From assembly GCA_051294905.1 (NCBI GenBank), contig CM119379.1, forward strand, positions 22,444,001-22,508,000: a DNA stretch of 64,000 nucleotides. The letters run 5' to 3'. This stretch comes from Botryllus schlosseri. Taxonomy: Eukaryota. This document shows, one piece after another, positions 1 through 64,000 of this stretch. The position numbers and the translations under genes were made by a program. Position 1 is the first letter of the stretch. Each line of letters opens with the position of its first letter. Under the pieces are notes generated by a model. The model made no database searches, was not told the origin of the DNA, and saw nothing but the letters and a program-made list of their open reading frames with translations.

Positions 1-36
1 GATTTGGAAACTTGTAAATATCATCCTCTCTTGCAG

Positions 37-3000
37 GTGTCACAGCTCGAATCTCAAGGGCAATCCTTCGCTGTGCAAGTCGACGGTGTCAAGAGAATTG
101 TGAACTCGAATGCCGCCGGTCTCGCGCAACAATACTCGCAAGTTAACGGCCTCGTCGCGAAAGAATCCGAGTTTCAGGTTTCGTTGGAAAGAGTTGAACG
201 GGAGTTGTCCCGCATAGATACGCTGCAGGCAGACCTGACAACTGTCTCTGATAGGTATGATACTTTACCACGCAGACAGGTTAGTGTTCTAATCGTGGTA
301 AGGTATTTGGTGGGTGGGTGCTTTCAAAGTTCAATTCAATTTACTGTTAACAATTTCATTATTTCAATACACCACAAGACTGCGATACAAGGAAAGATAG
401 GAAACTGTCTGAACGACTTGGAGTGGTCTTCGAAATCAGACACCCACCTGACCCAGGCGATGTAAAAATGAGGCATGCACACTGAATGCAAAGTAAAAGC
501 AGATAATACAGAAGGTCTGGCGACAAAATGAGGTGACATGTGTCAGAGGATCGATATGTCAGTCTGTGGTCTGGTAAACTTGAGGGCTGAGCAGTATTGA
601 TTCAGTATAAATTGTTTGTATTTCGACTTGAATGTGGACATGCTCAACGACTGTCGGATAGCCGGCGAGATGCTGTTCCACACTGCAGGTGCGGCTTATT
701 TGATAGAGCGATGATCTTTTACGTCGACCAAATGGTACTTATGCATTTTTGATGCCGAGGTAAAGAAGTCATTGAAATTTTCGTGGCAGTGACCGCAGTG
801 GAACTGATGCATAAGCTTGGCTAGTTCTTGTTTACGCATATCGTTTATGTTAAGAACACTGAATCTTGCGGGCTTGCCGGCTGAATCTCGCTTCCCATGA
901 CATGCCGCCCTATTTCTTGTCACTTTCTTTTTCTATACTATCTTCTTTACTTTCATTCAGTGTGCATGCCTCCTCTTTACATCGCCTAGGCCAAGGTGGG
1001 TGTCAGATTCCATAGACTACTCCTTGTCGCTTCGACATCTTCCTGTCTTTTCATTGTATCGCATTTTTTGTGGTGTATTGAACTGATAAAATTGCTAATA
1101 AACCAATGATGATGATGATGATGCATATTGGCGAATAACACAAAACGACCACTGACACCCTAAATAGGTGCAAGATACGGCAATATGTTCAGTTTCCTCG
1201 TTATAGGGGCTCTCTTGCCGAGTTGTCATGATAATTTCATTTAGCGGAGTGATACCAAAACCACTTTCCACTGTGCAAAATCTGAATTCTGAAAAGTAAC
1301 TAGTAAATAAACTGGAGTGGAAGCAGCCTAGGAACATAACAAGTGTGCGAAACTTACTTGAGTATTCGGAAAAAGTTGAATTCGTTTGTTACCGGCCAAC
1401 TCCGATGATGACTTCCACTTCGTCTTCCGATAGGTTTAAAATAGTCCTCATCTAGCCTTATGTTCACTTTTTAGGACAGATAGCATTTCAGAGTCAGTTT
1501 CGAGGCATGGCATGCAGCTCGCGAGTCTCGACGCAAAGTCGAGCTACATCTACGACGAAGTAAACACCACCACTTACAGACTGCACGAGTTGATGTCCGA
1601 TTTCCACGATGGGAATCGAAGGCGATATGCTCGGGAGAGCGAATTGGTGGGCAGTATCGAGGATGCAAAGAGCTTGATTTCCCGAGTGAATTCGAGTGTC
1701 AGTTATAACCGGGTATGGACCCAAACTATTGAGGATCATAGGTGTAATAATCATATGAAATGTTCGAATATCTTTTCTGACCAAGGAATCTGTTGTTCCG
1801 GATAATTGGTGAAGTGTGGATAAGGATGAGTTTGGATTCTTTTTCAAATAGATGAAGTTTTTGTTAGAAGTGTATGCCATTCTTACGAAATTGATGTAAA
1901 AATGACATTTCTTTGATCCATTGGCTGTACCGTTGACGCTATTAACGTCCCGCTATTTCGTGCACAGGCCGGTATTCTCTCCGTCACTGCAGATCTATCT
2001 ATGAACAAGGCACAAATTGACAACGTTTCATCTGATATTGGTCAACTGAAGAGAGTTATGGGTGAGCTGAGTATTTTCTTGTGATTTCTTGCTGTATATT
2101 CAAAAAATTTAATGATGATGAACTTCATCACGAGACTGCGATACAATACAAGCACACAAACTAGTTGAAATGAGTTTATAGATAAGACACTCGTCTCTGC
2201 CTACGAACAGTATTAAAAAACATGAAGCGGCATGTGGAATGATCGACAATATTATAGTAACAATCATGCTCTGTAATTGTTATATTAAATATTCCATTGT
2301 ATTACTGACTGCATCTTAATATGGGCGGAAACAACAAATTATAGTTATAGTTGCAATGTGAATGACCATGCTTACAAATAATTTACTACATTCAATGTTT
2401 ATTATATAAGAGTCTAAGAGCAATTATATTCACTTTTCAAGCCACCGCCAAAGACCTACGTAACTTGGAAAATCGACTGCAAAAAAGTTTGAACAATATC
2501 TCAGGGGATGTTGAAGAAAATCTTCAATCAATACAAGTTTTTAGGCAAAACCTCGAACAGGTAGTCAATTCATAGCGGTTTGCGGTAGAATGTAACACGA
2601 AATATTTCCACACAGGAAAGTGACATGACAATGAACGCTGGTAACATGTAAACGATAAAATAATGTTAAATCGGAGTGTTCTTCGTTTTGATTACTGTTA
2701 TGATATTTCAAGCCTGAGGATTTTCTAGACTTCGTAAAGCGATTTTGATACCTTACAATCATTTTTGTGTGTTGCAATCATGTGTTCTTTTGAAATAAAG
2801 GAAATCAGTGACGAATATGAGTGACCAATAAAGTAAATTTTCATTTGTCAGATATTACTTGTGCTACTGTATCAGGATGATTTTGAGTCAGATCATATTC
2901 AATTTAATAAGTCATGCTTTTCAAAATCGTAACTATGAAAAAAATTCAAGAATAAAAACGTTGAGTCGTCTGCGATAATCTTTTCCATCTTCTCATAGTC

Positions 3001-6000
3001 AAGTCACAGCAAATGTTGCTAACAAAAATATTGGTGTTGTAATAATAAATCAATTGAAGTCTGTTCTTTCTGCTTTTTGAAAGGCATCTGAGGATATCCG
3101 TTCAGCCAGACAGCAAGATAGCGTTCAGGATTCATTGCTCGCGAATTTGTCAACATCTCTTCAAGCTCAAAACGGCTCGATTCATGATATTGTTCAGTGG
3201 AAAAGCGACATTACCTCTGAGCTTTCAGACATATTACGACATCGGAGAGCTTTTGAATCAAACTTCTCAATGTATAGACAGGATGCTCTAAGCACCACCC
3301 TCGATTGGTATGTCAATTCTTTTGATGGCAATAAAATACAATATTGCCATTGAGCATTGGTGCAATCTGACGAACAGTCACTTATCTTTGATTAGACGCA
3401 ATGATCCCATATAGACTGGATAGGTCATCTTGACAACAGCAACATTAGCACCCTTCTATTGTCACCAACAATATCACACAATCTGTCAGAGCATACACTC
3501 ACTGATAGCGTAATGGTGATGTGTCCGGCTTCTTGATCGGTAGGTCGTAGGTGCTATCCCCGGCCGGGTCAGACCAAAGACTCAAAAACTGGTATCCGCG
3601 TCCGAGGGTATCTCGCTAGGCGCTCAGCATTCATGGATGGCATGGATGAGCAAAAATGGTGGTGCAGACTAGATGACCTTACTTGAAAGGTCGTATCGCA
3701 TCTCCACCGTCAAAGCATCACGATGGCAGGGTTGTAACCAAGTCACAATGCTCCGAGTCACAAGTCAATCTCACTTTTATAGTTTTGACTCGAGTCAAGT
3801 CGAGTCATTTTTAATCACCACAGAGTCAAGTCCGAGTCCAAGTCATCGAGAAGAGGTTCGAGTCCGAGTCATGGTATTATGACTCGAGTCCGAGTCCAAG
3901 TCATTGTGTTGACCGCTCAGTTTCCAGTTTTTGTTAAACCCACTTTTATAACTCTGTTTGGTGACATCGAAGGGTTCGCGTTTATGATACACTAATTTTC
4001 CTCACTTTTAACAGTTCTGGTCGCATTTTCAAGTACCAATACCAATAGACGAAATCCCAATAGGGTGATGACTTTACTATTCTTCGAAATTACAATGAAA
4101 TCTCGGTCTTAGCCGTCTGAGTCTCGAGTCACATGACTTGGTTCGAGTCATGCGCAATGACTCGAGTCCGAGTCGAGTCAGTACACAGACTGACTCGAGT
4201 CGAGTCATTTCCGTATTTTGAGAAAATGACTCGAGTCAAGTCGAGTCATCAGAAAATCGTGACTCGAGTCGAGTCATAACTCGAGTCATTACAACCCTGC
4301 ACGATGGTGTGGTTGATGGTTACTTCAGTTTCCCAAAAAAGTAGGAGCACTACTTTGCGGACCTCCTCTGGTCTCTATCAGAATTAATTTTCGTATTCTG
4401 CCTTGTACTAGTGTGCACTTGGCTGTACCAATTGTAGCGATAAGCGAATATATCATGCTCACGGATACCCGTCATGTTGTAGGATAGAAACCTTAAAAGA
4501 GGAAATCTCAGAGGTGCGTCTATACGCGCAAGTTACGGATCGAAAAATGGATTCGGGACTCGCTAATCTTTCGTGCAGCATCCGCGATTTAGAAGCCAAC
4601 ACGCAAGTGAGTGGGTCAACTGGTCGTTGATCCATGTCTGGTTCGTTGTCGTCACACGAGTATACTTTTGTTCAGCAATCGATTCTTGGTATTGAAGAAA
4701 ACGTCACCGTCTTAGAACTGGGAGTAGATGAAAAACTTAATAGAGAACTTGGAATGTTGAAAATTAACCAACAGAATCTCACTGGCGCCGTCACCAGCTC
4801 CGAGCTATTGATCGACAAAGTGCAAGACGAATTGAATTTGTTGAAGGAATGGAAATCAATGAAGTTGAAAGAATCATCGTTGGCTCATCATTTCCGGTCG
4901 GAGATTATGAAAAAGGTTCGATTGATAGCTCATGGCAGGCTTGTAACCAAGTCACAAGTCAACCTCACGTTGATAGTTTTCACTCGAGTCAAGTCGAGTC
5001 ATTTTCGATTCACCACCGAGTCTAAGTCATTGTGTTTGCTGTGCAGTTTGACTTCAATCCTGTTCAGCCCTCTGTTCTCAACTCTGCTCGAGTGATAGGC
5101 CTATAAAATTGCTCGCATTCATAATATCGTAGTTTTCCTCAGTCTTAACAGTTTCTTTCCCGATTTTCCCAGCATCTGGACTGATAGACGAAATACCAAT
5201 AACGCGGTGACTTTACTATTCTTTGAAGTTACAATGAAATGTCTGTCTTGGCCGTCCTAGTCTTGAGTCATATGATTTGATTCGAGCCATGCGCAATGCA
5301 TTTGAAAAAATGACTCGAGTCAAGTCGAGTCACCATAAAATCATGACTTGAGTCGTTACAGCCCTGGTTGTTATTCAAGTAGAATTCGGTGTTATGCCCT
5401 CAGTTTTCACTCAATTACAAGTAGGTACAATACATGTATATTCACATTGAAACGAACCCGTATATTTTCGGCTGGCACTCGTCAGGGGTAGATTCTTCCA
5501 TAATAATAGTGTTGCATTAAACCTTGGACCAGATGACAGGTCGCTTGCAACTAGAAGAGGAAGAATTCATTGAAGAGCATGTACCAGACAACTGCACTGC
5601 TGATGATGTGGATGCGTCCACCATGATGTATGTCAGATTAGCAATGCTGGCGATTGACCAGGACATCTTATTGGCCAATCTGACCGGAGAGATTGTGGAG
5701 AACACAATTCAGATTGAAGGAAATGAAGTCCGAATGATGCAAAACTTTTCTGCAGTCCAACAAGATATCACTAGCTTGTAAGTAACTACTGTCTTGAATA
5801 AAACAGTATTGAAGCTTAAAGGGTATTCAAACACGAGACAAATGAATGCAATTGAATTTCCGGTAACTCGCCCTTGCCGATAAAATTGCTATTTTACTAC
5901 TCCAGATCAAAAGATTTGAACCAGTGTTCTGAACGAATAGACAATAGTTCGATGCACTTGGAAAAATCGCTGAATAACTACTCGAAGCTATCGTTTGTGA

Positions 6001-9000
6001 AGAACGCAGTTGAAAAAGTGATTTTATTTGTTAACAGTAAAATTGAAAATTTGGTATTGAGAACAAAGGTAAGTCGTTTCACTATTACCTATTCAAATCC
6101 TAGTCCCGTGCTCGCCTAGTAAAGCAAGCTACAGATTCCTCCATTATTTATATATAGAAAAGACACATCATGTAACAGTGGTAATGGTGTATATCTGGTA
6201 GCAAGCTATATCTATATGTTTACTACATGAAACATTCAATTCATCTTCTTCGACAGCAAGTTGAGAATTCCTCAAATAATATCGGGGAGAATCTCTCCGA
6301 GTTGACAAAGTTGGTGAAAGATTTGGACGCTGAAAATCAACAGGAATTGAAAAATGTTACGTCTCTGATGGCACATACCTTTAATCTCACCCAACAGCAA
6401 ATGATGGAAGTGACGTCCCGGGGCTTGTACTCATTGAATTCATCTCTCCGGATGAAAATATCTGAACTGGAAGCGTCTAACGTGCAGATGCAATTAGATT
6501 CGAAGGTAGGATCCTCTAATTTGGTTTAATAACGTATACTGCTATATGTCTGCCCAAAGTTTTTTCACGTGTATTGTACAAATTCATCCTCACATGTTTT
6601 CTTTGTTATTACTATTGCATACTTTGTGAAATCTGTTTGAGTCTCTCTGCTCATATGCTTGTTATTATGCCATAAACTTTTGATTAGCGGCGCATGAATA
6701 GTCTACGAGTTGAATGAATTTTTCTGAGTGCAGCCCCCGAACAGTATACACCAGTTGTCGGGAACCTACGGCTCGCGAGCCATATATGGCTCTTTTGGGT
6801 AAAATGTATGGCTCTTTGCCGAATTTTTATTTTTGTACCTCAATATTGCAGCAACTGCTTAGTAAATTTTTATCAGGGCAAGAATAGGCTAATTGTTGTC
6901 GTGGCTGTATAAACATGACAAGACAATGGCGTCTTCAGGGATAGAGGGTTGGGCCCCTTTTCGAAATCCTCAAATTCAAGTTGCTTTCGCACCAGCTACC
7001 AATACCACTCGCGAGTTCGATGCACCCGACATCGTGCGCCTCGAAATTTCGGATTGCACGATACGTTGATGGATCGAATGATCAAAAATAATAACAGTTA
7101 TCTTGACGCCTGTATGACAATGCAGGTTGCAAATACATATTGTCTTCCTGATCTACGGCGAGAAATGTGTTGCCGTGAAAGTGACATTTACTGTTTATGT
7201 TCTTGATGAGTAAGTAACTTGGTAGTATTGGCGTTAAAATGTTGGCGTGTTGCGCAACGTTATGTTACCGCCGAATAATTTGAGAATTGAGAAGTTGATC
7301 AATATTTAGATTTTCGGAATCAGTGCGACAGTTACATTCGATAATTATAAATTATAAGCTATTCATGATGAATTGCGCTGTCATGGATGAAGCTTCAGAT
7401 GTGGCGTCACATGTGCCTTACATCTCCTTTCGCGCTTTATTTTCGCACAATAAATATGCAAATTGCGTAATTTTTGGAGCAAGAATGTTCCAAATCTAGT
7501 CATTCTAAAACACCGGTAGAAAATACCAATATTCAGTAAAAGTTTCACAAATTTCGTTCAGTTGTCCTGACGACAGGTGATGCCCTTCCTCAGTTGCGTT
7601 CTCTGACCCCACGTCAGTGACGTATCACACCTCACAATGGGTATGTACTGCTGTAGTGACCATGTTTAGCTCCACCTACGCATGTGATCATGGGTCCTCA
7701 AATTGAAAATGAAGATCAAGATGAGCCTACGATCTCGTATAGCTGACCAAAGTGGATTCATACTTTTACTATTGTCTACATCTGTTGTAGATGGTAATTA
7801 TCTCAAGTTTAGGGTCGTATCGTATGACTTTCACCGTAATACAATTAAAAACATGTAGGTTAACTTGCAAAAGATCCATGTAACTCAAGTTTCGCATGCT
7901 CAATTTAGGCAACCAATAATGAGTAATAAAAGTTTTTACAGAGAAAAAGTGTGACGCTCACCACGAATTCCATGTAGTGCGATCGATGCTGTGGTGACGT
8001 CACAAATTTTTAATTGTGACGTAACAATGGAGTGACATATATGGCTCTTTGGGGGTTAAAATTGAAAATATAGGGCCAATATGGCTCTTCGGACGAAAAA
8101 GGTTCCCGACCGCTGGTATACACTAAGAATACCGGTGTAAAATCTCCCGCTGTTGCAGATCGTGGCTCTCAACACTACCGTGAGTGTGCTAACTGATCAC
8201 TTGGAAGATATCACTGGCCAATTCGCTACTATCGCCGATTACGTTCGCCAAATGCAAAACAGCAGCGGTGGTTTACCTGTCGCCAATGCCATGCTCTGCG
8301 GAAAAGATTCACCTTTCCTACGTTGGTGCCGGAAGAAATATATTACATCTATGAACAGAGAAGTAAAGTGAGTAATTTTGGAGGATTGCTTCTCAGACTC
8401 CTACATTAGGATAATAAGCATTCATCCTTGCTATACGAATGGCTTTCCTTGGTGGCAGGCTCCTGGTTTTCACTGAATAACCCAAGGCTGTAACCAAGTC
8501 ACAAGGTTCCGAGTCACAAGTCAATCTCACTTTTATAGTTTTGACTCGAGTCAAGTCGAGTCATTTTCAATTCACCACCAAGTCAAGTCCGAGTCAGTGA
8601 GTAGAGGGTCGAGTCCGAGTCATAGTGTTGTGACTCAAGTCCGAGTCTAAGTCATTGTGTTCACTGTTCAGTTTTGAGTTCAATCTAGCTCAACCCACTT
8701 TTTGCAACTCTGCTCGAGTGATATAGAATGGCTCGCATTCATAATATCGTAATTTTCATCAGTCCAAACTGTTTCTAACCCTATTTTCCAAGTATCAGTA
8801 CTGATAGACGAAATAACTCCGAAATAACTCTGAAGTTACAATGAAATGTCTGTCTTGGCCATCCTAGTCTCGAGTCATATGACTCGTTCCGAGTCATTAC
8901 AACCCTGGAATAACCGTTGTTGATATTTCATGTCTTGTACTTTAGCTATGTCAGGTATCGGGACCTGTTCCAATATTTGTACGATGAAACTCAACGATTG

Positions 9001-12000
9001 AAATATGTGCCTGAACGCATCGATTCTGTTTCTGAAAGGACGGAGACGGTCTCCAAACAGCAACAGTACTTTGAACTGGTCGTGCAACAAGTAAGAAATT
9101 ATTTGTTCTTATGTAATCGTCTCCATGATTTATCTTACCGCGTCCAATGTCAGCAGCACATGGGGTCAGTAACGAAGTACTTCTACTTAACAGTTGTCGG
9201 TATCTTGGGCGAAACTAGGCCTAGAATACTTATGTTTTTACTTACTTGGCATCGCTGCTTCTACACGTAATTGAGTGCCAGGAATGCTGTTTTGTTTCTG
9301 ACAGTACGTGGAATACCTGAACTCGAATATAGCAAATGTATCTGACGAATTGAAAGAAGCTGGAAATAGATCACGTGTAATCGACGCAATTCACGGTGGC
9401 AGATTGGATGTTCTTGAATCTCAAGCGATGATGACACAGCACACTATCGAAAACATCACCGAGAATATTTCTGATTTACATGATGCAGTCCGCCCGTTAT
9501 CGGTCATGCCTGAAGATATTACCGAACTAGAAAAAGATTTGGCGTACAGCACAGAAAAATTAGAGACCGCGGTGAGCCTTTAACGTTTTGACACAATCCG
9601 AATACCATGGGTTCTTGACCAGAGGCTTGTGAACGGTTTGGTAAGAAGGACCAAATCAGGGGGTATGAGATGCATTGGGGGATCAAACCTACATGATATC
9701 TAGAGAGACCAAACAACATGCCAAAGGTCTTTTTGATTTTAATATCATGAGATTTGTAGGAAAGGGACACGGGTTACAAGAGATTTTATTTAAAGCTCAA
9801 GAGATGCGAACGATTATGGTCAAGTCACAATGCCAATAGCGACCACAATGGGCCTGGCTCATTGTCTATATTTAGAAATTATGTATCTGTAATGTCACCA
9901 TTAAATCTTTTCCATTGCATTCCCTTGTAATTTTTGGTCTAGTGTATAAAATAATATACTAAACTAAACTTTCTTTATTCATATTACTATAGCATGGATT
10001 GGATTTTTCAGCCTGTTTCTTATCATACTGCATCCATCATTTTCATTTAATTATTATGCTTTTAGTTGAATCACAGCATCACTATCAATCGGAATAACTT
10101 GGATCATATCAACAAGAGCCAACATGAAAGGTCCAATGTGATTTTATCCCAAGCAAAGGAAATGTACGCCAATCTGCAGACTCATATGAATTTCCTGTGA
10201 GTTTGCTTGTTGACTTTTCAATGGATTTTGGGTCAATCGAGTGTGTTTTATTAGACTGTCATCTATCGAAGATCAGCAAACTTTGAACTATGGATTTTTC
10301 GAGTCAAAAATTTCTAATCAAGAGACAGACATTGAAAATCTTGTCAACTTTCGAGTGGATCTGGTGAAAGCCCTGCGAGTAAGATATTCGTGAAACTTAT
10401 TTATATTATCGGACAGTGATATTTGCTTTCGAATTAGTATGACCTACTCAGGTGTTTACAAAACCTGCTGATATAGGTGTCGACATGTCTTCGGATTTTC
10501 GTGTCAGCAAAATTGATTTGGGTCATTATTGTTTGTTTAGGATGTGTTCTGTCACACTTATGCAATAGTCAATATGTAATCAAGAGTGTCTATAAGCATT
10601 TTATCTTCAACATTCTTCTTCTTTTGAAGAAAGTAACGAGAGAAACCGTAATTGATCTTTTAAGTGTATTAAGTCGTGAAATTGTTAGGAGTAATGGTGA
10701 CATTTTTACGCCATTTCCACTTCTTTATTTCTGTCAAAACTACTTTTATAGTAGAGTCCCTTGTTCCAATACGTTTTGTGATCATTTAACGGCAAGATTT
10801 TACTCCGACCCACATGCACACATGTAGATTGCTGTGCTGCGGCATATTCATCCTTACTGTGTCTTACACTACACACTAAACAACTCTTTGTATTCCTGGA
10901 AGAATATTCAAAAAGCATTCTTGCCATTTATGGCGACCAAAGACAACCGTACAGCTGAAGAGGGTACAAACGCTGGCATGGTTGTGACACGATTTATAGG
11001 TGCTCTGCAAAAACATATGAACGGAACGCAAGATGCATTGACAAATGTAATGACAGCTTTACGGAAATTTAGCAACACAATCTCGTATCAGGACCAATTA
11101 CTCATCAAGGTGACTTAATTTCCTTACTAGGATACATTTTTCGGAATAACTGGTTTGCCTAGCGCGACAAATGCACAAGTTCATTCATTTTTGCGCTGTT
11201 GCGCGGTGATTTGTACGCATAGGTAATTAGTTTTCTACATCTTTACGCTTTCAGATAAACGAAATTGAAGAAGGTTTCAACGAAAGTTTGATTGCGAATA
11301 CAAAAAGTATCACTAGCTTGACGCATCAGGCCGATGTCCAAGCTTACAAGACCGAAAATGCGCTGCAGTCGGCCTTAACCTGGTTTAATATCACCAACCA
11401 GAATGCGTCTGAAAAGATTCTGGCCAACCGCTATCTCATTGATAGTCTTCAAAATGAGGTTTGCCGCCACTGAATATTGTTTGAATGTTTTTCTACATTG
11501 TTTAGCGGAATATATATCCACTGGTGCTGTGAATTATTACTTCATTACCCATGTACGATATATTGTACCTTCATAGTGATATTTCAGCTCGAAGTCGACT
11601 GCAAGCAACTGAATGAAAGCGTATTGTCAACATTTGAAAAGATTACCGCTGTTGAATCTGTTACAATTCAAAACGACATAGAGCTGAGGTCTTTGTTATT
11701 GAAATCACACAATGAATCGGCAGCCAGGAGTGATTCCATTGAAGAAACATTGAATATTGAAGTAATGGAACTTGAAAAAGGTCTGAAAAAGGTATGCTAC
11801 GTCGTAATAATAATATAGTTAGTTATTTCATGACTGCTACTGTTTTGAGATTATTATCACCACAGATACATAGGCCTACACATAAGTTAGATTTAATATT
11901 TCATGCTGATCGACATCCTAGACTCATTTCCACTTTTGTGAATATTCGGCGCAAACTTTCCACATGATATCTCTGGAATTTTATTTTAAGTGCCTTGAAA

Positions 12001-15000
12001 TATCATAGATTTGAATTACTGTTGATGTGAATTCATGTTTTAGTCACATTTCTTAAAATTAATCACTGAGAACCTCCTTCCAGGATAATAATTTTGTTTC
12101 ATCATCACAAATCTATTTTGGATTTCTCGATACTACAGCATAGTACTTGCAAATAATAGTTTACTGAACATGAAAATTCGATCTTTTGTCTACGGCCTGT
12201 TGCTTGATTCCTAGGTTTTGGAAAAGGCAAAAGCGAATAACGCATTATTGCAAGAAACGTCACTTTCACTGACTTCAGTTAACTTCACCATGGAAGAAAT
12301 GCAGACTACCATAGAGCAGAGAGTAGATGGCATGTTGAAGCTGGCTCAAAACAACTCGGCTAAAATTGCTGCGCTATCTCAAGCAGAAATGGATGCCACG
12401 ATCAAACGTCGAAATATGTAAGCTCTCCAATTCTACATATGTGATTAGTGGCTCGGACCATACAATAATATATTGTATAATTATTGTGTTGAGGTTTTAG
12501 ATCAAGTATTATTACCTCGCTGTTATTTCGTAGGCTCGAGCAGATCGATGAAATAGACAACACTGTTGAATCACTGGTGAACTGGAACGTTAATGAGGAA
12601 GTTATTTTCCGCAAAATTAACAAGTCTCTCGAATCAGTGATGTCTGCAAATCAGGTAACAAGATTGAGCAAGGAATAATTGGTCTGTTTTTGTTGTTTTT
12701 ATTGTTTCATAAGCACGGTATTTTCTTGTCCATTTGGCATTACGTATTCTATTAGGTATATAGTTCTTTAAAACTAAAGCATTTCAGATGCATGAATCGG
12801 CTGTTCAAGATATATTAAACAATATATCCCTGGTTAGCAGTTGGATGACGGATTTATTTCAGAAGATTGAATCTAACGTAAGTAAATGGTAAAGACCATA
12901 TTTTAATGTTGTTTTAAAATGATCTGTTTCTATCTGTTATAGAACAAAAATATTGAGGAACACTCGAGTGCGATATTTGCTTTACAAAATCAATCAAATC
13001 ATCAAAATAACCAGATTAATACACATTGGAATGAAATAGAATTGCTTCACACACTATCAGAGCAATCGTCAGAATATACGAGTACAATACTGGATATGAT
13101 GTCGGCCATGAAGAAAAATCATGTGGGCCATCAAAATGATCTTTCCAGGTGAATATTAACAATGAATTAGTCACAAACAGAATCATTTCTGTACTGTTTC
13201 GCAAAATAGGCATTGGGCCGAGATTCAACGACACCAGAGATTACTGGGTAATGTCACAGAAAATTTGGACGACGCGATAGCTTATCTTCGAGAAACAGAC
13301 AACAAGCTGTCTCGTAAGATTGATGATGCGTTTGAATTGAGCAGCTCCACTATTTCTGAAGTAAATCGTTTGAATTCATCATACGATGAGATGGGAGGTG
13401 ATATCGTTCTTTTGCGATTACAAATGAAAAACTTGACTTTGAAGTCTCAAGAAATGTTTCCAAGGTGGATATCTACCTCGCAATCGATTTAAGCTAGTTT
13501 GCAATATTGGAATTGAAGATTCATTTTCTGAGACCAGTGCACTCAAGACTTTTTTCCAAATGTCTTTTTATAGTATAAAATTGGTTGTATTCACCGAATT
13601 GGTCTGATTTGAGCCTGATCCAGCCATCGCACTGTTAAATGTTCTGCATTCAAGGCTGAAAGAGAATGACGCCAAGTTATCGGCTGCGTTATCGAGAGTG
13701 GAAGACACAAAATTACAGGCTCTGAACGAAAGCTTGGTTAGGCTGCATGTTGCATTTAAGGTACGCTATGTTTGTAGTTATGTGATTTATATGTATATCT
13801 TGAATAAAGAATCACGAGTCTACATCACGGCATAAGCTCTGTGACTCCACTTCGAGGATTGTTCTCTTCTTGTTGCTTTGATTGAAGGTACTGGTTAGTC
13901 GGTGTATTAGTTTGTATGTTCCTTTCAGAACATATCTGCCTTGGCGCAAAGGGACTTGGTGGAATCCAGGGATTTTGACGTACTTTCCGGTACCATTGAA
14001 AATCACGTAACCGAGGTGTTCAGATTGATTATAGATTTGAGGAATTCTTTCAACAAAGACTTGGATATTGCTGCGGCCAATTCGACAGAGGTTATTCGGA
14101 TGATTACAGATCGTCTGTTGAAGCATATTGACGCTCCATTTGTTCACGACAACTGCTCTGATGGTGTTGATTCCAACATGGTAAGACCTATCGGATTCGA
14201 GTACCGCAGAGAGATATATTATAAACGAGAATAGTTTGGATATTTGCATCTCTGCTGAAAACTTGTAGCCCAAGGCTTGGCAATTGGATGTTAACCAAAA
14301 CATTTTTGTGAGCTTTTTAGCTTTCAACCCGTAGCAATGTCAGAGGGACATCTCATGGTCATTATTATCAAGTAGACATATTTTCGTTGGTAATTGTCTT
14401 AAGTCCTAAAATACAGACTTGAAGTCTTAAGTCCTAAAATACAGACTTGAAATCTCAAGTCCTAAAATACAGGTTTGAAGTCTTAAGTCCTAAAATACAG
14501 ACTTGAAGTCTCAAAGTCTGTCATATTTATTCTGTAGCGCTTTAATCCTCAACTTGATTCAAATCTTGATACTGGATTTGTTATAGAATCGTTCAGGTAC
14601 TCGGTGCCGATACTATGTGAGATGTTAATTCTGAAAATTAGACACTTCATTGATGTTGGATTCATACAAGCTTGAGAATGCTAATTTATGGAGTTATAAA
14701 AAAATGAACCGCACCTGACTACCGCCATTCTTATTTCAGTTTGAAACTGTCCTCAGCTGGCAGAATGACAGCATTCAGTCGTTGATGAGCAAAGTCCAAG
14801 GGTATGAAACGAGACTATCGGAAAACGAAAATGTTGTGTCGATTTTGAGGAAGTTTGATGCACGGGTTGTTCAGAATATGTCGGATATAATTGAAAATAT
14901 CCAGACTAGCAACATGACTACACTCTATCTGAAATCCGATTTTGAAAGGTAATTTTTAATTTTGATCGATCATATCTGTGTCCCCAAGCGTTTTTACATA

Positions 15001-18000
15001 GCTTGTTCGAGTATTGTTTGTTTAAAAATAACTTCAAAATTTCAGTCATCGAGCCGTGTTTTATACAACTGAATATAATTCACCTGTCTCATATCAAACG
15101 TTACGCAATAGCAAAAATATTGACAATGTTTTGAATGAATATTAATGAGACGACGAACGATATAACTATGTTTATTCTGTGGAATAATTTTCGTTATTTG
15201 AACAGTCTGTCATAACTGAACAATTTCAGTGTACATTTACAATTACCTTTTTTGCAGACTTGTGCTTGATTCCCAATCAACAATGTCCACGTTTGATGAA
15301 GCAATCATCCTTCTCAAAGAGGAGCTGTCCGACTTGAAAATAGACAATTCAGATCTTCATTTCCAGCTCATGAATGATTCGATACGGTCATCTGCAATTT
15401 TGCAAGAATTTCGTAACAGAACCTTTCAGACTGAAGTAGAAGCTAACAAGTCCAGTGCCGAAATCGAGGCTTGCAAGGAGAAAATAAATGCATTAGGAGA
15501 AAGAATGGATGGTGCTGATGGACATTTCAAAAATAGGTGGGATCTGAATACTTATCCGTTAAATCGCAGCGTAGTTTTTGTTGAAACTGGTACTGTTTCT
15601 GGTTCATAATATCAGAAACAGCTTTGCCGTAATACAATCTGTTGGCAATTTGAGGTGTAGATATATCACATGTGAAAGAATGTCCATGCTATAGAATAAT
15701 GTAGCAAAGAATCGGTATATTTCAAGTCTTTTTATGTTCCAGACTGCAGCAAGTGGAGAATACTTCCCACGCAGGGCAAGAAGAATTGTACAATCTAATC
15801 CAAATTTTGGAAATCGGTATTGATTCGTTGGAGAACGCAACTTCTTCTTGGAACGCTAAAATGTCGGATATGTCACAAAACCTTCACTCTGCAATGGTTC
15901 GGGTGGATGATACAAATGTGAAGCTTGAAATCGTATCTGCGGTTTTGGAGGTCAATGTTGCTCGATATGGACGCATGCTGGAACATCTCTCCGAGTCAAC
16001 GAAAGAAATGGATATGAAACTGAATTTGAGGTAGGTAATTCTTCATTCTGAGTATCCCACTTGTTAAACTGAGTAGCTCAGCTGAATTAATGACCTAATA
16101 ATCGTTTCACTGGCTACCATTTCCCTGTATTATTTTATTGTGGAAAATAACTCTAGCCCTTCTGCTGGTCTGTCAAAATCTAGCACTGGTGGTGATATCG
16201 ATAGTGTTATTATCACTGGTATAAAATGTTCATTGCTCAACCTCAACTACTTACTCATGTTATTATATTCAGTTTGTGCATACCTCAGATTTTTCATGTT
16301 CTTTTAATATTGTTAGTAGGCCACCGTAGGTGCTTGACTGAAAGGCTGTTCCAAATTGTTTCCAATTCCACTTCTCTGCGTCTTTTATTGTATTGCAATC
16401 TTAGAGGTGTTCAACTGATCAGAATATTAATAATGAATGAATAGATAAGAAATGGCATTGAACAAATGGAAAATTCAGACAGAAATCGTAGGTTAAAAAG
16501 TGCTTATTAGTGAATTCTTTGCTAGAGACGATCTTATTGAAGAATTAAATCTGTTTAAACACTCCTGTGCAGAGAATTGGCTGAGGCAAAACTGGAAAGT
16601 GCAATTGAAGCTCTCAGTCTGAACGCTACCCGCGAATCAAAAGTGATTGGAGATATACAGCAATTCTTGCAAGTATGAAATGACGGTTATGTTCTGATTG
16701 AAATTCCACTTCGTGACTTATTTATTAAAGCCGATTTCATTAAGGGTGTCGCAAGAAACCAAAGCGACATACAGAATGATATCGCATATCTTGACAATAC
16801 CTACGACACCCTGAACAAAGAGATCACCAATAATGATGAACGTTACCAGCAACAATTTTCTGAAAGTCAAACAACTTTTGAAGATGGAATGTCAAAGATT
16901 AAAAATGACACGACGCATTTGAAAGCTGGCATTTTGGAACACGGGAAGAGGATTCAGAAGTTAGAATTTGAAGTATGAGAGTGTGAAATTTGTAGTTGTT
17001 TTCTCTACTGAGTTCGATGATTGTTAACTGTGTATTGCACTCTCAATAAGTTTTTCATAGAGCTTATATTCTATACGTGATGTACTATCAACTTTCAACT
17101 TTTACCTCTTTATTCATAGCACTTGGGTTTGCTGAAGCGGCAATCTGAAATGTCGAATTTCGAGCGAGATTTGCAACAAAGTCACGTCAATTTGTCGAGT
17201 TACGTTATCAAGTCTCAGGCGCAAAACGGCGAAAAATTCCTCACGCTATTGGGTATGACATCCAAGATCTCAAACGATACTGACGTCAATAAAGTTGGCG
17301 TTGACAGGTGTTTATGTTTGTTTCTTCAATGCAGGACTATAAAATTATGTTTTATTGAATTTTATGATAGGTATGATCAATTTCTAAGATTACACAATCT
17401 GATGTCTGGAAAACAGTTTGTCTGCATTTATTATTCAAGAATTTTAAAACTTCCAATATGGCTCTATTTGTATAGAGCTAATTGTTTTTACCATCTATCA
17501 CTGATTACCTTGGGTTTCATCTACTTTGGCAGATTGCGTGATGTAGCGGAGGACAATAAAATCAGGCTGCATTCTATTGAATCTAATGTTTCTGTTTTGG
17601 GAGATGATCTGTCTAATCTAAGTGGGATCACTGCGTCTGGTCAAAAGAGAATGGACCGTTTGTCAGCTGACATCGATGTTTTGCAAATGGACATGGAGCG
17701 ATTCAACTCCTCAATTGCTCAGGTCATGGATGACAATCTAAGAAAGTCTGTTGATTATGTAACTGTTGAATAGTCATTGTACCAAACTCAAGGTTGGTTT
17801 TCATAGAAATCATGCGATTGAAGAAAAAGTAATCACGCTGAACCAAAGTGTCGGTGATACTGCACAGTCACTGCATACTCTGGAGAGATTGTTGCAGAAT
17901 CTGACGGTTAATTATACAGTAATGCGGTTTGATATAAAAGTGAGCAATCGCGTTATTATTTTAGTTGCGTCCCATTGAAATAAATATGTTTCAGGGGCGT

Positions 18001-21000
18001 TTCGCTGATCTGGAAGCACTTACCGGTCTACAACAGAGTAAATTGAATTCGCACGCTGGTAATCTACAAACGTTATTGAATCGTACTGACTCGCTAATTC
18101 AGAATCAGAAGCAACATTCGGAAATGATTGTCCAGGTGGTCTTATTTTGCAATATACATGTAGAAGTTTTATAGGGCATGCTGTGCGACTTTGTTGTAAT
18201 AATTCCACTTTAACAGCTCAAATGCCATTGTCATATCATTTTGAAAGGCCAGGCCATTATAGATGTCATTTCTTGCCTTGGTATCATGATTTTTTTTCAG
18301 AATTCCGCGCAAATATCTGATGGTATTGGGACGCAATCGGGAATCAAAAGATCAATGATCAAGTTATATAATACAACTGGTGATAACCATGTGCAAATAC
18401 AATCTTTGCGGTTGACTCAATCAAAAATGAAGGATGCTTTTAAGATTCTCAACTCTACGCAAGAAAAGTAATGCCACTATGTTTTTGCGATAATTGTTAT
18501 ACAGAAGTTTATAATCTCTAAATATTCATTACATCTTCGTAAAGTTTCTCTCATCAAGTTTCCTATGATCAGTTATTTGATATTAGAATACCCTCCTGCC
18601 TATGGAATATCTATCCTGAATCATTCGCGTATAACAACTTCATTTCCAGAACGTCAGATGAGATTTCTGCTACGAATTCCAAGATGTCTTCCGAGTTGGA
18701 GATTATCAAATCAAGTATCGATGCAACAAATCAAGATTTACATCTTCAGTCCGAACAGATAAACAACATATCTGATGATGTAGAAGCCTTGTCCAAAACG
18801 TCTCTGGATATTGCAGCGAATTTATCTGATGAGTAATATCGGTCTTGTGATGCTACTTTCCAGCATGATTACGTTTGCTTTTTTTCATTTAGACACGCCT
18901 TCGTGGAAAAAATTGCTCGCGACCTGCGCAGAGCTTCGGAAAAAGTTGAGAATCAAGAAATGACGTTGACGTCGCTGAATTCGTCGTACCATGATAACAT
19001 AAAGGTGATTGTCGCAGTGAATATCTGTAGCATTTTAGATAGGCAATGATAGAGAGAAAATTATTGAGACAAGAGTTTATATAATATTCAAGAGAGCATT
19101 GAAGCAGTTTTCATGTCTAAATTCATATGAAATATTCCTAATAATGGACCAACTCCCGAAGTTTCTACTTGTCTGCTGCTCTATTTGCATTGAAAGAGGA
19201 TTTTAAGAACTTGATCTCATTTCAGGATTTAAAGGAAAACCTGGATGAATTCAAGTCGGGTCAAAGATCGATGTCCAACGAATTCCGGATGTTTCAAGAC
19301 AAGCTGGGATCGTTTGAATCTGCAGCCCGCGAAAATTTCCTTCAGCTAAATGATTCGGTACACAAAAACTTGGAATCCATCTCTATCCTCGAGGAGCAAT
19401 CGAATGAAGTTGAAGAACGAGTTGATAACTTGTTTGAAAACGCCAAGACTTGGGATGTGGCTTCAGAAAATCTAAAGCTTGCTGTAAGTAAATTCGTAGT
19501 CGTTAGCATCTTTTTGATGGCTTTGATGCCAAACGAATATACCGCATCTGCAGAATTTGTTATGCTGTAACGTGGATGCATGATGTTACTGTATGCATTC
19601 TGTAGATGGAAGATTTGAGATTGGTTCAAGAAAATCTTCGAGATCAAGAAACACAAGTGCGCCTACACAATTCCACATTCAGCGATGTATTTGATACAAT
19701 GTCAAAATCTCAAGACGCTCATACGCAACTCAGTCGAGTTGTACACAATGTAAAGCAAGACATTGATAGTCTCCAGGATAGCACCACGCGTTATATAGCA
19801 AACAACACCAGGTAATATGCGTTGTTTTAAAACCGGTATAGCTGGTTTTTCAAGTAGTTAAAGAAATCCTATTAGTGATTGGTTTGTGCTATGTATTCAT
19901 GGATCTGTTTAAACTTTACTAGTTACTAGTCATCTAAAGATTGATTTTAATATTTGTCATATATGCCCAACGACACTCCCGTCATTTCGTGTCAGACCGG
20001 CTTGCATCCATTATATTCCCAAGTAGAGAGTTTGAAGAGAGTCCTAGAGCTACAGAACTTCTATATACAGTTGAATAGTATACCCATACTTACATAAACC
20101 CATTAGTAACTAGTATAGAATTGAAAACATATCCAATGTTCTGTGTATCTAGTGTGTATGTTCATTGTATATCTTTTCAATTCTCTACTGGTTGCCGACG
20201 ATTACCCCTGATGACTGTCAGCCAAGAATATCCAGGTTTATTTCAATATGAATATACAATTCAATTCTGTAAAGACGGTTTGTATCTTGGTCTTTACCCA
20301 CGCATTTAATAAACAATAACCTCTAAGCTAGTCTGGACGTGGTATCAGCGAATAATTTTCCAAGTCCTTGCAATAAGGTCGCGATTTTGCAGGCGAGAAT
20401 CGCTACTTCGAGCCCAAGCTGAAGAAAACTCGCGCACAAGCCTCGAAATCGGGTGGATGAAGGAAAAACTAAGGAACCTCACTAGCGACGACACGGATTT
20501 CGAGGAAGAATTGAAAAACACGTCTAACGCGCTTCGCGTCCTTGCAGCAAGAACTGCAAACCAAAGCATTGCGCTTCGTTTGATCAGTGATGAAAATGAA
20601 GTTCAAAGGAATCAGTTCCAAAAAAGATTAGATAACATTTCGATTTCGTTGATGCAAACTCATGCTGAGTCTTCCGTCGGGTAAGACACCGTAATATTTG
20701 GCCGATTAGAAATGTGAAGTACTTCTGTTCATTATATGGGATCTTCATGGGTAAATGCTTCAACACCGCTGTAAACACAACCATTCTCTGATGTTAGTGA
20801 TATGTTATAAATGTCATAATTGCCTTTATAGGTCTAATCGTGTGCGGGCACTGGAAAGCAAGTATAGCAGGCTATTTGATGAAGTCGTAAATAATACGAT
20901 GGAGATTGCGAATAACAAAATGCGAGACAAGGGAATTATCGCACGAATCATGGTATTTTCAATCCTGGTGTTGTGTCCTAATAGATATGTGATACACTGT

Positions 21001-24000
21001 TTCCATGGTACTTTTGCAGAAACTCGATGATTCCACTGCCGATACAAGCCGGAGTTTATCCGAATCTGACATGAGATCGACCCATTTTGAAAAGATAATG
21101 GGCAATCGGACTAACGAGCTGGAGCGATCGGTGGAGGACTTACGTAGCAATTTGTCGTATTCGACAAAAAATCTGGAAAATTCGCTCCGCATTAGCATCC
21201 AAACAAATTCAGATGGAATCAAGGATTTGAGAACGGTTACTAATGAACTCAATGCCAAGCAAGATGCGATTAGTCAAAGAATTTCAAACCTGGTAAATAA
21301 CTCTGACCTCGTGAATATTTTCAAAGTTTAATTTAATTCAATATTAACAGACACGGCATATCAGCATCCGTGCAAGTGACGCCGCCGCCAAGAATTTAGC
21401 TCAAGATCTAGAGGCTGAGGTAAAATACAGATTTTTGTTGTTCAGAGTGTATGTAGTTGATTGAATATGTTGGCTGTGTTTATTGCAGGTGCTAAAAGAG
21501 AATCTAGGCGATGTGGTCGACAGCATGAGACTCATTCAGGGCGTCAGTAACGATATCTCGCACAATGTCGACGAAATATCTACTAGTTTGGAAAACGCAG
21601 TGATGGAAATCCAAAACAACGTTGCCACTTCAGTCCAAACTTTAAAGTCATCTGTATCGGAGGATATCGCAGCCAACAAAAATCAAATTGAATTACTGTC
21701 CGAGTCTATACAAGCTCAAGGCGAGATCGATGGGTTCTTTCAGAGATTGCTGGATAATTTGGTACTTGATTGACGACGGTACTTGTGAATTGATAACTTT
21801 TTATACATCAGTTTCACAGACGGACACTTTGAAAGCAGATGTAGCCCACCAGTGGGAGAATATTGCTGTGAGTTCGATTTGAGATACATTTTGATTTTTG
21901 TTTAGGGCTTTATTTTTGTTGCGTACTCTGGAATAATATAGACTTATCAAATATGCTTCTATCAAGCATCTTGGAGGTACAGAACTTTAACATACAATTG
22001 AATAGTATATTCATATTGAAATGAAACCAAATATTTTTGGCTGACACTCGTCAGGGGTAATCGTCAGCAACTATTAGAGAAGTGGAAAGAACATGGTATA
22101 CCAACAATCGTGTCACGAAATATGGCGTCACGGGCAAGAAATTTCGAATAATCAGGGCGAGAGAGAGCTTAAACTTGATGTACCATTTTTAGATGGTACA
22201 CGATTTTTAGAGGTACCATCTAAAAATAGTACCTCAAGTATGAGCTGTCTCTTCTGGGAAATATTCAGGCTCATCTCGATGTGAATGTACTATTATATTC
22301 TATCAAGCAATTGACCATGTGTGGAAATTGTTTTGTTTGTTTGTGCATCGTTAGGATCTTCGCAATGCTACACAAATTGCAAACAGACAGGTTGATCATC
22401 GCTATTCCACAATTTACCGGCAAGTCCGAAGCAATCAACGTGACTTCGCTTCCTTGAGCAATCAAAGTGCAGATCTTGCCGAAGAGCAAGAAACAATTCG
22501 CAGCTTGCTTAGCAACGAAACAGAGAGAATTACATTACTGAGAAAAGCATTAGATATCGCCTTGAGCGAAGTGGGGCGAAACACCAAGAATTTAACTCGT
22601 TTGGTGAGTAGGTTTATTTGTTTAAGGTTGCAGAAACGGAGGGAAAAATTATTTTGTGTTTCAGGATGAACGTCTCGCAGATTTGGACTTGACGATATCC
22701 GATCGACTCCATAATCAAAGCGTTAGCATTGAGGTGAGAACTCGTGTGCTGAACTAAACATAGGTTGCTATTATACTTGATACAAACATCTTCTAGTGAA
22801 AAATAGATCCTTAGCATTGATTTATCATGTCTCCATATATCATTTTAACAGAAATCTTGTCTTATACGTCTTGCCTTGGAATAGATTTTTTCATTTTAGC
22901 AATCTAGACGGGTGTGTTATTTTTTAGCTACTTCGCGATTTCGATGAGACGTCAAGAATCGATTCAGTCGATCTTGAATCGCATCTTGCAACATTGGAAG
23001 GAAGGTTTGGCAGTTTCATGAACGAAACCTCGCATGAACTCAAGGACACGCGTCGCACAGCGGCTGGATTGGTGACCTCATTGGAAAGGTTTATCAATAA
23101 AACTTTGAACGATGCGTTCAATCAAATTGACGCCCTAACTGATGCCGCTAATATGGCCACAGTCAATGTGTCGACCAATCGGCAGTATATTGTGTCTTTG
23201 GTAAGTTTGACTTGCTTTGTTAGTGAGAACATTGCATGTATGTTGTTAAAATGTAGCTCAAACCTATGTGTAGCGACCCTGATACAGCGCTATAGACCTA
23301 ACAGGGACGTCGTTGTTTTTCGGTTCGGAACCCCTCTCGTCGGCGACCCGCTACCACCAGCATGCCATCAAAAACATCCAGATGATTTACAAGTTACCAA
23401 TTTAATTACAAGCCAAACCTTAATACAACCAAATACTCTAATCAGTACCTCACAGAGATATACAGGTACTACGCTACACTACTAGTACAACTACACAGTA
23501 CACAGTACACAAGCATTACAAAGCTCCCTACTGTACGACCTCGCACTTAAAACCACGTGCAGCCAGAAACGCAAAGAACATTATACCAGCTTCCACGAAG
23601 GAAGTTCACACTAGCCAATCAACTGTGACAAAACAATGCAATCACTGAGCCATTACATTAATCAATTACAAGGATGTTACACTATGCCTGCTACCAGAAT
23701 AGACCACGGTCCTGACTATGGGTGCAGAAATTTTTAATCACAGTATTCATTTTCAATAAAGACTTGGCTAATCTTTCAGATTGGAAACTTGTCGACTGTG
23801 AGCACTGATATGCAATTGGTAATGAGCCGTCAGCATCAATACGTTGACGCAGTACGATTGCTACGATCTCTCCAGAATGAGACAGAACAACAAGTCGAGA
23901 TATTATCGGACGAAATGTTGCGTTTACATGATCGGACAAGCCGCTGTGAAATAGGATTGGAAAGGTATGTGATTTTTATTGGATGGTGTAGGCCTAGTTC

Positions 24001-27000
24001 CAATTGTTCATTGAAATATGGATAGTTTTCTTTTTGGGTTCCACTACGACTGAATGTAATTGCAACCCTCATAAGCAAGATATGTGCGGTCTGATGCATG
24101 TGCAATTTGTCTTGTGCATATGCACAGTTAGAAGTGTTCAGCTATGAGTATTATCAATCACATTAAACATGACATGCCTTATCTGAGGATCTTCTTAGAG
24201 GTACGGAATTGAAATAAACCCGAATATTTTCGGCTGACACTCGTCAGGGGTAATCGGCAGCAACTCGTAGAGAATTTAAAAGAACATTGTAAGATACATT
24301 GATATACAATATTCTTTTCAATTCTCTACTAGTTGCTGGCGATTGTCAGCCGACAATTGTAAGGTTTATTTCAATATGAATATACAATACAATAGTACAT
24401 GCGTTATCATTGCCAATTTCACAACCCTTGAAGCCCACACAGGGTTTGAGCTTCTTTATCGATTTCAGACATACCGCAAACATTATATCTCAAGAAAATA
24501 GCCTTGAGAACATTACCGTACTCCTGGACAGGACAAGGAAGAAGGTTTTTCGACAAGGAGATGACCTAGGCCGTACGAGTGTCGAGTTGAAAATCCAAAG
24601 ACGAGGAATATCGGACTTGAACGAAACAATCCAATCGCTACGGTCGTTTGATGTTGAAGCACAGCGGAATATTTCGACCATAGATGCAGTATGGCAAGGG
24701 GCGAGAAATCAGTTTGAGCAATTTGTGAATTTTAGCAGCGATTTGGCTTTAAAAAGGTTGGTGGGAACAAAATTGTACTTACGTATGGAACGGATGTAGT
24801 AATGTCTTGAAATTAACAGCTGTGACTTATTTCAGTGAGATTGTGGGTGATAGCTCAAAACTTCCTATCAAACTTGTTATCTCTTTTCATAGTGAAGAGT
24901 CGCTATCTCGGCTGCAGTCGAATCTTACAGCTATCGAAGAAGAGCGGATATCTAATGATAAAATAATGCAGCGATATAACTCAACCCTGTCGGCGATGGA
25001 GCGAAAAATTCAGGTTTCAATTCCGTTCTAGAAGCTTACAAATTGAACCAAGCAATCTATTTTGATATTTAGGAACTCGGCGACGCCTCGCTATCTACTA
25101 GACAGAAAATGAACATGTCTGAGACCCGAATTGACCAAACTCGAGAGCTACTAGCCAATCTTTCGTTGGTGCAGAGGGATATTGGTACAGATATTGCCAG
25201 GAATAACCGTACGCTACGTCAGCATTGGGAGTCGATCGCGGAAGTGAATTCGTCACAAAGCACTGTACTCAATGCCGTGAATTTATTGAATACTTCTCTC
25301 ACACAGCTGAGGATCGGAATCGATTTGAGAATGACGTAATTTTTATTTTTGCGAAGGGAAATCCAATTCAGGATTACACTCTTTCTATTGCCGATGTGTA
25401 TTTATTACTCTAAATTGCGGTTCATGATAGTATATTCACTGGCAAACAATGCCTGGAATTTACAATTCAGAAATCGATGGATGATCACTATGGCGATTTT
25501 ATTTACCTAAAAAAGGGAAGATTTTGACCTAAAAAATCAAAATTTTGACATTTTTTTACCTTAATAAACTTATTTTGGACTCATGTATGTGAACTAGGTG
25601 TTTTCCCGCATAATGTTAGAATTGTGTTACTTATCTCCATTTCTGGTTGGAACTGTCTGTCCTTACAAAGTAGTTTGGCCTGAACAAACTTATTTGACTT
25701 GAAAACTGACAAATTTTTACATGAAAATACTTCATTTTAACAAAATCTGGATCTATGAGAATTCTGGTAGTTACATCACGCATTGTGGTAGGAATAATTA
25801 TCATTTTGTTGTAGTACACGAAAGATACTTTCCTACATTCTCGAGTAGAAAGTGTCTGTCCTTACCAAGTAGCTTGCCAAGAATGGAGAAAGAACGTTCA
25901 ACAGAATACATACACTGCTGTGTTGCTTCATTCTGACAATGCTGTCTACATGGCAATTTTCCATCTTGCGCTTCTTGATATAAGAACCAATGCCCACGCA
26001 GTCTTGCTTCAGTTAGGATATTGCAGTACGTTCAGCACAACACCATGTCAACCTATTTGTTTCATTTGGCCGTTTATGATTCACAACAAGCAGATAATGG
26101 GCCGTCTACAATGGTAGGCCTATAAAGCAGGCTAGAAGCTGTAAAATGTCAAATGATAAGTTCACCGACAGTGCAAACATTTATGATACAAACGAAATGC
26201 AGGTGGGAAAACCTGTTTGACGTTGTAAACAATTTTGACAATTTTTGACCTACCTCTACGATTTTGACAAAATTTTAACTTATTCTGACCTGTCAAAAAA
26301 TTCGCCCTAATGATCACATTTTGCAATAATAATATCATCTTTCAGAATAAAAATATGGATAAAAGTTATATTTACTCCAGACTGCCCAATGTTTTGCAGA
26401 CAAAATCTGGAAGAACAGGCCAGCAAGTTGACCTCTATCCTCGATCAACTTGCGGCTATGTTTAATGAGACCAGGCGAAATTTTAAGAGCGTAGAAAAGA
26501 AACTTCGCGACAACAGATTTGACATAAAAAGAATTGGCGACGGCACAGACGCAATTGCTACAGAGGCCAGATCTGAAATTGGACTTCTCCGTTGTAAAAT
26601 GACCGATCTCCAAAACTTCTCCGAGACTCTGAACGAAACAGTGATTCTGAAATATTTGGAGATGAATTCAAGGTAAATTTTGCAAATTTCAATTTCAACT
26701 TCTATAATTGTTTAATTGCTATCCTGTGTACTGAAATGAGTTGAAACAGTTACTTTTTATTTCTGTTCCTATATTTTTTCCGTGTATTTTACTGATTTTA
26801 TTGACTTCATCTAGATCGGCAGAAATCTATTTTAAAATGTTGCAATTTTCATTAGACAATACTCGACGGAGGAGAAAGTATCTAAAATTGCAAACAAGAC
26901 GTTGGAATATTCATTACTGACAAATCGACGCCATATATCTCAAGATGAAGCGACTAGTAAATTGACCGTGAGCTATTTACTATAGCCGTTTATAGCTTCT

Positions 27001-27576
27001 CAGAGGTACAGAACTTCAATATATTCATATTGAAATGAACCCGAGTATTTTCGTCTGACACTCGTCAGTGGTAATCATCAGCAATTAGTAGAGAATTGGA
27101 AACAATATTAAAATTTACGTGCATGACATCTCCCAGGATTTGTGATTACTGATTATATTGGATTATTAATTATTATCCAAGCAAACTGTTCGGAATAGAT
27201 TTATGAGTAATGAATTGTTAATCATCTGGAATGCAATACCACCACATATCCGTGAATTGCCTTATAATAGATTCAAAAAAGCCCTACTTGATCACCTCTT
27301 GTCGTTACACTAACACTGCTGCCCTACCTCGCCCAGACATTGCTTCGATCATTTGCCACCATTGTTTAATTTTTTTTCTATTTTCCTTCAACTAAACATT
27401 TCTTTACAGCCAGACTGTTCAGAGTCAAGTGTACCTGTTTGATGCTGGTGTGATCAGACTAGATGACCTTCACGGTCTTATCGATCATTCCTATCTAATA
27501 CCGAATACTGTGCACGCATATTTTCTGTACCACCATCACTGCCGTTTGTTATGTATTTTGGTTCGATGAAAATAAA

Positions 27577-27614
<38 letters not shown>

Positions 27615-30600
27615 CTCTATGCTTGCTAATCAAAGCATTACGCTAGTGAAGATCTCAGTGGTTGATATCTTGTACTGCGATTTGCGAGTTCTTCATGTCC
27701 GAGAATTTTCATGTCATACAAACTTGAATTCGTTGATCAAACATACACACGAAGATATGTTAATAATACATATGTATTGCTTCCACAACTACATTCACAA
27801 CTACACACGAAAAGTCTTCGAGTTAATATATTCTTTACTGCAATGAATGTAGTTGTGAGAGCAATACTCAAGTTTAGTACCGCCAACCATATTTTTAAGA
27901 ATACATAATATACTAAATGTGTGTTTTCAGCTCAAGCATAAACAATACACTACGTCCTATCCTATTTTATGATAATACAATTTTCTGCCATTGCAAATGT
28001 GGCACTTTGAATTAATTGATTTTACTCAAGCACGGATCGTCCCTGCTACCCGATGTTTTTCAATTCTATTGTAGGAATTCATGGAGCATTCAAAAGTGCT
28101 GATTCGAGGACTCGGGGATAGGGACCAGGTCTTGGTAGAGGACATGGAGTCATTGAAAGAAACGTTGAGATTGGTCAGGCAAGAGCTGGCGTTAGATTCG
28201 TCCACTTTGGCGGAAATTCAACTGAGCTTGCTACATCAACGTGGACTGGTTTGTCAAATTTACTTCACGGATTATATTATCGCTGCCGTTCAGAGGTGGT
28301 CAGTGATCAGTAATCTGGGGTTTTTATTTTCGGACAATGGAGTAAGCTTTTCCTACTCAAGCGGATAAGTTTTTAGACTACCACAACTTTTACTTCACAT
28401 TTTTTGCAGCAAAACTACTAATCTGTGATAAGAATCGGGTGGAACAGCTGAATATATTTTTAAAAATTGTAGCTATTTGCTAAGCGCTTCCTCGATATAT
28501 GGCCCATATTAAGATAGTGCTCCTCATGAAACCAATAAATGTTTCCTATGAACACCACGACAAGATTTATAATCGTTAAAAATTATTGTTTTCCGGGTTG
28601 GGGGTAGGCACATCGGGATCAGGGTTAGGGTATGATGGATATTAGGGTTGGAGGATAATGGATATTGGGTTGGGGGAGAGGGACGTTAGGGTTAGGTTTG
28701 GGGCTATGGATATCATCCCTCACCCCCAACCCTGATATCCGTCATACCCCAGCCCTAAATCCATAACCCCCACTTACAAGCGGTGTTTTTCAGCTACAAG
28801 AGACCGAGCAGAAGTTAGACGCCGCCGTAACGTCCACGAACAAAAATCTTACCCTTCTGTCATCTGTTATTGACGGGAAATCAGCACAATTAGACTCGTT
28901 CGCTACCATGCAGGACAGCGTGAGCAGCAAATTAAACGTTTTGGGCACAAAACTATTCAAATTTGACCGCCAAATGTCAGGCCTAAAGAGCAGAGTTACA
29001 AAGTGGGAAACAGTTATAGATATCTATTGTTGCATACGCACGCGCTAAAATAATTTCATTCGTAAAGACACGCTGTCACGTTGGAAGGACAAAATCTTCG
29101 AAGCCAAGGAATCACCGTGGAACTGGAAGATATCGTGAAGAAATTAGAATATTTAATGATGCTGAATCTGAAAAATGACACCTTCGGTAATTTGGTCTCT
29201 AATGTTTGTTACGAACTGTACGAGTGCGTCCCAAATATGGACTGTCCGCGGTACCATTATAGCACGGACTATCCGTAGTCGGGTTGTGAGTGATAGTTAG
29301 TTCAGTTTCCAACTAGAATTGTAGTTCCGATTCTATTTTCTGCTCTGCAATGCTGTCAATATGAATTAGTCGTATCGCAGCCTACGGAAAATGTAGTACA
29401 AAGCTATGCATATTATTGGAAATGACATATCTGTGGAGTCATGATCAACCGACGGCATTGTCACAAAATGCATTGAAATAGGTATGGTTGAAAAATACCA
29501 GATATTTATTGTTGAGATACAGAACTTGAATTATATATACATTGTGATTGCGTGAAAGGTACATATTTGTCATTTCCACATCATTCACGCTGTCACGATG
29601 ACATAACAATTTTAGCTCGAAATATTCTTGAGTAGCGGCTTCTTATTTCAGTAGGGGACGAGTCTATGATGTTGTCGTTCGCACAAACGTTAACGCAACT
29701 CAGAAAGGACGTGACGACGTTGAACATATCGGCGTGGAATGCAATTTCAGTAGAATCCCAAGATGACGAGTATGGACGAGACAATGCAACTGCGGTCTCG
29801 TCGATCTACGTTGATTATCCGGTATCAAAGATTGCATCTGAGCCTTATCAGTTATGCACAGTGTTGTTTATAAACAGACAATTCAATGGAGATTTTCCCT
29901 CGTTGGACAATTTTTACCATTCTTTTTAAGTGTAATCAACTTAGCTTTTTCCTAGCTACGCTACTTACTCACAGGGTCGTATTTTACACTACTTTCATTT
30001 CTACTTCAAGATAAAATTAAACTATCTACTTTTTACATTTCAGATTTTTACAAGCAGAAGATAGTTTTGTTGTCAGATTGCATCACTGTATGGGTGGAAA
30101 TTATCGTAAGAGTCATGTGAAATAGTCTCTGCATCACATTAAGTGAATATATCTTCAAAGATTCTATCTATCCGTAGTGTCATTAGTCATTTTGTGTTAG
30201 TCTCAATTTTGAAAGTAGATACATCTGATTAACGGTTGTTAGGGTGCGATTCATATTACACCAATATTACAAATTTCGAAGAAAAAATAATGGACTGAAA
30301 CCACTTTTTTGTCTCTTTTCAGGATGCGTCAGTTGCGAACACGAAAGATATTCAGTATTTACTGTCGAATTTCTCGTCCGTCCTTCGAGGTATTGAAAAT
30401 TCGTTGTATTTCGTCGTACCGAAAACATCCGAAGTCATCCGCGATCTCGCGAGCCGACAGAAATCCCTCGAAGCCCTAAATAGTATCACTCGCGAAAATG
30501 TTTCGTATTTACGAGGTATTGCATGATGATACGTTACGTGTTGATTTGATTACAATTTTATGTCATACCAGACGCTATTACGAACGATCTATCTGGAAAA

Positions 30601-33600
30601 GGGGAAATGGAAAATATGTGTCAACGTCATATTGTAAGCGGCGTGTATTTGATCCATCCGCAGAACCGTTATCTTTTGATATTTCAGAGCAATTTGTCCG
30701 TTGAATTCGCTGGCATTGTCGGTGATTTCGTGGAATTGAAACAGTCCGCCGCCAGTAACGATGAAAGATTTGGACGCAAGGTGAAAGAGATTGATGCTAA
30801 AATCCTGGATGGGTCTGGAAGGTTCGTTAGGAGCGAATCAGCCGAATAAAATGTTTTTTCATATATCCGATATTTTGATGCTATTGACAAAACATATTTT
30901 TCTGAAATTGACGTTATGGCTGTCGTTGCTGTTACTTCAGATATTTCTTTGAACTTTTGGACGCACAAAATACAGAAGCAAACACGCGAAGTGACCAAAT
31001 ACATGAATATTGGCTTGACGTAGTTTTTGCAACTAATAAGCCAAGTCAATTTGATGGCGATAACTGGCTGTCTGTATGCGGGAGTAGTGAATGTTAAGTT
31101 TAAATGTTTTCATTTAGGCTCGACAGCCTTGAAAGGATAGTCCCATTCATGGAAACGAAATTGCAACATACAATTGAAATGGTATACGGAGTCAACAAAA
31201 CGGTCAACAGTTTGCAACAAATGCAACAAATGCGGGACGGTCAGCTCGATCTCATGTTCGCTGACATTCAGAGTCTTCGACAGGCAAGGATTTTCGTTTA
31301 AACAAATGAATATTCAGACGTTTCTTGACCTTAGTGTCTGTGACAATCTTGACAAAGTGCTGTGGAGCATCCATATTTTCCAACCGAGAGGAATAATGCT
31401 CAAACTCTATAATCGTACGCATACGGACTACTGCAGTGTCCAAAGACTTATCCAATCTTCTGAATAAGGATGCTTTGAATTGCCCTCTGCTCAATACTAA
31501 TTGTAGAGCTTCTTGGAGGAACAGAACTTCAATATACAATACTAGGTCACCAGCATGAAATTTTGAATAAGAGAGCGTTCAATGTACCATTTATAGATGG
31601 TACACGAACTCCTTTTGTTGACACAGTTTGTTTGTTTGTTTTTGGGGTATTCATGGCGTTTGTCGACTACTATGGTCAATTGGTCATTTACACCAGGCCG
31701 ATATTCTTCTTATTTTCCGTAACTGCCGACTTATAGCACGGCCCACCTCTAGGCTTTTGTAAGACACCGCTGACGCGGATGAGGTGGCGAGGAGGAGCCT
31801 AGGCCTAGCGTATTTTGATAATCGCAGTGGAAAACATTTGCTGGATAATCCCGTTTGTGCGAAAAATTATCGAGACGACAGAGGTTGCTTTGTTGGAAGG
31901 GGCCGTTTACACTTTCATTTGCATGCCTAGGAGTATACTTATATCAAAATACGCTAACCAAGACTGTCTCAACAAAAGGAATTTGTGTATCATCTTAAAA
32001 TAGTATATTGTACTCTCTCTTATTCGAAATTTCATGCTGGGGACATCATATTTTGTGATACGACTGTTGATATGCAATGTTCTTTCCAATTCTCTACTAG
32101 TTGCTAACGATTACCCCTGACGAGTGTCAGCCGAAAATAATCGGGTTCATTTCAATATGAATATACTATTCAATGATACTAATTGTGTAGTTCGAGTTGT
32201 TGTTCTAAACCCTTTTGGACCAACACACGTCATTCCGCAACTGATCTATTGCTCACATCTTCATCTGACAAAATCACGTCCCAACTATCATCTTCTAGAA
32301 CGTAAGAACAGCCGAGCACAAGGTTTCCGGCGCGGAAGACGCTTTCGTACGGTTCAGCAACGCTTCGACGCGTTACCGCATCAGCCTCTGGAACGACGTG
32401 CTGCAAATCATCAACACCACCGTCGAGAAAGTGGAAACGCAGGCTGAAGTTTTGGCCAGGGGCGGAGAACGCAGGGATCTATTGCTCGTTAATTCCGAGA
32501 GGAACGTCAGGCAGTTGTCGGAACGCGTTGGTGAATTACAGAGAAGGAGCAGAGTATGTTGAGTTATAAGTAGAGCCCGCCCTATTATTTTTATTGATTT
32601 ACTGATAATATCCAGTGGGCATTACACTATGAAAGAAGTATTGTTATCGGCCACTAGAGGTAATCTTTGTGATGTCATAACATGGTAGTCGTGAGTCAGA
32701 GTACTATATCATACTAGACTGGGCATATTGATATGTATCTGGTGGCAAAGTTTTATGCAGATGAAGTATTTCTTGTTTATTGCATCTTCAAGCACACCAA
32801 TGGCTGTAAAGCTGTTCAAATTAATGCTATGAAGGTTTGGATATGTACCATATCTTTTGAATAAGGCCTTTGTCAGTACAAAACACACCATCACCTTCAG
32901 TACATGCTTCTCGGTCGTTCAGGATACGGAGGTGCTGGTATCCGCAATAGCCCAGGAGACGAAATGGAACGGCGGTCAGATCGATACTTGCCTGCTGGAT
33001 GTGGAAGAGCTGGAAATGGAAAATGATCGTAAATTTCAGAGTTTGGAGAACGAAATCGGGAATCAAACCGCTGCTATCGCGAAGGTTAATAGCAAGGTAC
33101 GTCTGAGTGATGCGTAAACTTTGGACCCGGTATGTTCTTTCGGGTAGAGGCAGAAATTCTATCTGTTGCCTACAAATCTTTTCAATTCGAAAGTCCTCGG
33201 TATTGCCTTGTTTTTACTTTATCAAATTGTACATAATGCAATTTTAGACTAAAACTTTTTGAAAACATGAGATTGCTGAAAAATCAGTTTTGTTAGCTGT
33301 CTGTAATGGAAAATAACTCTGAATTGAGTGGTTTTTGCACTTGTATCGCTTATATAACTTATTTATTATAAATTGTGGCAATTCTGGCAATTTTTTTCCC
33401 AGCTGGATTCTCTCACCAACACCTGGATACTTCCGCCCACCCTGCCAAGTACGAAGCCCACCCTTGACACCGACGAAACAACAGGTAAGTTACAATTATG
33501 AAACTCGTCATCAACCAGGGCAGTACCCAGATAAGCAGTTCTCAACATGCTGGGAGTCATTCGTTAATCAATCTTATCTAAAGCCCATGACTACATAAAA

Positions 33601-36600
33601 TTTCAACTGTTAACGCTAACTGTGTGCTTGTAAGTGATTCCGCTTGATTTATATGCTACTGTTGTTTAGGCATCAAGGGTAATAACTTTGATAGATGTGC
33701 GTCTTGTGTCCTTGACTATGCATGTATTTTTGTCCATTGTATCCATTCGATTCTGTAATAAATTCTCTCTCGCTCTCATTATATGCTACAACATACATCG
33801 AATCTGTGTGTTTCCTTTGCTTTCATTGACGTCGACCAACCAAGCAATTTGAATTAAATCTTCCCTATTGTCAGCTGTCCAGTTCGCCGAAGTTGAAAGT
33901 CCTACGAATTTGCAAACGTACAACATCGATGCATCCAGCCTTTTGCTCTCATGGGACGCTTCCCCCACATCTGGAGTGACAGGATACCGCGTTACTCTTA
34001 CAAATGCTTTCGACGCCAAGGCTCCCCCGATTCAGGTACGCTCTTCGATTATAATCGCAGACTGAACGTATCACTAGATATTGTCGATTTTCAATCCAGA
34101 AAAACGTCGAAGATACACAGCTTAGAGTTGAAGGACTGTATTCAGACATGGCTTACAATGTCGAAATTTATGCCGAGAAGGGTATCATGACAAGCCCTGC
34201 GTTAACCGGTGTCGCTATCGCAAGTGAGTAGGAGTTTCGTAATGGTTATGTGTATGCTTAGCAGGGCTGTCCAAAAAAAAAACTTTTCCTTCAGATTTCA
34301 CTGGCTACTTGATAAAATTGTTAGGTTGGTTAAAAATAAAACGCTGCACACCAACTTTTGCTCAATTCCAACCAGTAGAAGCGAGATTCTTGCAGTTAAA
34401 AGTTTTGAATTTATCATTAAAAAATGAAAAAATAAAATTTCAAAACTTTTCGGTCGACCCCATAATAGTGTTTGGCTGTCGGTAGAGATGATGCATACCA
34501 AATTTGGCTCAATTCCAACCACTAGAAGCAAAGTTATTGCAGTAGAAAAATTTCTAATTCCATGATTTTATAATAAATAAATACTATTTTATTCAAATCA
34601 AAATTTTTCTACTGCAATAGAAGTTATTGCAGTAGTCTAGTGGTTGGAATTGAGCCAAATTTGGTGTGCAACATCTATACTGACATAGTAACAATTTTAT
34701 GGGGTTGGCAGAATAATTTTAAAATTTTATTTTTTTGTTTTTTTAATGATAAATTCAAAACTTTCTACTGCAATAACTTCGCTTCTACTGGTTGGAATTG
34801 AGCCTAAGTTGGTGTGCAGCGTTTTTTTTTAACCAACCTAACAATTTTATGAAATAGCCAGTGAAGGAAAAGTTTTTTTTAACAGCCCTAATGCTTAGTG
34901 TATGTTTACAGTCAGTGAGAAGTTCGAAATATTTTTCTGAGTTCAAAACACAGCTGGTTGAGAATCAATGAATTTGGAATGGTCGAAAAGACTTGGAGAA
35001 GACTGATTGTCAAACGCACACCTTGACCTGCACATAATAATGGAGGAGTTTGTGGATAATATATTCATACTGAAATCTACCCAAATATTTTTGGCGGACA
35101 CTCGTCAAGGTTAATTGTCAGCAACTAGTAGAGAATTCAATAGAGCTTGGTATATAAACAACTATGATGGCACGGACATAACAATTCGAATAATCGAGGC
35201 TAACAGATGTTTTTATGGCAATATTCCGATATAAAGATATCATCAAATTGTATATTGAAGTTCGGTATAGCCAAGATTCTCTTCGAAAGAGTTAGCAATT
35301 CGAATTTAAATGAGGCAAGGCTGCACGATACAGCGAAATTGATCTGTCGAGAGCATGATCCGGTAATCTCAAACACAAACTAATGTTGATTTAGTCTTTT
35401 TGGAGGACGTTACAAACGCTCAAACATGTGTCGAAGTCACGTGGATACAAACCCAGCTATGGCTTGTTTGATATGGTTTGCGTCGATAATACAAATGTAT
35501 TCCAATCCCTGACTTATTACCCCTCACTGAAGAAGACTTGGTAGTGAAATTTGTCTTTTTCTTTATCCTCTATTAAAGATATCACTACGTTTATAGCAGA
35601 TTAAGAAAATGTATTGCATTACAGCTGATGACTTAGATTAGCAGATTTTCATTCGTTCGTGCATAACTGTATACCTGCCTTTCTGTTCACATCGCTATTG
35701 CCGGTTATACAATTTGTTCTGATGCTCTCATGCTTTCTTAATAACATCACCTTTTTCAATGAGTAAATAAATTTGACTTTTTCACTAGTTGTGATGCTAT
35801 CATGCTATGTTGATTAATTGCTGCACTATAAACTGATAATTCTATTCTGTTCAGGCACAGTTTCGTCCGAAACATCAACTCGAAAGCCAGAAGTAACACC
35901 TACTGGTTCTGACATAAGTGAAATTCTATTCTTGTTGGATGTTTGTCGTATTAGTTTTAATAATTCTCTCTCGTGTTACAGTTTGGCATTGCAACTTTGA
36001 GCGTGTGTGCGCACTGAACAATACGAATGACGACGATTTTGACTGGGACGTGTATCGTAGCGGAGCCACCCGATCTGAAGAAACGGGACCCTCTGGGGAC
36101 CACACATCAAGAGACGGCGATGGTATTTCGCTACAAAAATAGCATATATTTAGGCTGTTTCGTAATATAAAGTCCAGTGAGTGATTTACACCTGAAATCT
36201 TTGATTTTAATCAACAGCATATACTCGTAGAAATAAAGTATAATAACACCTTCTACTAAAGGTAGACAGTTGAGCATGAAAATGACTTTATAACCTCCAA
36301 ACTGACCCCAACCCAAACTCCGAAATTAAACGATACCTTAACTCAGGGGTTTTCAACTCATGGCTCGATTTTTTAGGTCGCTTGTTCTCATGCAAAATCA
36401 CAATCAATATTATTGAAATCGTGAAGAGATCACAAAGCATGAAAATATTTACACCATGGTCCGTAGACAAAAACGTTACTCAAAGTGCAAACTTATAACT
36501 ATTTCATCAGTGAAATATTATGAGTATTCGTTTGGATCACAAGGTTTTACCGATCTGATATATTTTTTTAAACCATGAGCTAACCCTAACTTTAACCCAT

Positions 36601-39600
36601 ATGCTCAAGTGTCGCATGCACAACTGTAGGATGCTTCAATGTCCACAAACCGTTGAAGCTATATATATGTGATGTTGATTCCTGCTTAACAATACCTATG
36701 TCAAGCTTTTGTCAGCTGTACCTTTTCTACGCGGCATGCATATTATGTTGTGTTTCGTTCAGGTCGTTATGCCTTTATCGAAACCTCGAATCCTAGGGAA
36801 ACGGGTGATATCGCAAGGCTAGCCACATCCACGATGGAGAGTGTTGAAGGTAACTGCTTTTCGATACAGTACGTGTAATGATGTGTTGTATAAGACATGA
36901 TATTTTATATTTCATTCCGTACTTTTGCGATTTCCGTTTGATAGCATTCATTCCACAATTCACCTTTCGCAGATGCGTGTTTGGAGTTTTTCTACCACAT
37001 GTACGGCGTGGGGGTCGGAGACTTATCGGTCTGGTTGGTTTACCAAAACCAAGCAAAGGAAAAGATTTGGGAAAAGTCCGGAAACCAAGGCGATATGTGG
37101 CAGAGAGAAGTGTTAGAGGTTCATTCGGAAGAAAGGTTTCATGTATGTTGAAATTATTTTGGTAAATTCTTAAATTAATTAAATTAACTTATTCATTATC
37201 GAATCTGAAACTATTATATTAATCATAATGAGTCGAGTAGTGAGAATCTATTTTATCGAGCACTAAAATTAATTGCTAATTTCCACTAAGAGCTGATTTC
37301 TCAACAAGAATTGTAATTTCGATATTATGTTCCCACAGTGGAAGCCTTGAAACGTCAATTAGTCATATCGCAACATCGAAAACATTTGGAATAGGCAATA
37401 TTTTTTTTTTTATGGTCGAATAAAACTCACATGTTTTTACTTTCCGTATCATCCCTACTCGTATTACGTCATAATGAGGGTTTCTCATTGTGCCGAAAAT
37501 TAGGGTCATAAATTTACGTTTTGTAATATATGTTCATCATGTGGTATTGCTATATTAACATGGCAATAGGCAAAAAGATTTAATTGGTGAAGTCTATTGG
37601 TCTAGTTTGCATGCAAATAGCTACACAAAAATTCTGTGTGAAAAACGGGTATGTATTCTGAATGGAATAATACAGAACTGAATCCATGAAAAAAGTCGCT
37701 AGCTGCAGGCTAATTATTCAGTAACGAAATACCATTGAGGTAATGCGGACTTGTTTAATTGTTAGGTAGCACATTCGGTGGTATTTCATCGTGAATCAAC
37801 GTATATGCATATGAGTGACCCAGCCAATCAATATTATTACACCGCTGATCACAATGTTGTGTGCGCAGCTGACTTTTGAGGGCGTGAGAGGTTCCGATTA
37901 CCACGGAGATATTGCTCTCGATGATATCGTGCTGAAAAGAGGCAGATGTCCGAAACCGCTGTTCGAATGCAACTTTGAAGATCCCAATTCGTGCGGATTC
38001 GCGCAAGTAAGTCTCGATGTCATGACAATTTCACTCACACAAGTGATGCCAACATGCCAGCAAACTATTTTCTACTTTCCTAAGCTCAAAGTGAAAAATG
38101 TGGGTAGACTTGCCGAAAAAACTTGTAAGCAGAAGTAGGAGTAGTCTCAAAACATTGCCATGTGATTGAGTAGTACAATAAGGCAAAACCTATTTGAAAA
38201 AACGAAAGTAGTTCATTACCAGCCACTTCAGCTACTACCCGTGTACTTTCCTATTGCAATTACAAGCTCACTTGTTTCTTCCGCGTCAGGACATCACCGA
38301 TGATTTCGACTGGTCAAGGAATAAGGGGGCGACCCCGTCAGATTCTACAGGCCCGATGACAGACCACACCCTCGCAACCCCGGACGGTTATTACATCTAC
38401 ATGGAAGCATCAGATCCTCAGTAACATTTTATGACTCATGAAATTTTTTGAAAAGTATAAACGACACTTTCTTGTCAGCTTGCACAATCAGAAAGCGCGT
38501 ATCCTTTCGCCTGAAATACGGACCTCTGTAAAGAACTGCTTGCAATTCTTCTATCACATGCATGTGAGTCCATATCTCTTTCCAAAGCCAATAGCGATGC
38601 ATGATTTCCTGTTATTTTGCATCATCTCCAGGGCATCGATATAAATACTTTGAACGTATACACCACACGATCTGTGACGAATACCCCAGACAAATTGATT
38701 TGGAGTAAGCAAGGCCCTCAAGGTATGCATGACACTTACATATCATCCTCAGCCGATCACAGCAGACTTGGTCAACTAGATGATTCTAGTTGTCTGCTAG
38801 ACTAATTAGGGCACTTGTGAAATGTTTCTATGCTCTAATTTTACTTTTAAATGCTAATATCCGGTGTTCCGGAAAATGCCACAGGAGAAGTGTATAGTGT
38901 GAAGCGAGGCAAGCTTGCTGTACAGATATTTCCCATTCTCATGCTTATGGGAATGAACTCTGTTTTGATATCTACAAAACTTGAATTTTGTTGTGTATCT
39001 GTCTGATCCGAAATTTAATTCGATACCCAAGTTTTTGCAAATTCAGTAATTCTAATCTGATCTAATTTGGATAAAACTGTGTAGCTATAATTCTAATTCT
39101 AATATAATTCGGGAAAGATGAAAATTTTCTCGTTGTTCAGCTTGGGATTATAGTCGTGGATATTGTTTGTTTTTTGTAGGGAACGCTTGGAATTCGGCCC
39201 GCGTCAACATTGACATTGAAGGTCGGTACAGAGTTGTGTTCGAAGCTATTGTCGGGATCGATTATCATGGAGATATTGGACTGGATGACGTGTCGATATC
39301 CACGGGGTCCTGCGACACGCCAGGTCATTACTTGTCTCCCTCTTCACGGTTTAGATCACAGATCGATAAGTACCGAAGTATATCTGGATGTGCGGTTATT
39401 AACCTTTTCTTACCCGGAGGACACAAAACAAAAATCCGTTTTGACGACATTTGCCATTTCGAAAAGTGACTCGGGCTATTGACTAATAATTAACGTATCC
39501 AATGTGCCATGCTGCTTCTTCAAGCTACATACAACCTACATAGACAGTTCACCAAGAGTGCCAAGTACTCCGTCTGTTGCTGTGTAGAACACATAAATTT

Positions 39601-41306
39601 CCTAAATAATAATTGTTCAGTCCGTATTTAACATTTTCTTCGACCTATCCCAGAAGTTGATACCATTTATGGCAATGTGTAATCAGCACCCCTATAGCAG
39701 TTGATAATTGCCCGCTATCTGCACTTGAATAAAGTTGCGGGTATTTGCTTCTCTAGTCCCTCTAGTCCCGATTTGTAGAGATAGTGATTTAGAATTGTGC
39801 CCAATACCCAAATACTCAATCTTCATTAATTTAATGGGGTGAAGCTAGCCTAGCAATCTGGGTTATGGGCTATTGCTTCACGCAGTGTGTTCTCTGGGAC
39901 ATGCGCATGGAGATTTCTGCTACTCGATCGATGAAACGCCAACCGATTACCTGACTGCTTCAGCGGCCTGCAAAGAAAACTCTGGTCATCTGGCAACTGT
40001 CAAGACCCGACTGCAGCAGGATTTTATCAGAGTAAGACTGTTATTAGCCTCTGTGGCATGGTCTAGATGTCGATTTTCAATGAAAACCGGGAGTGGTCAA
40101 AGTAGTCAAAGCTGTTGCGCAAGTAGAAGTAGAAGTAACGTCACAAATTTTTACTCATTTTCGAGTTGAAGTCTTGTTAAACCCACTGTTTCCAACTATG
40201 CTTGGTGATACTGATTTTCCTCACTTTTAAGTTTCTGGTCGCAGTACCAGTTTTAATAGACCAAATGCCAATAGTGTGGTTACTATTATTCGAAATTACA
40301 ATGAAATAACCATCGTTGCAGCCGAGTCTCGAGTCATATGACTTGGTCCGAGTCACGCGTAATGACTCAAGTACAAGTCAAGTCAATACACCGATTGACT
40401 CATGCCAAATCGAGTCATTTTCCGTTTTTTGAAAAATGACTCGAGTCAAGTTTAGCCTGCCGAAAACCAACCTGCGGACCGATCGTCGTGACTATTGCGA
40501 CGTTATACTCTGAAACTGTGCTCGATATTTCAAATGCGTTTTCTCAGGATCTGGTGACAAACAACACAAAGCCCCTGAGTCGATTCTGGATCGGTCTCGA
40601 CGATCTGGCGGCTGAAGGACGGTTTGTCTATGCGTGAGTATTGATACGCACCTTTACTGATTGGGGCAGGTGAATGTGCAATGCAATCGATGAATTATTT
40701 TGTCATTGATTTTGTTGTAATCCAGCTAAGCTGCGGCGATGACGCCTGTTGAACAAACACGCTTGGAGATTATCTGCGTATAGCTAATATACACGGAGCT
40801 CATCCATTTCAATCAATATCGAATGTTCCCAACCATGGATTGGCTGTAGATAACTCCTGTTTGAAATACCATTAGCGTTACAAGCCTAAAGAAATATCGT
40901 ATGAAGAACGAACACAAGTAGGAGAATGAAAGCGTCCAATAGAAAGATCAATTAGGCTCTAACACCGTCTAACTAATACTACTAGTTAATAGGAAGCCGA
41001 GGTAGATGTTAAAGTTCGATTGACAGACCGTACTAGGTCATTTCAGCATCCTCGGATCTTTTCGTTACATCAGATTGTTTTCTCGTGTATTGCATTATCC
41101 ACAGTGTGTGCTTTCTTTCCAGAGACGGAACCCCGCTTGTCTTGGGTAGAAATTCATTACAAGCCTGGTCGGTGGGTGAACCGAATGACTCGGACGGGAC
41201 TGAGGATTGCGTTGCGATCGATATCGCATACAAGAACAGGGGGTGGAGCGGGTTATCTTGCGATACGGAAATCGGTTTCATCTGCCAATACCCGGCATTA
41301 CCGTGA
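37..41306 (+). CDS. Gene A (5'-partial, ~78 exons in window): giant coiled-coil rod + P/T linker + FN3 + MAM + MAM + C-type lectin; predicted secreted
   Basis: Chain of GT-AG exons encoding heptad-like E/L/S/N/Q-rich helical sequence, e.g. 37-254, 1475-1712, 1968-2061, 2442-2560, 3084-3307, 4483-4606, 4676-4915, 5533-5777, 5906-6068, 6257-6505, 8159-8367, 8946-9090, 9305-9571 ... 32923-33096. Then 33403-33484, 33875-34035, 34100-34223, 35855-35917, 35982-36122, 36763-36849, 36973-37142, 37869-38006, 38290-38420, 38479-38563, 38632-38722, 39180-39323, 39886-40031, 40548-40633, 41123-41306 (TGA). Splice phases were hand-checked from 32923 to the stop and give one open frame. Mid-gene exons (13-32 kb) were located only approximately. 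No TM or GPI signal at the C-terminus (...ICQYPALP*). Confidence 0.88.
335..925 (-). mobile_element. 5'-truncated non-LTR retrotransposon 3' end (CR1/L2-group-like), degenerate
   Basis: The minus frame reads ...FSVLNINDMRKQELAKLMHQFH...NFNDFFTSASKMHKY...*AAPAVWNSISPAIRQSLSMSTFKSKYKQFILNQY, with the WN..P...FK motif typical of ORF2 C-termini. It is followed by a 3'UTR that recurs at 935-1125 and 62335-62525. Confidence 0.7.
935..1125 (+). mobile_element. 3'UTR-only copy of the same LINE family with AATAAA and (ATG)n tail
   Basis: Reverse-complement match to 340-510; ends ctaataaaccaatgatgatgatgatgatg. Confidence 0.65.
3517..4390 (+). mobile_element. SINE-like element split by a hAT MITE
   Basis: ccccggccgggtcagaccaaagactcaaaaactggtat...ggcgctcagcat resembles the conserved core of widespread metazoan tRNA-derived SINEs (MetaSINE-like, recalled from memory and not verified). 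It resumes after the MITE at 4300. Confidence 0.45.
3727..4299. mobile_element. hAT-type MITE, family 1 (GACTCGAGTC-rich)
   Basis: TIR CAGGGTTGTAA/TTACAACCCTG, perfect 8-bp TSD CACGATGG (3719-3726 and 4300-4307), internal arrays of the palindrome GACTCGAGTC. Confidence 0.9.
4936..5366. mobile_element. hAT-type MITE family 1, internally deleted copy
   Basis: CAGGCTTGTAA...TTACAGCCCTG with the same internal sequence; no TSD seen. Confidence 0.8.
5438..5492 (-). mobile_element. Penelope-like terminal-repeat fragment with mutated hammerhead (5456-5489)
   Basis: Reverse complement ACCC-CTGACGA-GTGCCAGCC-GAAAATATAC-GGGT; the cleavage-site U is changed to A relative to consensus. Confidence 0.75.
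6752..8115. mobile_element. Non-autonomous hAT element (Buster/Charlie-like)
   Basis: TIR CAGTTGTCGGGAACCT/AGGTTCCCGACCGCTG (14/16), perfect TSD GTATACAC (nnnTAnnn), subterminal ATATGGCTCTT repeats. A weak transposase-C-terminus-like remnant (LDACM..ANTY..PD) lies near 7100. Confidence 0.85.
8483..8907. mobile_element. hAT-type MITE family 1
   Basis: CAAGGCTGTAA...TTACAACCCTG with perfect TSD GAATAACC (8475-8482 and 8908-8915). Confidence 0.9.
14397..14508. repeat. Intronic minisatellite, 28 bp x 4
   Basis: Unit TCTTAAGTCCTAAAATACAGACTTGAAG repeated four times with few substitutions. Confidence 0.9.
20040..20275. mobile_element. Inverted pair of Penelope-like terminal repeats (degenerate hammerhead at ~20204-20236, +)
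   Basis: A minus arm (agtaactagtatagaattgaaaac) and a plus arm (ttttcaattctctactggttgccgacgattacccctgatgactgtcagcc) flank a ~24-nt spacer. Confidence 0.7.
21965..22232 (-). mobile_element. Penelope-like 3' fragment, hammerhead with G12->A core mutation
   Basis: Reverse complement of the family consensus from the tail through the hammerhead (22026-22058) to the ORF end (tgtaccatttttagatggtacacga). It then flips briefly to the + orientation (catctaaaaatagtac). Confidence 0.75.
23269..23681 (-). mobile_element. Solo LTR (413 bp)
   Basis: TGTAGCGACC...GATGTTACA (TG..CA termini) flanked by a perfect 5-bp TSD CTATG (23264-23268 and 23682-23686). Orientation is inferred from an ATTAAA on the minus strand. 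Confidence 0.85.
24190..24400. mobile_element. Inverted pair of Penelope-like terminal repeats
   Basis: The minus arm has an intact hammerhead and the plus arm has the hammerhead 5' half deleted. Arms agcaactcgtagagaatttaaaagaacattgta / tacaatattcttttcaattctctactagttgct flank a ~13-nt centre. Confidence 0.8.
24218..24251 (-). ncRNA. Minimal type I hammerhead ribozyme (intact consensus)
   Basis: ACCC-CUGACGA-G(UGUCAGC)C-GAAA-AUAU-UC-GGGU: stem I ACCC/GGGU, complete catalytic core, 1-bp stem II, palindromic stem III AAUAUU. Confidence 0.8.
25489..26309 (-). mobile_element. Internally deleted hAT DNA transposon with transposase C-terminal remnant
   Basis: TIR TATGGCGATTTT/AAAATTCGCCCTA, perfect TSD ATGATCAC (25481-25488 and 26310-26317). 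The minus frame at ~25801-25905 reads SVERSFSILGKLLGKDRHFLLENVGKYL, a hAT dimerisation-domain ERSFS motif. Confidence 0.85.
26995..27110 (-). mobile_element. Penelope-like terminal repeat, hammerhead (27039-27072) with intact core but stem mismatches
   Basis: Reverse complement ACCA-CTGACGA-GTGTCAGAC-GAAAATACTC-GGGT. Confidence 0.75.
27150..27610 (+). mobile_element. LINE 3' end (CR1/L2-like) with AATAAA and (CT)16 tail
   Basis: 27182-27313 encodes QTVRNRFMSNELLIIWNAIPPHIRELPYNRFKKALLDHLLSLH*, followed by a 3'UTR, AATAAA at 27571 and a (CT)n tract at 27579-27610. Confidence 0.7.
28596..28772. repeat. G-rich/C-rich foldback with TTAGGG motifs
   Basis: Degenerate ggatattagggttgg repeats at 28596-28708 are followed by a complementary C-rich arm (ccaaccctgatatccgtcatacccc). 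Confidence 0.7.
31500..31630 (-). mobile_element. Penelope-like 3' fragment with internal deletion removing the hammerhead
   Basis: The family tail (agcttcttggaggaacagaacttcaatatac) is joined directly to the reverse-complemented ORF end (caatgtaccatttatagatggtacacgaactccttttgttgacacag). Confidence 0.65.
31818..32174 (+). mobile_element. Penelope-like 3' fragment (endonuclease C-terminal remnant + terminal repeat)
   Basis: Diverged match to 52480-52833, including ggaaaacatttgctggataatccc and the terminal repeat. Confidence 0.8.
32113..32146 (+). ncRNA. Minimal hammerhead ribozyme, core intact, stem III palindrome broken
   Basis: ACCC-CUGACGA-GUGUCAGCC-GAAAAUAAUC-GGGU. Confidence 0.65.
33875..34223 (+). 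CDS. Gene A: fibronectin type III domain (2 exons)
   Basis: VESPTNLQTYNIDASSLLLSWDASPTSGVTGYRVTL...TQLRVEGLYSDMAYNVEIYA shows the P..L, L.W, GY.V and L...Y.V FN3 hallmarks. Confidence 0.9.
34262..34890. mobile_element. Foldback hAT-type MITE with ~290-bp inverted arms
   Basis: CAGGGCTG...CAGCCCTA termini, perfect TSD ATGCTTAG (34254-34261 and 34891-34898); near-perfect palindrome around an AT-rich centre. Confidence 0.88.
35060..35290. mobile_element. Degenerate Penelope-like terminal repeat (minus) plus inverted tail (plus)
   Basis: Minus-strand hammerhead with core mutations at ~35079-35112; plus-strand tail atattgaagttcggtatagccaag at ~35250-35275. Confidence 0.6.
35982..37949 (+). CDS. 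Gene A: MAM domain 1 (4 exons)
   Basis: WHCNFERVC...DDDFDW...TGPSGDHT...YAFIETS...ARL...CLEFFYHMYG...W..SGNQGDMW...FEGVRG..YHGDIALDDI...C is the canonical MAM pattern. Confidence 0.93.
37960..39323 (+). CDS. Gene A: MAM domain 2
   Basis: CNFEDPNSCGFAQ-DITDDFDWSR...TGPMTDHT...YYIYMEAS...ARILS...CLQFFYHM...WSKQGPQGNAW...FEAIVG..YHGDIGLDDVSISTGSC. Confidence 0.93.
39886..41306 (+). CDS. Gene A: C-terminal long-form C-type lectin domain (3 exons)
   Basis: CSLG..HGDFCY...A..ACKENSGHLATV...FWIGLDD...EGRFVY.DG...W..GEPND..GTEDC...W...SC....GFICQ, then stop TGA at 41304-41306. Confidence 0.93.
40170..40451. mobile_element. Truncated hAT MITE family 1 copy
   Basis: Internal family-1 sequence (ttgttaaacccact...gagtctcgagtcatatgacttgg...gactcgagtcaag) without TIRs. 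Confidence 0.75.
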
Positions 41307-41365
41307 CCAAATCAAGCGACTTCGGTTGTTTTCGTGTGTGTTTGATGACACTGTATTAATTGCTC

Positions 41366-41371
41366 AATAAA
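41366..41371 (+). promoter_or_regulatory. Candidate polyadenylation signal of gene A
   Basis: AATAAA 60 nt after the stop codon. Confidence 0.5.
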
Positions 41372-42037
41372 CAAATATAACAAATGGCACCTTATAATAA
41401 GATGTTTTGTTCAGTATGCACAGTTGTGCTCTGACTGCGAGTGGTAGAAGCGTATATGTGCAGTAAAAAGAGAACGTATACAAGATGGAAAAAAAACTTG
41501 CTAGTATGATTCGATTCCCGGCTTGACATAGTTAGCAGGGAATGAAAGACAGTGAATCTTTATTCATCGATTATGTAAATCGGTAGGCTCCCGTTACAAT
41601 TTCGCAACTGAGTGAAATATATACAAATAAGTATAGAGAGGGGCTCGATAGATAGAACAGTGTCGCCAAAGCCCATGAAAAGTTCTTCGTGTGTGGTTTT
41701 TATCTAGATATTCACTGTCGTGTGCCAACCAACAGTGTAAAATCTGCTGAACTAGAGAGAGATAGTCTTCATTTTTTCATCCAGATAAAATACACAACAA
41801 ACAGACGGCAATGATGCTGGTACAGAAAATATGCATGCGCTGCACAGTGCACAGTATTCAACCGCGACTAGTCCATCAATAACAGCCGGGTTATCACCGT
41901 ATGGGGGTCCCAAGACCAGCGTTTGGTGGGAGGCCGACGAAGTGCTGTTACGGCCCTGGTTGGTTGTATACAAATTTCCGTAAGCTGTATCGATTGAGTA
42001 CACGGTACAGGCCTACCTACTCACTATGCATGTAAAG

Positions 42038-42402
42038 TAGGCTTACCATATTTTGGAGATCTAAAAAGAGGACACTTTTTCAGAAATTTGAGACTTGCAA
42101 AACCGGAGAAGAATTCTCAAAAATCGGTGAATTTTCCCCACTTTGTGATCGGTTGACTAAAAAAGATCAACTTTTCGCTCAGAGCTTAAATCACCGTTTT
42201 TCACTCCGAAATACCCGCCGGAGCGTCACTTCTGTGCTAATTTACGGCATATCACTCGCATTTTGCTCTAAATGTGACCTAAATTTTCAAAAAAGAGGAC
42301 AAAATCTCAAAAAAGAGGACAAAAGGGCGTCCTCCGTGGACACTTTGAAAAAAGTCAAAAAAGAGTACAAATCCTCTTAAAAGAGGACGTATGGTAACCC
42401 TA
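42038..42402. mobile_element. hAT-type MITE (Tip100-like termini) upstream of gene B
   Basis: TIR TAGGCTTACCATA/TATGGTAACCCTA, perfect TSD ATGTAAAG, subterminal AAAAGAGGAC repeats. Confidence 0.88.
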
Positions 42403-42879
42403 ATGTAAAGTTGCTAACCGATGAGCGACGGTATCCAATAATCCAACTCATATTCGTGCCATAGGCCTATAATGTGATTCCGCACTGCGGCTCCAACTAA
42501 AATCAAACATATGCTTTATCAATATGAAGAATCATATTTAAAAGACGTCTTCGAAAATGTTCATATAACACAAACAGCAGACTTCAGAAGACTCGTGCAG
42601 GATGTAAAACACTCGAGACATCCCAAGTAGGCAATCTTTGCTGGCTTATACACGTGTACGTCGCAAGCGCTTCCTTTGACCTAAATTGGTGTTATGATTG
42701 GATTCTATCAGCACTGCGCAAATACTCAACATCCATTCCCTAAATGTCAAAACATGTTTCCTGATATTTACTCTGTACCAGATTCGAGTTATCCATCATC
42801 ACCACACTATCTTTGGATATCGAATATAGTGCAGCATTCCTCACAGATATTGTGGTTTTCGCTGTTGAAATTAGCAGTG

Positions 42880-42984
42880 ATGCAAATCACAGGGAGGCTT
42901 CTCGCGGTAGTGCTTTTAGCGTATGCCGTAATTTATGAAGTTTTCTGCCAAGTTTCAACCGAATCGCAAGGACTAACGAATCTG
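42880..42984 (+). CDS. Gene B first coding exon: N-terminal signal peptide
   Basis: MQITGRLLAVVLLAYAVIYEVFC|QVSTESQGLTNL has a basic n-region and hydrophobic h-region, followed by a GTAAGG donor. Phase 0 fits the next exon at 45649. Confidence 0.75.
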
Positions 42985-45900
42985 GTAAGGATTACATTGA
43001 GTAATTACTACGTCTTTCCTAAACTAAAGGAAAGGAAGTGCGTTTGCATAGCCTACTGGGCTAAATATTACAGCGGGTGTTCAAGAAGATATTAATGTTC
43101 GGTCTTGTTATATAATTCTGATCTTTTCAAGTACCATTCCACTGGTGACTCTGTTCAAAAGCATCAGGGATATATAGAACTACATATAGAACTATATATC
43201 CCTGAAAAACGTACCTTCTTTTTGGTGTAAAGTACACATAAATTGGCCAATAAAGTGACCTCTTAGCAGTCTATAGCCCATAGCCCTTATTAGCGTCTCG
43301 AATTCGAATAAGGCCGTGACCTAGAGGGCATGTTGAGCATCAGCTGATCAGTGAGAAGTAGCTCTCATCTGGGGGAATTCCCAATTAGGGGAGATTTTAT
43401 GATTTGCAAGTCGGATTTGGTTTCGATTGCAAAGTTTATTACGGCTATCCAGTTGTTCAATAATGTAAGACAAGTCCATCATTTTAATAAGCATACAGTA
43501 AAGAAATCATCTGTGATATTACAGATTATACATGGTATAAGATGATTTGAGCCTGTTTTGGGAGGCGAGTTATCGCACATCAATAATTTGTGGTGGATGA
43601 TGTGGGACAGTAAAGGTAAACCAAAATAGGCATCGGTTTTTAGTGACCTCAGGATCGTAAAGTGGTCAAGCTGAATGTGAAACCTTGTTTCCAGCACTGA
43701 ACTGCTAGTTTTGGAAATGCTACAGGAACTGGACAGGTTCACTACAAAAAAAAAAAGACATTTTTTATCTTATTATCTTAAAGTGACTTTTTATGAAAAA
43801 ATGTCTTAAAGACCAATTAGTCTTACCAAGTACTTTATGTCTCAAAAGTAAGGCAGAAATTGATCGAAAATAGTAACAGTGCCTTGGGGGCATCCTTTTC
43901 AATGTTAGTGGTCTGAGCGGAGGAGGGTAAGGATGAGAGAGACCAGAAATTGCAGTGTTGAGATGATCCTGTACTAAGTTGACAAGGTATTCACTAGATA
44001 TAGTTATCAAGGTACATGCCACTTACTACTCACGTGTACTATTCAGATCAATATATATATGGTTGTCTGAGTCGAAAATAGCATTTATGGTGAGTGGGTG
44101 GTAAAATGAGACCAAATCATCCTCATTTCTTAAATTTGAGACCAAATTTGTCTAATTTTGAGACCAATTTGTCTAATTTTTTTTTGTAGTGTTGGTGTCA
44201 GTCACAGGCAGATGTAGATAGAGGCTGAGAGTTGAGGTCTAGTATGTGGCCACATTTATAAGATAGTGATCCGGCAAATTACTAAAACACTGAACTAAGC
44301 ATCTGCAATTCTACATCTAATTTAATATTATGTCAATCGCTATCCATTTCGCCGAGGTGGTCAGTAACAATGTACTTATTCTTATAATTCAACTAGATTG
44401 TGCCTACTTGCTCAACACCCTCAAGTGGATATTTTAGACTACTTCTAATTATCAATTTTTCATTGAAAACTAGGCCTATGTGAAAATCGCTACTCCTACT
44501 TCTACTTGAGTAAAAGTTTATGACGTTGCTTCTACTTCTACTTGACTACTTTAACCAGCTCTGCCTTCTCATGATTCCCCCTAGCTTGTTTATCAACTAA
44601 CGTGTACAAAGCAAGAGCATGAGCATGAGTAGCAATGAGCATGTATATATGCGTGAGCATTAGTGTAGCCATTCATGAGGTTTGGCAAAATGCTTACAGT
44701 AACTCAGTAGATCGACTTAAGTGCCGGCCTCCTGCGTTGAACCCTACCTTCAAAGCACCTGTTCCATGTGCACCATTTATCAATGCCTGGCCATACTTTT
44801 TCCATTTCAACAATACAGTCACTAATGATGCTATAGAAATGCTACTTCCCTAATGCTATAGTAGTTTTGTCATCCAGTCGAAAGGTTTGTTATTCTAAAT
44901 GGGTTTTGATCAGTGGGAAATGCATTCCAATTACTTTTTCACGCCAAAGATTGTCCATCTCAAGTCTAGATATTTACATTTGTTGTTTTAAATGAGACCT
45001 CTTTTTCAAAGTTAGCTTTGTCACAGATATACCTTTCACTGGAATACCATACATATTCCTGTATTGACTATAAAATTGATATATGGGACTTGATGACACT
45101 GTGGTCACTGTTACCAAGTGATATAGTGAAAGGACGGGTGATAGAGTTTTTATGTTTCAACATTGAATTGACTTCAAAAACAGTAACAGCATTGTCCTGA
45201 TAACATTGTAATTCCTGTTAAATTTGTGAAACAATGTCCAGAATGTATGGTGTTCAGTTTGATTATTTACATATGTGATGTTGCACATACAGGATCAGAT
45301 GAGCGTCCCGAGTGCAGTCTAGCTGAACATGTTTCTGAGTACCAACAATAACGCTTGCAAATTTATTGACTCTTGTCAAGTAAAATGGGCTCAATAATGT
45401 ACAGTACATATTGGAATGATGTGATAATAAATTCATTATATCCACGATAAACAATCATGCTACCACACTTGACCACTTTCAGTTGGGAGTATTGGTAGTA
45501 GGCCGGATTTGAATCGAGATCATTCAATCTTCTCAAATTTATTCAATATGAAGTGGGATTTAGTAAAATGTAATAAGTAGATCCGTACCACGTGTGCTGT
45601 AGCCTATCAATCCATACATGTTGCTAAGTGGACTAAATGTTACTTTAGAGACCAAACAGGCATTTCGGTTCAAGTCGCCAACGAAGACCATGGCGAGTCA
45701 ATCCAGAAAGGATCATCAGACGATACGAAAAAGAAGTCTCAACTTTGAAGAGTCAAATGTTATCACTTGAGAATCGATTGAGTTTATCTATCTCGGCCAC
45801 CATAGATGAGCGTTTAGCCGGTTGGTAACGTCTTTTGCCTGGTCTTCATTAGTCCTTCGGGCTACGTTATGGCTTTCATTACAATCTGATGTGATACTCT

Positions 45901-48900
45901 GAGACCATGGTTATCATTCCACGCATTTTTCAATTGGAAAATTAAGGGTAACGTTATCTATTATTTTTATATTTTTTCAATTCATTCATGCTTCATTCTG
46001 CTGCATGCGTTGTGTGAGACTTGCACATGAGTTCAATCCCCAAAACTTCTGTCAGCTCAAATTAATCATTCTCAAAAACTACGACCAGTGGGCCAATGTG
46101 TTTTCGAATACTGCTACTATACTACATCATAATGTCCAATCGCCTTGACGGTATATGCGTAAGCAAACTCTCTCTCAGCCTAATTTTTTAATTTTTTTAG
46201 ATATTGTATTGCAAGCAAAAAGCCAGGGCTCTCAGCTTCATCAAATAGCTGATAGACTGGGGAATGTAGAAGGCGAATTGCAGACGCTGCAAGACCAACC
46301 TCATATAGTTAGAGACACGTGGTCGAAAGACAGCAATGTGAACGGTGGGTTCCGTATTGGAAATATTGCTAAATGTATATTTTTCATATAATTGAGACGG
46401 TTTTTCGAATTAGTGACCAACATCAATTTGTGCAGTGAAAAGGTCACGAGTAACTAATGGGCGATAGATGCAATCACTTTTAAAATTTGTGGCAACTGAA
46501 TAAAATTGTCTAAGCAATATAACATGTTAATCTCTGACATTGGTAGGTATACAGGATGACTCATTGCAAACTTATTTGAGGTGCGTTTAATTTTAGCAAA
46601 TGAAATGTCTAACCATCTATCATTGACCCTTGAATGAGTTAGAAACTACTATAGAAGACTTATATCTGCTAGTTACACTGTTAAAAATCAACATTTTAGT
46701 TTTAAGATTAAGCACAAAAATTATGCCTGACATGAATGAACCCAGCAAAGCTGTTGATTACTTTGATTGAACTGAGTTTTTTTCATGTCTAAACCAACAT
46801 ACTCAAAACTAGCCTACTTCATTGATATACTGTCCTATTATTGTAACCTTCCTACAGCTGTGAGTATGACCAGCATGAGCTCATATTGAAAACATAGACT
46901 TGGAGAATGGTTGATATATCATTACTCGTAAGCACCCTAAAATGTTTCATAGGTTTTGCATCCAGAATAAAGTCTTTGGAAGAATCCGTCCGAATACTCA
47001 GCCCCGCAGCCCATAACTCTACAGAATACCCTGATACACAGAATTACAGGTAATCTTGCATAGGTATTTATACAGCTAGTCAGGAATCCTTACTATATTT
47101 TAGGACTTCAATTGTCCAACAACCAGAATGGAATATGTTGCTTCCGCAGATTTTAAACCCAAAACTGGCTTTCTAGCATAAGCGATTATCAAGATATGGC
47201 AAAATTAGCTATTTTCGACTCGTTTGGTGAAATTGCTCGGCCACTAGATGGCGTAAGAACCTGAAATTATGATAGAAGTTATTCATTTTCGATTTGGGAC
47301 CAAATATCACAGGCACTTTTTGAAATTCAAATTTTTCTTTTTTTCACTCCACCCTACAGTGCATATAGCCTACACCGGCTAATGTAGCCTAACAACGCAT
47401 GAATGATTACGGATATATTGGCCAAAATGATTATTTCATAACAACTTGATGGTAGTGACGGTCACCGGCTCTCAAATGTCATGTTTGTATCACGCTATAT
47501 CGTTTTGCTTTTCAAACTTCATCATTCCGTCTTTGTTGAATACAGCCAGTCAGAAATTTCTACAAGATGTGAAGAATCTGTGGAGAATCTTCGCCGCGAA
47601 GTGTACAGGAATATAAGTAAACTTTTAGGAAGTCATTCACGTAGCATACGGAAGGTAAGGCTAATTTCATTGGTCCTTTTCCCCCGCAATAAACGTTTGT
47701 CAGAATGTACTCGGAACGTAATTAATATTTTTGTTTTGATGTAGCTGATGTAATTTTGTGTCTCTGAGCCTAACTTATTAGATACTTTTGCGTATCATAA
47801 CCGGCATTGAATGAATTTCTGCTTCCGAAGAAGATGCCTAACACAATATTCCATGTAATTCACATAGAACCATGGTAAATCAAAGAGAAGCAGTCCGGAA
47901 GGCGCAGAGATTCCATACGATTACGATCACAACGTTGTCGAGTATGATGTAATCGGCGTGGACCTGTATGACGATTACTTGGACGAGGAGAACTCAACGG
48001 AGACTGATTACCAGCCTACGGAGGAAGTAAATGGTATCGAAAGAAATCAAACCAATTCTGAGGGTGAATCCGAAACGGTATCCGTTCCGCATGACACCAA
48101 ATCGGATTTGGACGCCATCGGTACAAGACTTTTGAGTCATGAAAATTTGATGGCCAATCTTCTGGAAATGTACACCAACAACACACTGATTTTGAATGGA
48201 TTCGAGAATCGATTCAATACCATCATCACGGCGTTTAGCAGAGCTGATAAGAAAGACACGGATCTCGGCAGCGGCATCAGGTCGAACCGTAGAATGCTGG
48301 AAGCTTTCGCCAAGTCCCTCAGAGAAGTCGTTCAGGACAGCAGAAGGCAAAACTCTGCTATCGTGAATTTACGGAAGAGAATCAGAAATCTGGAAGGTGA
48401 AACAATATTTTTTATTTGAATTTATGGCTTAGTTGTAGAACACAAACAATAACGTTTTGTGTTTATCTATTCTGATCCTTGAATTGCTATTTTTAATAGG
48501 GTGGCAATTGTCCAAGCACATTTGTTACAGCTGACCCTATTTACCTCAATTTTCTATTAGACCACTCCTATCGAATTGAACTTCTATTCAGACACCGCAT
48601 CTCTTATTACTGACTTCCCTTATCTCACCACAATTTTTCGTGTTATTATTATTATTTATGTTATGCTATGCTGAATTTAATTATCCCAACCAACTGCAAC
48701 AAAATTTATAAAGAATATCTGTAACTGTTTAATGCAGAGTGTGATCAGACCAGTTGTCTCTACCCAGAGTCATATCGATTACACCCTGACCTACACCGTT
48801 AAGTTTCCTGTTACTATTTCATGCGTCAATCTTATTTTCTTCACGGTCGGACGAATCAATAAATATGTTCTCTCTCTTCAAGCTAAAGATAGTATTTGTG

Positions 48901-51900
48901 TCTTAATATCCATCTGAATATTGGATCACTGTTAAGGGTGGAACAAGTGAGTTTTGAGACACTTCTTCTGAACATTAACTTTTAAATCGCCTTTCTCTAA
49001 TTGAACTGCTTGAAAGTTTTTCTTTTACCCCACTAACTTGAATAGATTGTTCGCTGCAATTACATCTATGTTTTTACCACATGGCTCCCAATGTGTCTAT
49101 GAGTTAAATCATCTTAAAAAGATGCACACTGCATGGCATATGTGGAAAAAAATCCTAGGATGCAATAAGGAAATACTCTCAGTCACGGCTGTAACCAAGT
49201 CACAAGGCTCCGAGTCACAAGTCCATCTCACTTTCATAGTTCATAGTTCATTTTTAATTCACCACCGAGTCAAGTCCGAGTCCAAGTCATCGAGTAGAGG
49301 GTCGAATCCGAGTCATGGTATTATGACTAGAGTCCGAGTTCAAGTCATTGCGTTGACTGCTCAGTTTAACTCTATTTGATGATATCGAATGGTTCGCATT
49401 TATAATATACCAATTTTCCTCACTTTTAGCAGTTTCTGGTCTTATTTTCAAGTACCAGTACCAATATACGAAATGCCAATAGGGTGGTTACTTTACTACT
49501 CTCCGGCATTACAAGGAAATGTCGGTCTTGGCCGTCTGAACCTCGAGTCATATGACTTGGTTCGAGTCATGCGCAATGACTCGAGTCCAAGTCGAGTCAA
49601 TACACAGGTTGACTCGAGTCGTTTCATTTCCGTATTTTGAGAAAATGACTCGAGTCAAGTCGAGTCATCTGAAAATATTGACTCGAGTCGAGTCATGACT
49701 CGTGTCATTACAACCCTGCTCTTAGTGCCTTGTTTTATGGAGGGTTATCCCTTTTTCACTGTACTCTGCGATAGAGACGAATGCATTGCTAGCTTCAAAT
49801 GAATCAATGCTATGAAGTGATCTGTCTCATGACATGCTTATAGAAAAGTAGCTTGTTGGATCGGTGGATCCAGACAAGTACTTCGTTTTCCATTTTGTTA
49901 GGTACATCACCAAAAAGTTTTGCTCGTAACGCGGATGTGCAGTCCCTCCGAAAATATGTGAATCGGACCTTAACAAGACTGGGCAGAAAAGAAGCCCGCA
50001 CGGAGCAGGGAACAACGTTATCAAAAAAATCCATCAAGTCGATAGTGAAATCAGCCATGTCTTCTCTGAATGAGTCAATTGCCCATAATCGAGAAGCTAT
50101 TGATCAGATTAGGAATCTGCCGAGGACCGTAAGTCTCCTGGAATCACAGGTATCAAATTTCCTGTATCCACCTTTTCAACAACTCTTTGCAAAATTTAAC
50201 TTGAGATTGCTGTAGGCCTTATTTTGCTTGATTGATTTTATTCTTTGGTCAAAAACTCGGCTTGCGTGACATTAGTATCGAGTTCGTGTGATTCTGAGAT
50301 ATCATGCATAGTGTTTTCTGAATCGTTCAATATGTTTGTAATATCAATTTCATGAATATTGTGTCCTTTATCGAATAAAACTTCAATATATTAACATATT
50401 TGTGATATAATCATGGCATTTTCTTTCAGCTCGCGAGTTATTCTTCAGAAGTTCAGGCCATCCCACAACTGCGTAACGACATTGCGGGTATTGTGACGAT
50501 GAAAAATTTGGTTCTACGCAACTCTGCTGACATCACAAAAATCCATCATTCCGTCACAACCGGCGAAGTGTCTCTGATCGAGTTTTATTCGAAACTGGAT
50601 AGTCTCGACAAAACCGTTCAGAATCTGCAGATTATAGCATCCGACCTTGAGTAAGTTGATCACAATTTTCTGTGATGTGGAAGCCGCCCCTGCCCTATAC
50701 TGTTTTAGGCATATTGTTTCAAAACCTGTCTTAATCTCTCAAATAACAACCTGTACGATTGCAAGCAATTTAGCCTCAATTATCTAGTTGATATGTGCTT
50801 CAAATGAATTCCTTCTCTGTGAGTGAACTATATTCATATGACATAGTTGATGAAAGATATTTCTATTACTAGGATCGACAACTCCGCGCTTCATTCCGAC
50901 ATCCGCAAACTGAATAGCTCAGCGTTAGATGCAGCTTACGGACTGTCATTTTTCAAAAATGTTGTTGGTTACAACATTTCTCAAGTCATGTACAACGTTC
51001 AAGATCTGTCTTCAGCAATAATAACTACCAATACCGAAGTCAAGTACGTTGACTCTAAGATCAGCAATTTGGAACGTGATTTCGACAATCAAGGCACAGC
51101 GTTTGAAGTGTACAAAGCTGGGATTAACATGTCTTTTCACCAAGTGGACAACCGTCTCTCTCAAATTGATCGTTCCATAATCCAAGCTAATGATATGATA
51201 TCGAACACCAACACCAAGTTAGGTGAGGAAGCAGAGTCATTGAAACGCAGGATAGAGGAAAACAAAGACTTAATCAGAGATATAACCGGGGATGTCGGGC
51301 ATTTGAGATCAACTGTGGACAGAACAAGAGAGGAAGATTTCCGTGCTACTACAGAACGAAATGAAATTGGGTCGAGAATGGATGTATTGACTGGTATGCG
51401 ATTAATATCCTTCATTATCATTATCAACCTGATCATTATTCAACTTGTTCGGATATTGTTGAAGCCAGAGAATTAATATTTATGAGTATTAATATATACT
51501 TGTCATGAGTCTCGAGACCATGTTGTAGCAGAAACCATAATATGGTGCTTGGAGATGATTTTCAATCGCAGGACGGTTTGCTCGAATATTTTATGGCTCC
51601 AAATACTGTATACAGGATCATGCAATGGTTTTCTGAGTTCTGAATATTTTTACCCTGATTTCAGCTAATGTCAGAGACCAGGCTATGTCTGTGGCCACCC
51701 TACAGAGTCAAGTAGGGGACTCCGGGTCGACTTTGATTACCATGGACTCGCGTATCAATTCTTTGGAAAGTGTGGCCACTCGATTTGGTGATTTTGAAGA
51801 ATCAACGAATAGAAGATTTAGAACAGAGGTATTCGGCATCTTATAATTACACATATTATAATGATGATCTGGTCTATATGACATCAGTGTTTTGCAAATA

Positions 51901-54900
51901 TATTGTATTCGAAAAGAGCTATAATCATACATGCTCCAAATGGCATGGTCTTTTCATACACAACAGCCAAAGATATTGTACTATGAATGAGTATTTGGTA
52001 TTGAATAATTGAAATATGGATTAAATGTGTCTGAAATTTATGAATATTGATTCAAAGTTATATGTGTATAAAACACAGTATTCCCGCATTTTTTAATGCA
52101 TTGGGAAAAATTTACCGAACGAACAACCAAAGATGTTTACATCCATTTACCTTGGATAGGGCCTATTTCCACCCGCTTTGGAAAGCAATTGATTTCAGCG
52201 GTCAATAAGTGTTACGACACAGTGAAGACCAACGTGATTTTCACGACAACGCAACTGCTCCCTGCAACACGTAAAGACGTGCTACCCGCACTTCAGCAAA
52301 GCAATGTAGTTTACGAATTTAAGTGTCACTGTGATTGTGGCTACGTGGGAAGAACGTCAAAGCGCTTGCAGGAACGCATAAATCAGCATGTCCCTAGATT
52401 CATTAGAACACGCTCGGTGAAAAGCTCACCCTTAACTCACCCGCTCAAGATTGATGCGGACCAATCAAAGGCCATAAATTCTGCAATTGGCAAACACTTG
52501 TTGGATAATCCCGCCTGAGCGAAAAATTATCGAGACGACAGGTTTCGCATACTGGGAAAGGGTCGCTCACACTTTCATTTGTGTGCCTGGAGTCGACTTT
52601 TATCAAAATACACCAGCCAAGGCTGTGTCAACAAAAAGAGTTCGTGTATCATCTAAAAATAGTACATTGAACGCTCTCGTATTCGACATTTCGTGCTGGT
52701 GACGTCATATTTTGTGTTACGATTGTTGATATACGCTGTTCTTTCAAATTCTCTACTAGTTGCTGACGATTACCCCTGACGAGTGTCAGCCGAAAATATT
52801 CGGGTTCATTTCAATATGAATATACTATTCAATGGGAAAAATTTGTTAATAATGAAATCAACTCTTCCAATGCAGTGGACACAGAGTGGTGATATAAATA
52901 TGAACAATTCATATGTTTGGGACAGCAAGTAATCGCAACAATTTTTTATGCGTTTCCATTACATGCTATTGTTATGCTTATAAAATATCAATGCTCTTGT
53001 GCCTAGTAGGAATAGTTTAGGGATTTTGAAATATAATTTTCTTGTCTTGTAATTTTTAAACACTTTGAGAATTTTTTCTGGATAAATCTAGAATTAACCA
53101 ATATACACTAATTGCAGAATTCTTGTATAGTGGGCAACTGAACAATTGAACTCTAATCATTTCTCAGCTGAATGTGACGAGGGAGGTTCGGCAAAAGATC
53201 TTGGAACAGTTCTCAAGGCTGGAAAGCATTGACACCCAAATGAACGAATTAATCAATTCGGTCCATATTGCACAAAGCAATATTATGGCCCAACGAAACG
53301 ATTTCAAGTCTCTATTTGATCGGTCAGCAAATCAGTCACAATCTTTGCGTCGACTCGCTCAAAGACTGCAGAATGACTTCACAGGTTTGGGAAAGGTTGT
53401 CTCGCCAAGAATGTAGAGGATAGGAAATGTCAAGGTCTTTTAATTCGGTATAAGTTTTCCTGCATCAGTTTTTGGCTAAACTGATTAGTTCAAAGTAAAG
53501 TAGTTCAAAACTCCCTATCATTTTGTATTTGTTCCAATTCTATCTAATGAATATGGTTGTCTGTGCAGGATCTAATGTTACGAGGGAATTGTACCGAAAA
53601 ATCAATGAGCTTCACCGAACGATTGGAAGTGTGAAGAGTGAAATAAATGCCTTTTCCGCCAAGGAAACGGCTCAAAAGGCTCGGTTTGAAGATATAGAGA
53701 ATGATGTTTCGGGATTACAAACTAGGTGGGATGTGACGATGTATAATTCAGATTTTAGATAGCAGGTCATTCAGATTTTGTAATTGCTCTTAATTCTGTA
53801 GTTTTAAGTTTCCGTATGAATAAAAATTTCACACCATCGTGTCGCATCAGTGTCCTGCATAAACTCAGCTGTAATTTAGGATTTATTTATCCGACACAGT
53901 ATTACTGTTGATTCGATAGGTGTCAACCATTTCCAGTTGAATTTCAATTCAATTTCTACTGAGTTAGATTTTTCCAGATTTGAATAGAGAAGTGACCACA
54001 TTGTATTCAGAAGTTACAGAGCCATTTGTGGTCTCAAACTACAAAACCATCGCCGTAAAACGACAGCTACAAAATTCTCTGTCAACATATATTTTTAGTG
54101 GTTGGGAACACTCGAATAAGAATACGGAACAAGATAATTTGCTGAAGAACTTGAGATCTCAGTTGGATCAGACTAAAGAAAAAGGTCGATTGATGGAAGA
54201 GAGTCTCAGTACAACGGGAAGTCAGTTACAACAATTCAAACAGGTATCAATCTTTCCAAATACGCTTGTTTGCGCAACGTATAAATGTTTTATACCAGCA
54301 ACTTTCTTTGGCATGTGCAAGAAACATTTGATTACCTTCTTCAAATCAGTATACACATCTACTGTTCCGCTCAAGGTTGATGCTGAACAATCAAAGGCCA
54401 TAAATACTGCAATTGGCAAACACTTGTCGGGTAATCCCGCCTGTACAAAAAATTATCGAGACAACCGATTTCGCATACTCGGAAGGGGTCGTTCACACTT
54501 TCATTTGTGTGCCTTGGAGTCGACTTTTATCAAAATACACCAGCGAAGGCTGTGTCAACAAAAGGAGTTCGTGTATCATCTAAAAATAGTACATTGAACG
54601 CTCTTGTTTTCGACATTTCATGCTGGTGACGTCATATTTTGTGCTACGATTGTTGATATACGATGCTCTTTCGAATTCTCTACTAGTTGCTGACGCCCTG
54701 ACGAGTATCAGTCGAAAATATTCATGTTCATTTCAATATGAATATACTACTCAATTTTATATTGAAGTTCGGTACCTCCAAGAAGCTGTTCACAACAGAG
54801 AGTGTAAAATCGCAGTTACGGTATGATTTGGATTGCAAATGAAAGTCTCAGAAATTAGGAATTCAGTCAATTTTTTCCATTGGGATATTAAATGTTACCA

Positions 54901-57900
54901 ATGCGCAACAGCTTTCATTTACCGCTTCCTTGTATTCAACAGAATTACTATTATTTCAGTTTTTACAATTACTCAAGCAATACGCATGTAATATTGTATT
55001 CGCTTGAAAATAGCCAAGATTATCAGTCATCTTTGAAATTGGTTTTTTAGGTTTCTGATAGAAATTCGGAGGATCTATCGGAGATGAAAACATGGCGAGA
55101 CGATATGGATTATGCTGTGTATTTTCTCGACAAATTCACTACCAATCTTATTAACAACAGCAGAGAAGCGACTATTGCCAATAGACGCCTCTCAGCTCGG
55201 GTATGAAGAAAATACAGTAGCTAGACTGAATACATGTATATCGTGTTACAAATTATATTACTCTCTATGAAAATTGATAAGAATCACCTGAAAGCATAGT
55301 TACTCGAAATTTGCTATGCACTGCTATTTTATGTCTCAAAACTTAGGAATATCCATTTTTACAGGTGCTGCAACTCGAATCCCAAGGGCAATCTTTTGCT
55401 CTGCAAGTCGATACTGTGAAGAGAATTGTGGACTCAAATGCCGCTGGTCTCGCACAACAATACTCGCAAGTTAACAGTCTTATCAGAAAAGATTCAGAGC
55501 TTGACTTATCGTTGGAAAGAGTGAAACAGAAGCTGACCGGCATTGATGCATTGCGGGTTGATTTGTCAGATGTGACTGATAGGTATTATTTTTACAGTAA
55601 ATCTTGTTAGCACTTTAATTGTGTTCTATGGTTCTATGGATGTCGCATCCACCACCATGTCGCGATTGATATCAACGCAAAAAGCATGAAAATTCTGTGA
55701 AATTTTATTACCATAATTTAATATTGTTACATACATATGCATTTCCAAAATGAGGGTATAAGTTCTAGTTTCTGCTGCAATGATGTGCAAAATTTTGAAT
55801 TTACGAAGTGTGACCATGATAGGACGTCATACAGGATACTGCATGGAGTGAATCACACAAAAGAATATAATCAATTAATCAAATAATGTGATAAATTAGT
55901 TTGATTAGAAATTGAGATAATGCCCTCTTATCACCTGTCTTGTTTTGCAGGACCACAGGCCTTTCAAAGTCTGTTTCGAGACACAAGACGCAGCTTGCAA
56001 ATCTCGGTACAAAATCGAACTATATTTACGACGAAGTAAATGCCACCACCTACAGGCTGAACGAGATCATGTCTGATTTCCATGATGAAAATCGTAAGCG
56101 ATATGCTCGGGAGACGGCGTTGGTCAGCAGTATTAGGGATGCGCAGCGATCAATCTCCAGAGTCAACACAAGCATTAGTTATACTCGGGTATATATTGAA
56201 ATTTTTATTTTTCCTCAGAGCTTTTGATCTCAGTTTTATAATAATTCATTGATGACATTCGATACTACATTTACTAGTTTATGCTGGATTTTCTGTGTCA
56301 TTTCGATGAAATCACAAAAATCACATCACATCGCGTTTGGACTATAAAACGACTAAGGTACCTCTTTCATGGGATGATCTGTTGCAGTGTGCAGTGTAAT
56401 TGTCACCATTGTTGTCTCGTTATTAATTACATTAATTCATCAACAGGCTAGTCTTCTATCCTTGACTGCAGATCTATCAATGAAAAGACAGCTAATTGAC
56501 AACGTCTCATCTGATGTTGATCAAATGAGGAGCATTATGGGTGAGAAAACACAATTTTTGCCGGTATTCAAGCAATGCAATGGTAATACTGGTTATATGC
56601 AATACAATGGCATGCTAGGAGGGAATAGAAATAGAAAGATTTAGTATTCAGACCACAAATACTCGAAAATCATGTGATCACGCGATAAAGAAATAATTAC
56701 TTCCATCATGTGATTAAGTAGTTGGCTTAAAGATCTGTCACTTGGTATAAGAAACCTCTAACGGACAAATAACTGTATTTCTAAGACCTATTATTCAAGT
56801 ATAATTCGATATTTTGTGATACCCATTAAATTGATTACTTTTGTGCTTATTTTGAAATGGCGTAATATCAGCTATCTTAATTTCCCAAGTCACCGGTGAA
56901 GATTTGCGTGACTTGAAAACTCAGCTGAAAAAACGCTTGAGCAATATCTCCATGGATGTCGAAGAAAATCTTCAGTTCGTTGAAGCCTTGTCGCACAAAC
57001 TAAATCAGGTAGTCACTATTTGCGTTTTAAGGTTTTATCTACTACAAAATATCTCCAAACAAGAAAAATTGTCCTTTTACAATGAACTTCTGTAGTAGGT
57101 ATACATATACAGTGGACTATTTGTTATATTCCTTTATATCTGTTCACATTCATACTTGTATTACATTTATGATATTTGATCATTAGACTTCATCGTTGAT
57201 GTCTTTCATTTTTCTCATGTGTCCCAATCTCTTGAATATGCATTGATGACTATCGACACTACATATTGGTGTAAGTCTGTAAAATATTCAGTTACAGTGA
57301 TACAGGGCCTATTTTGCCCTGACAAAAATTTCATTGTTCTGAAATCAATTGTGTTTTTTCTTCCATTATTTCCACAAGGCGTCAGAGGAGTTTCAATCAG
57401 CCAGAGAGCAGGATATCATCCGAGATTTGTTGCTGGAAAATTTATCAACTTCTCTTCAAGCTCAAAACGTCTCGATTAAGGATATTGCAAAGTGGAAAAA
57501 TTACGTTACAGCTGAACTGTCAGACATGCTACTTCATCAAGAAGCTCTTGCGTCTAACTTCTCAGTCTTTAGACACGATACTCTAAATACGACTCGTATT
57601 TGGTATGTCAATTTTATTTTTCGGGCTCATAGTACTAACGTGTAAGTTTATAAGTCTACATGTCCAACATTAATTTACATCTTCCTTTCCGATACCTAGT
57701 GTTTTTTCGAATTTACTTGAGATGTTGGTCGCTTCACTTAGGATCATGACTTTGGAAGAAGAAATCTCAGAGCTTCACCAAAACGCTCAAGCTACCAGTC
57801 GGAAAATCGACACTGGAAATGCCAATATTTCGGTTCTTCTAAGTGATATGGAATCCAGAACACAAGTTAGCTGTCACCTATGTGTGTCTCGTAATAGTTT

Positions 57901-60900
57901 GCAACATAACATCGATTTTGTGCAGGTATCAATTTCAGCCATGGAAGAGAACTTAACCCTATTGCAACTTGGCGCAGATCGAATGTTGAGCGGAGAACTT
58001 GGTCAGTTGAGGGTTAATCAACGAAATCTATCCCGTGCCGTCTTCAGTTCAGAATTATTGATTGACAAATTACAAGACGAATTGGAGTTATTGAAACAAT
58101 GGCAATCGGCGAAGTTGAAAAAATCATCGTTGGCTCAACATTTCCAGTCGAAGATTATGAAAAAGGTCCGATTTATAATTTATGTGTACGTGAGCAGTAT
58201 GATGTGGGGATCTGCTTTTTGTTTCTATATCATTTCAATGACTATATTGACTGCTATCATGGAATATACACTAGATTTCAAGCAGGTAGTAGGTTATCAG
58301 TAAGTAAATACTTGTACTTTTACGGATTACATTACAACTACAGTATTTACTTACTTTCCAAAGTTACATGATCGAGTCAACTTTACAACATGATCATTGA
58401 TTCTCGATAACCTTGGATTCAAATTAATCTCTAATTAGATGGGAGTTCGAGAGGGAAGAAAAGGGGAGACACAATTCATAGAGAGACACATCCCAGACGA
58501 CTACGACGTTGATGATGTGGATGAGTCCACCTGGGTGATGGTGGGAATGGCATTGTTGGCGATTGACCAAGACACGCTATTGACCAATCTGAGTGGAGAA
58601 ATAGAGGAGAACAGAATTGAGATTATCGCAGATCGGATGCAAATAAGGCACAACTTCTCTGTCGTCCAGCAAGATGTTACAAACTTGTAAGTAGTGATTG
58701 AATTTAACAAAGCAAAGAGATGGTATTCAAATGCAAAAATGCACCTAGATATGTGAAATTTAACTTTTATTGCTCCAGGTCAAAAGATATGATCCGTGTT
58801 TCGGAACGTCTTGACGATACCTCGATGCGCGTAGAAAAATCGCTGACAAGCTACTCGGAACTATCGTCTGTGACACGTGCAGTTCAAAATATGGTATCGC
58901 TCACGCACAGCAAAGTTGTAAATTTGTCATCGAGAACAGAGGTGATGCTATTTCTATTTTAAATCCTAATTTTTGTAGAATAGGTAGAATAGCTTATGGT
59001 GAGTAGATGTTGGCAAATAATTATTGGAAATAATTGAAACCTGTTATATTATTGATATACTGTATCTGTACATCATATATTGGTCTGTGTTAGGCTACCA
59101 GATTTATTTGTAAATTATTCAGTTATTTGAGTTCAATCAATCTTATTTGTCAGCAAATTCATAATGTCAGTAAAAGTATCTTGAAACTGAAAAAGTTTGT
59201 GGAAAACTTGGAGGCTAAAAATCGGCTGGAGTTTGAGAGAATTTCTTCTCTGCTGACGTCCACTTCCAACCTTACGGAACAACAGATGATGGATGTGATG
59301 TCTGAGAGCTTGAACTCTTTGAATGCATCTGTCCAGAGGAAATTGTCCGATCTCGAAGCGGCTGACGTGCGTGAGCAATTGGATGTGAAGGTGAAATTCT
59401 GTGAAGGCTCCAATGTTTTTATCAGAAGTATTAAAATTCTGGAGTAATTCTGCCGACATTGCAGATCGAGGGTCTCAACTCGACTGTACGTGTGTTATCG
59501 CGTTCTCTAGAAGATTTCAACGACCAGTTTGCATCTATTGCCGACCATGTTCCGCCAATGCGATTCAACGGCACTGAATTACCTGTCGTAAACGCCATAC
59601 TCTGCGAAAGGAGTATGCCGTTCTTGCATTTGTGCCGAAAAAAATATGTTGCTGCCTTGAAAAGAGAAGTGGAGTAAGTAATTCTCGGGAAATCATGCTT
59701 CGACTTCTTTAATCAGATAATAAACACTGAAAAGCAAGTACCTATCAACTGATAAGTGATTTTCAACTGTGAGATATGTAATGCATTTGCTTGGCGTTCG
59801 ACACTGATTCTATATATGTTTCAACATTCTTGATAATATATATACTTATTTTCCACTTTAGGTATGTCAGATATGGAGACTTATTCCAATATCTGTACGA
59901 AGAGACTCAACGATTAAAATATATACCCCATCATATCAATTCGGTCACTGAAATGACAGAGACAATCTCAAAAGAGAAACAGTACTTTGAACTGGTTGTG
60001 CAACAAGTAAGTTTTTGTGCATTCATTCCTGTTCCCTGTCCAAACAGTGTGGTCAATGTACACTTTATTGGCAATATGCTTTTTGGGCAGTACGTTGAAG
60101 AACTAAACTCGTCTCTATGGAATGTTTCTCGTGAATCCAGAGAAACGACGGATAGATTGCGTGTAATTGAAGCAGTCCACAGCGATAGATTGGACCTTGT
60201 AGAACATCAATCAGTTTTGACACAAAACACCGTCAATAACATTGCCAGCAATGTTTCCAGCTTGTGTACTACCGTCAGTCCTTTATCGGGGATGCCTAAA
60301 GCTGTCGCTGATCTAGAACGTGAGGTGGCGCACAATGCGGAGATATTCAAGTCTGCGGTAAGCATGTCATTGTTACAACTTCACACTGTCTTACTAGTGA
60401 GCACAACATGCCTCGTTTCCAAGTCTGCGCTTGAAGATTACCTTTTCGTATGCTGTATATAATCATCATAATGTTGTAAATAAGAACAAGACTTGAATTA
60501 TGCTTACCTATCACACCCATGGGCAATGTCGGCTTCTTTCTGTCTATTACAAAGTATACCAAACTAAAATTTTACTTCCAGTTGAATGGCAGCATCAGCA
60601 GCAATCAGAAGAATATCGTGTATCTCAACGAGAGACTAAAGGAAAGTTCTGACAAAGTTTTATCCCGATCGAAAGATATGTATGTGAATCTTCAGTCGAA
60701 GGTGACTTCCCAGTAAGTTACCTCGGTGTTTTCCCGCTGTATTCTGGAGATGGTCAAATAAGTTGGATTGCAACGTGTATTTTCTTAGATTGTCATCTAT
60801 AGAAGATAAGCAATCAATGAACTATGGGTTTTTGGATTCGAAAGTTTCAAGCCAAGAGGCAGACATCGAAAATCTATTCAACTTTCGAGTGGATTTAGTG

Positions 60901-63900
60901 AAAGTTCTGAAAGTAAGATATATGTGGAATTCGTTTATTGTTGAAATAAAATAAGACTTAAGGTAACACCTACTTGGATATTTGCTATACCCGAGGGTAA
61001 CCGTGATTTCGGTCGGTATAGCTGACATCAAGTGCCGGTTCGGTCACTTCAACTTGTCAAATGTAATAGCTAATATGGATTCAGAAATTTTTTTAAACAA
61101 TATTATGATGTACTTGTGATTATTTTCTGTGGAAGAAATATTCATCAAAAAACAATATCCTCTATCTGAAACATAACGTCATCAAAATGCTTTTGTGATA
61201 ATATTACCAATGTCAATGTCTGCTACTTAAAATACCTACTATAACTGACTACTATAACTGATGGCCATATTTACCAAAGACCTATGAGTTAATTTAAGGG
61301 CGACATCCCTTCCCCCTACGCTCCAAAGCAATGGATTTGGTCACTATGACTTGTCCAGCTGAACAATTTCTTAGCATTTTCCGCTCCCTTTTCAAAGTAT
61401 GCGTGCTTTGCCCGCAGGATATTCGGAACACGTTCTTACCATTAATTGTGAATGAAGACTCTCAAGCGTCAGATGTTGGAAGTGGTAGCGGGGAGGATTC
61501 TACCGTTGATTCTGTTGTGCAACATTTTGTCGACACCCTGCAGGGTCACATAAACGGCACTCAGGATACTTTGGCAAATATGAAAACGGCCTTTGAGAGG
61601 ATGAGTAACAGGATAGTATATCAGGACAAAGAACTCGACAAAGTATCAATGTTTTTTCTTGAATCATTTTTCCACATTTGCAATAAACGAAATTTTCTCG
61701 CTTTCAGATAAATGCAGTTGAAACAGAGCTCAACACCAGTTTGATTGCACATGAGAAGAGCATCATAGATTTGATGGATCACACTGAGGTCGAAGCTAAT
61801 TGGACCAAAGCTATGCTTGAGTCTGCTTTCTCCTATCTCAATGCAACCAACCAAGATATGGCAGACATGATTCTTGCTGATCGTCATCACATTGATAGCC
61901 TTCAAAATGAGGTTTGTCATACCGATTTTCTTCATGTGGCCTGTTCACTTCTCGTGCAATGACAGATAAAATGACATCGGTCCTTAACAATTTGCTTGAC
62001 TTGCTTAATAATATTTCAGCTTGATGTTGAATTCAAGTACTTCAACGAAAGTATATCTTGGGCGTTTGCACGCATTGAGACAGTTGAATCTGACGCGGTT
62101 CGCTCCGATGTAGCTGTCAGATCTTTGTTGGCAGAAGCATGCAATGAATCAGCGCCGAACAGCAATGCGATTGAGCGAAGATTAACAATGGAAGTGGCAC
62201 GATTTCAAGAAGATCTAGACAAGGTATATTGTGCTCCTTATAAACCTTTCTCTGTGGAAATAGTATACTTTTTTAATGAAATGAAATCAATAGCAACTTA
62301 GCCCCAATAATCTGGCCAGATACTGCATATATTTACATCATCATTGGTTTCTTAACAATTTTATCAGTTCAATACATCACAAAAATGCGATTCAATGAAA
62401 GGATCGAAAGGTGTCGAAACGACTTGGAGTAGTCGATGGAATCAGACACCCACCTCGGCCTAGGCGATGCAAAGAGTAGACATGCACACCGAATGAAAAG
62501 TAAAAGAAGATAGTATAGTAATATATAACATGGCGGTAGATTTCTCATACGATACGCAATATAGATTTTATGCCCGTAATATTAGACCAGAGTTCTTTTA
62601 TGAGTATGCTGTATTTGCATATTTTGTCGATATCTGTTGAAATAACTTGTCCTTTTGTCACCCGATTTTAAAAATATTGGATGACTAATACTTACATGTA
62701 AAGTATTTGATTTTAACCACTAATTTCCAGAATCTACAGGTTTTCTGAGTCCTTCAGGTATAGCGTAGTGTCAATGACTGACAAAATGATACATGCTGAA
62801 TTGCTGATAGAGAGAGAGAGACAGAATCTTTATTCGTATGCATTACATATCAACATAACACTACAAAAATGTAACAATGAAATGCGACATGCTGGGTAGA
62901 CGGGAGGCTCGATATGACAAAGTCTTCAGAGCCGAGCCACCCAGGACATGATATACACAAATTCGACCTTTGCTTGTATTATACTACCTTCCTCCTAGAT
63001 TTCGGAAAACGGAAAGTCAAATTCAAAATTATTGCAAGAAACAGCGCTATTTTTGACTTCGATCAATCTCACGGTGGAAGAAATGCAGAATGCCATCGAA
63101 CAAAGAGTGGTGGACATGTTGGACACGATGCAAGATAACTCGGTTAAAATTGTTGCCCTGTCTCACTCGGCGAGGAATGCCAGCGTCAGACAGCATAATA
63201 TGTAAGCTGTACTATTTCACACACATCAGTGATTTCAGTGGGATCCCCTTATTTTCCATTGCAGTATTCATGTTTCATAGCAATTTCTGTTACTGTTAAT
63301 TTATTTTGTAGACTTTCCAAGCTTGATGAAATGGACGAAATTGTTGAATTCCTGCAGGCGCAGGGTGTTTCACATGACAATACCTTGCGGAGTATAGATA
63401 AGTCGCTTGAATCTTTGGTGTCTGCAGATCAGGTAAAAATACCATTTGAAGTATGGAGTCAGTCCTTTCTTGTCATTTTTAGCAATAAAAGTCAATTCTT
63501 CATAACATCTAAGCAACTTTATACCTCTTGAAAACTAAGTTAGCGGTATTACATACTGTTGCATAATATTTGCTGGTCAATTTGCCGTACTACAAATTTT
63601 ATATTGTGCATTTTAGCTTCACACATCATCTATTCACAATATCTCGGACATGGTTTTGCTGGATCGCTCTCAGATGGCAGATGCGATTCATAAAATTGAC
63701 TCTAATGTAAGTTATATAGTGCCAGTCGATATCACAAATGTTATTATAGCTTAGTTTTCTCGTTATAGAACCAACAAATTGCTGAACATAGGACCGCGAT
63801 ATCCACCCTACAAAATCAATCAATATATCAAGACAGTCAGATAGGAGCGCATGGGGTTGAGATTGAGCTACTTCAGACATTAGAAAAGCAATCATCAGAA

Positions 63901-63977
63901 TATGCTAGTACCATGTTGGGTATGATATCCGCTATGAGATACACAAACGGATCAAATTTGAAATCTGCAACGTTGAG
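42880..63977 (+). CDS. Gene B (3'-partial): tandem paralogue of gene A with signal peptide and coiled-coil rod
   Basis: Exons 42880-42984 (signal), 45649-45820, 46201-~46350, ~46962-47050, ~47547-47654, 47868-48396, 49902-~50149, ~50430-50650, ~50873-51394, ~51665-51828, ~53170-53394, ~53570-53725, ~54103-54243, ~55051-55200. From 55365 to ~63977 each exon is homologous to a gene A exon between 37 and ~13149, e.g. LESQGQSFALQVDTVKRIVDSNAAGLAQQYSQVN vs LESQGQSFAVQVDGVKRIVNSNAAGLAQQYSQVN. The gene presumably continues past 64000. Confidence 0.88.
43164..43205. repeat. 42-bp mini-palindrome
   Basis: TCAGGGATATATAG...CTATATATCCCTGA, 14-bp perfect inverted arms. Confidence 0.7.
43740..44191. mobile_element. 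CACTA/CMC-type MITE
   Basis: TIR CACTACAAAAAAAA/TTTTTTTTGTAGTG, candidate 2-bp TSD TT, subterminal GAGACCAA(A)TTTGTCTAA repeats. Confidence 0.75.
44480..44563 (-). repeat. Fragment of an AGTAGAAGT-rich repeat family (related pieces near 38125-38225 and 40085-40165)
   Basis: Reverse complement cagagctggttaaagtagtcaagtagaagtagaagcaacgtcataaacttttactc matches 40090-40160. Confidence 0.5.
49184..49718. mobile_element. hAT-type MITE family 1
   Basis: CACGGCTGTAA...TTACAACCCTG, TSD CTCTCAGT/CTCTTAGT (7/8). Confidence 0.88.
52100..52833 (+). mobile_element. 5'-truncated Penelope-like element: GIY-YIG endonuclease pseudo-ORF + terminal repeat
   Basis: ...HLPWIG...KDVLP..QQSNVVYEFKCHCDCGYVGRTSKRLQERINQH...SAIGKHLLDNP is a PLE-type GIY-YIG domain (VVY...YVG). 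It has a premature TGA at 52516-52518 and a 1-nt deletion near 52590 relative to the 54.4-kb copy. No RT region is present. Confidence 0.88.
52772..52805 (+). ncRNA. Minimal type I hammerhead ribozyme (intact consensus)
   Basis: ACCC-CUGACGA-G(UGUCAGC)C-GAAA-AUAU-UC-GGGU, with predicted cleavage 3' of C52801. It lies downstream of the PLE ORF, as described for Penelope pLTRs. Confidence 0.82.
54361..54787 (+). mobile_element. Penelope-like 3' fragment; hammerhead core intact (~54696-54726) but stem I disrupted
   Basis: Encodes PLKVDAEQSKAINTAIGKHLSGNPACTKNYRDNRFRILGRGRSHFHLCALESTFIKIHQRRLCQQKEFVYHLKIVH*, followed by the terminal repeat and full tail (attgaagttcggtacctccaagaagct). Confidence 0.85.
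62335..62525 (-). mobile_element. 3'UTR-only copy of the LINE family seen at 335-1125
   Basis: Reverse-complement match to 935-1125 (catcatcattggtttcttaacaattttatcagttcaatac...gacacccacctcggcctaggcgatg). Confidence 0.7.
62810..62970 (-). mobile_element. Probable retroelement 3' end with (TC)n tail
   Basis: gagagagagagacagaatctttatt reads as AATAAAG followed by (TC)n on the minus strand, like the tail at 27571-27610. Confidence 0.35.
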
Positions 63978-64000
63978 TGAATCTGATAATAAACCAATGA

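Follow-up and report, generated by a model that had tools for sequence, protein, structure and literature searches.

Tandem paralogues in Botryllus schlosseri encode uncharacterised giant proteins with a predicted coiled-coil rod, an FN3-MAM-MAM-CTLD head and the features of secreted glycoproteins

The window analysed here is a stretch of 64,000 nucleotides of the Botryllus schlosseri genome (contig CM119379.1 of GCA_051294905.1, positions 22,444,001 to 22,508,000) and its sequence contains no N. Together with flanking DNA it permits two tandem genes, A and B, to be rebuilt, each encoding a protein of approximately 5,000-5,600 residues; all of the features described below lie on the plus strand and are numbered from the first letter of the window. 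Gene A extends from -10880 to 41306 and has 93 exons, of which 14 are upstream of the window (-10880..-805) and 79 are within it (37..41306). Gene B (42880 to 89345) has 84 exons and continues past the window end. The curated coding sequence of gene A is 16,821 nt long with a single stop, which is terminal; there is no internal stop in the 5,606 codons of A or the 4,993 codons of B, and the predicted masses before addition of glycans are ~634 kDa and ~566 kDa, respectively. Of the gene A introns, 91 are GT-AG and one is GC-AG. Exon boundaries were curated from splice sites conserved between the paralogues and from RNA, with about 20 exons changed relative to the automatic models. An earlier note on this DNA had described one phase-consistent frame running from rod to head, and the plus-strand open stretches from 37 to 41306 do form such a chain, borne out by the 93-exon model and by spliced contigs that cross the boundary. 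Its size estimates also hold up well: a hand tally of ~3,950 aa of rod and ~610 aa of head compares with 3,988 aa of rod in the window (residues 1009-4996) and a 610 aa head (4997-5606), the ~1,000 aa of further N-terminal sequence including a signal peptide corresponds to 1,008 aa in A and 993 aa in B, and the overall figure of ~5,500 aa is close to the 5,606 aa of A.

Rod exons 15-78 of gene A (64 exons; aa 1009-4996) occupy positions 37..33096 and are supported by the open frame, concordance with gene B, periodicity and an excess of glycosylation sequons. Among these is a 62 nt exon (30572..30633) with introns of 56 and 54 nt on either side; its gene B homologue (75507-75568) is also 62 nt long and has the same ATT/GTAAGC donor, and the exon explains 64 unplaced letters in record 4 of the X4 contigs. 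The GC donor of the GC-AG intron (CAG/GCAAGG) is at 31284..31285, where a spliced contig jumps from 31281/31283 to 32297/32299, and the same intron is present in gene B (after 76230). The last rod exon (32923..33096) has 81% identity between A and B and includes a conserved residue, Cys4961, that is a candidate for an inter-chain disulphide. Next is a Pro/Thr/Ser-rich linker exon (33403..33484), which is 82 nt in the gene A model and 85 nt in transcripts and in gene B. A 63 nt Ser/Thr/Pro linker exon at the FN3-MAM1 boundary (35855..35917) is taken from an RNA contig and is kept in gene B at 80742-80804. An AATAAA poly(A) signal (41366..41371) is located 60 nt past the gene A stop; in gene B the signal is ATTAAA, with equal spacing from the stop. 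Exon 1 of gene B (42880..42984) contains the start codon and signal peptide (MQITGRLLAVVLLAYAVIYEVFC/Q) and is preceded by ~150 nt that are conserved with gene A; gene B exons 2-36 (45649..64000) encode a basic and acidic Tyr-rich N-terminal region and then rod.

The locus is real and is expressed. A 1,385 nt contig from run X1 joins 31118-31283, 32299-32553 and 32923-33096 to the linker, the FN3 exons, 35855-35917 and 35982-36122, and a contig from run X4, which belongs to a different study, joins 32923-33096 to the linker and 33875-34035. Since contigs of two studies show the last rod exons spliced on to the linker, FN3 and MAM1, the rod and the head belong to one gene. The exons confirmed by RNA are 73-83 only (11 of 93), and the full-length 17 kb mRNA was not seen; exon 9 of gene B (50873-51393) is present in contigs of run X4, from which spliced contigs were also obtained. 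Contig depth is 3-10x in the runs containing the transcript. Raw reads of two bulk RNA-seq runs (X11 and X15) gave no exon coverage and depth over intronic repeats only, so expression is low or restricted.

By sequence and exon organization A and B are tandem paralogues, and a search of their own genome returned these two copies only. The genes are collinear over 79 blocks with 5,413 aligned residues and 58.3% amino acid identity, the identity within the rod varying from 44 to 77% per 300-residue bin when bins mostly absent from B are excluded. Exon phase is the same in all 83 comparable pairs and exon length is identical in 68; this concordance entered into the curation, and independent DP runs had already given mostly identical lengths. 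Values of dN/dS are 0.31 for the rod and 0.22 for the head, and a value of ~0.3 along the whole length indicates purifying selection.

A more complex relationship is seen at two places in the rod, which contribute to a difference of 613 aa between the two proteins. At 13114..15372, gene A has a segment of 972 nt of coding sequence (324 aa) that runs from the 3' end of exon 36 through exons 37-40 into the 5' part of exon 41, where gene B has just one fused exon (63769-64109). The collinear chain is retained on both sides, such that A 12943-13113 corresponds to B 63769-63939, and A 15373-15546 to B 63946-64119. The exons of this segment are without paralogue or RNA support and their boundaries are therefore less certain. 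The second A-only segment is a four-exon unit (exons 66-69, 25106..28341; 882 nt, 294 aa) with phases 0-2, 2-2, 2-0 and 0-0, for which there is an alternative path of three exons, so that its length is uncertain by ~70 aa. Both differences (324 and 294 aa) are clean losses that keep the frame, so variation in rod length is tolerated. Separately, we note that the exon-phase pattern of the four-exon unit recurs, which may hint at an ancient duplication, although without sequence support.

It is very improbable that the gene is an artefact in which rod and head are falsely joined, or a decaying pseudogene. RNA confirmation of just 11 of the 93 exons and the want of independent support for the A-only exons would be compatible with such an explanation, but contigs from two studies cross the boundary, the mid-gene exons are free of stops, dN/dS is low throughout, and splice sites are conserved, including those of the GC-AG intron. 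Both separate genes for rod and head and stops in the mid-gene exons are thus contradicted by the contigs and open frames.

Both proteins begin with a hydrophobic run of 12-13 residues that starts 6-7 residues after Met1 and is followed by D/E and then VFC/Q, a small-residue -3/-1 pattern; in its sequence this conserved N-terminal segment is typical of a cleavable-type signal peptide. Beyond it comes a short basic segment, followed by one that is acidic, rich in Tyr and has a single conserved Cys. The earlier note had observed that the frame ends without a transmembrane anchor, and the sole hydrophobic 19-mer of the protein is indeed at residues 1-28. We find no transmembrane segment or GPI tail at the C-terminus (...GFICQYPALP), which is not hydrophobic, and the protein ends 6 residues past the last CTLD cysteine at a stop common to A and B. 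The rod of A contains 132 N-glycosylation sequons compared with 64.5 +/- 7.0 expected from 300 shuffles, and 76 of the 111 aligned sequons are kept in B. The sequon Asn occurs at heptad positions c, e, g or f, and in only 1 of 80 cases at a or d. Both products are predicted from these secretory features to be secreted, heavily glycosylated proteins.

Head domains were found by Pfam on single exons, and each component of the FN3-MAM-MAM-CTLD order read in the earlier note has Pfam support. The FN3 domain (exons 80-81, 33875..34223, in the stretch 33853-34228) is present in the spliced contigs and matches fn3 (PF00041) in two halves (E 1.4e-05 and 0.0046), with profile positions 2-39 at 25.7 bits (cutoff 25) and 43-82 at 17.6 bits. 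MAM domain 1 (exons 83-86, 35982..38006) and MAM domain 2 (exons 87-90, 38290..39323) resemble each other and lie in open stretches 35918-38135 and 38212-39466; exon matches to MAM (PF00629) score 30.4, 30.0 and 37.5 bits (cutoff 26.4), the latter two in MAM2, and cover profile positions 1-42 and 129-158 of MAM1, and 12-52 and 112-157 of MAM2. MAM domains are known to mediate oligomerisation and adhesion, and the closest solved chains to MAM1 are those of MDGA1 (the best match of a MAM1 exon), enteropeptidase and neuropilin-1. The C-type lectin-like domain (exons 91-93, 39886..41306, with the TGA stop at 41304-41306) matches Lectin_C (PF00059; 39849-41303) at 26.5 bits in the last exon (cutoff 22.6) and 17.8 bits in the first, and 39 PDB CTLD chains match at E up to 0.01. 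Together these matches identify, at the level of sequence, one FN3 domain, two MAM domains and a CTLD. The six framework cysteines of the CTLD are conserved in A and B. Whether the head is a lectin, as the earlier note proposed, is a different matter: comparison with human MBP (1hup) shows the motifs EPN and WSG in A, and EPS and WSD in B. Neither copy has all five canonical ligands of Ca2+ site 2, two being missing from each. Sugar binding is doubtful because WND is replaced in both (and EPN by EPS in B).

The C-terminal exon of the CTLD is most similar to those of the mannose receptor, MBP, collectin-11, SP-D and langerin, and this affinity bears on the topology of the protein. Were the N-terminal segment an uncleaved signal anchor, the product would be a giant type II receptor of the cell surface with its head far from the membrane, and the order of anchor, stalk and CTLD would be that of class A scavenger receptors, langerin and DC-SIGN. 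We consider such a receptor improbable, as the 12-13-residue run, the charged residue and the VFC/Q site are found in both copies, and class A scavenger receptors and type II CTLD receptors have a cytoplasmic tail as well as a signal anchor, whereas A and B appear to have neither.

The rod is ~4,970 aa long in A and ~4,360 aa in B. That of A contains only 22 prolines, and one stretch of 2,128 residues is free of Pro. Relative to shuffled sequences, hydrophobic periodicity peaks at 3.5 (5.4x), 3.59 (4.3x) and 2.33 (2.1x), and 57% of rod residues are within 28-residue windows that exceed the 99th percentile of shuffles. This heptad periodicity indicates a helical rod and agrees with the coiled-coil character that the earlier note had assigned to it. 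Heptad coverage is 0.86-0.9 in aa 400-1200 and 0.4-0.7 in aa 1200-4800; register changes are frequent, and segments of constant register have a median of ~42 residues by a crude assignment. Beta-branched residues constitute 38% at position a and 25% at d, a weak hint of more than two strands. Comparison of all exons with each other using BLASTP and phmmer shows no internal rod repeats, the only match being that between MAM1 and MAM2. Pfam searches of ten large rod exons found nothing above curated cutoffs, with weak generic helical families only, and PDB profile searches with two rod exons gave nothing significant.

Structural models suggest that the rod is not uniform. In AF2 predictions exon 9 forms a single helix (3-172, 170 residues), whereas the mid-rod exon 54 forms a helix-loop-helix (pLDDT 91, pTM 0.61), for which Foldseek returned no match at E up to 0.001 and weak neighbours that are helical hairpins. 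The straight ~0.7 micron filament envisaged in the earlier note therefore agrees with the exon 9 model but not with that of exon 54, and because of the latter the extent calculated at 0.15 nm per residue (~0.74 µm) is an upper bound only. It may be that the rod doubles back on itself in places. Taken further, the middle ~3,600 aa would fold into intramolecular hairpins or bundles, and the molecule, alone or as a dimer, would be a beaded rod with a length several times below 0.7 µm. The confident exon 54 model and its (weak) hairpin neighbours, the lower heptad coverage of aa 1200-4800 and the frequent register changes all argue for this. However, fold-back is common when a single amphipathic fragment is predicted as a monomer, the sequence lacks repeats as long as a bundle, and just 36 polar candidate break segments are seen in 4,970 aa (median spacing 94 residues, maximum 710), of which four fall inside exon 9, modelled as one unbroken helix. 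We regard extensive folding of this kind as unlikely, but as an explanation that deserves weight.

Relatives of the rod are few. A search with exon 9 of a 1.84-billion-protein library returned short ORFs only and no annotated protein; one of these ORFs shares 82% identity with B, another has 47% identity and the same layout of three exons, and two from an ENA metagenome have 23% identity. A 5.8-billion-protein set yielded one ORF. Long weak matches of exon 9, to a Schistosoma unnamed protein and an AHNAK-like protein, were rejected as generic coiled-coil or unrelated. The missing annotated orthologues are not evidence of novelty, because the libraries searched may omit records of this genome as well as its near relatives. 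A literature search for the combination of a coiled coil with an FN3-MAM-MAM-CTLD architecture found nothing. The earlier statement that no named protein has this architecture stands in that we found no characterised relative, but must be tempered by the comparable secreted coiled coil of tpf1 (PMC10691215). The protein is uncharacterised, and its sequence suggests a variant on lectin-like proteins that carry a stalk, or on secreted proteins of coiled-coil type.

Collectins and class A scavenger receptors (MBP, SP-D, collectin-11, CL-P1/collectin-12 and SR-A) likewise have a C-terminal CTLD on a coiled-coil stalk that clusters the heads, although their stalks are tens to a few hundred aa compared with a rod of ~4,970 aa. 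Collectins have a collagen Gly-X-Y region that lies between a Cys-rich N-terminal part and the neck, EPN or QPD plus WND in the CRD, and a coiled-coil neck directly before it, whereas A and B have no run of at least four G-X-Y triplets, no WND, and a linker, FN3 and two MAM domains between rod and CTLD. MDGA1 and MDGA2 are organized as Ig6-FN3-MAM-GPI and share FN3 followed by MAM near the C-terminus; A and B differ in having a second MAM domain and a CTLD, no GPI signal, and no Ig domain in the scanned rod exons. In EMILIN/multimerin and laminin, which are glycosylated multimers secreted into the matrix, globular binding domains likewise sit at the ends of a coiled coil, but this coiled coil extends over a few hundred residues and the terminal domains are gC1q, EMI, LG and LN; no sequence relation to them was detected in Pfam and PDB profile searches of rod exons. 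Giantin, the golgins and other long cytoplasmic coiled coils resemble A and B in having a non-repetitive rod of thousands of residues. The giantin coiled coil is 3,056 residues, cytoplasmic and tail-anchored, and long rods of the golgin type are read as spacers in which length is kept while sequence drifts (PMC5082667). Unlike giantin, A and B start with a signal peptide, have about twice the expected number of sequons and contain extracellular domains.

The Dreissena byssal precursor tpf1 is a secreted protein of 4,068 residues (440 kDa) with a predicted length of ~600 nm; described as the largest coiled coil found, it is intronless, has 19-20% Asn linked to a beta-transition and is thought to be bacterial in origin (PMC10691215). 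Both it and the proteins described here are ultra-long predicted coiled coils with secretory features, the rod here being longer but of the same order; relative to the published description of tpf1, gene A has 93 exons, 7.4% Asn and animal FN3, MAM and CTLD domains. With this precedent of a large secreted precursor, the rods might bundle laterally into secreted threads or sheets as a bulk structural polymer, in the manner of coiled-coil silks and byssal thread precursors, with heads and terminal cysteines as cross-links. The heptad patterning and a size similar to or greater than that of tpf1 fit such a fibre material, as does the oligomerising and adhesive nature of MAM domains. Against it, genes for bulk materials are usually very highly expressed in a gland, whereas contig depth here is low and two bulk runs show none; dense N-glycans on the helix surface would hinder tight lateral packing, and the Asn content is not that of tpf1. 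On balance we think a bulk fibre unlikely, though by no means far-fetched.

A plausible scenario, and one that we hold to be somewhat better than an even bet, is that each product is a secreted glycoprotein tether or strut in which an oligomeric heptad rod spaces clustered MAM/CTLD heads. In this proposal, where the number and orientation of the chains, the true length of the rod, its ligand and the tissue are all inferred, the chains would pair or triple in parallel to form an alpha-helical coiled coil with occasional hinges, the almost proline-free rod would carry N-glycans on its outward-facing positions, and the chains may be stapled by one conserved cysteine close to each end. The rod would then act as a spacer that tolerates changes in length and measures some hundreds of nm, with 0.74 µm as the maximum, and two or three clustered MAM/CTLD heads would bind other matrix or surface molecules, making the product an extracellular tether or cross-linking strut. 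Whole-segment in-frame losses between paralogues are what would be expected if length rather than sequence is selected. The broader role put forward in the earlier note, as tether, mesh or defence molecule, is speculation. A stricter version, in which ~0.6-0.7 µm of unbroken, parallel coiled coil with a coat of glycans makes up the rod and sets a sub-micron spacing in a secreted structure, for example a mucus net or matrix mesh cross-linked by way of the MAM/CTLD heads, with the paralogues providing two lengths, is distinctly doubtful; if true, it would be the longest coiled coil known and the first at such a scale to be extracellular in a deuterostome, an animal of filter-feeding type.

The practical value of these genes is modest until the expressing tissue and ligand are known. 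If the rod is as its sequence suggests, A and B would encode the largest coiled-coil proteins described (~4,970 aa of rod compared with 3,056 for giantin and 4,068 in total for tpf1), and these would be extracellular and densely N-glycosylated. Such proteins would take the collectin and scavenger receptor design, in which a stalk bears lectin-like heads in a cluster, to a reach more than ten times greater, and would allow the idea that coiled coils act as rulers or struts outside the cell to be tested on a natural example.

On the plus strand of the window, open stretches with a high content of L, S, E, N and D follow one another at a spacing of a few hundred bases; the window contains no N and derives from an animal genome of 495.5 Mb. 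The translated open stretches of the left and right halves align collinearly as a single chain comprising 79 blocks (5,413 residues), and by this comparison genes A and B are two tandem paralogues, both on the plus strand. For gene building, 30 kb of upstream and 40 kb of downstream flank were added (negative coordinates are upstream), and exons were predicted by purpose-written splice-aware dynamic programming trained on the A/B conserved blocks and later extended with splice-site matrices and a bonus for frame-specific conservation; conflicts between the two models were resolved by splice sites at homologous codons and by RNA contigs. Gene A runs from -10880 to 41306 (+ strand; 93 exons; CDS 16,821 nt; 5,606 aa) and gene B from 42880 to 89345 (+ strand; 84 exons; CDS 14,982 nt; 4,993 aa). 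In each, a poly(A) signal lies 60 nt past the stop, and 150 nt 5' of the ATG are conserved between the two; A and B are therefore distinct genes, with 1.6 kb separating them.

The curated plus-strand exons of gene A within the window lie at 37-254, 1475-1712, 1968-2061, 2442-2560, 3084-3307, 4483-4606, 4676-4915, 5533-5777, 5906-6068, 6257-6505, 8159-8367, 8946-9090, 9305-9571, 10066-10196, 10255-10378, 10903-11109, 11255-11458, 11588-11791, 12215-12417, 12534-12654, 12788-12877, 12943-13148, 13210-13464, 13655-13760, 13929-14180, 14740-14948, 15258-15536, 15743-16030, 16573-16672, 16745-16972, 17120-17307, 17533-17745, 17807-17939, 17995-18135, 18301-18467, 18650-18832, 18893-19004, 19226-19483, 19606-19811, 20393-20680, 20832-20952, 21020-21292, 21351-21419, 21489-21761, 21820-21867, 22355-22603, 22665-22733, 22928-23200, 23780-23964, 24469-24756, 24893-25013, 25106-25335, 26400-26672, 26856-26967, 28075-28341, 28794-29002, 29068-29186, 29652-29821, 30323-30515, 30572-30633, 30688-30821, 31118-31283, 32299-32553, 32923-33096, 33403-33484, 33875-34035, 34100-34223, 35855-35917, 35982-36122, 36763-36849, 36973-37142, 37869-38006, 38290-38420, 38479-38563, 38632-38722, 39180-39323, 39886-40031, 40548-40633 and 41123-41306. 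Phase is common to all 83 comparable A/B exon pairs and length is identical in 68 of them; such concordance was itself used in curation, and independent prediction runs had agreed beforehand for most exons. The exons present only in A (13210-14948; 25106-28341) were called on coding score alone. A GC-AG intron occurs once in each gene, and its position is shared. Introns of only 54-63 nt are present within 30516-30687 and at 57866-57925 and 69712-69774, and some of these lack an in-frame stop and are easily mistaken for coding sequence.

Contigs of two older sequencing runs, X1 and X4, were placed on 30300-36200. X1 record 2 (1,385 nt) joins 31118-31283, 32299-32553, 32923-33096, an 85-nt linker, 33875-34035, 34100-34223, 35855-35917 and 35982-36122 and continues further, and X4 record 8, from a separate study, connects 32923-33096, the linker and 33875-34035. 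The exons at 30323-30515 and 30688-30821 and the 62-nt exon between them are confirmed by X4 record 4 and X1 record 1, and the spliced records brought to light the 62-nt and 63-nt exons and the GC donor of gene A. Because the joins omit introns exactly, X1 and X4 contain RNA-derived sequence; the DNA of this region has only two genomic copies, which speaks against a retrocopy. Exon 9, a single rod exon, is present in just two copies across this genome. The earlier note had proposed that rod and head form a single gene in one open frame: the RNA junctions it called for across the rod-head boundary are present in both studies, and each curated model has one stop only, at its end. A mis-joined or dead gene is ruled out for practical purposes. 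Depth of transcript contigs over spliced exons is low (3-10x), reads of two bulk RNA-seq runs (X11, X15) placed on the region gave no exon signal, and exon 9 of gene B is present in contigs of X4 and X5, another run. Identity of the contigs to the window is 93-99%, and the species is generally very polymorphic. The P/T linker exon (33403-33484) is 82 nt in the reference and 85 nt in transcripts from the two studies, with several amino-acid differences, an in-frame indel polymorphism.

A and B share 58.3% amino-acid identity, peaking at 72-77% over aa 300-1200 and at 67-72% across the head. With dS at about 0.9, dN/dS is 0.31 for the rod and 0.22 for the head. Two segments are missing from B. 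The first, of 324 aa, stretches in A from the middle of exon 36 to the middle of exon 41 and is replaced in B by a single in-frame fused exon (B exon 36, 63769-64109, + strand, from the collinear chain and A/B alignment), in which the initial 171 nt of an ancestral exon are joined to the last 164 nt of the exon five positions on, taking out 972 nt of CDS relative to A; the second, of 294 aa, is a symmetric unit made up of four exons. Exon-against-exon comparison found no likeness of these segments to the rest of the gene, so that they are not recent duplications, and on the A/B comparison loss from B would be the simpler reading.

A single interspersed repeat has copies inside introns of both genes (31480-32270, 52070-52870, 54300-54840). 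It translates with a GIY-YIG-like motif (…YVGRTSKRLQERINQHVP… / …IGKHLLDNP…), is highly abundant in all four runs examined (depth in the thousands for contigs and 10-130 for raw reads) and shows many opposite-strand joints linking 31538-31540 with 32172-32174, suggestive of terminal inverted repeats. A dispersed minisatellite-like family, translating as …TRV(K/E)SSH… in several frames, occurs upstream of A as well as within introns of A and B alike (3540-4320, 8477-8647, 40200-40440, 49180-49750, -29900 to -29360). Another repeat (34240-35230) occupies part of the intron that separates FN3 from the linker exon; its depth runs from hundreds to thousands in contigs of X1 and X4 and is low in raw reads. 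A (CT)n-type microsatellite (27560-27600, translated SLSLSLSL) lies in the A-only unit, within its long intron. The upstream neighbour gene (-28570 to -16500, + strand) has strongly acidic exons, such as -28570 to -28154 and -19477 to -19226.

Both proteins begin with a signal peptide (MQVTGRQALAVVILVYVAIDHVFC|Q in A, MQITGRLLAVVLLAYAVIYEVFC|Q in B), followed by a basic stretch, the conserved Cys192 and then an acidic stretch rich in Tyr. A whole-protein scan found no other hydrophobic 19-mer, in keeping with the earlier proposal of a signal peptide without a transmembrane anchor, and neither protein has a conserved furin site. A rival reading is a type II surface receptor.

The rod of A (aa 25-4996) has 22 prolines and a proline-free run of 2,128 residues (whole protein: Pro 1.0%, Gly 3.9%). 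Its hydrophobic periodicity has maxima at 3.5, 3.59 and 2.33 residues, with 57% of residues in windows above the 99th shuffle percentile and 77% in windows above the 95th, and coverage peaks at aa 400-1200 (0.86-0.9). N-X-S/T sequons number 132 against 64.5 +/- 7.0 expected, fall at non-core heptad positions and are conserved in B at 76 of 111 aligned sites. Cys1693 and Cys1703 form a proline-containing C-X9-C loop mid-rod in both paralogues (LCGKDSPFLRWC / LCERSMPFLHLC; A 8159-8367, B 59465-59673, + strand), likely a disulphide-closed kink or hinge; other conserved rod cysteines are 2696, 4066 and 4961. Comparison of all exons with each other found no sequence repeats within the rod, ten large rod exons matched no Pfam family, and PDB profile searches with two gave no solved-structure relative. 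A chain of fold-back bundles, a rival to an extended rod, is to be set beside two AF2 models: exon 9 is predicted as one helix (residues 3-172, pLDDT 72), and exon 54 as helix 2-28, a loop and helix 36-94 (pLDDT 91, pTM 0.61), with weak fold neighbours that are helical hairpins only. At 0.1485 nm per residue the rod would measure 738 nm in A and 647 nm in B, an upper bound.

Domain assignment of aa 4997-5606 of A bears out the proposed head: a P/T linker, FN3, an S/T/P linker, two MAM domains and a CTLD. The MAM exon is closest to MDGA1, enteropeptidase and neuropilin, and the CTLD exon to mannose receptor, MBP, collectin-11, SP-D and langerin. Relative to human MBP, the CTLD of A keeps EPN and the next Glu; in place of WND, A has WSG and B has WSD, and B carries EPS for EPN. 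Classical Ca2+-dependent sugar binding is therefore doubtful. Neither protein has a collagen region. The collagen region, anchor and WND motif that define collectins and scavenger receptors are absent from A and B, which are not members of either group.

Outside this genome, in searches that may leave out near relatives, the matches to exon 9 were confined to unnamed ORFs on short contigs: one shares 82% identity with B, another shares 47% and repeats the exon 7-9 layout, and two metagenomic ORFs share 23%; long weak matches were rejected as generic coiled coils. Literature searches gave no protein with FN3-MAM-MAM-CTLD on a rod, as the earlier note had supposed. A 2016 review names giantin as the longest known coiled coil, with 3,056 coiled-coil residues (PMC5082667), and a secreted Dreissena thread precursor of 4,068 residues and about 600 nm was called the largest in 2023 (PMC10691215). 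The latter is intronless and Asn-rich, with a bacterial origin proposed (PMC10691215), and is a functional analogue of A and B, not a relative; bulk fibre material is a further rival reading of A and B. On the best-supported reading, each protein is secreted and consists of a hinged coiled-coil rod, coated with glycans, that bears a C-terminal FN3-MAM-MAM-CTLD binding module. Its oligomeric state and chain orientation are inferences, as are its length, ligand and tissue: the predicted chains would most likely assemble as a parallel homo-oligomer, most likely serving as an extracellular tether or strut. The A and B proteins belong with stalked lectin-like or secreted coiled-coil proteins, outside the collectins and scavenger receptors.
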